Assembly: GCA_964036045.1 (NCBI GenBank)
Contig: OZ038379.1
Location: 26,226,001-26,290,000, forward strand
DNA length: 64,000 bases
Direction of reading: 5' to 3'
DNA from: Eutreptiella sp. 'Long Island Sound 2002'
Lineage: Eukaryota > Protista > Euglenida
Under the pieces are notes generated by a model. That model had not been told where the DNA came from, ran no database searches, and was given only the letters and a program-made list of their open reading frames with translations. Shown here piece by piece: positions 1-64,000 of the stretch. The position numbers and the translations under genes are program-made. Positions within the stretch are counted from its first letter, which is position 1; every line of letters starts with the position of its first letter.

Positions 1-212
1 TTGGGGCTGACTATGACACACTGCCCCCCATCTGTTTCACGGGTAAGGGTTCGGAGGGTTGGCCCCATACCCCTTAGGCGTTCCTTCACCCTGGTGACAT
101 CTCTGTCTATCTGTGGGACGGCCTGCATGTGTCCGCGGAGGACATCCCTTAGGAGGTAGTTGCCGGAGTTGAGCGCCTTCAGCAGCTCTACTACCACCGT
201 CACCCACATTCG

Positions 213-1332
213 TTAGTCCGGCGGCTCTACCCCCAGTACCTCATACACCACCTCCCGAGGGGTGGGACGTGCCATACCAAACACGTCCCTGTATGGCCTG
301 ATTATCGCCCCCACCATGTTGTCACACAGCTGCTCCGTGGGCACATTAACCACCACCGTGTATTTCATTTTGTTCACCACCACCCCTTCCAGTATCATAT
401 GCCCCACCGCTTGCGACACGGGCCAGACACGGGCCAGTGGTGGAGCTTGGGCTTGACCCGTTTGATACCACGTTTCACCTCCTTGAGTATCTTTACTGCC
501 CCCCCCCACCGGGTTGGCATTCGCCCCCAAGAAACGCACATGAGTGTCATTCCTGGCCTCTGGGATGCCGTCGGTTCCCCACAGGAGGCCCGGTTGTACC
601 GTTGCTATCCCCTTACCTCTGGCCTCAAGGTGCAATCCCCAGAATTTCCCCACATTGCACCGTTGGCCACACATACGTACCAGCACTCGCACCCTGTCCA
701 GCTGCCTGGCACACTCTTGGGGCGTGTCCCCCAGGACCCCCGTGTCGTCTATGAGCCCCATTGTACCCACCACATGCATACCCTGCATCCCCTGTGCTTT
801 GATCCCCCCATTGGTGTATTGGATGTCCTTGTGAAGGGGTATGGTCGCCAGAACGCACAGCAGGGGGTCTAGCCCCCCCCCCCCCCCTGTACCACCCCCC
901 CAAGCTGCTCATACCAGGCGGACAGTCCGAACGCCGTGACCACGTACGTGCAAAGGTCCCTGTAGAATTGCAGCAGTTCCCTAGTAATTGCCCCCACCCC
1001 CCCTGGGCAGCCTGTCTACCACCGTCTGTATCACGGACCGGACCACCTCATCAAAGGCAGCTGCTATATCTAGGAACACCACCGACACACTACCCCGGTT
1101 AAGCCCCACATGTAGAAGGGTGTGCAAGAGCCGGCGTAGACCCACTGCGCTTGCACCCTTGTATGCCGCAAAATTGGCAGTTAGCGAAATCTTCTGGGGA
1201 GCGGATACCTTGGAGGTGCCTGTTGAGCACCTTTGCCCGCAGGCGGAGCAGGGCCGAGAGGATTTTGATCGGCCTAGTGTGCTTGTTGATATCATCCCCC
1301 GCCCCCTTTTCAAAAGCCATGTGCAGCGCCAT
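213..1332 (-). pseudogene. Reverse transcriptase (non-LTR type), frameshifted
   Basis: RPI-LLS-like motif, FLD-x-x-x-AFD motif and LIDD (YADD position) occur in the expected order across three frames. Confidence 0.75.
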
Positions 1333-2151
1333 TTAACATTCCTCTGGCCATGTGTGCATCGGCTGGTTTAGTATGTCGAGTACCCGTCTCAAACCCCTGA
1401 CCCCCATGCAGTCTATTCCCGTCGTCTTGTTAGTGACCTAAGGTATCACTTCACACAATTGTATGAAGTCCAAGTTGGTGGTCCTAGTGCTCTCTTGGTG
1501 TGCTCGGTATTTTTGTGTGATGTGTTCGTGTTGCCTTTCCCCCTTCCACACCCGTATCTTGTGCAGCCACACTTCTGGGAGATGTATGTGTTGTGCTTTG
1601 TATTTCTTTGCGCACTCGTGGGGCGTTGTCTGCAGTAGATCTGGCCCTTTGACAAGCACATTCGCTGTGGTGTCTTGTACCTGGTCTAGCGTGCGCACTT
1701 GTGCATTGTTGGTTAGTTTCAGCACACGCATGGTGTCCCCCCTCAGCCCTGTCGCCGCCACTGCATCCCACTGCTGTATGGCCACCCCCCAATAGCGCTC
1801 GGATAGTTGGTGCTGCCAGTCTGGTCCCACCCTATGCCCCTGGCCCTCCAGGATTAGCTTAGCGTCTTGCAGCCGGCGTTGCACCTGCTCCGGCGTTGCA
1901 CCCGCCCTGTGCTCTCCACTTGTGCGCGCGCAGCACCGCCTACCGCTACCAGGCATTCTCTGTAGATCTGTACCCACTCCCTTGTTGAGGCTGTCCCCCG
2001 TGCTACAGCTTCTACCAAGTCCGCCAGTGTTTGTTTGTCCGGCAGTGTCCACTTGTTCGTGCCGATGGGCCTGTTATGGGCTGCCTTGTCCTCGGGCTTC
2101 GGCCCCACAGTCGCTACTACCCATACCACCGGATGGTCTGCTAGGCGGGAA

Positions 2152-2540
2152 GAAAATTGCTCTGCCGGGGGGGGGGGGGGCATGGAAGCCCATTTTCCCA
2201 ATCCCCCCCTCCCTCCTTGGCCGCCGTGACGGGATGGGGGGGTTCAGGGCGGGGGTGCCCGACCTGCCGTGCCGGGGGGGGGGGGGGTCAACCCAACTTC
2301 TATGGCTCAAAATGATACCCACGTCGCGCTGATCATTTTGAGTAGTCAAATGTGGGGGGGGGGAATTATTGGTGGACAAAACTTTTTCGGGCCAAGTTTT
2401 GTGTTCCTGTGCCTTTGGCGCCAACATCCGTTCTTACACAAAACAAAAGGCCCGACACGAAACCCCATTTCTCCAACCCCCCCCCCCGTCCTTCGGCGGG
2501 TGTCCATGTCACCCCCCCCCCCCCGCAGAGCAATTTTCAG
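2152..2540. mobile_element. ~390-bp MITE-like insertion in the LINE
   Basis: Inverted ends GAAAATTGCTCTGC(C)G12-14 at ~2152 and C13GCAGAGCAATTTTC at ~2511-2540. No TSD resolved. Confidence 0.5.
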
Positions 2541-4342
2541 GTTGCCCTATATGCCGCAGCCATTGTCCCCCTTGGGTGCACGGCAGACCCCTTGTCACCA
2601 CAAAGTCCTTGGGCAGGGGGGTTGTGTGGGTCATAGGCTGTACTTGTGCACCCAATCGCTTGAGGATTCTGAGGGTTGGGGCGTGCCGGCGGATTTCCCT
2701 GTTCCAGCCCCCCCCCCCCCCCATATGCTCCACACTGTGTGCATAAGGGCATGGGTTTGCTCGATCACTATGGCCTGTGCTTCATACTCGCTCTCTTCGG
2801 CCCTGTGCGGCATGTGGCAGCTCGTGGCTACTCCCACCCCCATCTCTGTTTGGATTAGCACTCAGAGGGTGTGTCTGCTATCTTGCAGAACCGCCACTTT
2901 TTTCCCCTAGCTCGCCCTGCACCACACTTTTGCGCACTGTCCCCTCTTGTTGATCTCTGCTCGGACGCTCTAGAATCCAGGGACACTCCTGTGCGCTTGC
3001 CCGCCTTCTGCCCCGCACGTTTTTTGCACGAGGATCACACTAGCCTGTGTGGTCTCGATCACTTGTGTCAACTGGTCCGACTTGGTGTGGTCCATCTCAT
3101 CCCCTTTTCGATTGATCCCCTGCAAATGGCAGTAATAATCCTAGTGTGGAGCTCCTTGGCCTGCATGCCCTCCGGCACCCTCATGGCACTCCATGCTTGG
3201 GCCCTATACCGCGGCTGTGGTGGCACATCTTGCCTCCACTGTACCCATAAATGCAGCCGGCGGTGGTCCTCGTACTGCTTAGTGCGTATCCGCACAACCT
3301 CCTGTGTGTAGCTTGTTGACCCCTTGCCCTATTGAAGCTGTCGGCACAGTGCATGCCACTACCCGAGGTGGTCCACTGGCTTGGGCTCCCACCGACGTGC
3401 TGTCACCCGTGGGGGGCTCACAACCACTTGCCAGCAGTGCCCCTCCACTACCATCCACAGCTTGACTGTGGTGTCCACATCCTGTATGCCATCCGTGATC
3501 CGCACTGAGCATATGACTTGTGTCGCTATGACTGCCTTGTCCACTGTCAGCTGGAACCTCGCAGTGCCACACACGTAGTCCCCTGAGTATACTTTGCCCG
3601 TTTCCCGTGCCGCCCCTGCCCCCACCAGGTACACTTGCCGTCTGCCAACCTTTTCCCCCCCTCCCGTGGTCCTTTTCCCCACGAGATGTGGCGGAAGCAC
3701 CTTGTGGAGGTTGATCTCTTCCTCTTGCATGTTGGGTTTCCGGTATTCCATCTTTGGATACTTGGGCGTTGGCTCCCTTGTACTCCCTCTTGCTGTGAGG
3801 ACCCCCTGGTACCGGGTATCCACCCCTTGGCCAATTGCCTGTTATCCCCCCGCCTTGTCCGTTTTCCTCCTCTTTGCCTGCGGGAGCCCCATTGTCTTGT
3901 GCACCTTGGGGGTGTAGGATTCTCGGGCGTGTTTGGGGAATGCGTCCCCGTGTTGTATCTCAAGGAGTCTTTTGCTTGCCGCTCCATCCCACTGTTGGGC
4001 TTCTCCTGGGTCGTTCTGCACCCCCTTGGTCTTTTCCTCCCTGGCTGGCACTTGCTGCCATATGCCATACTTAAGCGTCATGGCATGTACATGTGCTTGC
4101 TCCTGTTCGCCCCATGTGCTCATCTGTACCACCCCGTCCGGTTCTCCCACTTGGCCATAACCCCACACACTTATGAACGCCTGAGTGGCCGTGTACGGGG
4201 GGAGGGTTGTGAAGATCTGGTCCTTGTGGTCACTGAGCATCATACCTGTGATCGGTATTTCCATCGCGGACTGCTTTGCCGTTGTCGTTGACTTGGGGAC
4301 CAGGCCCCCCACACGCCGCATTGCTTCTAGCACCCTGAGCTC

Positions 4343-5681
4343 TCAAACATGAACATGGTCCACTTTGGATGGATCCCGTTCGCCGGTGACGGCCAGCTCC
4401 TCTGCCTTGCTCGCATCCACCATGAGGCCGGGCAGTTGGTCCCCCTGCACCCACTTTATGACCTCTCCATGATGCCGCGCCATGGACTTGAACTTCGTGA
4501 AGTCGAGTCCCACCCGCTTGAACACATCTTGGCACACTCGGTAGAGGTCCATCGGATCAACGTCATTGATCTCTGTGATGCTGACACGCTTGAGGCGGTC
4601 ACAGCGCTTGCCAAGCCGTTGCACTGTCACCTGGGCCTTACCCGTGCCTACCACGCACTTGTCCTTGCGCCCGGGGTCATCCTCCGCCTTATGGGCGGGC
4701 TTCGGTGTTCTCAGGGATTTGTCTGGAGCGTGGCTCTGGCCTTTGTGGGGTTTTGGTGCTAGGCCCTGGCGATATCACTTCTTGTGTACCCTTCTGTCGC
4801 TTGTTGCGATCTCCTTCCTCGGGACCCATGTCTAGACACCTCTTGCCGATGCGTTCTTGGACGTCTTGATCCATTTGGTGTCGCGCCGCGCGCTCTTGTT
4901 GGACGTACTCCACCAACAGTGTTCTCCACCATGTGCTTTCTTCATCTCCAGCCGTTCACACACCCGCAAAGGTTTCCTTAACTACAGTGGTGGACGGTAT
5001 TAGCAGCAGGTTGGCAGGCATGGAGGCCGTGTACTTGGTTGATATTATGGCGAGGAGGGTGTCCTCCTCCGCTTGGCTGAGGGGGCTCAGGGTCTGCAGC
5101 AGTGCTTCTGTCTGTTTGCGCTTCGCCCTGACCTGCTGCACCGAGGCGTTCTCTTCGAAGTCCGGTCCCCCCTCCGGGTCTGAATGGAGCCCCATGGCCT
5201 CTTCTAGGATCTCTGGCATCAGCTGGCTCCACACCCACCAGATCTCCTTCTGCGAGTTCACCTTGGCCCCTGACAGTTCCCCTCGCACTGTTTTGGTGGA
5301 TACCTGGCGGCCGACCTCCATGAGGGGGCCACACATCTTGCATTTGTCCTTGATTTCTTTGTACGACTTCTGGTATTTGTTTGCCGTTGACCCATAAACC
5401 GTGGCCGTGATTCGCGTTTCATCTCCGGCATCCAGGCTTGCTACCATCTCCACGAATCTGCGCGTCTCTTTTGCCGGATCTTCCGCTCTCATCTACGCGC
5501 ACACTTCCGCATCAACCCTGCCCGCCCAGAGCAGGAGCGTGAGCAACTTGGCCTGTTGGCCGTCTCGTTGGAGCCACACAGAGAGTTCCTCCTGTACTAG
5601 GGATCCTGTCCCTGGCGTCCACTGTACGCATCCCGCTTGGGGGCTCGGTTGTAGCCGGCCCTTTTCCATATTGAATTCCAT
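4343..5681 (-). pseudogene. ORF1/gag-like coding remnant of the LINE
   Basis: ORFs 5493-5681 and 4956-5492 are in frame and separated by one stop. Further fragments at 4343-4916 have protein-like composition. No domain recognised. Confidence 0.35.
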
Positions 5682-6274
5682 GTCTCAGGACATGTGGCAG
5701 CGCTAAGCGTCCCTCAATCTTTGTCACCCCGCCCCCCCGCCCCCCGCCCATTCCCCTTCGGTACTACGTCTATCATGTCCGTCTCTTTATGTGGCCCGAA
5801 AGTCATGCTCGCAGCCTGGGGCTTGGACCTTTGCTCAGTCCCATACATTACATTGCCGGGGACTCGGGTTGTAACGTGTGTTCCATCCCCTCACTGGGCC
5901 CAAGACCTAGGGCCGGCTGCGCCTGTTTTCTTGGCGTCCTCCCGTTTTCTCTTACTCGTCCCCTCCCTGTTGCTCACTTTCCTGCTACCTTGTACCAACA
6001 ACGTCGTGCTCGGTATGTCTTATGCTTTGGGCTGCTTCGCGTGCGCGCGTTGCCCTATGCTACTCGGTTGGCCGTCCGCACTCACAGCGCTGTGTGTTCC
6101 GCGGTTTTGCGTCGCCCATCTTTCCACCCTCTTTGACTTGGATTGGTCTCTTTCTAGGACGTCATGTGAGAAGCGGAGCATGATACGCATCCTTCCCTCT
6201 CTCTGTCCCTCTTAAGCGGTCTTAAGCCCCGTCCTATTCACCTCTTCTCCGGTCGGAGCCTTGCCCTGGAAAGA

Positions 6275-6276
<2 letters not shown>

Positions 6277-6318
<42 letters not shown>

Positions 6319-6320
6319 AT

Positions 6321-6364
<44 letters not shown>

Positions 6365-6454
6365 ACACACACACACACACACAATTGCGAAGCACAAAAC
6401 AACAATAGTGGCCGGGTGTGAATCCTCGTCGGTTGGCGTCCAAAAGACATGTCC

Positions 6455-6506
<52 letters not shown>
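6277..6506. repeat. (CA)n (6277-6382) and (TA)n (6455-6506) microsatellites
   Basis: Direct reading. Confidence 0.97.
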
Positions 6507-6507
6507 T

Positions 6508-7704
6508 ACTACACCCCTCTCCCCTTAAATTTAGCTAACAACAAGCAACAAGCAACAACAAGCAACAACAAGCAACAACACGTCTCCTTGCCGTTTTGGC
6601 CATTGCTCCGTCCCAACGCTTCGGATCATTTGCCCATGTAGCCATCTTGGAGCCTAGGTGGTGCCCTTGCCAAATCCAAGTTTTGAGCCAAAAAATCACC
6701 AGTGGCGGCCCGGGGCGGTGGCGCCAAGTCGGAAGGGGCCCTCCCAAATCTGCGCTGTTTTGGGCCAAAAACAGCCATTTTCGCCCAAATCAGCCCCAAA
6801 AACCGCACGAAACGCCCAAACGAAGGGAAACGGTGGCCACACTCCACGCGCGGCTTGACTTCACCGTGTCAAAGAGCCCTCTGGTGCCCTTCAACTCCAC
6901 GATATGTCCGAGAAACGGCCCAAAAAGGCGCCAAAAAGCCCCAAAATCTGCGCCATGTGCACCAGCACCCCGAAACCAAGAGCGGGCCGTATCTTGGGCT
7001 ACGTGGCTCAAAAACGAATTCCGAGGGCACCTAATCCACCCGCAACCCCCCACTTTTTGTGGTTTCCAAGTGTTAGAATCGCCCAACGAGACACGTAGAC
7101 CCCCGTACCACTGGTCACTTGGTGCAGCCGGAGGGCCGGCCAGCCCACGCACAGTGGGGGCCAACGGTGGGTCCACAAGGGTCCCCGGGTCGACAAAAAT
7201 CATTTTTTCCAAAGTTGTTCCTAGACCACTTGGGATGCTCAAACAAGTGTTTTTAGGCCGTTTTGAGCCCGTGGTGGCGCGTTTGGGGCCATGGAAAATC
7301 CCAAAATGCCTTGAAAATGGGCCGTTTTGGGACCAACAATGGGTCAAAAATGGGTCAAAAACGTGTTTTTTCAAAAATGATCCTGGACCATTTATGATGC
7401 TCAAACAAGTGGTTTTCGCCCATTTTGAGCCCGTGGCGACGTGTTTTGGCCCATGGAAAATCCCAAATTGCCTTGAAAATGGGTCGTTTTAGGACCAAAA
7501 GTGGGTCAAAAATGGGTCAAAAACGCAGTTTTCCAAAAGTGATCCTGGACGATTTGGGATGCTCGGACAAGTGTTTTGAGCCCATTTTGAGCCCGTTTTG
7601 ACCGAGTTTAGCCCCTTCCACCGGATGTATGCACCACTTTGTGCCCTTCGCACGTACCTTAGAGCCATGTGGTGGAGCAACCTAGAGTTGGGAGAGGGGT
7701 GTAG
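6508..7704. mobile_element. Non-coding interspersed repeat, copy 1, bracketed by TACACCCCTCTCCC / GGGAGAGGGGTGTAG
   Basis: Homologous to 8200-9320 along its length. Internal subrepeats CCATTTTGAGCCCGTGG, GGAAAATCCCAAAATGCCTTGAAAATGGG and AAAAATGGGTCAAAA. The predicted ORFs are not protein-like. Confidence 0.7.
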
Positions 7705-7710
7705 ATTGGA

Positions 7711-9320
<1,610 letters not shown>

Positions 9321-9347
9321 CAAAAGCAAGTGAAATTTTGTGTCCTC

Positions 9348-10060
9348 TTTGGTACCAAGGGATGAGTCATCCTTGCTGTGTTTTGCCGTTCTTGTGCTTC
9401 GTTCATTGTGCCCTTTGCTCTTAGTGCTTGGACTTGGAGTACAGGTGTACTCTTAACGGAGTTACCTTCACATTCACGCCATGTCTAATCATGGGAGCAG
9501 GACTTGCAAAAATAGTGTGGAGTGTTTGGTACAAGAGGGACGAGTAGTTCCTTGTCTTTTTTTGCCGTTTGTGTGGTTATTCTTCCGTGCCCTTTGCTCG
9601 TAGTGAGTGGACTTGGAGTACAGGTGTACTCTTAACGGAGTTACCTTCACATTCACGCCAAGTATAAGAGGGACGAGTAGTTCCTTGTCGTGTTTTGCCG
9701 TTTGTGTGCTTTGTTCTTTCGTGCCTTTTGCTCTTAGTGATTGGACTTGGAGTACAGGTGTACTCTTAACGGAGTTACCTTCACATTCACGCCATGTCTA
9801 ATCATGGGAGCAAGAGTTGGTACAAGAGGGACGAGTAGTTCTTTGCCGTGTTTTGCCGTTTGTGTGCTTTGTTCTTCTCTGCCCGTTGCTCTTAGTGTTT
9901 GGACTTGGAGTACAAGTGTACTCTTAACGGAGTTACCTTCACATTCACGCCATGTCTAATCAAAAGGCAAGAGTTGCAACAATAGGCTGGAGTTTTTGGT
10001 ACAAGAGGGACGAGTAGTTCCCTGCTGTGTTTTGCCGTTTGTGTGCTTTGTTGTTCCACG
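9348..10060 (+). repeat. Tandem array of 134-179-bp units, each a degenerate copy of the RepHel leader and start (polypyrimidine-AG, hairpin, ATG)
   Basis: Hairpins at 9443, 9622, 9756 and 9914. Unit tail CACGCCATGTCTAATCATGGGAGCAGGACTTGCAAAAAT aligns with RepHel start CGCACCATGTCAAATCGCTGGGAGCACGAGTTGCAACAAT. A fifth partial unit runs to ~10060. Confidence 0.9.
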
Positions 10061-10135
10061 GGTACCAAAAGGTGAGGTTCCGTTTGGGCTGGAGTACTAG
10101 TGGGTAGGAATGGGGCTCATTCTTTGGGAGGATAG

Positions 10136-10284
10136 GTAAGGCCCATCAACGCAAAACAAGATACTGCCATCCGGTTGGGTTTGAGGCTGTACAAGTATAG
10201 GCGTCACCAACATTATCAATGATGCTTCTACCCCCAAAGTAGTCACTTTGTTTTTTCCCAACTAATGTTTTTTCTTGCTCTCAG
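10136..10284 (+). other. Putative 5'-UTR spliceosomal intron of the RepHel gene
   Basis: Donor AG/GTAAGG at 10136, branch-like ACTAAT at 10261, pyrimidine tract and CAG acceptor at 10284 (alternative at 10287). Confidence 0.55.
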
Positions 10285-10302
10285 CAGTTGGATGTGGAGT
10301 AT

Positions 10303-10327
10303 AGGTGTACTCTTAACGGAGTTACCT
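10303..10327 (+). promoter_or_regulatory. Conserved hairpin element upstream of the RepHel ATG
   Basis: AGGTGTACTCTTAACGGAGTTACCT; 14 nt between its ...TACC and the ATG at 10341. Confidence 0.8.
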
Positions 10328-10340
10328 TTTATTTCGCACC

Positions 10341-13300
10341 ATGTCAAATCGCTGGGAGCACGAGTTGCAACAATGCTTGGACACGGACATTGACTTCCCG
10401 GTGGCCGAGTTCATCAAGCTGCATAGCAAAATCCCCCCGCCTACCATCCGTCGGCGACATGCGCAGTTGCGCGCCACGCTGATGAAGCGATTGCAAAAGC
10501 GCGCCGCACTTGGGATCCAAGCATCGACGGTGGCAAGTTTGAACACTCCTGAGTCCCAAGCTGCCAAGGGGTCTTGTGGAGGCAAGAGGAACACCGCGGA
10601 GTCCCAAGCCGACAAGGGCAAAAACAACACCGCGGAGTCGCAAGCGGCCAAGGGGTCTTGTGGAGGCCAGAAGAACACCTCGGAGTCCCAAGCCGACAAG
10701 GGCAAGAAAAACACCGCGGAGTCCCAAGCGGCAAAGGGTTCAGCTGGAGGCAAGAAGAACACCGCGGAGTCGCAAGCGGCCAAGGGGTCTTCTGGAGGCA
10801 AGAAGAACACCTCGGAGTCCCAAGCCGACAAGGGCAAGAAAAACACCGCGGAGTCCCAAGCGGCAAAGGGTTCAGCTGGAGGCAAGAAGAACACCGCGGA
10901 GTCGCAAGCGGCCAAGGGGTCTTGTGGAGGCAAGAAGAACATCTCGGAGTCCCAAGCCGACAAGGGCAAGAAAAACACCGCGGAGTCCCAAGCCATCAAG
11001 GGCAAAAAGAACACCGCGGAGTCCCAAGCGGCCAAGGGTTCCTTCGGAGGCATAAACAACACGCCAGAATCGCAACGGAATAAGGGCATCGTTGGTGGAC
11101 ACGGCAATACGCCAGAGAAGCAGCACATCAAGGCATCGGGGCGTCGTCATTGCGGGGTCGTTCGTACAGTGTCTCGGGAGTTGTTCCGTGTTAATGCATC
11201 ATCGCCGTCCAACATTTCTTTGAAGTCAGTTCGAGAGTATTGGCTTGATGGTTTGGACACTTTGTACTCACCACTTTTTGATGCACTTTGCTACCGGTGT
11301 GGTCAACTCCTTTGGGGCCCAATAGGTGGGGGACACAAGTTTACGGTTCCACGCAATACTGACGAGATACGTACACAGACTTTGTTTGGCGTGCATCCCA
11401 CCGATTTGGTTACAAGTGGGATATTTGCATTCCGCAACGAGATGTTCGCCAATTACTTGAAGTACAAAAATGCACCGTTTCCAGTTCCCCCGCGATCTCC
11501 TGCACGTAGCACAAGTCGCTTTGTGGTGTATGACACTCCTGTTTGGCACTCCGCTACACGTATGTATGCTTGCCACGTTTGTAGCAAGTATTCCGCGAAG
11601 TATGACCCCATCAACTATGGCTACACTTTGGATGGGGACATCCATTACAATATCCCCTCAAAAATTGCGGACCTCACCGAGTACCAGAAGCGACAAATTG
11701 CACTTGGGGCCCTCTACTCAAATACGCTGAAGCACGTGGATCTTCGTCACAAGCAATGGCACCATGCAATTGGTACCGTTGGTGTCGGCCGCAAGCCAAG
11801 CCAACACTACAATGCACTTTATGGTTTCATGACAATGAAAGAGGATATTTTGCGCGATTACCAAAAGCCCAAGGACAGCAAGCAAAGCAACCGTCAAATG
11901 AACCAAGCGTTGTTGCTGCTCAAAAAAATTCACCCTTTTTATTCTCGATTCTTGGCGCACTATGAGACGTTGTACCGATACTTGGAGAATGCGGCCACCA
12001 CCATGGGCACATTGACACAGCGTTCGTATGAAGACAAGTACGGGAAACGCTTGGAATACCATTTACAAGATGAGTACGTTGCTTGGGCTGTGGAGTGTGA
12101 TGCCCCTCGGAACATCATTCCGGATTTTGCTCCTCACTCGGACAAAGTGGGCTTCCTCCATCGGACACCCTTCCAGGGAGCGGGTGGGAACGTGACCACG
12201 GCCGCTCAATCGTTGGCCAATGACACTTATTTGCATTTTAACGACCCCAAGTTGGAACCGTGTGTATGGCCTGATTTGTATCCTGGGGGCGTTGGTGGAT
12301 ATACCGTAGGTTGCGGCATTGGATGTGCTGCCTACTACCGTAGTCGTTATCTTGCCTTTGATAGCCGATGGCGTCGGGACCGGTGGTGGTCCTTTTTCCA
12401 AGTGAGCAAAGAGATGAAAAACCAATTGATTTGGAATCAACAAAATTTCAAGGCTCAACGTGCGGATCGGGCAGAGGACATTACTGCAGCACATTTGAGA
12501 AGTGCAAGGAGTTCAACTGGTCCGAAACCGGCGCCAAAGAAATCTACCTCACAATCACCACACACGTCCTCGGAGTGTCCGCAAGGAAGTCAATGCACCC
12601 AGCCGAGTCAATCTTCACAATCCGCAACCCAAAGCACCCAACACCCTCCATCTAGTTCCCAATATGCAGCAACGTCAACAACACCGCCATCAACTCAAGC
12701 TACCCGTCAAGGCAAAAAGCCGCGTGCATGCTACCAGGACGGTGTAAATTCTATGAACCACAATCTGGAGCGTGAGGGGACCGATAAAGGTACGGCCGAG
12801 CTCAACCCGTATTATCGGTATGGAACTTATGTACCTTCAAAATTGGTTGGAACCCGTTCTTATTGGGCCTCGCGACATTTAGATCTTACAGCCATGAGTC
12901 GTGAACTTGGCAAAGCGGACCTTTTCATCACGTTGACCATGAATGACAACTGGGCCGATTTGCAAGCTGCTGTGCAAAAAGGGTGCCGTGCAGGAGCTGT
13001 GTGGCCTGGAGAATACCCCACAAACACAGGGCCAAACAAGCCAATCCAAGATGGCCACGATATGGAGGCTTGTGTGGCGTTTCACAAGCGGGTGGAGATA
13101 TTCAAGCGAGAGTTCTTGGCTATTGGCAAAAATGGTCCATTTGGAAAGGTGCGGGATTATTGGTTTCGATTCGAATATCAAGAGCGAGGCCGGGTGCATT
13201 TGCATGGCGTGGTATGGTGTGAAGCCAACAGCATTCCGGACGATGTGGTTTGCGCAACAATGCCCCGTGAAAGTGACGGCTTTGATCCAAAGTTCACAGC

Positions 13301-13427
13301 ATACCTACGGGATCTGTACGAGGAGTGCAACATGGTGCATCAATGCTACCCCGACAAGTGTTTCAATATTGGTCGTGGGCGTGTATGCACCAAGTGCAAG
13401 TCAGGTTATCCCTTTAGTGTGCCGTAG
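10341..13427 (+). CDS. Helitron RepHel, 5' part (SQ-rich repeat, Cys motifs, Rep motifs 1-2); ends at an in-frame TAG
   Basis: 1028-aa ORF with DLFITLTMND-x-W (Helitron Rep motif 1) and RFEYQERGRVHLHGVVW (HUH motif 2, ~13197-13205). The frame continues into the next ORF. Confidence 0.9.
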   Translation: MSNRWEHELQQCLDTDIDFPVAEFIKLHSKIPPPTIRRRHAQLRATLMKRLQKRAALGIQASTVASLNTPESQAAKGSCGGKRNTAESQADKGKNNTAESQAAKGSCGGQKNTSESQADKGKKNTAESQAAKGSAGGKKNTAESQAAKGSSGGKKNTSESQADKGKKNTAESQAAKGSAGGKKNTAESQAAKGSCGGKKNISESQADKGKKNTAESQAIKGKKNTAESQAAKGSFGGINNTPESQRNKGIVGGHGNTPEKQHIKASGRRHCGVVRTVSRELFRVNASSPSNISLKSVREYWLDGLDTLYSPLFDALCYRCGQLLWGPIGGGHKFTVPRNTDEIRTQTLFGVHPTDLVTSGIFAFRNEMFANYLKYKNAPFPVPPRSPARSTSRFVVYDTPVWHSATRMYACHVCSKYSAKYDPINYGYTLDGDIHYNIPSKIADLTEYQKRQIALGALYSNTLKHVDLRHKQWHHAIGTVGVGRKPSQHYNALYGFMTMKEDILRDYQKPKDSKQSNRQMNQALLLLKKIHPFYSRFLAHYETLYRYLENAATTMGTLTQRSYEDKYGKRLEYHLQDEYVAWAVECDAPRNIIPDFAPHSDKVGFLHRTPFQGAGGNVTTAAQSLANDTYLHFNDPKLEPCVWPDLYPGGVGGYTVGCGIGCAAYYRSRYLAFDSRWRRDRWWSFFQVSKEMKNQLIWNQQNFKAQRADRAEDITAAHLRSARSSTGPKPAPKKSTSQSPHTSSECPQGSQCTQPSQSSQSATQSTQHPPSSSQYAATSTTPPSTQATRQGKKPRACYQDGVNSMNHNLEREGTDKGTAELNPYYRYGTYVPSKLVGTRSYWASRHLDLTAMSRELGKADLFITLTMNDNWADLQAAVQKGCRAGAVWPGEYPTNTGPNKPIQDGHDMEACVAFHKRVEIFKREFLAIGKNGPFGKVRDYWFRFEYQERGRVHLHGVVWCEANSIPDDVVCATMPRESDGFDPKFTAYLRDLYEECNMVHQCYPDKCFNIGRGRVCTKCKSGYPFSVP
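10542..11123 (+). repeat. Coding minisatellite: 14 units of 36 or 48 nt (NTAESQADKGKK / NTAESQAAKGSxGGKK)
   Basis: Read from the translation; the frame is preserved throughout. Confidence 0.92.
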
Positions 13428-16400
13428 GAGAGAGAAGAATTGGATGACAGTGGAGTCCGCTTGCTTTATCGCAGATATGAAGCCGAAGATGCATGTGTTG
13501 TTCCACACAATCGCCGATTGTTGGTTCGACTCCAGTGCCACAATAATGTGCAACGGATAACATCTTTGGGTTGGGAATTATATCTCGCCAAATATCTCAC
13601 AAAGCCAGCAAAGTCATTGACCGTGCCCATCACCATCTCGCCCGATGCAAGCGATGTGGAGCGTTTGCTCAAGTTGCGTTCATTGGGACGCATGGAGAAC
13701 GGCATGATGCTCTTAGGAATCCATCAATGTCGAGGTAGCCGAGAGGTGGTATGGATTCCTACAGATCCATGGCCTAAACTAGGACGGCTCAAGCGTCGAA
13801 AGCATCTCCCAGACGAAGATACGTCCACAGACGTTTGGTATTTGGATCGCTATGACCACTATTTGGAACGCCCCATTGCTGCCATACCCATCAAGTACCC
13901 CGACTACTATCGCTATTATCGCCGAACACAACGTGAACCCGGAGACTCCACGGCTATAGCAAGCAATCCAGCAGAGGACTTTGCATATGATTCTCCTTCT
14001 AGCGATTCCGATGATGCAGTGAGCGGAGATCGTTTTCAAGCCAACGTACGCCCCGATGAGGGCAATAAACCATATTGGTGGCCATCACCACCAGAAAAGT
14101 TGGAGAAGACATTCACGGACGAGGTGGGAAAAAAGTGGATTCTGCGAAGGCGAACTGCGATCCCAAGGTGGAACTTTTACGTCCCGTATGGAGAAGATGC
14201 AGAATTGTATTTCTTGCAAAAGATATTATTGTCACAGCCGTTAACAAAAGCAGACCACGAGCGGAAATTCCTTTCATCCAACAATGTCACTGAAACATAC
14301 ATGGAGGAGTGTATTCATCGAGGATTGTTTCGTGGTTATGAGGAAGAGGCAAGAGAAACTTTAAACAATGCCCAAGCACGTGGCTATTCCGTTGAGCGTT
14401 TGCGACTTCTTGCACAAGTTCTTATGGCCGAAGAGATCATAGACTCCACCTTCCTCAATACCTACATGTCCGATTTAGATGAGCTTGAAAAGCACCGGTT
14501 TGGAGAAGATGAGCCAGCAATGGCCGAGGAAGCTGAACTGGATCCCCAATTGGCGGAGGAGTTAAGGGCATTCATGGATGCTGACGACACGCGTGCAGCA
14601 GAGGCACTTGTGAATGCTTTGAACCAAGGGCAACGCCGGGTATTTGACATTTTTATTGCACATTTTCAACGGCAACCTCTTGAGAATGGTCCGGATATTT
14701 CCCCGCATTGCCGCACATCAAGTGGAAGTAGTGTTGCGCAATTGTGTGCTGTTCTCACAGGGGTTGCGGGAACCGGCAAGTCTTATGTCGTTCGCTTGCT
14801 AATTGCCAAGTTAAGAGCGCTTGGTTTCAGCATCCTAGTTTGTGGTTCTAGTGGGGTAGCCGCCCTAAATGTTGGAGGACGCACAATCCACAGCCTGTTC
14901 TCATTATCTTTGGACTTGGAGTGGCAAATAAAGGAAGGCACAACCTTGTGGTGGATGATTCGAACTGCCGATGTGATTATTGTCGATGAGTTCTCCCTCT
15001 TATCACACAAGCTCCTTCACACGCTCCATGATGTGCTACACAAGGTACGCCGCGACAAGCGCAATCCTTTTGGTGGCATTACAGTGCTCCTCGTAGGTGA
15101 TCCATTGCAACTACCCGCTGTTGATTTGGATATCTTTGACAGTGCACTCTTTCGAAACCATTTTGTTCCGTTTGTGCTGACGGACGTAATGCGCCAAGAC
15201 GATGCACATTTCATTAATTTGCTTAATCGTGTGCGGATTGGAGAGGAGAGTGACGAGGACCACTTAATTCCGCAGCAACGCATAGCGCTAAATTCCGATG
15301 TGTCACTACAAGACTTGGAGGATGCCCCCATGTTGGTTGGCCGTAGAAATGCTATGAACCGATGGAATGAACATTTCATGGCTCAATTGGGGTCAAGCAT
15401 TGTTACGTTCGATGCTAGCTACGTTGATATGGGTGGTGCCCCTACCAATCAAGCAATGTGCGACTATATCAATTCTCGCAATCGTCGTGTGCTGCCTCAG
15501 CAAGTGTGTGTCGCAGCGGGCATGAGGGCACGACTTATTCGCAATGTGTCCATCGAAAATCGACTCGTTAACTCGACACTTGTTGTGATCAAAAGATGGT
15601 CGAATGATGTCATTGTGGTAAGCCCGGTGGGGCACGCAAGGGAGTACCCCATCTGCCGTTTCCAGCAAATAATTCCGGTGTACGGCCCGTCCGTGCAAGT
15701 CAAAATAATCCAATTCCCTATGCTTCCCGGATACTCATGTACCGTGCACGGTACGCAGGGCTGCTCTTACGACCGCGTATGGGTGGACATGGCAGCTTTC
15801 TTTGCCGCAGCACACGCATATGTTGCTTTATCACGCGCACGTTCACTTCAAGGCCTATTCATCCTCAATTACCGTCGTGACGCTTTCCTTGTTGATCCGT
15901 ATTACGTGCAATTATGGGATTGGTTCGTGGCCACAAACGTGTTGTCTCCCAAACCACCCAGCCAAATCCCTCCTTATCCACGAAGAACATTTACAACATC
16001 ACTCATAATTGGAATTATGTGTGTCCATCGTGCTTGGAGTGTCGTAAGTCAACTCCCACAGCGGTTAGATGCTCGGATATTGAAGGTCAACATGCTCCAC
16101 ATTATCCAATATGTGTCATTTCCATACTGGTCGTATATTGAGAGACAATTGCGTGGAGACAAGCTGTCTTTGGACATTGATGATCTAAACGAGGATGGAA
16201 CGGAGCAAATCCGCAAACAAGGACGACCGGTTGGTGCTACAGGGCAACCGGCACAAGGCTTCAAACTATTGGACGCGTGTAATAACCCACGAGTGTTTGC
16301 GGCCCAAGACTTGGCTCAAATGTCGGTTGTGCAATTGCGGACATTGTGTGCTGCACATAAGCTATCAACTTCTGGAACCAAAGCCCAGTTTCAAGAACGC

Positions 16401-17924
16401 ATCCTACAAAAGCAAAACCACATTCAACCTCCATCATCTACACCAGCGCCTACACATTCACAAGGACCTGTACGACTGGTGCCGTCATCCATCAATGATT
16501 TCCCCCATTTGCAGCCACGACTTAATTACTTTGGAGAGGATTTTTGGCCACAAGAAAGAAGCGATACCACGGAGAACAATGTGCACTTATTGGAGAGTGC
16601 ATGGTTGTCTTGCGCAGCAGTGCAATGCTTACTAGAGGTCTTGTTGCCACAGGGCAATTCCTCGGTTAAGCCGGTCATCCAAGATGTGACATTGGCAGTA
16701 ATAATGCAACATCCTCCGACGTCGCGGGTTGTGTATACTCTGGGAGATGCCCTACCCGTACTACTCACCTCGCAGCACTCCACCGTTGGAGTTCACTACG
16801 TGTTGGTCACGGACATTTCCATTGTAGACAAGACCTTGGTTGTCCACGATCCTAAAGATAACGCATCTACCTGTGGCGCATGGTTCCGGGCAATTATGAG
16901 TAAAATGGGATGGTCTCTTACATGGCATCATTATGGAACTCAACCCGATTCCGATACATGTGGCTTCCGAGTCGTCATGCTCGCCATGCAATGGTGTCAG
17001 ACCAATCGACTCACCGGGCAACTGCCACGGTGGTTCTCGACGTATTGTGCAAGCGTTCTCCAGCTTTTTGCCGACGATACGAGGAGCTTGCGTTCTACGG
17101 TGAATACGTTTCAAGATTGGGCATATGAAGATGCTTTGAGAGAGTATGATGAACCAGTGGACTGGGCAATGACGGAGGGTGGGCCGCTTCCTACCGTCAC
17201 CAACAGCGACATGGAAGCTGCAATTCGCAACCCTCAATCCAATTCAGCAAGTGGTCCGTCTTCAACGTCCAAAGCGCCGCAGCCTCCGCATCCGTCAACC
17301 CGTAGGAAGAGTGGGACAAGTAAAGGGACTACGGGGGCAAACCCACAAACCACACCGGCACAGACCACTCCTACAAGAAAAATTCCAAAGTCAAAAAAGA
17401 CAAATATGCCTCCACGTACCCGAACTTGTGAGCCACCACCCTACCAATCGCACCGTCAACCACATCCCAAGAGTGGACACGAGGCCGACCAAAGTTCTCG
17501 CAAACATTCCTCAAAGAAGCGGTCATCCAACTCCGAGTCCGGGCCAAGGTCCAAGAAGAGTCGACCAGAGGACCACGAGCAGTCAAATACTAGACGCAAG
17601 AGATCCACTTCGAGCCGTCCTTCCGAATCAACAAGCCAAGAGCCGCCAACAGCAAAACAACGGCAAGAAAAAGCTCCGGTAAATCATGCTACACTATCCG
17701 AGAACGAGATCAAGAAGTGGTTAATCCTTATCACGGACGAAAATTTAAGTCGACGAAAACGCCGCGAGCATGCTTTGCACTTCTTGGGAGCCGCAGATAG
17801 TACCCTGGTAACATTACAGTACCGCACTCTCAGTCTCCAACTGCATCCCGACAAAAACCCGTCGGATGCACTAGCAAAGCAACGATTCCAAGTTCTTGGG
17901 TGTGCAAGAGACATGTTCCGTTAG
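13428..17924 (+). CDS. Helitron RepHel, 3' part: Rep motif 3, PIF1 helicase, SAP, Ulp1/C48-like protease, C-terminal J domain (10341-17924 = 2527 codons if fused)
   Basis: YLAKYLTK (catalytic Tyr motif, ~13581), GVAGTGKS, IIVDEFSLL, FGGITVLLVGDPLQLPAV, LTDVMRQ, TVHGTQG, YVALSRARSLQGL. SAP-like MSVVQLRTLCAAHKLSTSGTKAQFQERIL. Protease-like HYVLV...D...QPDSDTCG. J-domain YRTLSLQLHPDKNP...AKQRFQVL. Confidence 0.9.
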   Translation, partial: EREELDDSGVRLLYRRYEAEDACVVPHNRRLLVRLQCHNNVQRITSLGWELYLAKYLTKPAKSLTVPITISPDASDVERLLKLRSLGRMENGMMLLGIHQCRGSREVVWIPTDPWPKLGRLKRRKHLPDEDTSTDVWYLDRYDHYLERPIAAIPIKYPDYYRYYRRTQREPGDSTAIASNPAEDFAYDSPSSDSDDAVSGDRFQANVRPDEGNKPYWWPSPPEKLEKTFTDEVGKKWILRRRTAIPRWNFYVPYGEDAELYFLQKILLSQPLTKADHERKFLSSNNVTETYMEECIHRGLFRGYEEEARETLNNAQARGYSVERLRLLAQVLMAEEIIDSTFLNTYMSDLDELEKHRFGEDEPAMAEEAELDPQLAEELRAFMDADDTRAAEALVNALNQGQRRVFDIFIAHFQRQPLENGPDISPHCRTSSGSSVAQLCAVLTGVAGTGKSYVVRLLIAKLRALGFSILVCGSSGVAALNVGGRTIHSLFSLSLDLEWQIKEGTTLWWMIRTADVIIVDEFSLLSHKLLHTLHDVLHKVRRDKRNPFGGITVLLVGDPLQLPAVDLDIFDSALFRNHFVPFVLTDVMRQDDAHFINLLNRVRIGEESDEDHLIPQQRIALNSDVSLQDLEDAPMLVGRRNAMNRWNEHFMAQLGSSIVTFDASYVDMGGAPTNQAMCDYINSRNRRVLPQQVCVAAGMRARLIRNVSIENRLVNSTLVVIKRWSNDVIVVSPVGHAREYPICRFQQIIPVYGPSVQVKIIQFPMLPGYSCTVHGTQGCSYDRVWVDMAAFFAAAHAYVALSRARSLQGLFILNYRRDAFLVDPYYVQLWDWFVATNVLSPKPPSQIPPYPRRTFTTSLIIGIMCVHRAWSVVSQLPQRLDARILKVNMLHIIQYVSFPYWSYIERQLRGDKLSLDIDDLNEDGTEQIRKQGRPVGATGQPAQGFKLLDACNNPRVFAAQDLAQMSVVQLRTLCAAHKLSTSGTKAQFQERILQKQNHIQPPSSTPAPTHSQGPVRLVPSSINDFPHLQPRLNYFGEDFWPQERSDTTENNVHLLESAWLSCAAVQCLLEVLLPQGNSSVKPVIQDVTLAVIMQHPPTSRVVYTLGDALPVLLTSQHSTVGVHYVLVTDISIVDKTLVVHDPKDNASTCGAWFRAIMSKMGWSLTWHHYGTQPDSDTCGFRVVMLAMQWCQTNRLTGQLPRWFSTYCASVLQLFADDTRSLRSTVNTFQDWAYEDALREYDEPVDWAMTEGGPLPTVTNSDMEAAIRNPQSNSASGPSSTSKAPQPPHPSTRRKSGTSKGTTGANPQTTPAQTTPTRKIPKSKKTNMPPRTRTCEPPPYQSHRQPHPKSGHEADQSSRKHSSKKRSSNSESGPRSKKSRPEDHEQSNTRRKRSTSSRPSESTSQEPPTAKQRQEKAPVNHATLSENEIKKWLILITDENLSRRKRREHALHFLGAADSTLVTLQYRTLSLQLHPDKNPSDALAKQRFQVLGCARDMFR

Positions 17925-18158
17925 CTAACAAGTTGCCATACATGAGGCATTGTCTTTATATTATTTCTTCCAAACTCGCTAATGCTCCTTGTATGGCGCC
18001 CACCAACACGGAAAACTTCTTTTGCATGTATTACACATTTGTTTCATTCTTGCGTGCAATTGCGTGTCCTCTAAAATTGTAATTTTAATTAGCATTCAAA
18101 AGGTACGATTAACAGACTTGCAATCAATTCCGCTACATTGCAAATTTGACAAACCTAC

Positions 18159-19260
18159 GTACAATTAGTGCACGACGTAGGTTGCAGGTGTACTCTTAGC
18201 GGAGTTACCTTCACTTATTAGTACACAACGCAGGATGCAGGTGTACTCTTAACGGAGTTACCTTCTCTTAGTTGCAACAGAACTACGAGTCAAGGTGTCC
18301 TTTTCACGGAGTTCCCTTCATTTACAAGCAGCAAGCGTACAAAGCACTCATCCACGTTGTGCGCGCACCTTCAATTGTTGCCAACGGTTTGTTAGAATCC
18401 TCTCACACAAGGGGTGATGCATCTTCTAAAACATACGGAAAACATTTTGGTAGCAAAGCGGGTGTACTCTTAACGGAGTTACCTTCAATTATTTTCATCC
18501 ATTTGCCAATCCACAAAAGCAGGGTACAATTAGTGCACGACATACAATGCAGGTGTACTCTTAACGGAGTTACCTTCACTTATCAACAAACGACGTAAGA
18601 TGCAGGTGTACTCTTAACGGAGTTACCTTCTCTTATTTGCAACAAAAGTACAAGTCAAGGTGTACTCTGCACGGAGTTACCTTCATTTACTTGCAATAAC
18701 CGTCAAAGCAGTCATCCACGTTGTGCGCGCGCCTTCTATTGTTGATAACGGTTTGTTACAATACCCTCAAACAAAGGGAGATCCATTTTCTAAAAAAAAC
18801 GGTGAACATTTCGGTAGCAAGGTGGGTGTACTCTAAACGGGGTTACCTCCCCTTATTTTCGTCTATTTCCAACCATCTCATTTGCCAATCCATACAAGCA
18901 GGGTACAATTAGTGCAAGAGGTAGGATGCAGGTGTACTCTTAACGGAGTTACCTTCACTTATAAGTACACGACGTACAATGCACGTGTACTCTTAACGGA
19001 GCTACCTTCACTTACTTGCAGCAAGAGCACTCGTTTCCATCACTTACGTTTATGTTTCAAACTTGCGTGCCTTGCATCATGATGCATCATGACTCGGATG
19101 GAAGCCGCCCTAAAATTTTGTCCGTGGTGTGCAAATGACAAAAAGGGACAGGGTTGCCATTCATGCACCACTACTCCGAGGCTATGTTCTAGTACGACTA
19201 TCTAAATCTCACACATTGCCGTCCCCTCTTTCTAGGTGTATTCTTAACGGAATTACCTGC
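18159..19260 (+). repeat. Intergenic hairpin array (11 copies; 53/54-nt sub-period inside a ~365-379-nt higher-order repeat)
   Basis: Motif starts at 18186, 18239, 18293, 18460, 18551, 18604, 18658, 18824, 18930, 18983 and 19234. Confidence 0.92.
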
Positions 19261-19269
19261 ACTTCAATA

Positions 19270-20091
19270 ATGGACAATGCGCCCACCTGCCCTGTGTGCC
19301 AAGCCGAGCTCATCCCTAAGGTTAGCGGCTCAGCGACTCCAAATTTTGACCGAGCTTTCCTGGCATGCCCAAATGACAAGCCGGACAACCGTCATCAAGG
19401 GGCTTTCAAGTGGACGGAGCCGCCAAAACATGTCCCACATGACTGGCCGTCATGTTTGTGCGGAGTGCCGGCGCAGATCAAAAAATGGGGCACAACTTAC
19501 TCATTCAAGTGCTGGGATGAGTCCCCTTCGGGATGTAAGTTCTCACGCGGCGCAACCACAGTTCCCGACCTCCAGCATCGTGATTGTGTTGCATGCGGTT
19601 GGGTGTACACGCCAGAAAGCACAACTGAATGTGTGCCCGTATCATCTCCATCAGCATCGACATCTCCCATGGATTCAACACCACCGCGCAAAATTCCACG
19701 GCCAAATCCCGCAACACCAACTCAAAGTTATATCCGCCCTCAAGACTTGAAACACAAGGCCGCCATACCAATTACAATGTACGAAACCGAGGATTCGTAC
19801 ATCATACTCGCTCGACATGGAGTCACAGGTACAGCGGATGCCAATGCCGTTACACTGAACTTCGAGAGTCCAAGGGGTATACCTCCCAAAGCTATCGTCC
19901 ACGTGAACGAATTGCAATTGGCACATGAATTGCCAGCACCAGGGACAACCAATGAGGGCACGGAGCCTCACAGTTATCACCGCACCATTCAATTTCCAAA
20001 AGCAGTTCATCCTAAGCCGACTAAGGAAAGCAAAGCAACTTATATTGTACTTACGTTCAAGAAGGAAAGCGGCAAGCTTGTGTCCTTCTAA
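19270..20091 (+). CDS. GRF-type zinc-finger protein with C-terminal HSP20/alpha-crystallin-like domain, copy 1 (273 aa from ATG 19270)
   Basis: CPVC...S...NFDRAFLACP...FKW (zf-GRF pattern), second CLCG...FKC...C finger and CVAC motif. C-terminal MYETEDSYII...SYHRTIQFPKAVH...YIVLTFKK resembles sHSP beta strands. The ATG follows the hairpin by 12 nt. Confidence 0.7.
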   Translation: MDNAPTCPVCQAELIPKVSGSATPNFDRAFLACPNDKPDNRHQGAFKWTEPPKHVPHDWPSCLCGVPAQIKKWGTTYSFKCWDESPSGCKFSRGATTVPDLQHRDCVACGWVYTPESTTECVPVSSPSASTSPMDSTPPRKIPRPNPATPTQSYIRPQDLKHKAAIPITMYETEDSYIILARHGVTGTADANAVTLNFESPRGIPPKAIVHVNELQLAHELPAPGTTNEGTEPHSYHRTIQFPKAVHPKPTKESKATYIVLTFKKESGKLVSF

Positions 20092-20374
20092 TGTGCTTCC
20101 TTGATGCAATTGAATGCCTAATTCAATACATGTGTGCGACATGTCGTGCCACACTATATTATTCGTGCACTGCCGCCGCAATTGTGCAGTCGAATATGCA
20201 TTTCTTCCATACTTGAATGGTCCAAGAGCCTCCAACTTCATCAGATGATGATGCGTGTAGCGCTTCTCAATAGGCGAACATCAACATTCACGTGCTTCGT
20301 CCCTTTGCACATTTCACACAACAGTTCGGCCGCATGAGAGGTTCCGTTGCAGCTAGTTTTATCTTTGAATTTGT

Positions 20375-22398
20375 CTTCATTTACAAGCAGCAAGCGTACA
20401 AAGCACTCATCCACGTTGTGCTCGCACCTTCAATTGTTGCAAACGGTTTGTTAGAATCCTCTCACACAAAGGGTGATGCATCTTCTAAAACATACGGAAA
20501 ACATTTTGGTAGCAAAGCGGGTGTACTCTTAACGGAGTTACCTTCAATTATTTTCATCCATTTGCCAATCCATAAGAGCAGGGTACAATTAGTGCACGAC
20601 ATACAATGCAGGTGTACTCTTAACGGAGTTACCTTCACTTATCATTACATGACGTAAGATGCAGGTGTACTCTTAACGGAGTTACCTTCTCTTATTTGCA
20701 ACAAAAGTACAAGTCAAGGTGTACTCTGCACGGAGTTACCTTCATTTACTTGCAACAACCGTCAAAGCAGTCATCCACGTTGTGCGCGCGCCTTCTATTG
20801 TTGCGAACGGTTTGTTACAATACCCTCAAACAAAGGGTGATCCATTTTCTAAAAAAAACGGTGAACATTTCGGTAGCAAAGTGGGTGTACTCTAAACGGG
20901 GTTACTTCCGCTTATTTTCGTCTATTTCCAACCATCTCATTTGCCAATCCATACAAGCAGAGTACAATTAGTGCAAGACGTAGGATGCAGGTGTACTCTT
21001 AACGGAGTTACATTGCACGTGTACTCTTAACGGAGCTACCTTCACTTACTTGCAGCAATAGCACTCGTTTCCATCACTTACGTTTATGTTTCAAACTTGC
21101 GTGCCTTGCATCATGATGCATCATGACTCGCATGGAGGCGGCCCTAAAATTTTGTGCGTGGTGTTCAAATGACAAAAAGGGACAGGGTTGCCATTCATGC
21201 ACCACTACTCCGAGGCTATGTTCTAGTACGACTATCTAAATCTCACACATTGCCATCCCCTCTTTCTAGGTGTATTCTTAACGGAATTACCTGCACTTCA
21301 ATAATGGACAATGCGCCCACCTGCCCTGTGTGCCAAGCCGAGCTCATCCCTAAGGTTAGCGGCTCAGCGACTCCAAATTTTGACCGAGCTTTCCTGGCAT
21401 GCCCAAATGACAAGCCGGACAACCGTCATCAAGGGGCTTTCAAGTGGACGGAGCCGCCAAAACATGTCCCACATGACTGGCCGTCATGTTTGTGCGGAGT
21501 GCCGGCGCAGATCAAAAAATGGGGCACAACTTACTCATTCAAGTGCTGGGATGAGTCCCCTTCGGGATGTAAGTTCTCACGCGGCGCAACCACAATTCCG
21601 GACCTCCAGCATCGTGATTGTGTTGCATGCGGTTGGGTGTACACGCCAGAAAGCACAACTGAATGTGTGCCCGTATCATCTCCATTAGCATCGACATCTC
21701 CCATGGATTCAACACCACCGCGCAAAATTCCACGGCCAAATCCCGCAACACCAACTCAAAGTTATATCCGCCCTCAAGACTTGAAACACAAGGCCGCCAT
21801 ACCAATTACAATGTACGAAACCGAGGATTCGTACATCATACTCGCTCGACATGGAGTCACAGGTACAGCGGATGCCAATGCCGTTACATTGAATTTCAAG
21901 AGTCCAAGGGGTATACCTCCCAAAGCTATCGTCCACGTGAACGAATTGCAATTGGCACATGAATTGCTAACACCAGGGACAACCAATGAGGGCACGGAGC
22001 CTCACAGTTATCACCGCACCATTCAATTTCCAAAAGCAGTTCATCCTAAGCCGACTAAGGAAAGCAAAGCAACTTATATTGTACTTACGTTCAAGAAGGA
22101 AAGCGGCAAGCTTGTGTCCTTCTAATGTGCTTCCTTGATGCAATTGAATGCCTAATTCAATACATGTGTGCGACATGTCGTGCCACACTATATTATTCGT
22201 GCACTGCCGCCGCAATTGTGCAGTCGAATATGCATTTCTGCCATACTTCAATGGTCCAAGAGCCTCCAACTTCATCAGATGATGATGCGTGTAGCGCTTC
22301 TCAATAGGCGAACATCAACATTCACGTGCTTCGTCCCTTTGCACATTCACACAACAGTTCGGCCGCATGAGAGGTTCCGTTGCAGCTAGTTGTATCTT
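20375..22398 (+). repeat. Second copy of a ~2.05-kb tandem duplication (copy 1 = 18316-20366) carrying hairpin array plus the GRF gene
   Basis: Near-identical sequence at offset 2059, shifting to 2034 after a 25-nt deletion near 21009. Hairpins at 20519, 20610, 20663, 20717, 20883, 20989, 21017 and 21268. Confidence 0.95.
21304..22125 (+). CDS. GRF zinc-finger/HSP20-like protein, copy 2 (intact)
   Basis: Same as 19270-20091 apart from 5 amino-acid differences seen in the translations (V>I, S>L, E>K, PA>LT). Confidence 0.7.
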   Translation: MDNAPTCPVCQAELIPKVSGSATPNFDRAFLACPNDKPDNRHQGAFKWTEPPKHVPHDWPSCLCGVPAQIKKWGTTYSFKCWDESPSGCKFSRGATTIPDLQHRDCVACGWVYTPESTTECVPVSSPLASTSPMDSTPPRKIPRPNPATPTQSYIRPQDLKHKAAIPITMYETEDSYIILARHGVTGTADANAVTLNFKSPRGIPPKAIVHVNELQLAHELLTPGTTNEGTEPHSYHRTIQFPKAVHPKPTKESKATYIVLTFKKESGKLVSF

Positions 22399-22570
22399 TT
22401 GCCACGCACATTGTGGTTCCATGCACTTACATGAATGATTTGCAAATGAAAGGGTGAAATTGGATTTGCTATGATTTTACCACAGTTAAGAGCTAAAGGG
22501 TTCCATATTCCGATTAATTAGAATCCGCAACACCGATCCGCAACAACAGCTCGAATATTTCAATTAACAC

Positions 22571-23045
22571 ACCACATCCATCCACGAGAGTGGATGTGGT
22601 GGGCGAAGCAGGCACCCGCTAGAGGGCTAGTAGCTTCACAGTGTCATAAGTGGACCTATCTCGTAGCGGAGAATTGCCTTCCGCGGGCCATCGCCACAAC
22701 GGCCGTCGAAATATGTCGACAGGGTTTCGGTGAACGCACGAAAGGAGGAACGCCGGCCGCCTCCCCCTCTACTTCAGAGGGCCGGCTTTTCTTCACACTG
22801 GGCTCCGAAACGACGGACCCAGCGCTCTGTTGGTCAGTGGGCCCGCACACAGAGCGCTCGGTACGTCGTTTCGGGGCCCTGCGCTCTGTTTGTCAGTGGC
22901 CTTGTTCGCAAGTGACAACAGAAAAATTCCTCCATGGGCGCATGGAGGGGGCCATTACCCACAACGAGGGCCCGGTGAGACTCGTTGTATGGGAGTTATT
23001 GTCCATGCGGCGATGGCAACAGGGTAAGTCCGCTCGCTACGGAAG
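22571..23045 (+). ncRNA. Unassigned highly structured GC-rich segment (structured RNA or single-strand DNA origin)
   Basis: At least 7 consecutive stems, including ACCACATCCA/TGGATGTGGT (22571-22600) and a ~29-bp interrupted stem (22800-22879). No credible ORF. Strand assumed from G-U wobbles and gene orientation. Confidence 0.5.
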
Positions 23046-23169
23046 AAACACCAAAATTTGTTGCCATTGCTTTTTGGATAATAACTAATGTTTACTTGAC
23101 TACCTTGCAAAAAAAGTACATACAAACAGTCGTACACAACGTTGTGCGCGTGCCTCGAGAAAACTTACA

Positions 23170-23823
23170 GTAACATCTCGTTTACAAAGCAGTTGTACTC
23201 GTAACGGGGTTACCTTCACTTATTTTTCATATCATTTCAGACCATCCATGGCAAAGAAAATAGATATACAAACACAATCACTCAAAAAAATGGTAATCCA
23301 TTTTCCAAATCGTAAAGTGAACATTGCGTTATGACAGCAGGTGTACTCTTAACGGAGTTACCTTCAATAACTTTCCATGTCATTTCAAACCGTTCCTCAT
23401 GAACCACGTTGTGCTTCCATCTTTTCCCTCACTTCATTCATGCTCGACTTCCATGGCACCCGTCAAGGTGTACCCTTAACGGGGTTACCTTCAACAACAA
23501 GGGTGACGTTCCATTTAATGAAGCAAACACTCGTATCACTTGCCACCCGCATTTTTATTTGCTTGCACAGGGGGCATGATTCACTGATGATTCAACGACA
23601 CTTCCTCCATTATCTAAAGCAAAAACTGGAATCATTTGCTACTTCCGAAAGCCTGCAACTTCGCCGCATGATGTTGTATGTAGAGTCAACGTTCACTTGC
23701 ATTGACCAATTGCTATAAAAATACGATGAGACATTTCACACATGAATTCCACCACATCAAAATTGGCGTGTCAAATGTTCGTATCATTTGCCACGCACAG
23801 GTGTACTCTTAACGGAGTTACCT
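23170..23823 (+). repeat. Third, more diverged hairpin cluster upstream of the helicase gene
   Basis: Motifs at 23191, 23339, 23466 and 23799. Flanks such as ATCCATTTTC...GTGAACATT are homologous to the 18.2-19.0-kb higher-order repeat. Confidence 0.85.
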
Positions 23824-23836
23824 TCTCTATTACAAA

Positions 23837-26800
23837 ATGCATCCTGCAAATTCGTTCACATTGGCCAAGGTTCAGTCACTACAAGAAGCAGCAATGACGG
23901 CTACGCTTATTATGGCCAAGGAAAACACAGCAAAGCAAGAATTGACCTTCACGGGCGAGTTCAAAGGTTCGTCAACATGGATCACGACATGGGGCCGCTT
24001 CGAATTCGCCGAAGATGACCACATCCGTCTACATCCAGAACCACATTGCCAAGGCCAAGTGCCTTACGAAGGAAAGATCACAACAACATCTGACGATGTT
24101 GCACATGTGACGGTGGACAACGTGTGGGGCATCCCAACGGGGTTATACAGTTTGGAATACGTCCCGGACATGATGCCTGCCGAGTGGGTCAAAGGTGCGC
24201 TAGAATTTTCACCTGAGCCTTAGCATACATTGCAAGTGTTGGCGTCAGGAAGCAATAACAAGCCACTCAACCCCATATCCGAAGACACCATCCAAGCCGT
24301 TGCAGCAGATCTCAAATTGGAACCGTCCCAATGTTTCGCCCTACAGACCGCCATGCGTTCAAAGGTGTGGGCATCCCAACTCCTCATATGCTCCCCAACA
24401 ATGCTCTCCAGCATATCAATTCCTGTTCGTTTCGCGTATTACAACCATTACTATACCCGGTTAAATAATCAAGGCGTCCCCGAATTCCATGCCATTCTCA
24501 ATCTCCTACTCATTCCCTATGTGTTGCAGGTGACTGCCATAATGGGGCCCGCCGGTTGCGGTAAATCCCATGTTTCCTTGGCCATCATGCAAGCGCGTTT
24601 CCTTGCAGCGCAACGCGTGTTGGTCACAGGTCCTACGAACACTTTGGTGGACAATTTGTGCGATGCCTGGGCGACAACCAGCGGTCTCACCGGTCCAGCA
24701 ATCGTTCGATTGTACTCCAAGATTCAACACGATTCCGGAAAAGCAAATGAACTGTACTGTGCCCATGCACTCGCCGTAAGATACCAATTGACAGTGAAGG
24801 AAGTGTTGCACAACGCAACCTTCGTATTCGCAACTAACGCCCTTGCCTTGTCACCCTCTCTACAGGGCGATTTTCACCACCACATTGTTGATGAAGCCGG
24901 ACGCACCAATATCCCTATGGGCATAGCGCTCACAGCATGTGCAAAAAACATCACCTTCATTGGTGATTCAAATCAGTTACATCCCCACACAAACCTTGAA
25001 AAGCATTACGCAAATGAGCTTGAATTAACAACAGAGGACATGTCACGCCTCATCGATGACAGCAAAATAAGCATCTTGCATATGTGTGCAGCAGGTTTGG
25101 TTCCACATGCATGCATCATAGAGCAACATAGGATGAACAAGCGCTTGACGGATTTCATCAATACATTTTTTTGCGGACTTATGGTCGGTTCGGGAGGAGG
25201 ACAAGAGCCCTCTTACACACTGCCAAACAAATCATGCATCAAACTTATCGACACATCAGCCAATGCTGCATTCGTCCCAGTCGATGAACTTTTCAATCTT
25301 ACCTGTTCCGCATTCCAACCTCGTGTTGCCACTTCCGCGTTTTCGAGTATTGCAGCTCGCCACGTGAATGACGTCTTGCATTACGCACAGAACGATTGGC
25401 CAAAAGGCAGTGTTGCTATCATTAGCAATCACTACGAGCAAAATCGCTTGAACAAAGCGCTATTTTCTTCCCATGAGTCCGTGTCCGCCATTGACACTTT
25501 AGGTAGGTTCCAGGGAAGTCAAGCCGATGTCGTCATACTAACCTTGGCTTCCATTCATCCAGGTTTCTTTACCGAAACCACACGACAGTATGTCGCTAGT
25601 TCGCGCGCGCGTCAAGCATTGATCATTATTGGTGAGATCGCGAAATGGAAAGCGCATCAACAGATTCGCCCACTATTTGAGGCCTTGGAGGCAATGCAAC
25701 AAAACGCTTCATTGCCCACCACCCGCGTACACACACTTGCGGCCTTGCCCAAATTCGTGGACAACGCATGTTCCAACGATTGGGTCGTTTGTCGATGGTC
25801 TCCCATGAACGATTGCTGTATGCACGGAACCCTCTATCATGACACCATCATGTCGTCCATTCAAGCATCCCTTCACAATCATTTCAATTCATACTTCACG
25901 GTGAAATTCGGACGCATCCTTCTGCCCGACTGTAGCTGGTTGTTTACCAATATATTGGCCTTTCCTGTACCCGATGTTCCACAATACCAGTCCCTTATTG
26001 ACAGCATGGATGCTGCAGTCTTTCACAATGTAGAATGTCGCCAACTATATGACTGGGAGAGGGAGATTCTACGGGAGATCCCACGAAACTTCCGCAAGAC
26101 TCTCACCCGTCAAAATAAGCGTTACACACTTACAGTACAGTTGGTCCAAGCTCTGTACCACAATTTCTTCACCAAATGCCGTTCCGCATTCCACCATAAT
26201 CTCCTCACTCATTTATACGGATTGCTTCCGCAGCATGGTACATGTGATCAAACCACCCACACCCATGGCTCAAACATCTCTTCCACCATTTGCACTTGGT
26301 GCCATGTGCTTCCAACACCATCACTGTCAAGCCAAATCACAGGCTACAATGCCCCACAAGTGCAGGCCGACCTCATTCACACCTTCATTACAGACGTGGC
26401 CGCAGATGTAACATACTTTGAGCCAACAAAGATTGCCGTGGGATGTCCTTTACAATTTTTCAAGATGGCAAGGGAATTTCTTCCGTTTACCAAATGGCAA
26501 ATGAACGATGATAAGGATCATCGAGGCTTCCCCGGTGGTGGCCGTAGTGTGCAAACAACCCCTCAAATTGCGAAGCTCTTTACACAACTTAACCTGCAAT
26601 CGGGTAATGCCATTTTTCGCAATGTTTTCAATGACACAACTGCAAGTGCAAAGCCTCACATCGATTCTGATTGTTTCCAACGCAATAGGACTTTCCTATG
26701 GCACTTTGGACCTCCTAGCTACCTACGCTGGGGAAATTCGAAGTACCCACTGGAACACGCTGCATTGTATGCTTTTGATGCTGCATGCACTCATTCCGTC

Positions 26801-26845
26801 CCGTTGATGGGTCGTTATAGTTTGTCTATTCGCTCGTGGAACTAA
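23837..26845 (+). CDS. UPF1/DNA2-type SF1 helicase fused to a C-terminal AlkB-like 2OG-Fe(II) oxygenase (1002 codons, one in-frame TAG at 24221-24223)
   Basis: ORFs 23837-24223 and 24230-26845 share one frame. Helicase motifs MGPAGCGKS, VLVTGPTNTLVDNL, IVDEAG, IGDSNQL, EQHRM, FQGSQAD, YVASSRARQAL. C-terminus RNVF...PHID...THSVP...RYSLSIR matches the AlkB N...HxD...H...RxSxxxR pattern. Confidence 0.8.
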
Positions 26846-26932
26846 GCGTCCATGGCATGCACGATGGTGTTGTTGTCCTCGCTTTGGTGGTCGCAGTGAA
26901 CCAACAAGCAACATATTATTGTCGGCTACATG

Positions 26933-27331
26933 CGGTGGTGGCCGTATTGTGCAAATAACCCCTCAAATGGCGAAGCTCTTTACACAACTTCACCTGCAGT
27001 CAGGTAATGCCTTTTTTCGCATTGTTTTCAATGACACAACTGCACGTGCGAAGCCTCACATCGATTTCGATTGTTTCCAACGCAATAGGACTTTCCTATG
27101 GCACTTTGGACCTCCTAGCTACCTACGCCGGGGAAATTCAAAGTACCCACTGAAACACGCTGCATTGTATGCTTTTGATGCTGCATGCACTCATTCCGTC
27201 CCGTTGATGGGTCGTTATAGTTTGTCTATTCGCTCGTGGAACTAAGCGTCCATGGCATGCACGATGGTGTTGTTGTCCTCGCTTTGGTGGTGACAGTGAA
27301 CCAACAAGCAACATATATTGTCGGCTACATG
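26933..27331 (+). pseudogene. 400-bp tandem duplicate of the AlkB-domain 3' end and 3' flank (copy 1 = 26533-26932)
   Basis: ORF 26919-27245 repeats GGGR...RYSLSIRSWN with a few substitutions; offset is 400 nt. Confidence 0.9.
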
Positions 27332-28251
27332 ACAAATCATATGGAGCACATTATATCTCGGGTTGCACGACCCATCAACACTGAGTCAATGCATGACACA
27401 ATCAGAGAATTTTTGCATGCCGCCGTGCGGTGCCTCTTTTCGCTTGCGTGCTACTCAGTGGCCTTTGCAATATTGTTTTCTACATTTCCCAACAATGGTG
27501 TCCCTTGACCGGCATAGCAACCATCAATTCAATCAAACCAATCCTTTGGCGACATCATTGCCAAATTCCATCACTCACTCACTCACATATATGTGCCATA
27601 GTATGCTGCAGTAAGCTTCCGGGAGCAAGTGCACTCTTATCAATGTTATCTTCCCTTCAAAATGACCTCACACATTCGATCGTGACAATGACCAGCACAC
27701 CCCTCCTAACTTGCAAGCAATCTTGACTTCCATCATACATGACAATTTGTTCCGATAAACAATCCGTCCAGGGGTGATCAATTGTTTGATTCATCACTAT
27801 ATAATCAATGCCCCGCACCAAAAAAACGTTGCACCATTACCCAATACACAAGTACGATGCTTTTCCACCCATCAAGCCCAAAGCTTTCGCCACAATTGGT
27901 CATCGACGCCGCTTTCATTGCCATGATGCGACATGATTCCACAAACAATGGTACTATGCACCATTCAACAAATTCCCAAAAGAATCATAAAGGGTAGGCG
28001 TACAAATCCGTCACTATAACCTCCATGATGCGATCCAAGTCAACATACCAATTTCACATGCAAGTGAAGTCTCCTGCACGTCACGTCAAAACAACACCCT
28101 AGCCACCGTTTCCATGCGGTACACTCCAAGTTTTACAAAGGGTCCATTGACCAAATTGTTTCACGGCCTATTGCACCATCCATACACGTCAGCCAAGCCC
28201 ATCTTCCAGCCACAACAGGAATTTCAAGCAACCACTTCCTTTCATCAGTCC

Positions 28252-28453
28252 CAGGATGCTCAAATTAGGGCGTGAAGTCATCAACGCCTTCACTCCATTG
28301 CATTTCGCATTCATTTGTCTTGCTAGGTGTATTCTTAACGGAATTATCATCTCAGGATGCTCAAATTAGGGCGTGAAGTCATCAACGCCTTCACTCCATT
28401 GCATTTCGCATTCATTCGTCTTCCTAGGTGTATTCTTAACGGAATTACCGTCA
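28252..28453 (+). repeat. 101-bp tandem duplication containing the hairpin (28325, 28426) upstream of the F-box gene
   Basis: CAGGATGCTCAAATTAGGG... begins at both 28252 and 28353. Confidence 0.92.
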
Positions 28454-28462
28454 CTACAAAAT

Positions 28463-29707
28463 ATGGACAATACTTCAACCTACGGCGAGCCAAGCAACTA
28501 TCACCCACAATGTATGCCCTGCGTCAAGAACACACAAAATCGTCAAATGAAACGCAATATCAAGATTGCCATGGTCACGACGCCAACATCATTGCGAGAT
28601 TTCCCGAAGGATCTCATGTTGCTAATCGCAGAGTACGCACAGCAAATAACCTCACTCAGCAAGTTGTGCAAAAGCATGTGGATAATGCTCCATGGTTCGC
28701 GCATCATGAACACCGACGCATGGAATTGGGTGACGAAGGATTTCAAACGTATGATTAATGTGCGTCACCTCATGGCTCACTTCAACGACAATACGTTCGC
28801 CTCACTCATTGCGGCAAAGGAATATATTGACAACCTCAACTCCGGTTTCTTCGTCGGTTTGTGCGATCTAATGTTGTGGAGCGATATATCCGGACCATAT
28901 GCAAGCACTGCAATACGGGCAATTAACACAACATTGCGCTCCTCATCACGTACACTGCACACCCTAAATTTATCCTGCTACATGCCGTCCTTGTGCGCCT
29001 CGGTCATGGCAGAGAACCTATTGAATTGCACATCTCTCACAACTTTGGCTCTGAGTTTGCGCATCGCAAAAAATGAAGACGGGTTGGTAACTTTTATGGA
29101 CGATAACACATCTAATCGCCTCTTGAAAGACGTTTTCTGTAAAGGCATGCATATGCTTAATTTCCTCCACCTCGATCTCTCCTCTGGGTCCATCACAAAT
29201 AGTGGTGCATGCGCGTTGGCAAATGAATTGTGCAACGCGCAAACACTTACCCACATGCATCTGGACCTAGGTTACAACCATATAGGTCCACTTGGGGTGG
29301 CCTCTTTATTTCGTTTGATGGGACAATATAAAAAGCTGCAAAGTTTCTATTTGAACGTCTGTGCAAATCAGAAGTGGGGGACCCAAAATGAATTGGCCAA
29401 ACCCTTTTACATCCGAGAACTTGCAACCACTTTGTGTTCCATTCAACTGGATTTCCAAGACATTGGTCTTGTTGACCATAGTGTGATTGACCTCGTCAAC
29501 ACCTTGGTTAACAAATGGAATCCGCAAGTGTTGCAACAAAGCAACACATCCGCACTGCTTTAGCTAAATCTTCTCTACAATTATAATATTGATATGGCGG
29601 GGGTTTGTGCATTGCAAGTGCTAGTAGACCACTTTGCCGTTGACGTGCATACAACAATTTCATGTGATGCATTCGATTCACCCCATTTGTACAGCGACGA
29701 CGACTAG
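28463..29707 (+). CDS. F-box + RI-like LRR protein (TAG at 29561-29563; frame and LRR pattern continue to TAG 29705-29707)
   Basis: F-box-like LRDFPKDLMLLIAEY...LSKLCKSMW. LRRs FLHLDLSSGSITNSGACAL and MHLDLGYNHIGPLGVASL, and after the TAG LNLLYNYNIDMAGVCAL. The ATG is 13 nt after the hairpin. Confidence 0.75.
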
Positions 29708-29823
29708 GTCCTTCGTCGGCAATTCTATGCAATTTAAAGCCAGTTCCCTTCAATTCCAAACTTTTGTAGTAGCAAAGTGTTCCAACCAGTTCAGGTTGCC
29801 ATCCGTGGGAGTTCCCAATGCAA

Positions 29824-29900
29824 TGGTGTACTGCTAACGGAATTACCATCACCTTCATGCCATGTCTAAACCTTGGGAGGAAGGGTTACAACTGTTTCTT
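29824..29900 (+). other. Terminal hairpin followed by a diverged second RepHel start (MSKPWEEGLQLFL), truncated
   Basis: TGGTGTACTGCTAACGGAATTACC + ATCACCTTCATGCCATGTCTAA resembles the left-array tail TTCACATTCACGCCATGTCTAA. The peptide aligns with RepHel MSNRWEHELQQCL. Confidence 0.6.
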
Positions 29901-30110
29901 GCAATGATTACCACGAGACTCGCAAGTAATTCCTTCACGTGTTTTGCCAACTGTGCTTCGTTCCTCCAACACTGCCACGCGGTTACGGTAGATTGCGGTT
30001 TGATGGACATACGTACGGACGGGCTCTTTCTGAGCGGATATAAATTCCCATTAGCCTTCCCCTCCACCTTGTGCACAACTCCCACATAAAGAACCCGCGT
30101 GTCTTTTAGG

Positions 30111-30240
<130 letters not shown>

Positions 30241-30666
30241 TAGGCGCCTTTTTGTAGGAGGACAGCGCCCGTATATGCCCGTAGTCCTTCACGCCTGATG
30301 ACAGAATGAGGCACCGCACTACCACGTAGGCAGACCAGCCTCATTCGGGTTCAGACAGGGAGCAAGCACGTGGGTCAGGCGGCTCATGCGGACCTTACCC
30401 TGTATGCACCAAACCATGATCACGTGTGACAACATGGTTTCACACCGCTCTCGGTGATGGAGTTTGGGCTCTACTGTCTGCTTCCTACCCCAGCACTCTC
30501 TGCGAGTTCGTAGTCATGGCGTATCTCAACATGGGGGGGGGGGGGGGCAGAGGACATGTAGCTTCAAGCACACCGTAACCGGTGGGCTACACACACACAC
30601 ACACACACACACACATTATTTTGCTGTTTGCAGGGGTAGCTGTTGTCATCCTGGCAGGAGCTAACC

Positions 30667-31713
30667 CTAATTGTCTCGATGCATTAGAAAGTCATCATTC
30701 CAGGCTCCGTTAATGCCCTGCACAGCGAGGTCTGGTGGGAGAATCCAGGAGCTGTAACTGCCGTGTTGCCAGTAGGCGTGCTTTCTAAGCCATGTCCCTA
30801 TTTTTGCAACTATGACACACGGGCTCTCAGGCATTTTGCGTGTAACGGGGTGCAGGCATTTTCCCGTCGCGGACACTGCATGGGGAGATGTTTGATAGGC
30901 CCTTTGTACCGCCTTGTGTAACGCTCTTATTGCCGATTCCCACTTGAAGCCGCTTAGTTGAGCCACTTGCATCCAAGTTGAAGCACTCATCAGTTGCCCC
31001 AACCACGATGTTGTCCAACACAAACCGCTTTTCAAGACCCCAGTGAGGATGGAAGGGAGGTATGCTTGGTAGCTGTTACCGGGTGTCATCAGTGGTGGTG
31101 GTGGGCACAGATGTAATCCCATCGGGAGGTTAGTGCCGCTGGTTCCACAAATGCGCACCCTGTGCCGTTCGGACCCAGAACGATTACTACCCCGACTGCC
31201 TTCAGAAACCCCTAAGCAACACCTCCTCGTGCAATGGTCGCAATCAGGTGCAATGCAGTCACACTCCACCTGTCGACCACAGGCCTTGTGGAGGATGCTA
31301 CGAAGCAAGTTGACCAATCTAGCACATTTTTCAGCTGGTGCATGTGTTGCAACCGGAATGTTGTCTCTAAACTGACACAGTGTGACTTTGCCGTATGGCC
31401 CATCCCACAGCGGGAACCCCTCAGTAGAAACAGCCAGGGTACCTAGTTGCCTGAACATGTGCCTATGCACGTACCCTCTCCACATTGAATGCAAGTCTGC
31501 ACCATGGGTTGAAAACGGTCCGCCCATCGGGATGCAATTTGTTCGCATCCATACCGAACCTACAGACCAGCACACATTGCTCCTCTTTAGATCATGCCTG
31601 ACCAGAGTGTTTAGATTGTCCTGATGAATGTACATGAAGCTGTGCGCTGTTACTTTGCCAGCTCTATCGAGTTTCCTATGTGCATGATGGATTGACCACA
31701 TGACATCTTGCAT
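30667..31713 (-). pseudogene. Penelope-like reverse transcriptase (C-terminal part)
   Basis: CIPMGGPFS (GxPMG motif) followed by FRDN at the YxDD position. Confidence 0.7.
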
Positions 31714-33159
31714 GCGCCACCGCTGTTTTTTACTAACCAGTCAGAAGCTTGTTGCATCTCTTCGTCCTCGTTCTCTGAACTGATGTTATTGAACTATTCC
31801 TTACAGTCTAGCTCTGTGAGAGTGGTAAGGTTTTGTTTTGCACACCACGTAAACCAATTTGCAACGTCAGATACGGACAGGCGGAGAAACGCAGCAGGCA
31901 GGTCACTGATTGGGTGGCTCAGGAAGCGGGTGAAGGCTCGGGCAGCAACTCGGAGTTGAGACCGCTGGACGACAGGGCTTGGGCTGGCCGCTATCGGCCG
32001 CCAAAGCCATCATTTCCTTGCTCATAGGCTCCTCGCCTTCTGTATGATATATAGTCTGCACAACTTTGCTTGTTTGTTACGGGACCACCTGAGTTTCTCA
32101 AACAGATCATTGACTGTTTTCGCGAAATCGTTGGCTGAGCTAGCAACTATTTTGTAGCCACCCTGGACCAGGAGTTTTGCCGCCTCCTCCGATACCCACC
32201 GTCGGCAAAAACCCCATAGTTGTCCTGCACCTTTGTGTAGTATACGAAGGTAAAAATCTTGGGACAACTGCTCAGCAATGCGGCACACCCGACACATCGT
32301 ATGCCCTAAGTTCGGAAAAAGTGAGGGAGGTAACAGTTTGTCTAAATCCGGCACCTGTCCCTAGACTTGTCTAGCAAAAGCAGTGACAGCTTTCTTGGCT
32401 GCCTCTCGAGCCAGTTTGCTAGCGATGGGGCTAGGTGGTCTCCGAGACGAAGGACATGTCCCATCTCGTCTGTGATCGTGACAGGAATGAGTGCAATGTG
32501 CCCTCCGGTGTCTACCAGGTTCCCATGGGCCCTGGCTGTGCCAATATGTGCAGAGCAGGTACATGGTGGGCGCTCAATACTCCAGTCCATGCTTGTTGCG
32601 AATTTGCTGAAAACGGTTTGAACAGAATGGGGGCTCGCGTGAACTACCCTCGTGATCTTCTTTACTGCCTGTTTCTCGCACACTTGCTTGTTTGTTGTGC
32701 GCAAAACTCTGTGCATGACGCGCAAAACGGCACACTTCTGTGGAGGAGTGCAGCTAAGGATCGTAACCGATGCCCCTTGAAACACGGGTCTGTCAAGCGA
32801 GCTGAAAAGCTCTGAGTTCTGCCTGCATGCTTTTCTGTCGCGCAAAATCTCTGTCCCATTGTGCCTGTTTCATTTCTTTAATGAGATTCAGGACATGCTG
32901 ATTAAGCCAGTGGTTCTGGCTGACGGTACCTTGGGTCGGGATCCTAGGGGTAACGTCGTTGCAGGCCCAGCGTCTCAGTTTGTACCACCATGCCCTTTGA
33001 CGAATTCCTGTCCACCAGACGTCGGATGTGTACTCTAAAACTGCAATACCCCACCCTGCTTGGCTTGTTTTCTGCATCCATGTGTGCGGGGACGTGTCGT
33101 CTGTACTTGCAGCAGCGTCGATCCTGTGCTTGCGTAGCCTCTGTACCGGAGGGATACAC

Positions 33160-33160
33160 A

Positions 33161-33223
<63 letters not shown>
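33160..33223. repeat. (CA)n microsatellite
   Basis: Direct reading. Confidence 0.95.
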
Positions 33224-33559
33224 ACGACGAGAACCGCAAACAAGAACCGAGCAAGAAAAGAGGTGAAAGAAAACTACTCACGAACACCAGAGCTGTCCTA
33301 GATGTCTTTCCGTCTGTTGGTAGAGAAATAGCAAATGCACATCTGGGCAGTGGGTTCAGCGCAACACTGCATGTGCTTGAGCCCTCGCCTACTCCCTTAT
33401 TCCGTTTTGCACCGCGCGACCGACCAGGAAATACCCCTTGGATGAGTTCGTGTTAATGATAGCCCAAAATATCGACCTGTGTTAGGTGCAACCACGCAAC
33501 TATACACACACAAAAAAAATCGGCCATGGGGATTAGATGGAGGAGAGGGATAGCAGGAG

Positions 33560-34300
33560 ATGCATCTCTCAACATTAGGCTGGTTCGTATCCTTCTGGCT
33601 GGAATGTGCTGGGGATGACGGTGTCGGTATGCCGCGTTCCGTCCCACTCCGCGTTTCGTGTAAGCCAGTGGATCGGCCTGGTGATCACTGTCGTGTGGTT
33701 GCACGGTTGGTGTGGCGATGGCATAAACCACGTGCATAGTGTTTTTCCGCACCCCACGGGGATGCACAGCACACATGGCGCACAGCTTTATGCAGAGCTC
33801 GCATGACAACCATGCGGCCGTAATCACTTGCTAGGGCCACTTGCGCCCAGGCCAGTACAGAAAGAATTTGTGCAGCCCACGTTGTATGCCAGGGCGAGGC
33901 ACCCGCCAGGTTGCTAATAAAAATGCAGGGGAGGTACTCTAGGGCCGCCCCGCAGGGGGTGATCAGGGGTTTTCCGTGTCTGAGCGCCCATGTGTCCGTG
34001 AGTGACGATGGGTGTGCCCGACTGGTTCCTACCCCGCCCCCCACCAAGGCTCATATTGTATTGCTGAGGCAAGCACCCTCGCAACCCTCGCTACAGCCCT
34101 CCTGTCAAGAGGACTGGTCGGTGTGGCCATGGTGTGCACACATGCCAAACCCTGGAGTAGGGCTGCTTGGGATTGTAGGTCAAACAGCATTCTCGTCCGT
34201 GGCAAGGCTGCATACAGACATGGGACCGATAGCTAACAAGTAGACCGATCGAAACTTGCAAAGGACTCTACAAAGAGGGTTCAAAGTGCGTGATGGATGC
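33560..34300 (-). mobile_element. Penelope-like fragment B (more decayed)
   Basis: KFRSVYLLA, GKPLITP and WHTTWAAQILSVLAWAQVAL parallel the RT C-terminus of copies A and C. Confidence 0.55.
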
Positions 34301-35029
34301 GGCCGGCGACCGGTGGTGGATGCTTCCCTAACACAGAGGATTGCGATGCAGCCCCGGACTATTAAGTGGCTGCCGAGACCATCCGTGGCTCTCGCACAGG
34401 CATTGGCGGTCGTGGGGCCCTTCGCGGCTTTTGGACAAGCGACCTCGGGTGTGGCCTGCGGCCGGCTGTAGAGCCCCACTCTCTGGCGGGATCGATTTGC
34501 AGTGGCATTCTGGCAGAGGCACTCCGCCTGTCTCGACCTGGGGGCATGCAATTGGTCGCTGTGACCTATGCCCCAACGGAGAAAAGGCTTCATTGGCTGG
34601 GATTCTGGATGGGTTCCGGGCTTGGCTTTGCTCTTGTGCTCTGCTGTCCCACCCAGAGCTGTAACCCATGTCATGGAGCATCATCCTTCGAGAGGGCAAA
34701 TGTGGCAAGGCATAATGGCCTTGTGGGTGTCTGGTGTGCCCCTGTGTGGTGCACCGGATGCATGTGCCTACCAACCGCGCCAGGTGCAATCAGTGGGAGA
34801 GCTAGTGGTGTGCAGGGCCTCCGGGTCTCTCATCCCGGCTCTCGGTACCCCAATTGGTGCACAGTGGTGCAAAGGTGTCAAGAGTGGCTTGGCAAGGCAG
34901 GGACAAACACACACATACACACACCCACACACACAATTTGCGAAAGCACGGCACAAAGCATTTTTGCTTGAGTGAAAATCCTCGTCAGTTGGTCATTAGA
35001 CAAGACAAACAGAGCATGTCCGACGCCAA

Positions 35030-37600
35030 TTGACGCCTTTTTGCAGTACAGGGGAAGAGGAGAAGGTACATCGTACACCCGTTCACGACCGTCTCCAGCC
35101 CTCGACCGCCGCGGAGAGCGCTAAGCCAAGGGCCTATAAAGGACAGACACAGATGGTTCAGCACGAAGTTGCGGGAATGTTTCAGATCCCTCACCTCAAT
35201 CCCCATGCACTATGTTCATTGCCCCCCAAGAAGTATGGTTACACTGATAGGCGACCTTTGGAGCATGCAACTAACAGAGGAGGGGAGAAGAGCGGAAGTG
35301 CACCATCACCGGTGCACTACAGACACACATTGCAGGTGGCATTTTGCAGAGGTTCAATGCAGGCAATATCTTCATTCAAGGCGCCATTGATGCCATCTAC
35401 GCTTAGCTCTGGGGGCAGCATCCATGACGCGTACGCTGTACCATTCCGGATGGCGTGTTTCTTTAACCACATTTTCACTTGAGTACGATGCAGCGTTTGG
35501 TTGGCATGTGGTGCACAAGTGAGCAGGCGCACTTGACCGTGGCTCGCACAGCATGGGGGCTGGTTTCATACGCCCGGTGTATGCCTTTGTGGATGGCTCG
35601 CATGGCCACAGTTTTCTGATACCTTGACAGTAGCATGACCTGAAGCCATGCCAGTGCGGACAGAATTTGGCCCAGCCACGTCCTCGTCCATGTGAGACCA
35701 TTGTTGAGCACACTAGTCAAGATATTTCCGAGGTAGCCCTGGTATGCGAGGGTGGGGGACATCAGGGGGGCATTTAGGTGGAGACACCAATAAGGTCTGA
35801 GAGCTGCCGGTTCGGTGAAAGCACATCCCTCCCCTAAGGGGGACAGGGTCATCACCACACCCACCGCCTTCCTGATTGGGCCGCAGCACTGTCCAGTGCA
35901 ACTGGCCTGTTGGGGCGAGATGCAATAGCACTCCACTTCCAAACCCCAGGCTGTTTTTAGGATGGTCCTAATGGTTTCAATGAGCGATGCCTGCCTCGTC
36001 GTGGCACACTGTGTGGCAACTAGTATGTTATCCCTGAATTGACACATGGCTACTCTGCCCCACTGTCCGTCCCACACAGGGAACCCTTCAGGCGAGACTG
36101 TAAGTGTCCCAAGCTGGCGGAACAGATTTCTGTGTTGGTACACCCGCCACACTGAGTGAATATCCGCCCCTTGGGCGCTGAACGGCCCCCCGCATGGGGA
36201 TACAATTCGTGCGCACCCACACCGTTCCCGCCGCCCAGCATGCGTTGTTTTTACTCAGCTCATGCCCGACGATGGCAGTTAACTGCTGATGTGTGACATA
36301 TTTGAACCCTGCAGCTGTTGCCTTTGCTACTCGGTCAAGTGCACTGTGCATATGGTGTACGGACCAGACCACTTCTACCATGCGCCCCCGGCGCTTAGCA
36401 TTGAGCCAGGCGGATGCGTCAACCATATGATCCTCTACATTTGTGGGCTGCACATAGTTGAAATGGTCCTTGCAGTGGAGTTTTGTCACTGTGTGCAATC
36501 CCTGACCCCCCGCCCAGTGGAACCAAGCTACTAGGTCAGTGATGCGAAGATGCAGGATGGAGAAGGGGAGCTCTGTAATGAGATACTTCAGGAACCTGGT
36601 GAATGCCCGTGCAGCGACTTTGAGGTGGCTCTTGCTAACAATCGGGGAGGGGGACATAGCGATTGGATGCCAGAACCAGCCCTTTCCAGCCCAGACTCTG
36701 AGCTTTACCTGTGATATATAGGCACAATTTAGCTCGTTCACTCCGTGCCCAGCCCAGTTCCGCAGCCAGTTTACCTACTTGCATCACGAAGTCGCTGGCT
36801 GTTCTAGGCACCCGTTGATACCCGCCCTTGGTGAGGAACTCCGCAACCTGAAGCCAAACCCCATGTTTGCAAAAACCCCAGAGAACCCCTGCCCCTTTAT
36901 CGACTATGCGGACGTAGAAGTCAACACTCAACTTCTTAGAAGCTTGCTGCACCCGTTTCAGGGTGTCACCCGTACAAGGGAACAGGGAGGGAGGGAGCTC
37001 GGTATCCAAATAAGGGTATTTGCCGCCAACCTCCGTCGCAAAAGCCTCAATTGCCTTTACGGCTTCTTTGGGCATGTATGTGCCACGCATGGGGAGGGAG
37101 TCCTTGGGTCGCAGCGTGCGGCCCTGGACATCATACACAGATACCCGTACAAGTGCTATGTGACCCTCAGTGTCAGTGACAGTGCCGTACTGTTGAGCTA
37201 TAGCAATATCCCGAGAGCAGGTACAAGGAGGTGGTTGACTGGCCCAGTCCATTTTCGTGGCTTGCTTACTGAAGATGCTTTGCACAGTGTGCGGACTGGT
37301 CCGTACTACTCGCATGACCTTCTTAATTGCCTGTTTCTCCCATGCCCGGTGTTTTGTAGAGCAGACGGTGTATCTCATGACACGTAGGATGGTTGTTTTC
37401 TGTGTAGGTGTTACATTAGGGACCGGGAATGTCGCTCCATGGACCAGGGGAATGTGCAGTTCGGCCGCCATGCAAGTCGCTCAGCTCCGCACGCATCGCT
37501 TTGGCTCATGCATGGTCGGCATCGTGTTGTGCCTATTTTATTTCTTTCAAAAGGCGCAAAACTCGCTGATTGAGCCAGTTGTTTTGGCGTTCGGCCCCCT
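35030..37600 (-). mobile_element. Decayed Penelope-like retroelement, copy C
   Basis: Three overlapping frameshifted ORFs (36635-37471, 36088-36741, 35475-36152) with DFYVRIVDKGAG, CKDHFNYV, NCIPM and QFRDNILV. Confidence 0.7.
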
Positions 37601-37739
37601 CCTGTGGGATGCCTAGTTGTATGTCGTTAACAGCCCATCGTTTAAGGGTGAACCACTAGTGCCTCTCTCTTACTCTTGCCCACCATCTCTCTTGCACATA
37701 TTCAAGTACAACAATGCCCCATCACTCTAGCTCAGCTCT

Positions 37740-39100
37740 CTACATGTACAGATGAAGGGCGGATGCAGCCGCATCAGTCATGTGCTTTCTTAGCCGTTGG
37801 ATGGGGGCCATATGTGTTTGGCCAACACGGAGAATGCCCAGGGTGATGTGATAAACGGCATATAATACACAGGCGGGAGGTGTAACACTAACTCTCCGGT
37901 GGTGCACATACGAAACCTGGCGCAACTTGCGCAGTGCCTTGTGGGTAGCGAAGGGCAAATAGTTGTTGCGTTGCTGCATCAGGGCAGCGCATTTACCCAG
38001 ATTCTTGGCCCCCAATGCGATGGACATCAGGGGGTGAGCGCATTATGTATACTCACAGCCCGCTTAATGTGGAGTAGCTGAAAGCGGCACACACACACGC
38101 ACACAACCATAATTTGCTGCTGCCAAACAACAACAACCTAATGCCTCATCATTGTCGGAAACACCTGTTGGGGTTGCAAAACCCAAGCACCCATTGCTGT
38201 GGTGCTCTGATCTTCCGAGTCCCCACAGTTGCCGCCGATTGGGTTGGCTTGCTCACCTTGTTTTATCCGGCATGAGGAAGTAAATGTTGTTGGGGCGTGG
38301 GCGCAGGGTCATGGCACACTTGATGCTCTCCACAGGCACTTACGGAGAGATTTGTGCCCAGTGCCCTGGGCCATGGTGGTGGAACGAAGAAGTCCTGCAC
38401 TAGGGCCACCAGGGGACATATGGGTCAGGGAGTGTGCACCTTCCGGTCTCAACAGTGGTGCGAAATCTCACCCACAATTGTGTCAGCTCATGCGCATGGG
38501 GTGACGTGCGGTGCCAAGTTGCTATGTGCGGGGCAAACCAGCACTCCCTGACTATTGTGTCAAGGGTGCACGTGGTGCTATACTGAGTACAAGGGCACTG
38601 CTGCCAAGGGCCTTTGTCCAGCACTTTTGGCTGGCGATGGCAAGTGGCTGGCCGAGGATAAAGAACTAGGGCACCCGGAGGATCTGGGGGGAAATCCATA
38701 ATGGCAACACCAACGTGCACCTTTTGCAACATGGTTGCCCTACACGGAGGAGCACAGAGGCACGCCATCCAAATGGCTCGTCTTTTGGGGGCAGGGTTCA
38801 GGGGATGGGGTTGCATGCACAGACTAGGTCTGGTGTGCACCCCTCCCCGCACCCTGCTCAGTCCACACCCATACACAAAGCAGGCACATACAACTGGCAT
38901 GGGCATGTGCAAAAACTTTTGCATTGCAATGCTTTGGCCGTGCATGCATGACCACTCTGGCACCATAACCTCAACATGCATACTTGCATAAACAACCACA
39001 ATTGTACTAGCGGGGCAATGATATGAGGGGCTTCCACTAGATCCCAGGCTACCCCAGGCCAAGAGGTTTTGAGGGTAGGGTCCCCATTCTGAACACTGCA
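37740..39100 (-). mobile_element. Penelope-like fragment D
   Basis: HKALRKLRQVSY, PIQRLRKH and WMACLCAPP resemble segments of copies A-C; heavily decayed. Confidence 0.45.
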
Positions 39101-39569
39101 ACTAACCGTTTGCGGTGCTTGGTAGGCTCGTATCAAACCATGATAGAACAATCACAACTATGCCTCAGTGCGCCTACACCGACATCAACTCTGTGCTCAC
39201 AAAATTGATCTCGACCCACAACCATATTCCCATATATTCCCATGGGTCCACACCTACAACTCCCAAAACTCCCAATCACCTAATCAAGACTTACGACTAG
39301 GAGTGAGCTGAGTCCTAGTCCTGCTCATTGCCTTAGAAATCACTGTAGAAGAAGAGCGGCCCTCATTGGAGACGCCTGCTTGACGCAATGGTAATGGCCC
39401 TAAACGCTCAAGACGATTGTCCTAAAAACAGGCAGAAAAACAGCTGATTTTCACCCCGAAATTGACCACAGCATGGCACCACGGCATGAGAGACGCCTCA
39501 TTGATCGCTGAATCGCAATCAGTTCACATGGCAATCACTGTGGAAGAAGAACAGCCCTCATTGGAGACG

Positions 39570-40100
39570 CCTACTTGGCACACCCGCGATTATCCTGAAC
39601 TTCCACAACGATTGGTTTGATAACGGGCTGCAAGCGGGTACTTTTGGACACTAAATCGGGCAGAAAACGGGCTATGCGGCTCGAAATCACACGAAACTTG
39701 TTTCGGGTGATGCTCATTTGCTCTACGTACAGTCGTTTTGGGCTACTTGGATGCTGCATTGAGCCACATTGTCCCCAAAAAGACTTTCTGTGCACCTGTT
39801 GCTGGCTGCTGCCTGCTGCTGCTAAATGCTTCTCACCCCAGATACTAAGAAGGGTTGTAAAACCTCCACTGGGAAACCAGCTGACCCCTTACACTGCTGG
39901 ACTCAAGCAGTGCTTCAATGCCCACGAAAATCTTAACAACACATTCATTAAACACACGCTGTAGCACAGAGTTTTTTTCAAGGCAAGGGAACACAGGGCA
40001 TAAAATCGGGCTATGATGCAAATGGTGCGGCGGATGGTCATGAGGCAGAATGCTGCATATGGGTCAACAAGCAGCTGCACACCCTTAACAAGCATTGGCT
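39570..40100 (-). other. Possible host-gene exons
   Basis: Pyrimidine tract-CAG acceptor near 39962 followed by open RVFNECVVKIFVGIEALLESSS and a GTAAGG donor; further protein-like frame at 39571-39795. No domain recognised. Confidence 0.25.
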
Positions 40101-43100
40101 TCGGAAGCCATCCAGTGCTTGCATTGAGAGCCTAGGCCCGGAGAAACACAATGAGGCCTGGGAGAGGGGGTTAGAGGGTGGAGGAGCCCCTGGGCATGGG
40201 ATATTGACAAAAAAGAGCGCAGTCAAAAATGGGTTTCCTCATCAATTTTGCGAATTTTTCTAGCGGCAAATTCGCAATGAATCCTTGGATACAAATGTTT
40301 GGACTCCCAAGAACGATGTTGAGTGCAGTTTGGTGTGTTCGCGTATACATTCCGAAAAAAAAACCTGTTGCTATGGCTATGGTGTAATGCAACACAATAC
40401 CTGTGCCAATGCCAGATAATTGGCCACACACACATACACAAGAGTGCGCGCACATGGTGGCAAAGATACACTTGAATCAGACATTTTTCGCCTGGCCAGT
40501 GCAAGTTTGCAAAAAAAGGCCAGGCACCTTTCGAAAAACGAGTAAACACGTAGAAACAAACATACCTCACCTCCACAGGCATGTCAAACGAAGCATGTCA
40601 CGCCCGGGCACACACTAACACTCATCTCCACCACAGCCCACTGCACCTTAAATATGCCAGTATCCAACCACCACTAGACCCCGTGAGCCCCAAAACCGCA
40701 GTGCCACACCTTGAGAGACTCAAGCGGCGTGGGGGATGACAGGTTAAGAGGCTTGTAATTGCCCAATAAATAATCGCGAATGGTGTCCACGCCACCTCTT
40801 TGGACGGTGCTGGGAATCTGATGAACATGGATGGGCATTCAAGGCCACAACCCTCGACTACTTTCACAAGCACTTCACAACCCTTGACAACCCTCAACAA
40901 CTGCCCTTACCGACTCTTCAGGTTCTGAGGAGAGGACAGCTGAAACCCAAAAATGCAATCCACCACAGCGAGCTTGTCATACACAGCGGTGCCATGTGAC
41001 TGTGCACCATGTGGATGACATGCACCACAGCGTCGTGCCCACCCCAATATCCCCACAAGATGAGTGGTGGATATTCTGCTACTACTGGAAACTGTCTGCA
41101 GCATGACAGGTTTTCCACAGACCCACACTTGGTGCTCTGTCTCGTGACAAAAAAAAAGAGGGGCTGACATCTCAAACATATAGGCCAACACTTCATACAT
41201 CAGATGCTCACACCTTAAGAGGAAGGGTTGACACTTGAAAAACCAGCCTCGTTCTGGAGGGTCAGTGGGAGGGTCAGTGGGAGGGTCAGGGGAGGAGGGC
41301 TGACTCCCCTTTCACCCTATTCACTCACAATGGAATGTTCAAAGCAATAAACTCCGACACCCGATGTATGAAAATAGGCAATAGATTGAAAATTGTGAAG
41401 TTTCGCCTCTACTTTAGCGGAGTCTGCCCCTGTTCTTGAGGTATCAGCACTGTATCTTATGAAATGCCATCCCGTGTCCCAGGCGTCCACGATCGCCAGC
41501 ACCAAAGCCACCGTTGTCACCAAAAAGGACGAAAAACAGGGGAAACACAGGGAAAACGGCAAAAAGACAGGGGAAAGGGGGAAAACAGAGAGAAAAATGG
41601 GGGAATGGGGGACGGGGGGGGGGGGGCACTGACAAATTGTCTTGCTGATGTTGTACCACATTGTGTGTGTAGGGATGCCGTGGCTTCCAGAAGTGAGCCT
41701 CTGGTTCCAACACTACTTGGACTCTCCACTCCTGGTCCATGGCACAAAAAAAGAGTTGGAAGGACAATGTAAGGAAGAGGGTTTATGAATGAGCATCTAC
41801 ATGTGTAGGGGAGGCCTTAATGATGTGGAAGAGGCACCTCCTCAAAGGGAAAATCTACTACTACCACACCTACTACTACTACTACTAGTACTACTAGGAC
41901 CATGCCCTGGCTCATCATAGGCGCATGATCACAACGCCGATTCACAGAGTGCTGGGTTTCCTAACCTCCCCTTGCTCTCCCTCTAACCGCAACCTCTGCA
42001 GCTAGGCTAGGGCACACCGACCATGGGCAAACATTGTGCAGCTTGGAGTGGTGGCTCGGACCAAACGGACCCCCCTTGTTTTGCCCACGTTTTCCCTTGT
42101 TTTCCCTCAACCCCCCCCCCCCCCCGTTTTCCCCAATTTTGCTCGCCAAAGCCACATCCCCCCTCTGCTCCAGTAAAAAAAAAATCGTCCTTGAATGTGT
42201 ATGCCAAACAAACGTCGCCAAGTGTTGCCAAAGTTGTGGCCGAGGCTTGTTTTAGCTGGGGGGGGGGGTTGGACGCACCCACCCACTTTTTAGAACCCAC
42301 TCACCCACCCACCCACCCATTGGCGTGCCCTCCGGGGGCGGGCAATCGGGGGGGTCAACCAAGGCACCAACCTGCCCATGCAACCCCAGACTTCAAGAGT
42401 CCACACAGTGGGGAGAAACCAACATGGCTACATAATCCTTGCCTTCTTGAGGTCCTATAGTGAAGGCAAATCAATATGGCATAGGAGGGAGGGAGGGGTA
42501 AAATAGGAACGTGCGAAATTGGAATGGTGAAATTCAGTGCGGAGAAAATTTGGCATTGATTCTTAAATAAGATTGCAGAATTTTTGGTTCAAATTCCCAG
42601 GGATGGCTTGTGACACAAGAACAAGCATAGACTGTGAATGATGGTTGTTATTTGCCATCGGCCTTTGGTTGGTTGCTGTTATTTCTTACAGCCTTTGGAT
42701 GGTTGCTTGGATGGCTACTCCTATTTCTTGGAGGCTGTTGGGCACAATGGATGCCAAGAGATTGTATGCACGAAATTGCCCCCTCCCCCCCCAACTCCAC
42801 CCCTATGGTTTGGGTGTGCCATGGTTGGTGCGTCGTCGTGGGTGGCTGAGTGGTGCGGCAAGGCACTGGCCTTGTGGCTTCTGAGTGTACTGGGTGTACC
42901 CCTGACGTTTGTCCGCTCCTACCTGGCGGACAACACAGGGGCCACCTTTGGTGAGGACGGCGGTCGTGCCTCCCACTGCCCATGGGTCGACGTCCTCCGC
43001 CTTTGTTACGCGGCCGCCCTGCTGAAGAGCAGGGCGGTAGAGATTTACGTGCCGCCACAACACAACTCCGGCTCTCATCGCCAATGGCGATGGTGCAGGC

Positions 43101-43455
43101 GCAGTCTGATGCTCGGGCCAAACAGGGCATGCTCGTAGCCAGTAAAGGATGCGTTCCATTCCGTGAGTGGCTGGGCGGCCACTTCTGTCTCTTGTGGCGT
43201 GGTGTGGTGGCCGCCGATCCCTCAGTTGTCCTAGAGGCCTGCTACTGCGAGGCCCATGCTTTTGTCTCTGGTGTGCCCTCTAGGCTTTCCACTGCGTGGG
43301 TTCGCTGCGTCGAGTCTGGCCGGGTTTCTCTGAGGTCCCTGTCGGCGGCATTTTGGCTGCACCCGTCCCCCCGCTGCCATGTGGAGCCCGAGCCCATGTT
43401 CACATGCCAGTTTTGCTGGCGTCGGTGTGTAAGTTGGGGCCCCCACCACTAGTAA

Positions 43456-43844
43456 CCCCCCCCCCCCCCCTTGTCTAAGCTACGCCCTTGTCCAAGCTAC
43501 AGTAGGCGTAGGGACCGTATTAATTTGGTACCTAATTTTTATTTGGTACCAAATTTAGTGCAACCACATAAGACATGGGTTTGACGAATTCGCCGGGTAC
43601 ATAGGGTCATGTACACATTTGTTGTGAGTGTTTGCCCACATAACTCTGATTTTGGGGGTATTTGTGCATTATGGAACATGGAACATGGGTGGAGGTTGAG
43701 GTGCACTCATGCTATGCGCTCATTTACGTGTGTGTCGGTAGTTGTATATGTCGCGCGCAAGCTACGCCCGTGTCCAAGCTACAGTAGGCGTAGGGACCGT
43801 ATTAATTTGGTACTTTGGCGTAGCTTAGACAAGGGGGGGGGGGG
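43456..43844. mobile_element. ~390-bp MITE
   Basis: TIR C12-15TTGTCTAAGCTACGCC / GGCGTAGCTTAGACAAG12. Internal direct repeat CCAAGCTACAGTAGGCGTAGGGACCGTATTAATTTGGTAC at ~43492 and ~43773. TA next to both ends. Confidence 0.75.
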
Positions 43845-44729
43845 TAGTCCGAGTGCGGTATAGGGGGATGAGCTATGTGTTTGCCCCTGCTCTTGCCCTA
43901 CTCCCGTGCGGTGGTAGTGTGTGGCACTCGCCCCACCACTGCATGGTGTACCGCGGCGATCGCGCAGTGGTCTGGGCCCTTGCCCATGAGTCGGCCTTCT
44001 TGTGTCCCATGAAATGTTGCCCCTGCCTCGACGTGTATGCTACCTGGTCCGTTCTGATGCACTCCCTGCATGATCCCCCGTTGGTCCTGGCCGAGGAGAG
44101 GGATCTCGCCATGGAATCGCATCTAGCGGCGCTCGGCATTTGGCTAGTGTTACCCTTGCGCCTTTGGCGCGAACGCTGTTGGACGTGTCCCCTCCCGCAC
44201 TGGGGGGCTAGCCTGGCCCGTGGGTGGCGGTGGTGCTGGCGACGGCCCTGGTGCACTGTCTGGGGCGCCCCCTTGACATGACAGCCGATGTGGCGGGGGA
44301 GCTGCTGGGGGGGGGGGGGGGGCTTGTCCACTGTCCTTCGGCATGCCCTGTCCTACTGGGCTCCCCATCCTTGTGACAGCCCTCGGTAATCTCAACGCCT
44401 CCACCCCCCTGCACTGTCATGATGGTGCTACCTACACAATAGTGTGTATGGTTGACGCACTGTTTGTCTCCTTTCCTGAGGCTCTCCCTGCCCCACCCTT
44501 CTACTCCGCTTTGCCCTTGCTGGGGATGGATGAGTGGCTGGAGGCTGCGCCGCCTACGCCCCCGCCACCCGACGGAGTGGACGACACCGCCTCGGACTTT
44601 GGGGCTTCGTCTTGTAGTGACGCTACTTCGCACGATGACAATCCTTTGGAATGATACCTGCCATGCTGTCCTTGCTGTCCGGTTGCTCTTGCTGGGGTGG
44701 TCGAGGGTGGACCCGTGGATCAAGCGACG

Positions 44730-44960
44730 TGTGTGTGGGGCTCCGGCTCTAGAACCTTACGGAGTGAGTGGGGCACCGACCCTAAGCCCTTGCAGAGTGT
44801 GTGGGGCACCGACTCTGGGCCCTTGCAATGTGTGTGGGGCATGGGCTCTGGGCCCTTGCGAGATGTGTGGGGCGCCAACTCTTGGCCTCTGCTGAGGGTG
44901 TGGGGCACTAACTCTGGGCCCCTGCAGAGTGCGTGGGGCACCGGCTTAGGGCCTTAGCTG
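44730..44960 (+). repeat. 33-bp minisatellite, ~7 units
   Basis: GTGGGG recurs at about 44735, 44768, 44801, 44834, 44867, 44900 and 44934; consensus GTGTGTGGGGCACCGACTCTGGGCCCTTGCAGA. Confidence 0.9.
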
Positions 44961-45489
44961 ACGGGAGAGAGCGAGCAGCGCATAAGTGGGGGGCCCGTTG
45001 TGGCCCTTGCAGGTTTGAGGGAGTGGGGAGCGTCCGGTGGGTAGTCGTGGGACACCGGCTTCGGCTCCCCGGGCGTAAAGGGGCTGTTCGCATGTCAGAG
45101 TCACGGGCCCAGTGGACTGCGTGACCTGTGACCCCGGGATGGCCCTCCCGAAAAGAGCGAAGCACCAATCCAGTCCAATCCAATCCACCCCCCCCCCCCC
45201 CTGCCCCCCCCCTCGGTAGGCCGGGCCCGCCCCGCTCACCACCCGTCCAGGACTCCTCCCTAGGCCAAAGGTGCAGTCCTGTGAGGGGCAGCCGCACCAC
45301 TACCACACTCAGAGCAGCCCCTCGAGTTCTGGTGACCTAGCACCAGTGATAGAACCTGCAGGATGGTAGCCGCGGGACAAATTGCCCGCATGCAAAGGTA
45401 GGCAACGGCCACGTGCACACCGAGAACCCTATAGATTGTGATACACCCCTTGCCCCCCCCCCCCCCCCCCACCGTTTCTTCCCGCGGCG

Positions 45490-45810
45490 GTGTGCTACCA
45501 TGGTGCGGCCATGACAATCACGCACCAACGTGGCGCGGGCTCAGTGGCAGTGCACCACCGTGGTGCCACCGCGACAATCACGCGCCAACGTGGCGACAAC
45601 TCAGTGCTAGTGCACCACTGTGGTGCAACCACATCAATCCCGCACCAACGTAGCGCCTGCTCAACGGCAGGGGACCGTTGTGGTGCCGCCGCAACACTTG
45701 CGCTCCGTCGAGGCGCTAGCTCAGTGACAGTGCGCCACCGTGGTGCCGCCCCGCCAATCTGGCGCCACTATGGCGATTGCTCAATGGCGTGGTGCCACAA
45801 TGGTGCCAGC
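45490..45810 (+). repeat. 60-bp minisatellite, ~5.5 units, with internal palindrome GCACCA-N3-TGGTGC
   Basis: CTCA recurs at 45540, 45600, 45660, 45720 and 45780. Confidence 0.88.
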
Positions 45811-47720
45811 CCTGCTCTACCGTTGCACCGGCCTCGCCGTGGTTGTTCCTCTAGGCCACTACTCGAGGGACCACGGTGAGGACTGCACCTGGTGCTCTAC
45901 TGTGCAACGGTGACGTGTCGTCGGCGGTGCTCACCGCCTCATACGGGTACCGTTGTGGTGCCAGCTCACCAATCGCGCACCATCTTGGTGTGTGTATCGC
46001 GGTACTGCGTCGTCGGGACGTGAACACTATGGCCTGGCATCAGTGTGGTGCCAACTCATACGAAACACGTCAATTCCGCGGCAATACACCACCGTGGCGT
46101 TCTTGCTCCCGCGACACACGTCCCGCACTCACAAAACCGGCGGTACCCAGGCCACCGGCAGCACATGATCATGTAATGTGACAACTTCGCGACACCGGCA
46201 GTACTCAGCCCGCCGGCAGTGCGTGTAGTAGTGCTAGGCCGCGTCCCTCATTGCCCAGCGACGTCCTTAAGCCAAAGGTGGGAGACCCGCAGCTGAATTA
46301 TCTCTTGTTGCCTCCGGAAAGATGACTTGGATGGACCGCAGCCGTCAGGGCTAGTGACAGGGACCTAGGCTGGTGCATCGCACCGTAACGTTGCCGCACA
46401 CCGACACTGTGACTTGGACGGCCTGCTAGGAGAGGAGCCCTCGGGTGTGCGGCTAGATTCGTCTTGCTCTGGCGGAAGTAAGACGGAGGACTCCCCCGGC
46501 AGGTCCTCGTGGGACCTCCGAGGGACGAGGCAGAGGCTCACCGTACGTGTGACCGACGCTAGCGCTCCTCCTCCTCCTCCTCCCTCCTCCCCCCTACCCG
46601 CCCCCCCTTTACCCACCTCGGCTCGCTTCGCTCGCCAGACGGCTTCCTTCGCTCGACGCGGGGGCCAGCCCCCGCACCCCCTCAAATAAAAAGACTCTTG
46701 TGGTGGCTACAGACCCCCCCTACCTCCAAGGTGGGGGGGGGGGGGCTTCGTGCCATTTATGGCCAAGAGAGCTAAAAGTGACACCTAGAAAAATGGCTTC
46801 AGACCTTCCAACAAAGTGGCATATTTTGGCACACTTTTGTTGTGCCAAATTTCGCCATTTCAAATTTCGCTTGTTCCTAATTTTCCCATCCCAGGTAATT
46901 GGACAAGATCGCCCTGTGAAACGATGCACTGCCATCCGTAAAGACCGCCCTGAACAACAACAGCAAAACACCCTGCTCACTCATGACATACCTCCAGAAA
47001 GGGGGGGGTCATTTCTCAAGGACCCACCCACCCACTCTGCCCCCCCCCCCCCTGGTCGGGTATCCGCAACACTGTAAAACGGCATGGTTTTGGCAACCAT
47101 GGACTGGGTATCCGTGTATAAAATATTGTTTCCTATGTTTGGCAGTGTCAGCACAGTCGAAGGAAGTGTCAGCCCCCATGTTTGAGACAACATTTGTGGC
47201 AGGTGGAACAGGAATTGAACACCTTGAGATGGAGAGGACAACCCGTCAGTAGATCAGAGAGACAAGGTGGGAGCAGCAGTAGCAAAGCAGAGACTAAACT
47301 TGCACTAGGCTCTGCTGCAGTTGTGCTTTGGCCACATTCCCTGCACTGTCGGACGACAACACCTCCCATCTCCCCCCTCTTGCGCCAGGGATGCACAGGG
47401 GCCCTTTTTGGAAAAAAAAATGCCACAGGGGTTGTTGGTGGTAGGTAAAGCGGTCAGGGGCAGGGCTTGGAGGTGACAAAATGGTTGGTGGGCCGGTTGG
47501 GGCAGGCAGAAGCGGGTGGGGCGGAATAAACTGCCGCCCTAAAGGGGTTGGAGGGTGACCGTCCTCCTCCCGCCTTCAAGCGCACGCCTGCCCGCCCCTG
47601 CAAGCCACTCGCCATGGAATTCCCAGCCACACAAACCCAAGTGGGGAGGCTCAGATGCAAATTGGTACATGACCCGCCAATTGGACTCTGCAGTATGTGC
47701 GTAACGCACACAACACACAC

Positions 47721-50700
47721 CGTCAGAGGGTTGTTCTGGACTTGCAACTCAGAGAGATCCAGGTTTGCGAGAGACTTGGGCAGCGTCCGAATGGAGTTAT
47801 TGTTCAGCCCCAAGATCTCCAAGCCCTCGAGCTCCCCAATCCACTCTGGAACTGTCTCAATGCGGTTGTGAGCCATGTCGATCTCCCTAACGCAACAAGA
47901 GGAGCTCTGCACCAGCCCAAAAGGTGCCAGGGCCCCACTTCAAGGGCTGAGGGGTGTGAGGGTTGTGGAGAGTTGGAAGATTGTTGAGGGCTTTCGAAGG
48001 CTGTTGGGGGTCGGGTTCTGCAATGTTGCTGAGAGATATGAAGGCTCCCCAAGCACACATGGGGCCAGCGGTTGGCAGAGAGGTGTCCCATTCTGCCCTT
48101 ACATACGCAGTATCACAAACCAGCAGCTCCAGGCAACACACCTCACAGTCAAACTTCGGATGGACTCAGGGATCTCGGTCAATTCGTTGTAGGCTAGGCA
48201 CAGCTCCTCCAATGCCACGCATTTCGTGAGTTTCGGCAACGTCTGCAGCCTGAAACGAACATTCCGACCTCATTCCAGAAACACTCCTGCATCGTGTCGC
48301 ACTGTGATTGGCACACAGCCCGGCCCTTTTTATTCCAGTTGTCGTCCAGGTCATAGCCCTACTATGCGCCCTATCCACAGCCCGGCACATGTTGCCACGT
48401 CAGCGTCGGCCCCAGCTGTCCCCTCAATTAGACCTCAGCCCTAACCCCAGCCTGAGCCCGAGCCCTAGCCCCAGCCCCAGCCCGGAACATCACAGCACGT
48501 GCAACCCCCACAGACTTGTTGAAATTGGCGTGAAGTTGCATCAGGTCATGGCTGTGGCTCAGGCCCTCAGGCAACCGTGTCAATTCGTTGTGATCCAGGC
48601 TGTGACAGAAAGCGTGCAGGCTGACTGCCAAACACTCGCGGCTACACGCACACACCCTACCTCCCCCTGTGTTCCGGCGCTGTCATGACTGCATGTCGCA
48701 CAGCTCTCCGTCAGTCCATATGAACAGCAGCGCTTGCTTTCGGATCCAACAGCTGACCATTTGTTTGGATTCATTGTTGCAGTGAATATCCGCATCGGGC
48801 CACATCTGAGGCCACAGAGGGTTCTCTTCCCATCCACACAAAAAATGGTGTGCCAGGACTTGGCTCAGCGAAATGAAGTGCGCTGCCATCTTTCAGGCCC
48901 ACCAGGACCCAGGAGCAGTGTGGCCAGGCACGTTGTAACATCGACGTTGACACACGTGTAGGGTGTGTACGGGAAGTAGTATTAGGGCTCCCTTGGGCCC
49001 CTGCTGCTTCTTGCCGAACGACCTATGCCCCTCTTTCAAGCGACAGTACAGGGGTGGGGGTGAGATTCCCGACCACACTTTACACATACACAGAGGAGGT
49101 CCAGCTCAATGCTGCATGCTCCCAAAAAGAGCAAATATGTCGTTACAATGGCATCATGCATCACGTGTATCAGAGCCATGGAATCTGCTACATGCGTAAT
49201 AACGGGAACCGGGGGTGTGTGATTGATGGACGTATCCGCATTTTGGGTGTCGCATCCTGAGGACACAAACACCACGGCACGGACTGCTTCTGATCCAGAC
49301 CAGTCGTCGCATTGCTCACGTTGCTCGCCACTCAATTGGGGCCCCGCCCCACGTCAAGGCGGGGCTCCGCATTCATGGGGTGCCTGGGGCACCGACAGCA
49401 ATCCACGCAGCTGTCATGCCCCCCCCCCCCCCCTCCCTGGGAGAGCAGTTCCGGAGAGCGCATTCAGAAAGCTCGAACGCGGCATTGTTTAGCCTCAGAA
49501 TTCAGGCCTCAAGAAGGCCTGGGGTCCAACAACCACCCGCTGGTCTTGCGGTCGACCCATCAGTCACTGCACAAGAGATGGGCTCAAGCGGTGTGCAACA
49601 ACGCCCTGGCAGCTGGGGCACCAGCTCTTGTTGACAAGGAATGCGGGTCCCCCAGACATCATTCATAGTGCTCATTATTTCCCATGCTTCCTCCACGGCC
49701 CCTAAGCCAATCAGCCATTAAATCCCCCAAAACCACTGTGTCTGGTGGCAAACCACACAATGAGTGCAGTGATAATGACAGCGAATCAAACAGTGAGGAT
49801 GTGCGCAAAGAGCGCCCATCGGATGTGCGGACAACATTTGCCTCTGAAACATTGATCCGAGCTTGAATGAAACAGTACGGCGACGGCAACAGCAACAGCA
49901 GCGGGTGTCCAGGGTCAATTACCCAACGCCAGCACGAGGCAACCCAATACCTGAGCTCTTGCAGCGTGTGCCACATGGAGCCCTCATCATGCAATTCGAC
50001 AATCTTGTTCTCCCTCACGTCTAAAACATGAAGGGTCTTCAGGTCATAAATGCTCTTTGGCAGAGCTGTGAGCTGTGAAGGAACGTGAGTGCTTTGGTCT
50101 ACAATGGGGCTTTGGATGTCTCTGAGAACATACCACCAAGGGAGTAAATCCACCCACAGCGGAGAGGGCAGCATGCAGCCATGCCCTTCACAGGTGTTCA
50201 TGTCGAACCACGTACCACACACCCAGAGGCTCTGGTCACTCGGAATAGTTCAGTTCACTTCTGGACCCCAACATCCGCGGCCTGAGCAGGGGAAGTGGTC
50301 CAGAGGTGGGGAGGTGGATAAAGGCCAAGTAAATATGCCGGTTGGTACTACCCCATTAGCCCCTGGGGAGTGGGTTGGAAGCCCATTTCATGGGCTCATC
50401 GGCACGCCACTGAGCCTCAGCACCCTGTTGAATGGGATGCATCGGTTATGCTGGATTGGGAGGGAATACGAAGGAACGAGGCAGGATCTGTGATCTGGGT
50501 GGCATGATTTGTCCGCCCACCAATCCCTTCATCAAATTTCGTTGCATATAATTCCCTCGCGCAGGTTTCCATGCACGGACTTTGTGAAGTGGTAAAACTT
50601 GGTAAACGGTGCAGTGGTAAAACTCCCCGGTTCTTGGTGTCACGAGACACAGAAAGACAGGTTCTCTATGAGGCGTGAGCAACCCATTTTCGGTGGCGGA

Positions 50701-53104
50701 AATGAGATTTCTGAACTATTTGCCCCTGAAACGGGTCGTACCCTCGGCAGTGTGCTGCATCCTGTGACTCTTTGTGTCTCGCATCGTTGCATCGCCTCAC
50801 ATCGTTGTAAGCAGAGAACAAGGAAAGCAATGCCGAGGGCAGTGCTGAAGGACAGAGATTGGCACCTCGTTTTTGTACACCACGAGCTCCTCAAGCATTG
50901 CCAATTGCCCGATGGACTCGGGCAGCTCCTTCAACTTGTTCTCACCCACTGACAATTTCCGCAAAATGGGCGATAGCCCTGCACAATGGCACACCATGGG
51001 CACCAGCCCTGAACAAAGGCACGCAACGGGCAGCCTGTCCTGCGCATGGCAACCGTACGTGCAAATCTGTTTGGCACCATGTCCTCAACTTGCAGAGCGG
51101 TGGGGGTATTGCTGTGTTGCCGTGAGGAGGGAGATACACAACACACACCAATCTCCGCTGGTAGCTGTGTGATTCGGTTGTTGTCCAGGAACAAATCCTG
51201 CAGGCACTTGAGCTCATCAATCCCGGGCGGAAGGGTCCTCAAATCGTTGCCCCCTAAGCAATGACACGGACCCCACTTGCGGGCACCCTGAACCAGCAAT
51301 GAAGGCAGGCGAGGCAATGCACCCCAAAGTGGTCCAAACCGGGACCAAAATGACTAGGCCGGGTGGGCCCAGTGATGGGACAAGCGTGCAGAAGAACTGC
51401 ATCGGAGGTGCCTAATGTCAGGCGGGTCCCCCCATGGGGCGGGGGGACGGTAATGAGGTGACGGTCTCCTCCAATGGGGGTGAGGGGGGATTGCCCCACA
51501 GAATGGTGGCACTAAACTGCAGCAGTTCCAATATAACCTAAAGAGAATTTTTCTTCAGTGCATGGGAGGTCACGTCCATCACGTCCAAGCCCAAGCCAGG
51601 CCCACGCCAATCCAGACCTGCTTCCATCACTTAAACCTCCACCCGTCGGCAGATCACCAACACCCGCCGCTGTGCAATGGTGCTGCTGCAAGTGTCACAG
51701 ACCTAAAAGCAACTCCACCAGCATCTCACACTTGTAAAGACTCGGCGGCACCTCTTTTATGTCGTTGTCGCACAAATCCAAAACCTGAGGTGTGTGGGAA
51801 GTGCACAGAACATCTGCGATAAATGCAGTTGCAGATTCCAGACCACAAATCAGGGGTATCTACCAGGTTATACTAGGATACACTCTCCCCTGTTCTGAGA
51901 TACTAACAAACAGCATCTGCCATGATACACTTTCCCCCCGTCTGAGACATACTTACCGCAAATCAACACTTGTTAGGGCCCCACCTGAGCCTCACTAGGC
52001 ATCTCAGCATTATGTTGAGCATCAAAACGAGGCACCAATTGCTCATCATTGCAAAATGATGAGCAGACCTGTGACATGTGTCACAAGGAAGGAGCAATGC
52101 AGGCAGTCAGGCGGTCAGGGCAATGCTGCTCCATCACAAGAGAACTAAGTACCGCGAACAACAGGGGCATTGAGATGGCACGTTACCGACAAGCATGGTC
52201 GGTACGTGGCACCACGAAAAACCAAACTGGGCCAGACACACACATAAATTTTCGCAGCATGTACCCGACTATATCAGTGCCACACATGAACGTTAATGGG
52301 TTGCTGCTATACCAGGGCCACACACGGCAGTCACGGCATGGATTTGGCAATGCCGTATTGGGGCCACACACAGCACACAGCAGTGCTTCGGTTTCAGCTT
52401 CACCTTTGTTGGATTTAGCAAAAGATGTTTGTAACTTGGGGCACTAAGACTGTTTACTCACCTTTGTTGAGGACAGGGGCAACAATCATTTTACACTCAC
52501 ACAAAAAAAACACAATCTGAGGTTTTGCACAAAAATCTTTGACACTCGGTTTACCCCTCAGGAGCACCAAACTGCTGCAGAACCTGACACTTGGACCCAG
52601 CCAGCCCAGAAGAGATCTCAGTGGAATAGACCAGAGGCTACTGAACATGCGAATGAAATGCTGTGATGGTGAGACTGGGGGTGCCCCGTTTTCTGCCTCA
52701 TCTTTGTGCCCAGACTGCATGATCTTGTGGCCAAGTGGCGCAAGCCCATCTGCACAGCGACACCACTGCCCACTGCCCATCAGCATTCCACAGGAGCGAC
52801 ACCTGCAGCTACTGCCCCATACCACATCAAGCAGCAATACCTGCAGCCGCTTCATTCGCCCAATATTGTTGGGGATGGTCAGCAACTGATTCTTTGAGGC
52901 CCAGAGCTGCACAAGGAAGGGGATGTCCATGATGGACCCAAGAGTAGGCAGGTAGTTGTTGCTGATGGACAAGACAAAAAGGTTGACAAAGCGCCGCGCA
53001 GACGTGGGGAATGTCTTGAGCTTGTTGGCCTCCAAATTCAGGACCTGCAGATTGTCCAGCTGTCCCATATTGTGCGGCAGGGTCTCAAGCTGGTTCTCTG
53101 CGAC
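47721..53104 (-). CDS. Host multi-exon leucine-rich-repeat protein (SHOC2/Scribble-type LRRs); exons ~52822-53104, 51149-51253, 50866-50978, 49951-50072, 48516-48599, 48147-48249, ~47721-47890
   Basis: Each exon encodes LxxLxLxxNxLxxLPxxIG repeats (e.g. LQDLFLDNNRITQLPAEIG, LEELCLAYNELTEIPESI) and has GT/AG borders. Phases join for 51149>50978>50072>48599>48249. Start, stop and possible extra exons are unresolved. Confidence 0.85.
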
Positions 53105-53549
53105 CTGCAAAACACGCAATGCCCCAGAAAGGTGTGTGTGTTGGGGGGCCGGGGGGGGGGGGAGTCGGTTTGATGCATGACCCCCCTTCACTCGCCAGGT
53201 GCTGGACAAAGACCAAGCTAGCTTTGACCTCAGAACTGATACCGTATGAATCCTGGGTGTTTTGAATTAATAATAAGCAAAAATTGTGCAACGGCATCCA
53301 AAATGGGCAAAAAATATTTTATTTTTGCCTTTTTTTTGCGGAACCCATTTTTGTGTAGGGCGTTACACCCAAAAAAAAATTTGGCGGTTTTTTTTGTGCT
53401 TTGGGGATCGGGTTCAATTCATTTTGTTGCTACTGCAAGAGACCATGCGTACCTTGGACTCTGAGATTGCAGTCCATTCCTACACAGGCATGTGAATGTT
53501 GATCAGTTGGACTCTGCTGGGATTGCAGTCCATAGCACAGATAAGCACC

Positions 53550-54990
53550 AACAAGCATGGTTCAGGTCTACCAGTTTTTCAACAAACCAGTTCCAAACTC
53601 GTCCATAATAGTGCCCATGGCAAGTGAATGCTGCCTTGTCATTTCGTCTCGATGATAGTGCATCAAATGCTGAAAAAATGCCACATTAAACTCTGCGGGA
53701 TCAGACAACAAGAAAAACCACGGCACTGTACATGGCTGTGAAAGAGAAATGTCATGAACACACAAAGGCTTACCTGTGCAATTCGCAGTTTGGCCCTAGG
53801 CAAAGAAGGACCACATCATTGCCATCCTATTGGAACTGGATATCATATTTGCCATTCCCATGATTTTTCACCACCTTGGCCCGGACCGTAGCCCCGTTGC
53901 TACGAGTGTACAAAACACTCCTCCGCACGAAAAAATCCCATAGCTGGCATTCTTGCAAAGGTGGGGGGGGCAGGGGCAAAAAAATATTTTATTTTTGCGA
54001 CTTTTTTTGCGGAACCCATTTTTGCGTCGGGCATGGCGCCAAAAATTATTTTCGCTTTTTTTTTTTTGCTGACAACAACACCTTGTGCCAGGAATTAAAT
54101 ATTTTTGCAAATCGGTATGTTTATTTTGAACCTGAAGCCCCGATTCGTTGTTAGTGATTCGTTTCCTTACATTTCAAACCGAGTATTGGGACCCATAGTG
54201 GCATATGAGGAGAAAAAGCGGCCTTGAGTGGTTCTTGCTATTGCAGATTAATTTGATTTGAGGTGCTTGCCTTGACATGAAAGTAGTGTTTTACTGCGTA
54301 GGGGGTGTTGTATCACGGGAATGATTGTTTCTGATGCAGCATTTGTTATTATAGCTGTGATCCAATCAACCATTGCGACACCATAGCAAGGACCCAGGTC
54401 CTATCCCTGGTGCTTGTATGTGGATTGTCTTGTGGGCGTTCAGCGTCAGTTTAGACCAAATGGATGGTGCATCATCCTTCATGGCACGTTTGATCGCGCC
54501 TCTGGCGACTCTAGAGACCCGAGACAAAAGGTCTGCCGGCTGCGAATGTGTGAGCCCACACAAGATGCTTAACAAAACCAGAGGTCCGCACTTCCTCTGA
54601 CATGCAGACCGACACCTGACAAGGCCAGTGCGGCACTCTGCAGCATCAACTGCCATCAACTTAACAAACATCCACGATGGAGCCAGTACTGTCGGTGGCC
54701 GAAAATCAAGCATCACCACCAAGGTGGCAGAGAGCAGTGACCACCAAAAATTACGCCCAACCTTCCCAATTCCGATCAGTTATAAGATAGAGCCCTCTAC
54801 ATACCAGCCACAAAAGGCAAGTGGTCCTTCTTGAGGTTGCCAACCACCCTATCAGGGCCAGGATGTGCACCTTGGTGCGCACAACTCGCCCATGCACGCT
54901 GACGAGTGCCGTAAAAGTCTTGATCGTTAGGTGCTGGGAGTTGGCAATGACTAGCTGCACCACATCACAAGTCATATAGCGCTCTTGACC
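53550..54990 (-). other. Possible upstream exons of the LRR gene
   Basis: Open protein-like frames (EPNGQERYMTCDVVQLVIANSQHLTIKTF..., ADLLSRVSRVARGAIKRAMKDD..., EFNVAFFQHLMHYH...) with plausible splice sites. Confidence 0.3.
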
Positions 54991-56429
54991 GTTTGGTTCT
55001 TAGGAGATATGATTCAACCTGTCTGCTCCAGGAGGAGGGGGGGGGAGGGTTGGACTCCATTGGACCCAAGACAAAACTGGGACAAATTACACCATTCATT
55101 ACATTGCCTCTTAATCAGCTGTACAATGGGTGTGATGAGTGGAGATGGTGAATAAAGATGTGAGCCCACACTACAACGTTTAGCTGTACGGACACAACCT
55201 TTTTGGAGTGATCCACTTTCTTTTACACCTTTTCTTACTCTTACATGGTACTTCTGGATAGGTGGTTGGCCAGCTCCAGGGTAAAGAGTCTTGCTGATTG
55301 GGCATCCCAAGGCACGTTCAGCATTTAAAAGGTGTTGGAACGGAGTGGCCTCAGCGTGCAGTTTGTTGCGTCATTTTTCGCCACCAGTCCTCCATGATCC
55401 ACTATGTGTTGCCTTCAAACAGAAGGTGAAACTGAACAAGATGCAACACAGGGCCCGAGGGTTCCAAACCACCAAATGTTGTAGTAGCATTACCAGACAT
55501 TTTGCCTTTTGAAGAGTGGTCCGTGGGCAGGGCCGCACCCACTCTTGTGTGGGAGGGTGGAACCTGTCCAACCTCAGAAACCCACCCAGGGCCGCACTTC
55601 GGGACCCGGTCCCAGCAGTCACTGGGGGCCCAGGGCGTGCATTTGCTTGCCTTGCTGTTCCTGTGTGTCGGGGGGGGGGGGGGGGGTTCTGCTGACGCCC
55701 GTTGCAAAGCACGAATTCCTGCACAACCACTCAGAACAGGAGTCGAGGCCAGGGAAACAGTGACATACGTCCAGTTCGAGGAGATTTGCCAGCCCCACCA
55801 ACACCGAGACGTCAGAGATGAGGTTTCCATGAAGGCTCAGTTTTTGCAGCCCTGTGAATGGAGTGCCGAAGTGCGTAGCAATGGGGGCGTTGCAGCGAAG
55901 TCTGCACTAGCAAGACAGGGGGCCGAGGGGACGCAACTCGTGGGGAGAGTTCGCGGACCTTTGCAGCAAGAGGGATAGTGGGACGGGCCAGAAGGACCCC
56001 CGCCGCTTGCCTTGGACCCTCAAGTCCAACGGGGCCAGCAGTCGATGGGGAAGCGAGTCCAACGGAAAGAAGCAAAGAAGGGAAATCAGATGAGATGGGG
56101 GACAGGGCCAGTACGGGGCAATACTGTGTTCCAAACCTCAAAGTGACAGGGAACGGCCTGGGTCGAGTCTGCCTGAAATGCTGATCCGAAAGGCCTGGCA
56201 ACATTTGGTTGGTGCAGCTGCACAGCGCTGATGTAAGACAGCCAGTGGTAAAATTTTGGTTGAATATGTGTTCAAGGGGCAGCAGCAAAATTTTCGGCGA
56301 TGGGGTGCATGTAAATGGGGGGGGAAAACTGTTGCCTTTGGTAAAGCACCTCAACGAGGTGCACCCCCCCCCCCCAACCCTTGCGTCCCTGAACACATTC
56401 CTACAGCATTCGGAATGGTCTCATGAATA

Positions 56430-56890
56430 GCCAAACCTGGGATTTTAGTTGCAAAAACAGATTTGTTGAACTTTGATATTTGAAATCTTTGTGGGAATTT
56501 TTTTGGTTGAAAAACGATATTTGTCGAAAAGAAATCTTTTTGGATTTTTTTTAGTTTGAAAACTTGTGCTACAGATCTTTTTGTTGGAAAAAAATCTTTA
56601 TTTGAAAAAAAAATTTGTTGGAAATTGTTCTTGCATTGGAACAGAATTTCTAGTCGGATTTTCTTTTGTTGAAAATCTCTTTGGAAAAAAAACTTTGTGG
56701 AAAAAAGATTTTTGTTGATAAAAAACTTTTATTGGAAAAAAAGGTTCGTCAAAAAATCCAGGGAGCATTTTTTTCAGTTGGAAACAAACAAAGACGAACA
56801 AAATTTGCTGGAAAAATTATTTTGTCGGGAAATTTTTTCGTCACAAACATCATATTTCAGAAAACATTTCTTCTCAAAAATTCAATTGAA
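56430..56890. repeat. AT-rich low-complexity tract of degenerate TTTGTTG(G)AAAA units
   Basis: Direct reading. Confidence 0.7.
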
Positions 56891-58378
56891 CAGCCGGAAA
56901 TAGCAATTTCAGAGGATTTGGGCACCCATGGCTCTAGCCACATGGGCCGAGCAGCCACTAGGTGGGTCCCCATTTGTGCTAGAGTACCCATATCGTCACC
57001 AAATGATAACCCAAACCGAACATTGTGGGGGGTGTGGTATTGTTTGGAAAGGCAAGAGGATTGCTGAAATTACCAATTTTGCCCTTTCAACTGCACACGG
57101 CTGCGCACTGTGCATGCCGTGCACGCACCGTGCACAAACGCCTTCTTAGGTGGTTCGGTCAAAATCGAAAAAAAAATTATAAAAAAAACTTGTGATTTGA
57201 GCAAAATTGGGGGCGGGGGGGGGGGGGGTCTCCCTCACCCCCCCCCAAAAAAGTGGGTATTCGGTTTGGGTGGTTAGTGGGCCAATTTTCAAACATTTTT
57301 GATGATTATTACATGAAAAAGTGTTGGCCCCATGGGGTACGCTACACAAATACCCTCCCAAAAGGGCCCATGTATACTTCTTGTGCCTGTGCTTGATCTA
57401 ACCCGTTTGGGGCGATTCCAAGCTAATTACATTATGCCCCTACGAGCCCCCACTGAACTGAACAAGAACAATCAGCAAATCTACCGCCCGTGTATGTCTT
57501 CATGGCTCCATCTCTTTTGGGAGGGCAAATGGGGTGCGTGGATATGAAATGGGGCCTGCACCACTACAAGGGGAGAGGTCCCTTCTCTCTAGGACGGTGG
57601 TAACATCTAGCACACAAGAACCCGTATACGGGTAGGGAATGGCTAAACTAATCAATCAAAAAAAAAGCCCCCAAAAAGTAATGTTTTTCGCAATTTTTTT
57701 TAAGCTCAACTGAAAAACAAAAAAAAGCCACCACAAACCCCCTGCCCTCACTAAACTAACCAAAATTGAAAAGAAAATCGCAAAACCGCCTCGAAAGAAT
57801 TTGCAAATTTGGGCCCCTTGGAGGGGGAGAATGTGCAAATTTGTACATTATTAGCAGAAAACATGTCGTTTGACAAAACTCGCAAAGAACCCAAACCAAA
57901 GTGTGATTATATCTTGTTGCCACGCATTGATATTGGGCATTACATTACCGCGAAAACTTCAAGGTACCAAAAAGCTGTTGCCGCGAGATTTTGCCAAGAC
58001 ATGCTTGTGTGACGTAGTGAAATTTCGCAAGGACATACCGAAATCTCGCAGTGACACAAAGACGACGACAGGGGGGTCCTTAACGCAAAAAAAAGTTGTT
58101 CCAGAACCTAGTATTTTCAAAAGAGCCCGCGGACAATACATGCCTTCACCCCGGTGTTCCCAATTGTTCAACCTTGAGTCCCTAGCCCAAATTTGTATAA
58201 GCACACAAACCATATGATCCTAGCCCCACATGTGTTGCATGATAGCATGCGAACCCTACCTCACACCCTGCACAATTCAACATGAACAAGAGCAATGCTT
58301 TTTTCAATCAAATTCAGTGAGGCAGCGTTCGACCACCCGAATGTTCCATCGCCGGTGGCACAGCTGATAACAAACCCC

Positions 58379-58561
58379 CTACAGCTGGTACAACCTCTGG
58401 AAGTGCATCCTGACACGCTCCATAAGCTCACCCTTCCCCCCGCTGACACTCAAACCATGCTTCCTAGAAATAGCTTTGAACTCAACTTTAGTCCACTCAT
58501 GCAATTTCCCCCTCTCCATTGCCTTCAACACCGCCTCGTCCACATCATACGCAAACACCAA
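58379..58561 (-). pseudogene. Exon encoding a SAP DNA-binding domain, the probable 3' end of a decayed intron-containing gene spread over ~58.4-64 kb
   Basis: GKLHEWTKVEFKAISRKHGLSVSGGKGELMERVRMHF fits the SAP pattern. Upstream minus-strand fragments (59.5-61.7 kb) are coding-like but contain stops. Confidence 0.55.
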
Positions 58562-58658
58562 CTACGCGGTAGGGTTAGAAGAGGTAGAGGGGACAGCTGA
58601 TGGGTTACGAAGGTCAGAAGAGGAGCTACTGGCACCTTCACCTGGCTGCTCCAAATTC

Positions 58659-59000
58659 TTCAGAGCGGGGGGCAGAATCACAAGTGGCCCACTTGTGGGC
58701 AAGGTGGCTACGTAACCCCTGCCGCCTCGGGGATCCCCACCGCTCCAGAGTGGGGGACAAAATCACAAGTGGCCCACTTGTGGGCAAGGTGGCTGCGTAA
58801 CCCCTGCCGCCTCGAGGATCCCCTCCGCTTCAGAGCGGGGGGGCAAAATCAGAAGTGGCCCACTTGTGGGCAAGGTGGCTACGTAATCCCTGCCGCCTTG
58901 GGGATCCCCACCGCTTCAGAGCAGGGGGCAGAATCAGAAGTGGTGCCCAAAAGAGGGCGGAATTGCTACGTAACTCCTGCTTTCTCGGCGATCCCCAAAA
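58659..59000 (+). repeat. 85/86-bp tandem repeat x4 with CACAAGTG-GCC-CACTTGTG palindrome
   Basis: Unit starts at 58659, 58744, 58829 and 58915. Confidence 0.92.
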
Positions 59001-62000
59001 AGGGGGGATAGACATGGCCCACGTTGGGCCGGGGCAAAAAGGCCTCTAGGGGCGGTCCTTAAGGGGGGGTCCTTAACAAAAAAAAAAACTCGTCCCTCAA
59101 GGACCCCCTTGGACGGCGGTGAAGTCATGCAGGAGTGTGACAGGAGTGTGACGGGATCCAAACCAAAATATCCTTATATCCTGTTCCCATGAATTGATCT
59201 TGGGCATTGTGATACTGTGCAGACTTTCAGAATCAAGTTCGCAACGAAAGGCGTGCCATAGTGAAACCTCGCAATGACACAAAGGCGATGGTGGAATCGT
59301 GTAGGAGTTTGAAAGCGGTAGATAATTGGTGCGTAAGAAACGGGGCACTGAGACGGCATGTACATACTCATAAAAAAAATTGTCAAGCTACGAAAAGCGA
59401 TATACAGCATGCGGTTGACAAGCAACCACTGTAAGCTGCACAAATCAAAATGCCCAAAAGGAACATCAAAACAATGAAGAGAGCATGACCGGACCTAGAA
59501 TATCATCACCATCTATATCCGGATGTCATAATCGCCAAACGGATGAAATGGTATTCCAACCAGACCAATGGGTACTCCAACCGCTGGTGCAATGCAGTCC
59601 TGTGAAGAAAAAAGAAACAAGAAGACATCATTGACATAAAACCAAACAATTTCACGTAGCACCATAACAATAAGCACAATCCCACTATGCAACGTGACCT
59701 ACCTGACTACTTATTCTTCTTCACCGGGGGCTTTACCACCTTGATCGCCACCTCATCCAATTTTCGCTTGAAAGCAGCCGCGGACAACGCTCCTGCCACA
59801 GTCTTTGGCTGAAATAAGACCACAAAGAAAAGGTAGGACACACAGAACCAACATGGCACCCACTGAGTGGGAAAAGGAAGAAGTGAACAAAAGTTTACCC
59901 TTCCTGTGCTAACGCGGAGAAGTGCGTTTCCCCAGCTCGGGCTAGGTCTCCTTGGTTGTTGCAGCAGCTGGAGGCTTGGACAATGCTGCCGGAGTAGGCT
60001 TCAGTTTTGTGGCGGCCAGGTTGGCACCACGTGGTGTTTTCGGGGCAACAGCTACAATGGCGGATGTGGAATGTGCACCTTGAGCCTTGACAACCGGCGT
60101 TTGCTGCCCCAAAGCATGGATCTTCTTCAACTCCTCGCGTCACTTCTTCTCCCACTCACGCTTTGCCTGCTTGATCTCGGCCTTCAACTTGAACATACCA
60201 ATGGTTAAGTTGTGTCGCTGCAAAATTTTGCAAGGACACGGAATGGGCGATAACAATGTGTCTTTGTGAAATCTCATAAGGAAACACAAAGAAAGACATT
60301 CGCTTGGCTGCCTCCGCAACACGTTCCCTCTCAACTTCAACCGCCGCTTCCTCATCTTCCTCGACCACTTCCTCGTTGGGGGGAACAAACACTACGATGT
60401 GGCGGGACAAGATGTCTTGAAATCGGGAGAGATGAATCACATGCGAATCGTCGTGAATGGTCAAAAGTTGTCTGATTTCATTTGGCAAACACGTTGTCAG
60501 TCCCTAGGGCTCTGCGGGACAACACAATACACTTCACTGTACAGACCAGTGCCCGTGCCCTCAAATCTGCCACCTACAGGGCAGACCAAATGTGCCATAA
60601 AACCCACACATATTTGTCCTCAGGGATCCGGTACACACCGAAGAGATCAATCGAATAGCACATGACGTCAGCAGGCACGTATGCGATGTCCAGCGAGTAA
60701 TGGAGGAAACAATGAGGCACCCGCAAAAAGCAAATTGTATTGGAGTGCATCATCAGGTCACAAAATATTGCAACAAAAAAGGAAAGGGTAGGCAACACAA
60801 ACTCCAACGCAACACACACGAAAGAATATGTGACTGTGGTTAGGCATTTGTGGAACCCGGACGTTGGGTGTACCGTTGGTTCCCTTGAGATCCAACCTCT
60901 TCCTCAGTCTTTACAACGTACAAAGTACCATCTGCATTACTCTCCAACGGTTTGAAAGAAACCAAAGGTCAGCGAGGGAAGGGCAATACCGGTCGGCTAC
61001 GACAACATGTGCAAAAAACCTACTCCTGCCTCGATTGGTCGGGCAACCACATCGCGGACATCATGAATCTCAAGATAGGTCCAGATGGCAACTTTGGCAA
61101 TGAATTCCCTCTTCCGCAGCTTGTCCTTGTCACACTACTCCCACTACTTAGGCAGTAGATGCACTTTAACACACAAAATCTATTTGTTGGGAGTTCCTCA
61201 AAAGATTTCGAAGAAGGCTTTGTTCCCGCGGTCCCTGAGACGGAAATCCGGCACAGCTCACTTTTTCACATGCTGAACAACCGCGTTCGTAACAATGGAA
61301 TGTCGTACCCAATCCAGGGAATGATCAAGACTGAAGAAGTGGCAAATGTTCCTGTGGCATCTTGGACACCCTGAGAACAACCTGGTGCACGAATCGCGGA
61401 GTCTGCATTTCCGCAAGGTCAAACTCGTTGGTCAATAGGGCCCGTAGCTTCTGGAACTCACGGGGTTGCAGTCCCTCCAGGCACTCAAAATGTCCAGCAA
61501 TAGGGTACATGGTTTCCTCACTGTAAAGCCGAGAAATGGTCTGAACTGCCGGGTCACCCAAGTTGCGGACTGGCTTAGCAAAGGGGCGCGATTGCTTACC
61601 AAGCTTGTTCAGGGGGGCCATCTTGGGAACGTATCCCGCCTTAAAAACCACTTGCGGCACGCCTCCGACAGCCTAATTTGTGGGTCTGCAAGAAATTAAT
61701 GGTGTAGAATATGCAACCGCACGGACATCGAATGCTGCTATCCACCGTGCTGTGTCACCTATAAAGACAAGCAAGAAATTCATGCATGTATGGAGGTGTA
61801 TCGGCTTGTAGACAATGAGCCAAGAAATGTGGTACACATTATCATGAGAGCTATCACTTAATTCAAATGCACAAAGGTATACCCTCGTAAGTTTATCCTA
61901 AAATATGTACATCCATGGTTTCAACTTGACATACTTGCGGCCACCATAGGGAAACAACATAAACACCAACACCTTGTTGTGAACAGGTGGTGCCCAAAAA

Positions 62001-62212
62001 ATGTCCCGCTTGAATGTTGGTCTTGTACATTGTGATCGTACACGTCTAACCGAACTCCGGATTCTTGTCTTCCGCCGCCTCTTTGGAGTGCACATCCCCA
62101 ACCTTTTCGATCCAAGCATTGAAGGTGATGTACAGATTTCCTCCGGGTCCCTGGTTGTGCCAGCACGTTGTTTGACTGATTTGCCCTTTGGAGAAGTTCG
62201 TGGGGACGCTAA

Positions 62213-62839
62213 CCCCCCCCCCCCGTACAAGAACATGCGCGTGTTCTTATTTATTTGCGTGTTCTTATTTTTTGCGTGTTCTTATTTCTTAGACCTTGGT
62301 GTGCAGTGTTCCCAGCGCCCTTTGTTTGCAGAAATATGGCAGAGTTGAATGTTGATGACCCCTCCTTTTGGTTTAATGATGTTTTGGCTGCCAGAGATGA
62401 GGACGAGGCCATTGTGGATGAGTGCTATGAGGCGGCCACGGATGCCTCAGACTATGCTGGCAGTATCAGTGAGGGTGACAGTGACCCTGACCACGTTGAA
62501 CTGTGTGATGATCAACCTGAATTCTGTGATGATCAACGTGATTCTGAATTTTTTTGATGGGGTGGGGGCTGAAGCAGTGGAGGGAAGCACATGCCACCAT
62601 CAGTTGTATCTGCAGATGGCAGAGAACAAAAAAAAGTGGACCGCGGCCGACGCTCGTAATGCGTTTGTGGACTTGAGCCACAGGGGTTTGAAGATGGCAA
62701 AGTCCAAGATTGACATGTCGACCAATTGGGACCCTAGGACCCCGGGGCCGGCTGCGTGTTCTTATTTTTGACTAAATAATAAGAACATGGGTGCGTGTTC
62801 TTATTTTGACCGCGTGTTCTTGTACGGGGGGGGGGGGGG
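62213..62839. mobile_element. ~630-bp non-autonomous TIR element with an acidic ORF remnant
   Basis: TIR C12+GTACAAGAACA(T/C)GCG at both ends. Subterminal GCGTGTTCTT repeats, three at each end. Frameshifted ORF beginning MAELNVDDPSFW at ~62336. Confidence 0.7.
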
Positions 62840-64000
62840 TTTAGTGCCTTCGCCTTGTGCAAGGGTCGCTGTGAGGAGGGGGCTGCAAGATCTGCCTCCA
62901 GTGGATCTCTGATGATTGCTCACCGACCACATCCTCGGCGCTACCAATGTTCATCCCAACCTTCACAGGTATGTTCTACATCTTCCTCTTCTTCCCCCAA
63001 ACAAAAAGGTTGTGCAACACCCTCCTCGTTTGTTGGATTGCCCTCAATCTCCGCCTCCACCTCCTCCTCGTTGTCTGTATACAGTTCCAGAGCGGGACTG
63101 AAGTCTTCCAGAATGGACATTCCAAGGGATGAAAAGGCATGTAAAAGGCAAGAATGGGGTTCTGCATCCAGCTATCGCTGTAGTGAAGTTCCATGATCCA
63201 AAATGTGCCATGACACGTTCTAACTTTGCGTCCTAGTCTATCATTTGGTAAATCACATCAACACCGGTACATTTGTTTGGAGTCATCGAAATTGTACGTG
63301 GTTCGTGCGCGACCGAGAAAGACGATGGCAACATGCGCGCAACCGCATTGTCCGTTGATACTTGTGTGTCATTTCACTTTTGTGCCCTCAACAATGCAGG
63401 GTGGGACAAAGTGTGTCATTGCGAAATCTTGTAACCACATATTTGTGTGCCATTGTTGTATTTTGCTCAGAAATATATCAATGATACATTGTTGTGTTCT
63501 TCCAGATGCAACAACGGCAAAATGAGGCAAGGACATGCATGCGTCATCTGTTGTGTGTCCGGAGAATGGCCGGTTATCTTTGTACGCATGTCATTCTGAC
63601 GGACATTAGTCAACTAACTCTAGTTTGTCCTTGTTCTTATTAACTTGTTGTAGTGATACACTGCTGCATGCAGCCCCTACATCGACCCTTGGACCCCGGG
63701 GCTCGTGTTAGGACAACACATCGGTCAAGGAAGACCAAGAGACCCTCTACATAGACACCACCACATCCGTGTCCTTGCAAAATTGGCAACAACACACTTC
63801 CGTGTGCTGCTAATAAAGCTTGAATGGGCACATGTGTCGATGCAAACATCCGCAACGACATGTATGTGCTTGCGACATTTTGCCAGGACACACATGTATC
63901 CTTTGCGAATTTTGCAAGGACACGTGCGTGTCATGCCGAAATCCTGCAATGACACAAGTAAAACAACACACAAATCATTTTTTGAGTCCCAAGAAAATTA

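Follow-up and report, generated by a model that had tools for sequence, protein, structure and literature searches.

Does a Helitron in a euglenid genome carry an accessory gene set of its own, expressed under one common signal, or has it picked up host sequence at random? The question is raised by the window analysed here, a 64,000-nt stretch of DNA from Eutreptiella sp. 'Long Island Sound 2002', in which an earlier note placed a 20-kb Helitron at 9325-29900. We find that the element is indeed one Helitron copy, belonging to a multi-copy family, but that it extends from ~8202 to 30131 (~22 kb). It holds five genes, all on the plus strand: RepHel, two GRF-like genes, an SF1 helicase-AlkB fusion and an LRR gene. 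The claimed co-orientation is thus borne out, with Pfam matches for RepHel, SF1 helicase and LRR; no capsid or packaging gene is present in the element, and the virus-like programme and anti-silencing toolkit suggested in that note are at most conjecture. Overall, we consider it likely that this is a now-inactive copy of a large autonomous HLE2 Helitron, with long-retained accessory genes and a shared hairpin acting as a gene-start or leader signal.

Extent and termini of the element

The features of the locus are, by position in the window:

8051-8075, minus strand: inverted fragment of the family 5' terminal inverted repeat (reverse complement of ATTACTACACCCCTCTCCCCTT), isolated within (AT)n
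8202-9344, plus: 5' non-coding part, an (AAC/AAGC)n microsatellite and then a 162-nt satellite array (Tandem Repeats Finder)
9345-10340, plus: leader region, four tandem 134-179-nt repeats and then the true RepHel leader
10341-17924, plus: RepHel, 2,527 codons
10551-11062, plus: coded 36/48-nt repeats of RepHel
~12822-13214, plus: Rep/HUH domain with HLH motif
13425-13427, plus: in-frame TAG nonsense codon of RepHel (CAG in both L001 copies)
~14736-15860, plus: PIF1 helicase of RepHel
16308-16409, plus: SAP domain of RepHel
~16767-17010, plus: H..D..Q..C block of RepHel, possibly Ulp1-like
17793-17912, plus: J domain of RepHel with HPD (Pfam, also among precomputed Pfam matches)
17925-19269, plus: intergenic array of ~12 hairpins in ~365-nt repeat units
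19270-20091, plus: GRF-like gene copy 1, 273 aa, with a pair of Cys-rich GRF-like ribbons and, at the C-terminus, a conserved domain
20092-22125, plus: second half of a 2,034-nt tandem duplication, hairpin array and GRF-like copy 2
21304-22125, plus: GRF-like gene copy 2, 98% identical to copy 1
22126-23836, plus: spacer with leader-like repeats, hairpins at 23193, 23341, 23468 and 23801
23837-26845, plus: fusion of an SF1 (Upf1-like) helicase (Pfam AAA_11/AAA_12) and a predicted AlkB-fold 2OG/Fe(II) dioxygenase, 1,002 codons
23837-24220, plus: conserved N-terminal domain of the fusion
24221-24223, plus: in-frame TAG of the fusion (GAG in L007 and L008)
~24530-25640, plus: helicase motifs
~26282-26842, plus: AlkB-like domain
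26533-27332, plus: 400-nt tandem duplication of the helicase-AlkB 3' end, yielding an extra ORF, 26919-27245
28249-28450, plus: 101-nt tandem duplication with LRR leader hairpins at 28327 and 28428, covarying variant GTGTATTC...GAATTACC
28463-29563, plus: LRR gene, 366 aa, RNI-type repeats
29796-29871, plus: decayed duplicate of the RepHel leader, hairpin 29826-29847, pseudo-start MSKPWEEGLQ (MSNRWEHELQ in RepHel)
30058-30131, plus: 3' end, subterminal hairpin CCCCTC ... GAGGGG and conserved terminus GAGAGGGGTGTAGATTAGAGGA (30110-30131)
30132-30233, no strand: (TA)n adjoining the 3' terminus, of a length that varies between copies

The left boundary is drawn at ~8202, as the 5' satellite block runs on into the RepHel leader in three copies, that of the window and both of L001 (85-95% identity). 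In the window copy the 5' repeat is rearranged, and a directly oriented 5' terminal inverted repeat is missing. The intact 5' end, TTACTACACCCCTCTCCCCTTAAATCTAGCT, is found in L001, L004 and L005, where a 3' terminus and then a short (TA)n come right before it. The 3' terminus GAGAGGGGTGTAGATTAGAGGA is the inverted repeat of this 5' end, TTACTACACCCCTCTCCCC pairing with GGAGAGGGGTGTAG-ATTAGAGGA. It is identical across subfamilies 1 and 2 and the satellite-only elements, while the adjoining interior differs, and computed folds place the CCCCTC/GAGGGG hairpin in both subfamilies. The satellite-only elements are non-autonomous relatives that share the block type of 8202-9344 and the family termini.

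Other copies fix the right end. At least seven, on different contigs, have the same 3' terminus and different flanks; L007 and L008 match the window colinearly from RepHel as far as 30233 (97-98% identity), after which the flanks diverge. The 3' end is common to four subfamily-1 copies on different contigs, and a deletion derivative in L001 joins window position 14255 to 28203 (5' part of RepHel to LRR gene) and ends at the same terminus. The genes thus lie within the true termini of the element, as the earlier note supposed. The (TA)n at 30132-30233 may be either the insertion target or a palindromic tail borne by the element. Beyond it no direct repeat flanks the copies; the (TA)n itself could mask a target-site duplication.

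The transposase and its accessory genes

RepHel matches Helitron_like_N (E 3.2e-25), PIF1 (E 3.1e-28), SAP (31.6 bits) and DnaJ (27.3 bits, with the HPD motif) in Pfam. Its TAG falls between HLH and the tyrosine motif YLAKY, which follows immediately downstream. Together with the TAG of the helicase gene, this runs counter to the claim of unbroken coding regions: with nonsense mutations in both genes, the window copy is dead. In fact, none of the copies examined has an intact RepHel, each bearing at least one disabling lesion; a relative, L002, encodes RepHel as a single ORF of 2,420 aa. The block GVHYVLV...HDxK...GTQxDxDxCGFR of RepHel is retained at identities down to 38%. It matched nothing in Pfam or PDB profile searches, and to call it a Ulp1-like protease is a motif reading.

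The two GRF-like genes, 98% identical, were described beforehand as GRF/HSP20-like. The GRF part stands on a weak match to Zn_ribbon_GRF (PF06839; E 0.0037, 17.8 bits, under the curated cut-off of 25.9), and alignment to the tandem GRF of NEIL3 is likewise weak (E 3.5); the cysteines are retained between subfamilies. The HSP20 part, a motif reading, drew no support: no HSP20/alpha-crystallin match came from Pfam (E up to 5) or PDB profiles, and hhalign against IbpA/IbpB returned nothing relevant. The 2,034-nt duplication is likewise present in L007 and L008. In the spacer behind it, ORFs 22594-23088 and 23377-23718 are unlikely to be genes; neither has a subfamily-2 homologue or a Pfam match, and the second reads through a hairpin.

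The AlkB call on the C-terminus of the helicase was upheld by structure prediction. Sequence-only searches, Pfam included, found no similarity of this domain to known AlkB proteins. Its AlphaFold2 model (pLDDT 73.6), searched with Foldseek, gave best 50 matches that are nearly all of the AlkB family (best E 2.9e-5, probability 1.0, TM 0.53), with ALKBH2, ALKBH3, AlkB, ALKBH5 and ALKBH7 at the top. HxD...H...RxSxSxR is retained, as PH(V/I)D...H...GRYSLSxRSW in 13 sequences. At the level of the model, the AlkB fold is confirmed, with its double-stranded beta-helix, iron triad and 2OG motif, and any catalytic activity is putative. Intact helicase-AlkB ORFs of 986 and 984 aa exist in subfamily-1 sister copies and in subfamily 2; the 400-nt duplication of the 3' end recurs in L007 and L008, and the fusion itself, at 32% identity, in another sample (L012).

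For the gene proposed as F-box/LRR, the repeats are supported by LRR_6 (E 3e-4, Pfam) and LRR proteins of the PDB (E 4e-5), but the F-box is not: the N-terminus has no such Pfam match at E up to 5, and the resemblance is at motif level. Across Pfam, PDB profiles and hhalign, nothing spoke for the HSP20-like, Ulp1-like or F-box calls. The gene is present in L001, L007 and L008 and missing from L005 and L009, which confines it to subfamily 1.

The shared hairpin and the retention of the cargo

The claim that the genes share one leader hairpin proved correct. The motif GTGTACTCTTAACGGAGTTACC has 30 matches with up to three mismatches, all 30 on the plus strand and inside 9445-29847 (shuffles, 0). 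A 27-nt imperfect hairpin ends 12-14 nt upstream of the ATG in five of five genes (RepHel, both GRF-like genes, helicase, LRR). In the RepHel leader region, all four tandem repeats carry the hairpin and three keep the pseudo-start ATGTCTAATC, before the true leader (hairpin 10305-10326, ATG 10341); the last hairpin of the intergenic array (19236-19257) ends 12 nt upstream of the ATG of GRF-like copy 1. In subfamily 2 the spacing is 34 and ~70 nt for two genes, and the first ATG past the hairpin is the start codon in all gene leaders examined in both subfamilies. A covariance model found 106 matches in 258 kb, every one within element copies and in sense orientation. In the stem, 92% of cells are paired and four of eight pairs show double, compensatory changes, a covariation score reached by none of 500 shuffles. 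Between subfamilies the hairpin is identical at 23-28 of 30 positions, amid flanks at shuffle level.

What does this structure do? It may act as RNA, single-stranded DNA or duplex DNA. Roughly half of the hairpins lie in tandem arrays that no gene directly follows, which fits a promoter or enhancer role, or one on single-stranded DNA, better than a 5' UTR role. The hairpin could work on the single-stranded transposition intermediate instead of on gene expression, its location before genes being secondary. RepHel or the GRF protein would bind or load there, for instance so that the displaced plus strand is protected, folded or marked, or else the hairpin would serve as an internal signal to pause or terminate. 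Imperfect hairpins are recognised by HUH enzymes of the IS200/IS605 and Helitron type, and the GRF fingers of APE2 and NEIL3 bind single-stranded DNA. This role would agree with the presence of every hairpin on the transposed (sense) strand, with stem covariation, which is compatible with any single-stranded form, with arrays of up to 12 hairpins that have no ORF behind, and with the 5' arm GGTGTA, which resembles the terminal motif GGGTGTAG. We nevertheless judge it unlikely. The motif is absent from the true termini, the breakpoints of three internal-deletion derivatives (14255/28203, 12300/16068 and, in L005, 4492/13854) lie away from hairpins, and a purely DNA-level role leaves unexplained the first-ATG rule and the 12-14-nt spacing of five leaders.

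The hairpin most likely marks gene starts or acts as a leader signal, either in the promoter or in the 5' UTR, and would give common, element-specific expression; co-regulation of the genes is suggested by the shared cis-element. A bolder version, which we put forward tentatively as the less probable case, is an element-specific expression code, in which one structured leader, the same for every gene, turns each of them on and is perhaps read by a protein of the element itself. If true, this would be a eukaryotic transposon with virus-like, self-contained gene regulation.

The genes behind these leaders, the LRR gene apart, are old companions of the transposase. In subfamily 2 (L005 and L009), whose RepHel is ~72% identical to that of subfamily 1 in nucleotides, the order is the same: RepHel, hairpin, GRF homologue, N-terminal domain, helicase-AlkB. 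The expected conservation of gene order and hairpin was therefore found for all but the LRR gene. The GRF homologues there (45-60% identical, at the equivalent position) are pseudogenes. Amino-acid identity of GRF and helicase-AlkB between subfamilies is 40-53%; pS is 0.72-0.85, that is saturated, against a pN of 0.33-0.45 in the cargo and 0.07-0.12 in Rep and helicase, so that selection on the cargo is apparent. Order and hairpin kept despite saturated synonymous sites argue that the cargo is ancestral and selected, not randomly captured. One copy, L004, lacks the cargo, which is thus not required in cis.

That the cargo is a set of ordinary captures useless to the element, and the hairpin a short repeat that multiplied as the RepHel leader was duplicated, is very improbable: Helitrons are documented gene capturers (PMC11417382, PMC5148889), the LRR gene is limited to one subfamily, many hairpins lie within tandem duplications, lesions are frequent in cargo copies and the AlkB-like region has a stand-alone homologue close to host genes of this genome (L011), but the order and frames of GRF and helicase-AlkB are kept at saturated divergence with pN well below pS, both genes are intron-less and have no close homologue elsewhere among 5.8 billion proteins, the hairpin is near-identical, with compensatory changes, amid randomised flanks, and the cargo-less L004 differs by a simple deletion from a cargo-bearing form that is 94% identical.

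To explain these results we propose an autonomous HLE2 Helitron that would move by rolling-circle transposition (HUH-Rep and Pif1 helicase) between inverted-repeat termini adjoining (TA)n, its accessory genes being kept over a long period by purifying selection. The GRF-type zinc-finger protein would probably bind single-stranded DNA; the helicase-AlkB protein would probably repair alkylation damage, either to the exposed single strand or to RNA. For the SAP and J domains of RepHel, DNA tethering and Hsp70 recruitment are the probable roles, and the LRR protein may be a later acquisition in one subfamily.

Classification and comparison with known systems

The element is Helitron-like and, judged by its termini, of HLE2 (Helitron2/Helentron) type. 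RepHel combines an HUH Rep with a Pif1-type SF1B helicase and has the HLH and YLAKY motifs; the ends are paired inverted repeats with a 3' subterminal hairpin, and published HLE2 elements likewise end in asymmetric inverted repeats that have hairpins (PMC13085455, PMC5148889). The best named protein relatives of RepHel (26-30% identity) all bear HLE2 markers: OTU, Herpes_teg_N, EN, UCH or DUF6570. DUF6570, a marker of the HLE2 clade (PMC11417382), was not found in RepHel by Pfam. A canonical Helitron (HLE1: 5'-TC ... CTRR-3', AT insertion) is ruled out by inverted-repeat termini ending ...GATTAGAGGA, and a Helentron sensu stricto by the lack of an AP endonuclease domain, Exo_endo_phos having no Pfam match in RepHel. 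HLE2 insertion between T and T, or T and T/C, was not seen among the copies, all occupied sites, which abut (TA)n or family members.

Like FoHeli of Fusarium oxysporum and the DINE-1/Helentrons of Drosophila, the element has a HUH-Rep and Pif1 RepHel (PMC5148889, PMC4067079, PMC13085455), short asymmetric terminal inverted repeats, a 3' subterminal hairpin, internal microsatellite and tandem-repeat blocks, satellite-only non-autonomous partners and head-to-tail arrays. Unlike these HLE2 elements (~5-11 kb), it spans ~22 kb, has no detected AP endonuclease, OTU or DUF6570, carries SAP and J domains in RepHel, adjoins (TA)n instead of a TT site and holds three or four extra complete genes with a common hairpin before each.

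The premise that Helitrons carry random host fragments is itself contradicted by the HELIANO survey of 2024, which found stable 2OG-FeII_Oxy_2, HSP20, Peptidase_C48, OTU, UCH and RPA domains in HLE2 (PMC11417382). As in families of that survey, the element has a predicted AlkB-type 2OG oxygenase in a separate ORF downstream of RepHel, its position conserved family-wide, and the HSP20 and Ulp1 motif readings, if right, would fit the same list (PMC11417382). The survey is a bulk Pfam domain list, without helicase-AlkB fusion, GRF gene, J/SAP fusion or shared cis-element (PMC11417382). Pfam detects no AlkB, HSP20 or C48 domain here, and the proteins are thus too divergent for a HELIANO-style scan. 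In short, the type of cargo has been published before, whereas the shared hairpin and multi-gene layout are without earlier report.

Beyond transposons, a helicase is coupled to an AlkB-family demethylase on single-stranded nucleic acid by ASCC3 and ALKBH3, and AlkB domains occur in plant flexivirus replicases. The fusion described here resembles ASCC3-ALKBH3 in giving a helicase an AlkB-type partner, with a modelled fold matching ALKBH2, ALKBH3 and AlkB; unlike ASCC3-ALKBH3 and the replicases, both predicted activities would reside in one SF1 polypeptide, on a DNA transposon. Polyomavirus large T antigen joins a J domain to origin binding and helicase. By analogy, RepHel is a replication initiator-helicase with a J domain and HPD, presumably for Hsp70 recruitment; unlike the SF3 large T antigen, it is built on HUH-Rep and SF1B Pif1, an unrelated lineage, with the J domain at its C-terminus.

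The element, its ends and its copies

The window holds one copy of a multi-copy, HLE2-type (Helitron2/Helentron) Helitron with defined ends. ORF calling in the window gives long ORFs in a row, all on the + strand, from 10.3 to 29.6 kb:

10341-13427, + strand: first part of the RepHel (transposase) ORF; Pfam Helitron_like_N, E 3.2e-25
13440-17924, + strand: second part of the RepHel ORF, in frame with the first; Pfam PIF1 (E 3.1e-28), SAP (31.6 bits) and DnaJ (27.3 bits, with the HPD motif)
start codons 19270 and 21304, + strand: two GRF-like ORFs, 98% identical to each other
start codon 23837, + strand: SF1 helicase ORF; Pfam AAA_11/AAA_12
start codon 28463, + strand: LRR ORF

Copies fall into two subfamilies, the first comprising the window copy and loci L001, L007 and L008, the second L005, L009 and the deleted L004. 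All finish in GAGAGGGGTGTAGATTAGAGGA followed by (TA)n of varying length, and this terminal 22-mer is common to subfamily 2 and to satellite-only elements, though the adjoining interior sequence differs. Both subfamilies have a subterminal CCCCTC/GAGGGG hairpin about 50 nt short of the 3' end. The intact 5' end, preserved in L001, L004 and L005, is TTACTACACCCCTCTCCCCTTAAATCTAGCT, an inverted repeat of the 3' end, and downstream of it come an (AAC/AAGC)n microsatellite and then a 162-nt satellite. In the window the satellite block (8202-9344) runs into the RepHel leader, a junction unbroken in three copies; the element therefore starts at about 8202 and not at 9325, where an earlier note had drawn its left edge. 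The window's own 5' inverted repeat is left only as an inverted fragment (8051-8075) within (AT)n.

Past the right-end (TA)n, at 30234-30250, stands TAACGCCAAT, and the identical 10 nt follow (AT)n at 7880; this may be the leftover of an opposite-strand terminus or a piece of a common target repeat. Within 7690-7915 a near-perfect long palindrome, GGGAGAGGGGTGTAGATTGG plus about 190 nt of (AT)n plus CCAATCTACACCCCTCTCCC, consists of two Helitron 3' termini that meet tail to tail across an AT microsatellite; the full (AT)n tract covers 7713-8200 (about 490 nt). Just upstream, 6455-7715 is a satellite-only, non-autonomous relative whose 162-nt repeats close in GAGTTGG followed directly by GAGAGGGGTGTAGATTGGAGGA and (TA)n. 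Such relatives occur in both orientations in most of the loci compared, and thus the Helitron family appears to seed satellite arrays. Further out, Pfam finds only LRRs in ten flanking ORFs; window 1-6000 is a block of 58% G+C whose strands are strongly asymmetric, with AT skew down to -0.31 and GC skew of about -0.14, and its ORFs have no Pfam hit.

Relatives are numerous in ENA assembly ERZ25074135, to which the window itself belongs (contig ctg10835_38x_l). There, two RepHel N-terminal types form 90%-identity protein clusters of 202 and 268 members, and two helicase types form clusters of 47 and 62. L007 and L008, on other contigs, are colinear with the window at 97-98% identity from RepHel to 30233, a span that takes in the two GRF genes, the helicase and LRR genes and a 400-nt duplication, and their flanks differ beyond it. 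L001 holds a deletion derivative that fuses window position 14255 to 28203 and retains both the LRR gene and the common 3' terminus; a second copy follows it head to tail. A more distant RepHel (L002; ENA ERZ27251166 k141_798597, 8.3 kb; 53-56% identity) is a single unbroken 2,420-aa ORF with a J domain; it lacks the hairpin motif described below, and a ~120-nt tandem repeat follows it.

The earlier note had described the coding regions as unbroken, which they are not. TAG interrupts RepHel at 13425-13427, past the HUH motif (HLH) but ahead of the catalytic YLAKY motif, where both L001 copies read CAG, and it interrupts the helicase gene at 24221-24223, where L007 and L008 read GAG. All other copies examined carry lesions of their own: RepHel, the first GRF copy or the LRR gene is frameshifted or holds a stop. 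In L005 and L009 the GRF homologues are pseudogenes. Judged by its reading frames, the window copy is dead, with slight decay. An H/D/Q/C block in RepHel, possibly Ulp1-like, is kept down to 38% identity in sequence comparison. The RepHel N-terminus also contains coding 36/48-nt tandem repeats (10551-11062; peptide NTAESQAAKGSxGGKK), whose number differs between copies through in-frame indels of 12 and 36 nt. Antisense ORFs of 188 and 102 aa overlie the GRF genes on the minus strand (19675-20241 and 21709-22275), and the assembly's gene caller favours the 188-aa one in several copies; they are probably artefacts of codon composition.

A hairpin before each gene

A conserved, strand-specific and structure-constrained cis-element lies before each gene. 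The 22-mer GTGTACTCTTAACGGAGTTACC has 30 matches at up to 3 mismatches in the whole window, all on the + strand and all within 9445-29847, and dinucleotide-preserving shuffles give zero. Its end lies 12-14 nt upstream of the ATG of RepHel (10341), of both GRF genes (19270, 21304), of the helicase gene (23837) and of the LRR gene (28463). The central observation of the earlier note, a co-oriented row of genes with one shared leader hairpin, thus holds up and lies far beyond chance.

The consensus, AGGTGTACTCTTAACGGAGTTACCT, forms a 4-bp stem, an internal loop (GT/T), a second 4-bp stem and a closing loop TTAACG. Of five gene leaders tested in 50-51-nt stretches, four fold at about -8 to -14 kcal/mol in RNAfold, and the fifth, that of the LRR gene, folds no better than shuffles. 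Among 28 distinct copies from both subfamilies, 92% of cells are paired, against 29-58% in slid controls. Four of the eight pairs show double-sided changes (C-G to U-A, U-A to C-G, G-C to C-G, A-U to U-A), at a covariation score reached by 0 of 500 shuffles; these amount to some 3-4 independent events, because some changes were inherited by duplicated copies. Scanned with a covariance model, 258 kb (the window plus loci) yield 106 hits, all on the sense strand of element copies, and in the same set none in flanks, L002, L011 (a stand-alone AlkB-like homologue) or L012 (a helicase-AlkB fusion from another sample). Between subfamilies the 30-nt hairpin window is identical at 23-28 of 30 positions; the 100 nt upstream are only as alike as shuffled sequence. 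The exact motif has no match in viral contigs or JGI metagenomes, Rfam reports nothing in the whole window, and a search for a dinoflagellate spliced-leader relic found nothing.

What might the hairpin do? A putative role as gene-start or leader signal ranks first, because of where the hairpin lies with respect to start codons and because it is conserved before unrelated genes. In both subfamilies, every gene leader examined has its start codon at the first ATG past the hairpin, 12-14 nt away in subfamily 1 and both RepHel leaders, and 34 and about 70 nt away in two subfamily-2 genes. Ranked second, and compatible with a leader role, is an action on the single-stranded DNA intermediate, but the breakpoints of three internal-deletion derivatives, L001 and L004 among them, do not coincide with hairpins. 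The hairpin may instead be a splice or trans-splice acceptor, given an AG immediately 5'; that AG belongs to the stem, and one copy has its G-C swapped for C-G. A tiny intron (GT...TTAAC...AG) is ruled out by gene-proximal copies without AG before the ATG.

Returning to the putative leader signal, about half of its copies sit in tandem arrays 5' of the GRF genes, and a decayed RepHel leader with its start codon is duplicated 280 nt from the 3' end. In many array copies (18184-18957 and 20608-21016) ATGCAG precedes the hairpin, and the resulting mini-ORF, ATG CAG GTG TAC TCT TAA (MQVYS*), stops within the hairpin loop, which may be incidental.

An accessory module kept by two subfamilies

At the level of sequence comparison, the two subfamilies show the GRF and helicase-AlkB cargo to be an ancestral, selected module. 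L005 and L009, whose RepHel has about 72% nucleotide identity to subfamily 1, keep both the hairpin and the window's order and orientation: RepHel-SAP-J, hairpin, GRF homologue, helicase-gene N-terminal domain, helicase-AlkB gene. Together with L007 and L008, they support the proposal that this Helitron has a conserved, commonly signalled gene set of its own. Amino-acid identity between subfamilies is 45-52% for GRF, 38% for the helicase-gene N-terminal domain and 45% over 870 residues for helicase-AlkB, and intact helicase-AlkB ORFs of 984 and 986 aa occur in both. Between subfamilies, non-synonymous differences are 0.33-0.45 in cargo and 0.07-0.12 in Rep and helicase cores against saturated synonymous sites (pS 0.72-0.85); within subfamily 1 pairwise dN/dS is 0.2-0.6 for all genes, from small counts to which neutral, post-insertion decay contributes.

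L004, at 94% identity to L005, has lost L005 4492-13854, and as a cargo-less deletion derivative it indicates that cargo is dispensable in cis. The LRR gene, found in subfamily 1 only, is presumably a later acquisition. In the subfamily-2 element a long tandem array (L005:4747-8150) fills the RepHel-to-GRF spacer, and the host flank of the window carries, at 58658-58943, an 85-nt satellite (TRF consensus unit) that is about 65-76% identical to it.

Of the domains first proposed for the cargo, structure prediction confirms an AlkB fold for the C-terminal domain of the helicase protein at the level of a model. AlphaFold2 on the last 187 residues, with a 13-sequence alignment, reached pLDDT 73.6 and pTM 0.72; on the longer 387-aa C-terminal half, with 6 sequences, pLDDT was only 30. 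Foldseek against the PDB returned ALKBH2 first (E 2.9e-5, probability 1.0, TM 0.53), then ALKBH3, E. coli AlkB, ALKBH5 and ALKBH7, and nearly all 50 best matches are AlkB-family, an exception being the Streptomyces enzyme BelL. A conserved PH(V/I)D...H...GRYSLSxRSW motif matches HxD...H...RYNLTFR of E. coli AlkB. The domain is invisible to sequence-only methods (Pfam, PDB sequence searches): with hhalign, nothing but the H...RYxLTxR motif aligned to E. coli AlkB, not significantly, and Pfam found nothing in distant homologues.

The GRF identity of the zinc-finger protein is weak, with Pfam at 17.8 bits against a cut-off of 25.9 and NEIL3 tandem GRF fingers aligning at E 3.5. HSP20, Ulp1 and F-box domains drew no support from Pfam, PDB sequence searches or hhalign: phmmer/hmmsearch against PDB sequences turned up no useful match to the AlkB-like, Ulp1-like and GRF/HSP20 regions, a comparison of the GRF protein with IbpA/IbpB by hhalign came back empty, and an F-box-like motif is readable in the LRR protein by motif reading of the translation only.

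Outside ERZ25074135, word-based searches of 5.8 billion proteins turned up no close relative of either the helicase-AlkB or the GRF protein. An exhaustive HMMER search with the C-terminal region yielded 24 relatives, mostly fragmentary. L012 (ENA ERZ28668945 NODE_64640, 2.5 kb, too short for context) carries an SF1 helicase-AlkB-like fusion at 32% identity, and the fusion thus predates the split of the two subfamilies. L011 (ERZ25074135 ctg9549_36x_l, 10001-11077) encodes a 358-aa stand-alone homologue, 35% identical to the cargo protein over its middle and AlkB-like parts, with no helicase, hairpin or Helitron terminus nearby and with ClpC-like and FKBP genes 3-8 kb away; it may represent a paralogue of the host, a copy that was domesticated or an old fragment. 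The ClpC-like gene is nuclear and does no more than hint at a plastid-bearing eukaryote. In JGI metagenomes, a profile of the helicase region picked up only three unrelated SF1 helicases (TARA and other samples), without RepHel or AlkB domain.

Proposed function and place among Helitrons

Helitrons are usually viewed as one transposase gene plus captured debris. Here a Helitron2-type element can keep a stable multi-gene module long-term, with a putative GRF-finger protein, a predicted helicase-AlkB fusion, and SAP and J domains on the transposase, and a single conserved hairpin under structural constraint flags each gene. GRF fingers, such as those of APE2 and NEIL3, bind single-stranded DNA; 1-methyladenine and 3-methylcytosine, lesions arising chiefly in single strands, are removed by AlkB enzymes, of which ALKBH3 partners with the ASCC3 helicase; and Hsp70 is recruited by J domains, for example that of polyomavirus T antigen. 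Because of these family roles, the accessory module would plausibly protect and repair the single-stranded intermediate and remodel the transposition complex. The anti-silencing action and the removal of host factors suggested in the earlier note gain no direct support here. The module thus offers testable ideas on what rolling-circle transposition needs in vivo (intermediate protection, alkylation repair, chaperone recruitment), and its defined cis-element a route to how a DNA transposon coordinates several genes. Pfam-reliant surveys will miss such families because the accessory proteins are too divergent for Pfam.

HLE2 elements are marked by asymmetric terminal inverted repeats, terminal hairpins, internal micro-/minisatellites and satellite-only non-autonomous partners (PMC5148889, PMC4067079, PMC13085455). 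Our element differs in that DUF6570 (an HLE2 marker), AP endonuclease and OTU were not detected in its proteins by Pfam; it matches them in its inverted termini, 3' subterminal hairpin, satellites and satellite-only partners, and its nearest named RepHel relatives, at 26-30% identity, all bear HLE2 markers. The HELIANO survey lists 2OG-FeII_Oxy_2, HSP20, Peptidase_C48, UCH, OTU and RPA as stably included in Helitron-like elements, the first two nearly confined to HLE2 (PMC11417382). Cargo of this kind was therefore already known, contrary to the premise from which the earlier note started. In the literature searched, whose coverage was partial, Helitrons with a helicase-AlkB fusion, a GRF gene or J/SAP fusions are not described. 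Against the known HLE2 Helitrons with stable accessory genes, the new features are the common hairpin and the predicted helicase-AlkB fusion.

What the first reader, a model, noticed from the sequence alone, without database searches (positions are those of the whole stretch)
9443..29848. One covarying bulged hairpin sits 12-14 nt before every start codon of the element
Seen: AGGTG(T)ACTC-TTAACG-GAGTTACCT, 31 copies, all on +. Spacing from ...TACC to ATG is 14 (10341), 12 (19270, 21304), 14 (23837), 13 (28463) and 14 nt (29862). Compensatory changes: ACTC/GAGT to ATTC/GAAT (19234, 21268, 28325, 28426) and to ACCC/GGGT (23466); G-U-type ACTC/GGGT at 18824, 20883 and 23191. It usually begins at an AG preceded by pyrimidines (TCTTTCTAG/GT, TCTTCCTAG/GT), like a splice acceptor. 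Inference: the unequal arms, covariation and wobbles favour a single-stranded structure. It could be a 5'-UTR operator (topology like an iron-responsive element: lower stem, single bulge, upper stem, hexaloop, but a different sequence), a Rep-bound ssDNA site, or a promoter palindrome.
Basis: partly seen in the sequence, partly recalled or inferred. Interest (0 to 1): 0.93.

Follow-up and report, generated by a model that had tools for sequence, protein, structure and literature searches.

The report
Transposon leader hairpin before each gene
A 22-kb rolling-circle transposon (Helitron) in a Euglena-like alga carries the same small bulged hairpin in front of each of its genes, and the way it varies suggests it acts as folded sense-strand RNA, probably controlling translation or processing of the transposon's messages.

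Summary
A covariance model finds exactly 31 copies in the window plus one decayed copy, all on the + strand and none in the host flanks. Another 77 lie in related loci of the same genome, always inside Helitron copies and in gene orientation.

The element (8201-30130) is a multigene Helitron in a euglenid-like alga. A sharply bounded 28-nt block is conserved.

- **Position:** only 6 copies precede real ORF starts (12-14 nt), 5 precede pseudo-starts and 20 stand in arrays.
- **Spacing:** in the sister family it is 12, 34 and 70 nt, so it is not universal.
- **New here:** in RepHel leaders of both families the hairpin is the tip of a 35-40-bp G.U-rich helix that pairs the start codon with upstream leader. 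As sense RNA it folds at -41.5 kcal/mol (z -6.3), antisense -25.2, as DNA about -13. So the block is transcribed and shaped as sense RNA.

Best reading: a transposon-specific leader operator or processing signal (confidence 0.5). It is not an IRE, not the Helitron terminal hairpin, and matches no Rfam family. A promoter palindrome and a Rep-bound ssDNA site remain rivals.

The parts
8201..30130 (+). The whole element: a multigene Helitron copy lying between two (AT)n tracts
   Evidence: Ends fixed by comparison with L007, where two copies lie head to tail. RepHel domains found.
8201..9348 (+). 5' non-coding region of the element, with 162-nt repeats; the first ~30 nt of the family's 5' end are missing
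   Evidence: 95% identical to L007:15846-17000, which follows an element end. Repeats.
9349..10340 (+). Array of about 4.5 leader units (134-179 nt), each a copy of the RepHel leader with hairpin and pseudo-start. Hairpins at 9444-9466, 9623-9645, 9757-9779, 9915-9937
   Evidence: Each unit folds into the long helix.
10272..10364 (+). Long leader helix of RepHel, with the conserved hairpin at its tip; the start codon and first codons pair with upstream leader
   Evidence: Sense RNA -41.5 kcal/mol, z -6.3. Antisense -25.2. As DNA -13.2/-11.9. Shared with the sister family.
10304..10326 (+). Hairpin copy 14 nt before the RepHel ATG
10341..17924 (+). RepHel gene (Rep nuclease, PIF1-type helicase, SAP and DnaJ domains); reading frame interrupted once by an in-frame stop, no frameshift seen
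   Evidence: Pfam. Relatives L004 and L007 read through as one ORF.
18187..19006 (+). Array of 10 hairpin copies, many 53 nt apart, beginning 263 nt after the RepHel stop
19235..19257 (+). Hairpin copy (ATTC/GAAT variant) 12 nt before the ATG of zinc-ribbon gene 1; that ATG pairs with upstream leader in the predicted fold
19270..20091 (+). Gene for a 273-aa protein with a weak GRF-type zinc-ribbon match, copy 1
   Evidence: No solved relative.
20520..21040 (+). Array of 7 hairpin copies: the second copy of a 2.03-kb tandem duplication
21269..21291 (+). Hairpin copy 12 nt before the ATG of zinc-ribbon gene 2
21304..22125 (+). Zinc-ribbon gene, copy 2
23192..23214 (+). Lone hairpin copy with a U.G wobble in the upper stem
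23340..23718 (+). Hairpin copy (23340-23362), a 14-nt spacer, then a 113-aa ORF of unknown function whose start resembles the RepHel start
23467..23489 (+). Lone hairpin copy with the compensatory ACCC/GGGT upper stem
   Evidence: -12.5 kcal/mol.
23800..23822 (+). Hairpin copy 14 nt before the ATG of the SF1 helicase gene; no outer helix here
23837..26845 (+). SF1 (DNA2/Upf1-like) helicase gene. Interrupted once by an in-frame stop; one in-frame extra segment of about 57 codons relative to L011
   Evidence: Pfam, PDB. L011 reads through as one ORF.
27628..27650 (+). Decayed hairpin copy 11 nt before the ATG of a decayed short ORF
   Evidence: 18.2 bits. Sequence. The counterpart L009:14001 is better kept.
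28326..28348 (+). Hairpin copy in the first unit of a 101-nt tandem duplication
28427..28449 (+). Hairpin copy (ATTC/GAAT variant) 13 nt before the ATG of the LRR gene
28463..29563 (+). Gene for a 366-aa leucine-rich-repeat protein
29825..29847 (+). 3' copy of the hairpin with a broken upper stem, followed 14 nt later by a pseudo-start (29862) and about 1.3 leader units
   Evidence: Same state in L007:15490.
29848..30130 (+). 3' terminal region of the element. Its last ~20 nt are the inverted repeat of the family's 5' end

Best explanation
The motif is a cis-acting RNA element of one lineage of multigene Helitrons in a euglenid-like alga.

Shown:
- A 28-nt block is conserved at every position and bounded sharply by unconserved flanks.
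- On the sense strand it folds into a 5-bp lower stem with an invariant G.U, one bulged U, a 4-5-bp upper stem and a 4-6-nt loop.
- One copy lies in the leader of every ORF of the element. More copies stand in arrays between genes, and one follows the last gene.
- In the RepHel leaders of both families, in the sister family's helicase leader and, weakly, in the window's zinc-ribbon leaders, the block is the tip of a much longer G.U-rich helix. That helix pairs the start codon and first codons with upstream leader.

Inferred:
- Both arms of that helix flank the block and the helix carries the signature of RNA pairing. The block is therefore transcribed as part of the sense RNA and is not merely a site upstream of the transcription start.
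- The invariant tip is the recognition site for one trans-acting factor, host- or element-encoded.
- The helix beneath it gates access to the start codon. All genes of the transposon then answer to one post-transcriptional switch.
- The intergenic and 3' copies act as extra binding sites, or as processing or stability marks in a long, possibly polycistronic, precursor. This is the logic of iron-responsive elements, but not their sequence.
For: - **Specificity:** 31 + 1 copies in the window and 108 strong copies in 286 kb of window plus loci. All are inside Helitron copies and in gene orientation, and none is in host DNA.
- **Constraint:** the block diverges 2-7 times more slowly than its flanks within repeat classes (0.026 against 0.142 per site in the largest class). 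Between classes it diverges 0.14 against 0.70.
- **Pairing of the small hairpin:** 92.9% of cells are paired, and 5 of 9 pairs show changes on both sides. No shuffle of 500 reaches the observed score, and slid controls give 35-52% pairing. The G.U is invariant in 52 of 52 distinct rows.
- **Independent compensatory events:** C-G to U-A (zinc-ribbon and LRR leaders), U-A to C-G (23467), U-A to C-G in the lower stem (L008:9336), and G-C to C-G (sister family).
- **Long helix:** z-scores of -5.6 to -6.3 as sense RNA. In 19 of 20 modules the sense strand folds better than the antisense, by 9.3 kcal/mol on average, with 7-10 G.U pairs against 1-3.
- **Type of mismatch:** in strand-neutral arm alignments there are 30 sense-wobble against 11 antisense-wobble mismatches, p = 0.004.
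- **DNA control:** as DNA the same stretches fold at only -12 to -15 kcal/mol, with no strand difference.
- **Conservation across families:** the outer helix is kept across both families at 91-100% pairing, with many one-sided G.U changes. The A and G of the start codon are paired columns.
- **Decay together:** the one decayed ORF start has a decayed hairpin.
Against: - There are no transcript data, so RNA 5' ends, splicing and translation are all inferred.
- Twenty array copies far from any ATG are not needed by an operator model.
- The window's helicase and LRR leaders show no outer helix.
- The spacing to the ATG is 12-14 nt in the window's family but 34 and 70 nt in the sister family, so spacing as such is not essential.
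- Loop and stems are equally conserved, which a protein-bound duplex site would also show.
- The copies are related by descent, so the covariation rests on about four events. The wobble excess is carried mainly by RepHel-type modules that share ancestry.
- Template switching at quasi-palindromes can create paired changes without selection (established knowledge).
- The window's own copy has two interrupted genes and may be dead.
Confidence: 0.5

Rival explanations
1. The block is a duplex-DNA promoter or enhancer element. It would be an imperfect palindrome bound by a transcription factor or the initiation machinery, with transcription starting just downstream at the conserved T-T-C-A. The arrays would be reiterated binding sites, as in many transposon promoters.
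For: - Every position of the 28-nt block is conserved, loop included, and three conserved bases extend past the stem.
- Arrays of up to 10 copies lie upstream of genes, and about 30 leader units lie upstream of RepHel in L008.
- The block is always upstream of ORFs and in their orientation.
Against: - The outer helix needs both flanks of the block in one RNA, so at least some transcripts start well upstream of it.
- Compensatory changes, the invariant G.U and the bulge are not expected of a symmetric protein site.
- Departures from symmetry are biased to the sense-strand wobble type.
- No sequence-specific DNA-binding domain other than SAP was found in the element's proteins.
- A copy also follows the last gene.
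Confidence: 0.2
2. The hairpin forms in the displaced single DNA strand of the rolling-circle intermediate. It would be a Rep (HUH nuclease) recognition, pausing or priming site, like the subterminal hairpins of IS200/IS605 elements or the single-strand origins of rolling-circle plasmids.
For: - All copies are on the strand that carries RepHel, which in studied Helitrons is the transferred strand (established knowledge).
- Bulged imperfect hairpins are what HUH enzymes read.
- The tip is conserved over variable long stems, as in plasmid single-strand origins.
- Three rearrangement junctions (a 2.03-kb duplication, a 101-nt duplication and a 25-nt deletion) lie within 0-2 nt of the 3' edge of a copy.
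Against: - The real ends of the element are elsewhere and have a different sequence. The nearest copy is 283 nt from the 3' end.
- Thirty-one such sites in one element would fragment it.
- As DNA the small hairpin is worth only -3.4 kcal/mol and the long helix about -13, with no strand preference.
- The tie to ORF starts, and the pairing of start codons, has no role in this model.
Confidence: 0.12
3. The block marks the acceptor site for spliced-leader trans-splicing, which euglenids are known to use. The 'AG' at its start would be the acceptor, and the hairpin would present or hide it.
For: - The host is euglenid-like.
- 'AG' is present at the first bases in about 85% of context-distinct copies.
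- Good pyrimidine runs precede the zinc-ribbon and LRR copies.
- A copy after the last gene would fit coupled 3'-end formation, as in trypanosomatids (established knowledge; not shown for euglenids).
Against: - In the sister family's RepHel leaders the G is replaced by C, with a compensating change on the partner strand. No AG lies between the pyrimidine run and the block.
- Array copies lack pyrimidine runs.
- Acceptor use would remove the upstream arm and does not explain the conservation of the loop.
Confidence: 0.1
4. There is no function for the element. The block would be a recently amplified repeat kept uniform by gene conversion, and the long inverted repeats would be by-products (template switching) or fodder for the host's small-RNA silencing.
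For: - Many copies are tandem or segmental duplicates.
- Weak sub-threshold matches of the long hairpins to microRNA-precursor models.
Against: - The block is kept between two families whose DNA is only about 70% identical and whose flanks are unalignable.
- The bounds of conservation are sharp.
- The imperfections (bulge, G.U) are themselves invariant, whereas template switching would perfect the palindrome.
Confidence: 0.06

Closest known systems
Iron-responsive elements and their binding proteins (vertebrate ferritin / transferrin-receptor mRNAs)
   Same: A small hairpin with lower stem, single bulged base on the 5' strand, short upper stem and small loop. One copy sits in the 5' leader of several different mRNAs, and there are multi-copy arrays in untranslated regions. 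One factor could thus govern a set of genes.
   Different: The loop and bulge bases are different. No match to the Rfam model. Here the hairpin caps a long helix that contains the start codon. The setting is a transposon in a protist, and no binding protein is known.
Helitron 3'-terminal hairpin (termination signal of rolling-circle transposition)
   Same: A hairpin carried by a Helitron on the RepHel strand and conserved within a family.
   Different: The canonical one is single, lies 10-20 nt from the 3' end and is read as DNA. Here there are 31 internal copies tied to ORF starts, the nearest is 283 nt from the end, and the pairing has an RNA-type signature.
Subterminal imperfect hairpins of IS200/IS605 elements and origin stem-loops of Rep-encoding ssDNA replicons
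   Same: Strand-specific imperfect hairpins with an extrahelical base, read by HUH nucleases of the same superfamily as the Helitron Rep.
   Different: Those lie at element ends or at a single origin and direct cleavage. Here the copies are not at the ends, are many, and are weak as DNA.
Single-strand origins (ssoA type) of rolling-circle plasmids
   Same: A long imperfect palindrome with a short conserved sequence at the tip and variable stems, which works in one orientation only.
   Different: One per plasmid, non-coding, and read as DNA by RNA polymerase. Here the helix includes the start codon and codons of genes and is G.U-rich.
RNase III processing hairpins between the early genes of phage T7
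   Same: Bulged hairpins placed just upstream of successive cistrons of a same-strand gene array, and one after the last gene. They punctuate a polycistronic RNA.
   Different: A bacterial virus, with no conserved tip sequence. Cleavage is not shown here.
Pr77 hallmark at the 5' end of trypanosomatid retroposons (recalled from the literature, not tested here)
   Same: A short 5' block shared by several transposon families of Euglenozoa. It acts in the transposon's own expression and also folds as RNA.
   Different: It is found in retroposons, once per element, and as a ribozyme fold. No Rfam ribozyme model matches here.

Membership tests
Iron-responsive element (Rfam IRE models) | Match to the curated covariance model | tested here: not met
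   No hit at gathering score in the window. No hit up to E = 10 in 18100-19300 or 9300-10450.
Iron-responsive element (Rfam IRE models) | The family's conserved six-base loop and bulged C on the 5' strand (established knowledge) | tested here: not met
   The loop here is TTAACG (or the four bases TAAC after a U.G pair) and the bulged base is U. Only the topology is alike.
Helitron 3'-terminal hairpin | A single hairpin within 10-20 nt of the element's 3' end | tested here: not met
   The 3' end is at about 30130. The nearest copy ends at 29847, and there are 31 copies in all.
Rep origin stem-loop of ssDNA replicons | One origin per replicon, with a conserved loop of about nine bases that holds the nick site | tested here: not met
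   The loop has 4-6 bases and there are 31 copies. Nicking itself is not testable with these tools.
Rep origin stem-loop of ssDNA replicons | Stable folding of the single DNA strand | tested here: inconclusive
   -3.4 kcal/mol for the small hairpin and -13 for the long helix, with z between -1.2 and -2.7.
Eukaryotic Helitron (the element as a whole) | A RepHel protein: Rep nuclease domain followed by a PIF1-type helicase | tested here: met
   Helitron_like_N at 3e-25 and PIF1 at 3e-28. Relatives carry both domains in one ORF.
Eukaryotic Helitron (the element as a whole) | The canonical short terminal bases of classical Helitrons, with no terminal inverted repeats | tested here: not met
   At the head-to-tail junction in L007 the two ends are inverted repeats of each other over about 14 nt and do not show the classical end bases. 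This resembles what is described for the Helitron2 group (from memory, not tested).
Eukaryotic Helitron (the element as a whole) | Insertion at an A-T step | tested here: inconclusive
   Both ends abut (AT)n tracts. No empty site was available.
Spliced-leader acceptor site | An AG preceded by a pyrimidine run, kept wherever the signal is kept | tested here: not met
   The sister family's RepHel leaders have AC with a compensating partner change. Pyrimidine runs occur only at two gene types.
Myb-type DNA site (a lead from memory) | A conserved core in all functional copies, and a Myb/SANT protein to read it | tested here: not met
   The bases concerned differ between the two families. No Myb/SANT domain is found in any protein of the element at E up to 1.
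Known self-cleaving ribozymes and microRNA precursors (Rfam) | Match at the gathering score | tested here: not met
   Only sub-threshold hits of 15-22 bits to microRNA-precursor models.

The most novel reading that the evidence does not exclude
The hairpin is the punctuation mark of a transposon-borne 'operon'. The Helitron would be transcribed as one long sense RNA. The conserved tip would be read by a single factor, possibly one of the element's own helicase or zinc-ribbon proteins, or by the small ribosomal subunit itself. That reading would open the start-codon helix and start translation internally at each cistron, or cut the precursor there. This would give a DNA transposon its own post-transcriptional regulon in a eukaryote. 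The 12-14-nt spacing in the window's family is about the distance from the P site to the mRNA exit of the 40S subunit (an inference from established footprint data).
Probability: 0.15. Interest if true: 0.85.

Novelty: new variant of a known kind. Interest (0 to 1): 0.62.

Why it matters
Helitrons are known for capturing genes, but how a multigene Helitron expresses its cargo is unknown. Gene expression signals in euglenids are also almost uncharted.

Here one short structured signal is reused before five kinds of genes, in arrays and after the last gene. It is conserved across two families that are otherwise about 70% identical. That gives a concrete, sequence-defined handle on both questions.

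If the RNA reading is right, this is a transposon-wide post-transcriptional switch that also hides the transposase start codon. It would be a built-in brake or trigger for transposition. It would also be a new structured RNA family for Rfam-type libraries.

Tried and rejected
- **Rfam.** I searched at the gathering score over the window and in E-value mode over three stretches. Nothing was usable.
- **Pattern scans.** The motif pattern gave no match in IMG/VR viral contigs or in JGI metagenome contigs. A protein-guided scan of JGI metagenomes for Rep relatives gave none. The family is so far seen only in one ENA assembly.
- **Exact-protein look-up.** The LRR ORF is not on record.
- **Host identification from window flanks.** This gave only LRR fragments. 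It was solved instead through a light-harvesting gene next to a related copy. The wide protein search with that gene added nothing on taxonomy because of its length window.
- **Element-encoded sequence-specific binder (Myb idea).** No such domain was found.
- **Distant family as a test of an equivalent hairpin.** L001 and L005 have none before the ATG. They repeat leader plus start in inverted orientation instead.
- **Hairpin as element terminus.** Rejected once the true ends were found.
- **Outer-stem count per copy against shuffled flanks.** This control is too permissive to use copy by copy. I relied on z-scores and strand comparisons instead.
- **Literature.** No paper in the held library links Euglena and Helitrons in substance.


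Full report
**What is there.** The 14-nt core of the motif occurs 29 times with up to two mismatches, always on the + strand, between 9449 and 28445. Shuffles give 0.18. A looser 23-mer search and a covariance model built from 52 distinct copies both return 31 copies in the window, at 30-56 bits. One decayed copy lies at 27628-27650 (18 bits). No other place in the 64 kb reaches 14 bits. The quoted spacings to ATG and the quoted variants are correct, with coordinates one base off.

**What the element is.**
- The + strand ORFs encode a RepHel protein: Helitron_like_N at 3e-25 and PIF1 helicase at 3e-28, with SAP and DnaJ domains at the C end.
- They also encode a duplicated small protein with a weak GRF zinc-ribbon match, an SF1 helicase distantly like the DNA2 helicase domain, and a leucine-rich-repeat protein.
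- Close relatives of RepHel come only from one ENA metagenome assembly with megabase contigs.
- A light-harvesting gene beside one copy has the polyprotein layout. Its best solved relatives are the Euglena gracilis PSI antenna proteins. The host is therefore a euglenid-like alga.
- In L007 two copies lie head to tail. This fixes the ends of the window's copy at about 8201 and 30130, between two (AT)n tracts. It also shows that the two ends are inverted repeats of each other.
- The hairpin is not part of either end.
- In the window's copy RepHel is interrupted once by an in-frame stop. The SF1 helicase gene is also interrupted once by an in-frame stop, and it carries one in-frame extra segment relative to L011. 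Relatives read through.

**Where the copies sit.** Six copies lie 12-14 nt before the ATG of an ORF: RepHel, two zinc-ribbon genes, a 113-aa ORF, the helicase gene and the LRR gene. Five lie before pseudo-starts. Four of these are in the tandem leader units at 9349-10340 and one follows the last gene. Twenty stand in arrays, often 53 nt apart, or alone, with no ATG at that distance. The decayed copy precedes a decayed ORF by 11 nt.

So every start codon has a copy, but most copies have no start codon. In the sister family (about 68% protein and 70% DNA identity) a plain element has two copies, one 12 nt before the RepHel ATG and one about 65 nt after its stop. In L011, a sister-family element with accessory genes, the copies lie 70 and 34 nt before the zinc-ribbon and helicase ATGs. 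The spacing is thus a trait of the window's family, not of the motif. A third, more distant family (59% protein identity) has no such motif.

**Conservation.** Among 26 copies with unrelated flanks, information content jumps from background to 1.2-2.0 bits at position -1. It falls back after position +26. Loop, bulge and stems are alike in this. Within repeat classes the block diverges 2-7 times more slowly than its flanks. Between classes it diverges 0.14 against 0.70 per site. In 286 kb of window plus eleven loci, all 108 strong copies are inside Helitron copies and in the orientation of their genes.

**The small hairpin.** No shuffle of 500 reaches the observed values, and slid controls pair at 35-52%.

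Counting events rather than copies, I see four compensatory doubles:
- C-G to U-A, shared by the zinc-ribbon and LRR leaders, which also share their first codons;
- U-A to C-G at 23467;
- U-A to C-G in the lower stem of L008:9336;
- G-C to C-G in the sister family's RepHel leaders.

U.G intermediates occur at least three times. One G.U in the lower stem and the bulged U never vary. As RNA the sense strand folds at -8 to -12.5 kcal/mol and the antisense at -4 to -7. As DNA both fold at about -3.

**The long helix (new).** Folding 105-110 nt around the copies shows that the small hairpin is often the tip of a 35-40-bp imperfect helix.

| Leader | Sense RNA (kcal/mol) | z-score |
|---|---|---|
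| Window RepHel | -41.5 | -6.3 |
| L011 RepHel | -40.1 | -6.2 |
| L011 helicase | -43.8 | -5.6 |
| L011 zinc-ribbon | -32.5 | -6.0 |
| Sister-family 3' copy | -35.5 | -3.5 |

- The outer stems of the L011 accessory genes have sequences unrelated to those of RepHel.
- In the RepHel modules the outer helix is shared by both families and by 5' and 3' copies. Pairing is 91-100%, with many one-sided changes through G.U. The A and the G of the start codon are paired columns.
- The ATG is also paired in the L011 helicase leader and in the window's zinc-ribbon leader.
- The window's helicase and LRR leaders show no such helix.

**Which strand, which molecule.**
- In 19 of 20 modules the sense strand folds better than the antisense, by 9.3 kcal/mol on average. 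For the window's RepHel leader the values are -41.5 against -25.2. The sense strand has 7-10 G.U pairs, against 1-3.
- In arm-to-arm alignments that favour neither strand, 30 transition mismatches are of the sense-wobble type and 11 of the antisense type (p = 0.004). The excess is carried by RepHel-type modules that share ancestry, so this is suggestive rather than final.
- With DNA parameters the same stretches give -12 to -15 kcal/mol on either strand, with z about -2.
- A duplex palindrome decaying freely should show no strand bias, and a DNA hairpin should gain little from G.T. The pattern is that of RNA.
- Both arms flank the block, so the RNA that forms the helix contains the block. At least part of the transcription therefore starts upstream of it.

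**Mechanism.** I take the block to be a leader element of the sense RNA. It has an invariant tip that one factor recognises. Beneath it, where present, lies a helix that hides the start codon. Shown: position, strand, conservation, covariation, the long helix and its RNA signature. Inferred: the factor, the effect on translation or processing, and the role of arrays and of the 3' copy as extra sites in untranslated or intergenic RNA. Euglenids use spliced-leader trans-splicing (established knowledge), so a long same-strand gene array could be one precursor. I could not test this.

**Rivals.**
- *Promoter palindrome.* It explains the arrays and the full-length conservation. It does not explain the outer helix, the strand bias or the invariant imperfections.
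- *Rep-bound or priming site on single-stranded DNA.* It fits the strand, the bulge and three rearrangement junctions that fall at the 3' edge of a copy. But the true ends are elsewhere, the DNA folds are weak, and the tie to start codons has no place in it.
- *Splice acceptor.* It fails in the sister family, where the G of the 'AG' is a C with a compensating partner change.
- *Neutral repeat.* It is hard to square with sharp conservation across two families.

**Comparison with the known.** The topology and deployment recall iron-responsive elements, but the loop, the bulge and the Rfam model do not match. It is neither the Helitron terminal hairpin nor a Rep origin by the tests in the membership table. 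No Rfam family, viral contig or JGI metagenome contig holds it. The held literature does not describe Helitrons in euglenids. I rate it a new variant of a known kind, a cis-regulatory leader hairpin, here owned by a transposon.

- Note 1 was written before I saw that the pieces belonged to single genes. It lists the coordinates of the ORF pieces of the two interrupted genes, which gives away where they are interrupted.
- Neither is used in this report, and nothing was deleted.
- While reasoning I also recalled a few short consensus motifs of known systems from memory.

Noticed in passing
window 7685-8242 and 30100-30245; L007:15780-15850: The element's two ends are inverted repeats of each other over about 14 nt, and both abut (AT)n tracts of 244 and 51 units. 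This is unlike classical Helitron ends and recalls the Helitron2 group. The window's long copy lacks the first ~30 nt of the 5' end.
   Followed up: partly
window 6507-7712 and 7888-7912: A short (1.2 kb) non-autonomous copy with the family's 5' region and 3' end sits just upstream, also in an AT tract. A solo inverted end fragment lies inside the long AT tract.
   Followed up: partly
window 18316/20375, 28349/28350, 20990-21018: The junctions of a 2.03-kb tandem duplication, of a 101-nt tandem duplication and of a 25-nt deletion all fall within 0-2 nt of the 3' edge of a hairpin copy. In L009:9117 another junction falls at the 5' edge.
   Followed up: partly
window 16140-17924: RepHel ends in a SAP domain and a DnaJ (J) domain. 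These additions are shared by both families and by the distant family.
   Followed up: no
window 10551-11062: Coding tandem repeats of 48, 84 and 132 nt inside the N-terminal part of RepHel, encoding a lysine-rich repeated peptide.
   Followed up: no
window 26533-27331: A 400-nt tandem duplication (95% identical) spans the 3' end of the SF1 helicase gene.
   Followed up: no
window 18225-18262 and the other array copies preceded by ...ATGCAG: A six-codon mini-ORF starts just before the hairpin, runs through its 5' arm and stops at the TAA in the loop.
   Followed up: no
L008:260-9990: About 30 leader units (period 721 nt, two hairpins each) are amplified upstream of one RepHel copy, forming a satellite-like array of long hairpins.
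   Followed up: partly
L005:690-916 and 9056-9281; L001:190-240 and 7685-8321: The distant family has no hairpin motif. Instead it repeats its leader plus the first ~128 nt of RepHel in inverted orientation 3' of the gene, next to 81-nt tandem repeats.
   Followed up: partly
L008:22171-23159; L011:1572-4878: Host light-harvesting genes with a polyprotein layout. Their nearest solved relatives are Euglena gracilis LHCI chains, at roughly 55-60% identity over the aligned parts.
   Followed up: partly
window 47454-53209, minus strand: ORF fragments with leucine-rich repeats in the host flank, probably exons of a host LRR gene.
   Followed up: no
window 22594-23088: A G+C-rich 164-aa ORF inside the element has no hairpin before it and no family match. 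It may be an inserted repeat rather than a gene.
   Followed up: no

Follow-up and report, generated by a model that had tools for sequence, protein, structure and literature searches.

The window, i.e. the whole 64,000-nt stretch of Eutreptiella sp. 'Long Island Sound 2002' DNA that was analysed, shows microsatellites and a GT-AG intron as eukaryotic features. Of 17 listed sequencing runs, 14 contain it, among them estuary metagenomes and runs filed under two coded organism labels. A Helitron spans about 9.3 to 30.0 kb of it, with ends bracketed by motif arrays (9444-29847), and was recognized by Pfam matches to both a Rep (HUH) and a Pif1 helicase. The relatives of the Rep fall in clusters of 202 and 268 members with 79% identity, thus indicating a multi-copy element. 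Inside it, just 5' of a cargo gene, sits a GC-rich island.

10341-13427, + strand: Helitron Rep (PF14214, 3e-25; PF23343, weak)
13440-17924, + strand: Pif1 helicase of the host Helitron (PF05970, 3e-28)
22570-23045, + strand: GC-rich structured island, non-coding (59% GC; flanks 39% and 35%)
23837-26845, + strand: cargo gene, an Upf1/SMUBP2-like SF1 helicase fused to an AlkB-fold domain (Pfam AAA_11/AAA_12; model for the AlkB fold)

The Pif1 ORF also bears SAP and C-terminal DnaJ-like domains and is separated from Rep by a stop in this copy, relatives being longer (1312 aa). Tandem duplications are found at 18316-22399 (2 kb, including two GRF zinc-finger ORFs), 26533-27331 (400 bp) and 28244-28447 (103 bp), and an LRR-like ORF occupies 28373-29563 (PF13516 below cut-off). 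Two related decayed ORF sets without Pfam match, which we take to be possible retroelement remnants, lie at 30670-31740 and 35478-37480 (- strand).

The left repeat array (9340-10060) and the right end (29750-29990) have a common unit around a 23-nt hairpin motif. Thirty copies of this motif within 3 mismatches occur at 9444-29847 (e.g. 10304-10326 and 23800-23822), all on the + strand and, in the 64-kb window, inside the Helitron only. Across 21 distinct rows, 94% of cells pair, 3 of the 9 pairs display double changes and one G-U is invariant. A copy starts 35-37 nt before the ATG of all five ORFs, usually directly behind an AG, and in the sister family the cargo ORF P0002 continues through the motif. 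Its depth in run X7 is about 180,000 versus about 1,200 for the island. The motif is a candidate acceptor, promoter or translation element and perhaps equals the island in interest.

The cargo had been called a helicase-AlkB gene in the initial annotation, a designation that holds for both parts, the helicase by Pfam (AAA_11/AAA_12) and the AlkB fold by a model match. Indeed, an alignment-based model of the C-terminal domain (16 sequences, pLDDT 89) matches ALKBH2/5/7 and AlkB, whereas a sequence search of Atlas and PDB gave no AlkB match for this domain and a single-sequence AlphaFold prediction reached a pLDDT of 35 only. The fusion is an intact, multi-family Helitron cargo with relatives in clusters of 47, 62 and 13 members (45% and 36% identity), and no viral relatives of the protein were found; the gene of this copy is decayed by a stop at 24221-23. 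Neither a helicase-AlkB cargo in a Helitron nor such a fusion was met in the literature searched, which included few subscription papers. The gene contains a GT-AG intron at 24365-24529 (165 nt, in-frame, stop-free), absent in three other aligned cargo families, and the Helitron thus uses the spliceosome.

The folding energy of the island is better than that of 100 out of 100 shuffled controls on each strand (501-nt region, z -5.79 on the + strand and -7.25 on the - strand), and the island is one of only six among 160 windows of 200 nt across the 64 kb with z < -4. This signal is uneven, being strong at 22800-79 (z -9.1) and 22570-640 (z -5.1), lower at 22880-23045 (z -1.8, 2/100 shuffles as good) and at chance in the middle third, 22603-799 (z -1.1, 11/100 shuffles as good). 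The raw z-score stems largely from two near-perfect hairpins; once these two long hairpins are constrained, the remainder has a z of -2.1 on the + strand (4/60) and -4.0 on the - strand (0/60). The - strand folds equally well or better, which counts against a + strand RNA.

The short-range stems initially described are all present: the 10-bp stem 22571-80/22591-600, which extends to 12 bp with one G-U, GCCGGC 22752-57/22781-86 with CCCTCT/AGAGGG and then TTTT (22787-90), the 16-bp and 10-bp stems at 22800-22879 with their direct repeat (22821-44 vs 22880-903), the CTTG/CAAG stem at 22901-12, and the 8-bp stems at 22929-48 and 22961-88. The long-range closure proposed between CGTAGCG and CGCTACG exists in its letters but only has a probability of 0.04-0.30 on the + strand. 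Another helix, missing from that stem list and called here helix A, dominates the long-range pairing (22687-95/23009-17, p 0.94-0.97 in folds that begin no later than 22640 and end no later than 23060). Once the fold reaches 23075, helix A ties in this copy with a helix 23010-22/23058-70 (-228.3 vs -228.1 kcal/mol). As to the GGGCCC palindromes pointed out in two loops, the first one is not conserved, as C22842A accounts for 616 of a depth of 1041 in run X7, which weakens the idea of a kissing loop. The features of the island and its 3' border are as follows.

22570-22601, + strand: 5' hairpin H1, 12 bp or a 7+5 bp register with a GAGA loop (fold; 22570-640 z -5.1)
22605-22637, + strand: hairpin H2 (GAAGC/GCTTC), holding CTAG at 22619-22 and 22627-30 (fold, sequence)
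22649-22668, + strand: 5' sides of two outer helices that compete or cross (22649-55 with 23028-34; 22662-68 with 23035-41)
22687-22698, + strand: 5' strand of helix A, closing the core domain (p 0.95; C22692G and C22697G in P0233 with partner changes)
22701-22794, + strand: inner multi-branch part, with a GGCC closure and hairpins 22705-20, 22725-43 and 22744-94 (fold)
22800-22879, + strand: 30-bp hairpin hiding a small hairpin, 22804-17 (arms differ at 3/31 letters, one private to this copy)
22885-22922, + strand: hairpin e, with a variable bulge (22891) and an apical CTTG-TTCG-CAAG stem (double change; kept in the second family)
22929-22993, + strand: hairpins f (22929-48) and g (22958-93), with a variable loop (fold, other copies)
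23006-23017, + strand: 3' strand of helix A (G23007H and G23012T in P0233, P0237, P0277 and the P0238 cluster)
23024-23029, + strand: predicted 5' splice donor GTAAGT, 6 nt behind helix A (sequence)
23058-23070, + strand: downstream strand pairing with 23010-22, rival of helix A (this copy; lost in older copies)
23083-23089, + strand: branch-point-like AACTAAT (sequence)

Variants in other copies were read from translations and from the best 40 of 225 differences in contigs of four runs. A search with a 164-aa ORF of the island gave 10 translations among 40 candidates; with cluster members added, 22 translations were available, one of them from the window itself. The island is present in tens of copies and at least two families in one genome, the letters at 22657, 22859 and 23072 and an extra A at 22922 being private to this copy. 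The frame of the 164-aa ORF is not kept, as most copies have a 1-nt deletion at 22922, four ORFs have a stop at codon 106, and frameshifts separate the versions of the two families. Since frames differ among copies, the island is non-coding; the ORF, devoid of Pfam match, was rejected as a gene.

The second high-depth family aligns from 22881 to about 23020 with about 85% identity in the core, its flanks being unaligned at 80%. Its depth is 1323 vs about 700-1200 in X7 and 30 vs 39 in X5, and it is also seen in X11 but not in X4; copy ratios suggest that it is linked to a sister Helitron family. It is matched by the P0238 cluster (five members), homologous to the island from 22730 on, in which both the direct repeat and the 3' arm of the 30-bp hairpin are missing. 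For this reason, the hairpin, also absent at the loose ends of X5 and X11, is likely a lineage-specific inverted duplication of 22800-30 with a restart at 22881. The most striking feature of the initial annotation is thus probably the least meaningful one, missing as it is in the second family. Two other pairings were rejected on comparison of copies: 22939-46/23002-09 has a p of 0.00 and is broken in the second family, and the helix 23010/23070, considered as a conserved switch, is broken in older copies (G23012T and T23067C in P0233, P0237 and P0277). An X7 contig (record 30) runs from 23019 back to 22548, which suggests a tandem island in another copy.

In all, five double changes preserve pairing; for one of them the register is deduced, and for another the stop codon. 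The prediction of helix A (p 0.95) preceded any look at variants, and in P0233 two of its pairs are altered on both sides, which lie 310-320 nt apart (chance 0.008 for 16 randomly placed changes): at 22692/23012, C22692G with G23012T gives a G-U, and at 22697/23007, C22697G with G23007H pairs in 2 of 3 letter options. The two 3' changes recur in P0237, P0277 and the P0238 cluster, where the 5' partners are outside the visible part. In the apical stem of hairpin e, G22904A accompanies the codon-106 stop, most simply C22909T, in 4/4 ORFs, neither being found in 5/5 others; no other subfamily-specific change is visible between 22594 and 22911 in four copies, and both hit one pair (chance 0.0014). 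Finally, in the second family, U22804-A22817 reads G-C (X5, X11) and A22749-U22789 reads U-A, in the latter case with a register deduced across a 1-nt indel. The outer helices display only a one-sided G-U-keeping change (A23039G in P0233).

The 18 scored changes of the second family include 12 at unpaired positions, 3 keeping a + strand G-U and 3 with an unseen partner, none being a shown break; this score omits 22935-36 and their indel, where the hairpin is remodelled but kept. With 22935-36 included, 13 sites have a mean unpaired probability of 0.56 vs 0.35 (p 0.03; 7/140 shifts). The 40 pooled changes of young copies comprise 17 unpaired, 9 keeping, 12 breaking and 2 double ones, and are ascribed to random decay because 17/40 fits the 43% unpaired share of the model. 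In P0233, 7 apparent breaks among 16 scored changes count against a kept structure; on a reading of codon positions, 2 are real (22705, 22777), 4 have partners invisible in translation and 1 lies at a frameshift. The scoring of P0233 left out consensus alleles, one ambiguous codon, indels and changes past 23041. Altogether, there is moderate evidence for selection on the island structure.

The same double changes have to be weighed against a neutral origin, in which template switching in a single-stranded rolling-circle intermediate builds and homogenises inverted repeats without any selection. Indeed, templated copying in ssDNA can create double changes in hairpins without selection, and may have done so here. 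Such foldback DNA nevertheless leaves unexplained that the second family matches the core and not the flanks, that its changes avoid stems whereas those of young copies do not, and that some products are G-U pairs, which copying would not make; it is considered unlikely.

As for function, the island is tentatively read as a folded leader or non-coding first exon of the helicase-AlkB transcript, which is regarded as plausible without being probable. This idea was put forward by the initial annotation: what stands is a non-coding island with a predicted donor and the best-supported mechanism, whereas spliced RNA was not seen among sparse RNA contigs. These contigs (two metatranscriptomes and one guessed-RNA run, 3 of the 17 listed runs), to be read as presence only, fall in 14, 8 and 2 of 30 bins on 20400-26900 with a depth of 2-7, and none lies over 22608-23654, one X13 contig ending at 22607. 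The splice signals previously reported were found again, namely the GTAAGT donor at 23024 and ACTAAT, here AACTAAT, at 23083. A diverged contig (X7 loose end at 23019) retains GGTAAG, followed there by about 10 extra letters, and donor residues are compatible in 12/12 ORF tails, although Gly-Lys codons do not prove GT.

GGTAAG followed by AACTAAT within 130 nt occurs 5' of both Rep (10135/10260) and the cargo, accounting for 2 of the 3 AACTAAT in 64 kb. Before Rep, the donor and AACTAAT are followed by a pyrimidine tract and CAG, and 10135-10287 is likely a 5'-UTR intron. In contrast, the side following AACTAAT at 23083 is A-rich and not pyrimidine-rich, which counts against a leader. The putative exon 22570-23023 folded alone retains helix A at 0.98 and holds 7 ATGs. 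The leader reading thus draws on the donor behind helix A, the same signals before Rep, and the fold and ATGs of the exon.

Transcription would start in the AT-rich stretch before 22570, and helix A would close a multi-branch core of about 330 nt. The spliceosome could then use the GTAAG donor 6 nt behind helix A and splice the leader onto an AG-plus-hairpin acceptor upstream of ATG 23837. The fold and the 7 upstream ATGs may gate splicing or translation of the cargo, possibly with feedback by the RNA-helicase/AlkB product, and the 30-bp hairpin would be a later foldback added in one lineage. In this scheme, RNA rather than ssDNA as the active form, the + strand, the promoter, the splicing and the regulation are all putative.

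Another arrangement of the same signals is a stand-alone RNA of about 450 nt with its own promoter, ended at the donor by a spliceosomal cleavage limited to the first step and forming an RNP with the helicase-AlkB protein. The covarying helix closing just before the donor, the lack of double change in helices needing intron sequence and the weak 3' splice context are in line with it, as is the X7 contig 23019-to-22548, by which the unit can duplicate by itself. Such processing is known for fungal telomerase RNAs (PMC4299874). However, no Sm-site match on the + strand and no Pol III boxes were found, and a T5 run at 23071 occurs in this copy only. It is thus rather improbable that Helitrons of this lineage encode their own structured RNA without Rfam relative, freed by spliceosomal cleavage and associated with an Upf1-like helicase-AlkB protein. 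A free RNA would represent a new RNA class and, together with the helicase-AlkB protein, a ribonucleoprotein module within a rolling-circle DNA transposon.

The island could also act as ssDNA, as a second-strand priming site, a pause site or a relic right end (hairpin plus CTAG) bypassed in cargo capture. Indeed, the + strand is also the displaced strand, and the covarying 22901-12 stem is more probable with DNA parameters (0.52-0.93 in DNA folds vs 0.03 in the RNA ensemble). CTAG at 22619 and CTAG-T at 22627 lie behind H1, and the prevailing view of cargo capture invokes terminator bypass (PMC6431247). Near 22630, however, no depth drop follows the hairpin and CTAG, and no loose end is found there among those listed, 77 others being outside the list. 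For Helraiser, ordinary lagging-strand synthesis, with the displaced strand as template, has been proposed to yield the second strand, no free ssDNA circle being involved (PMC5876387). The alternative of an sso, initially put forward, gained no positive support: blastn against 72,556 plasmids and 50,697 phages gave no match to the island, RS_B is absent, and CS-6 occurs once, on the - strand, paired rather than looped. Pattern scans retrieved 2 metagenome and 5 viral loci, which are chance matches of the pattern alone; further ones, including prokaryote contigs, gave no island match, and a Sigma-70 promoter scan remained at chance level. An ssDNA signal, which also leaves the donor unexplained, is doubtful.

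Known RNA classes were searched as well. In the 64 kb, Rfam yields no family at gathering score for the island or elsewhere, only sub-threshold pre-miRNA hairpin matches, the best of which (31.5 bits vs a gathering score of 90) was dismissed as a generic hairpin match to a lineage-specific stem. Together with the double changes in other copies, this fits the initial view of a structured element outside known families. The statement that no hammerhead, HDV, group I/II or tRNA core can be matched also agrees with motif scans and Rfam. ARAGORN found no tRNA, and no exact hammerhead core (CUGANGA with GAAA and NUH) exists on either strand. A loose HDV-like descriptor gave 4 and 3 matches vs 0-4 in 10 shuffles. 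For group I/group II introns, S and D5 motifs are absent, with one stray R-like 6-mer, and the helix order of the island does not suit them in a manual comparison. Core motifs of RNase P/MRP, SRP, telomerase RNA, snoRNA and tRNA (CR-I/CR-V, SRP54 helix, telomeric template, C/D boxes, cloverleaf) are absent, and a U1-like reading of the - strand was rejected, its A-run linker not being conserved and Rfam giving no match. Although size and multi-branch layout fit, and the crossing of outer helices around a large inner loop is reminiscent of RNase P topology, a captured and diverged RNase P/MRP, SRP, group I/II, HDV-like, hammerhead or telomerase RNA is highly improbable and largely refuted by these absences.

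Compared to known systems, the island has partial likenesses only. Known Helitron cis-elements are short terminal hairpins. H1 followed by CTAG is similar to the terminal hairpin plus CTRR (PMC5876387), whereas the island is internal, has no depth drop behind and is 20 times larger; no large conserved internal RNA fold in a Helitron was met in the literature searched, which included few subscription papers.

In the sso of rolling-circle plasmids, as in the island, nested stems extend over several hundred nt within a rolling-circle element. The island differs by its eukaryotic nuclear element, the lack of sequence match and the lack of RS_B/CS-6 in a loop. R2 retroelements carry an HDV-like ribozyme. 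Hammerhead ribozymes are described in Penelope/Terminons/retrozymes (PMC6431247), and the island is comparable as a possible structured RNA in a mobile element, with one tandem arrangement. Unlike retroelement ribozymes, it has no catalytic cores, and its host is a rolling-circle DNA transposon without RT.

With spliceosome-cleaved fungal telomerase RNAs (PMC4299874), the island has in common a folded exon followed by a donor and a branch motif, and a weak 3' splice context, whereas it has no telomeric template or Sm match and a discrete RNA is putative here. Long-range pairing joining the ends of a 330-nt segment recalls euglenid non-conventional introns, for which PMC4770533 gives the rule of paired CAG(+4..6)/CTG(-8..-6) ends. 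No CAG/CTG end pair with at least 5 pairs was found in 22401-23800, and the island lies outside a coding exon.

Structured 5' leaders or first exons gating splicing or translation include fungal TPP-riboswitch introns and IRESs. The island is likewise folded, non-coding, located 5' of a gene and by a 5' splice site, with alternative helices, whereas it is devoid of Rfam match and known ligand motif, resides in a DNA transposon and has a putative regulatory role. If it is a leader, a DNA transposon would regulate a maintained full-length cargo gene via RNA structure.
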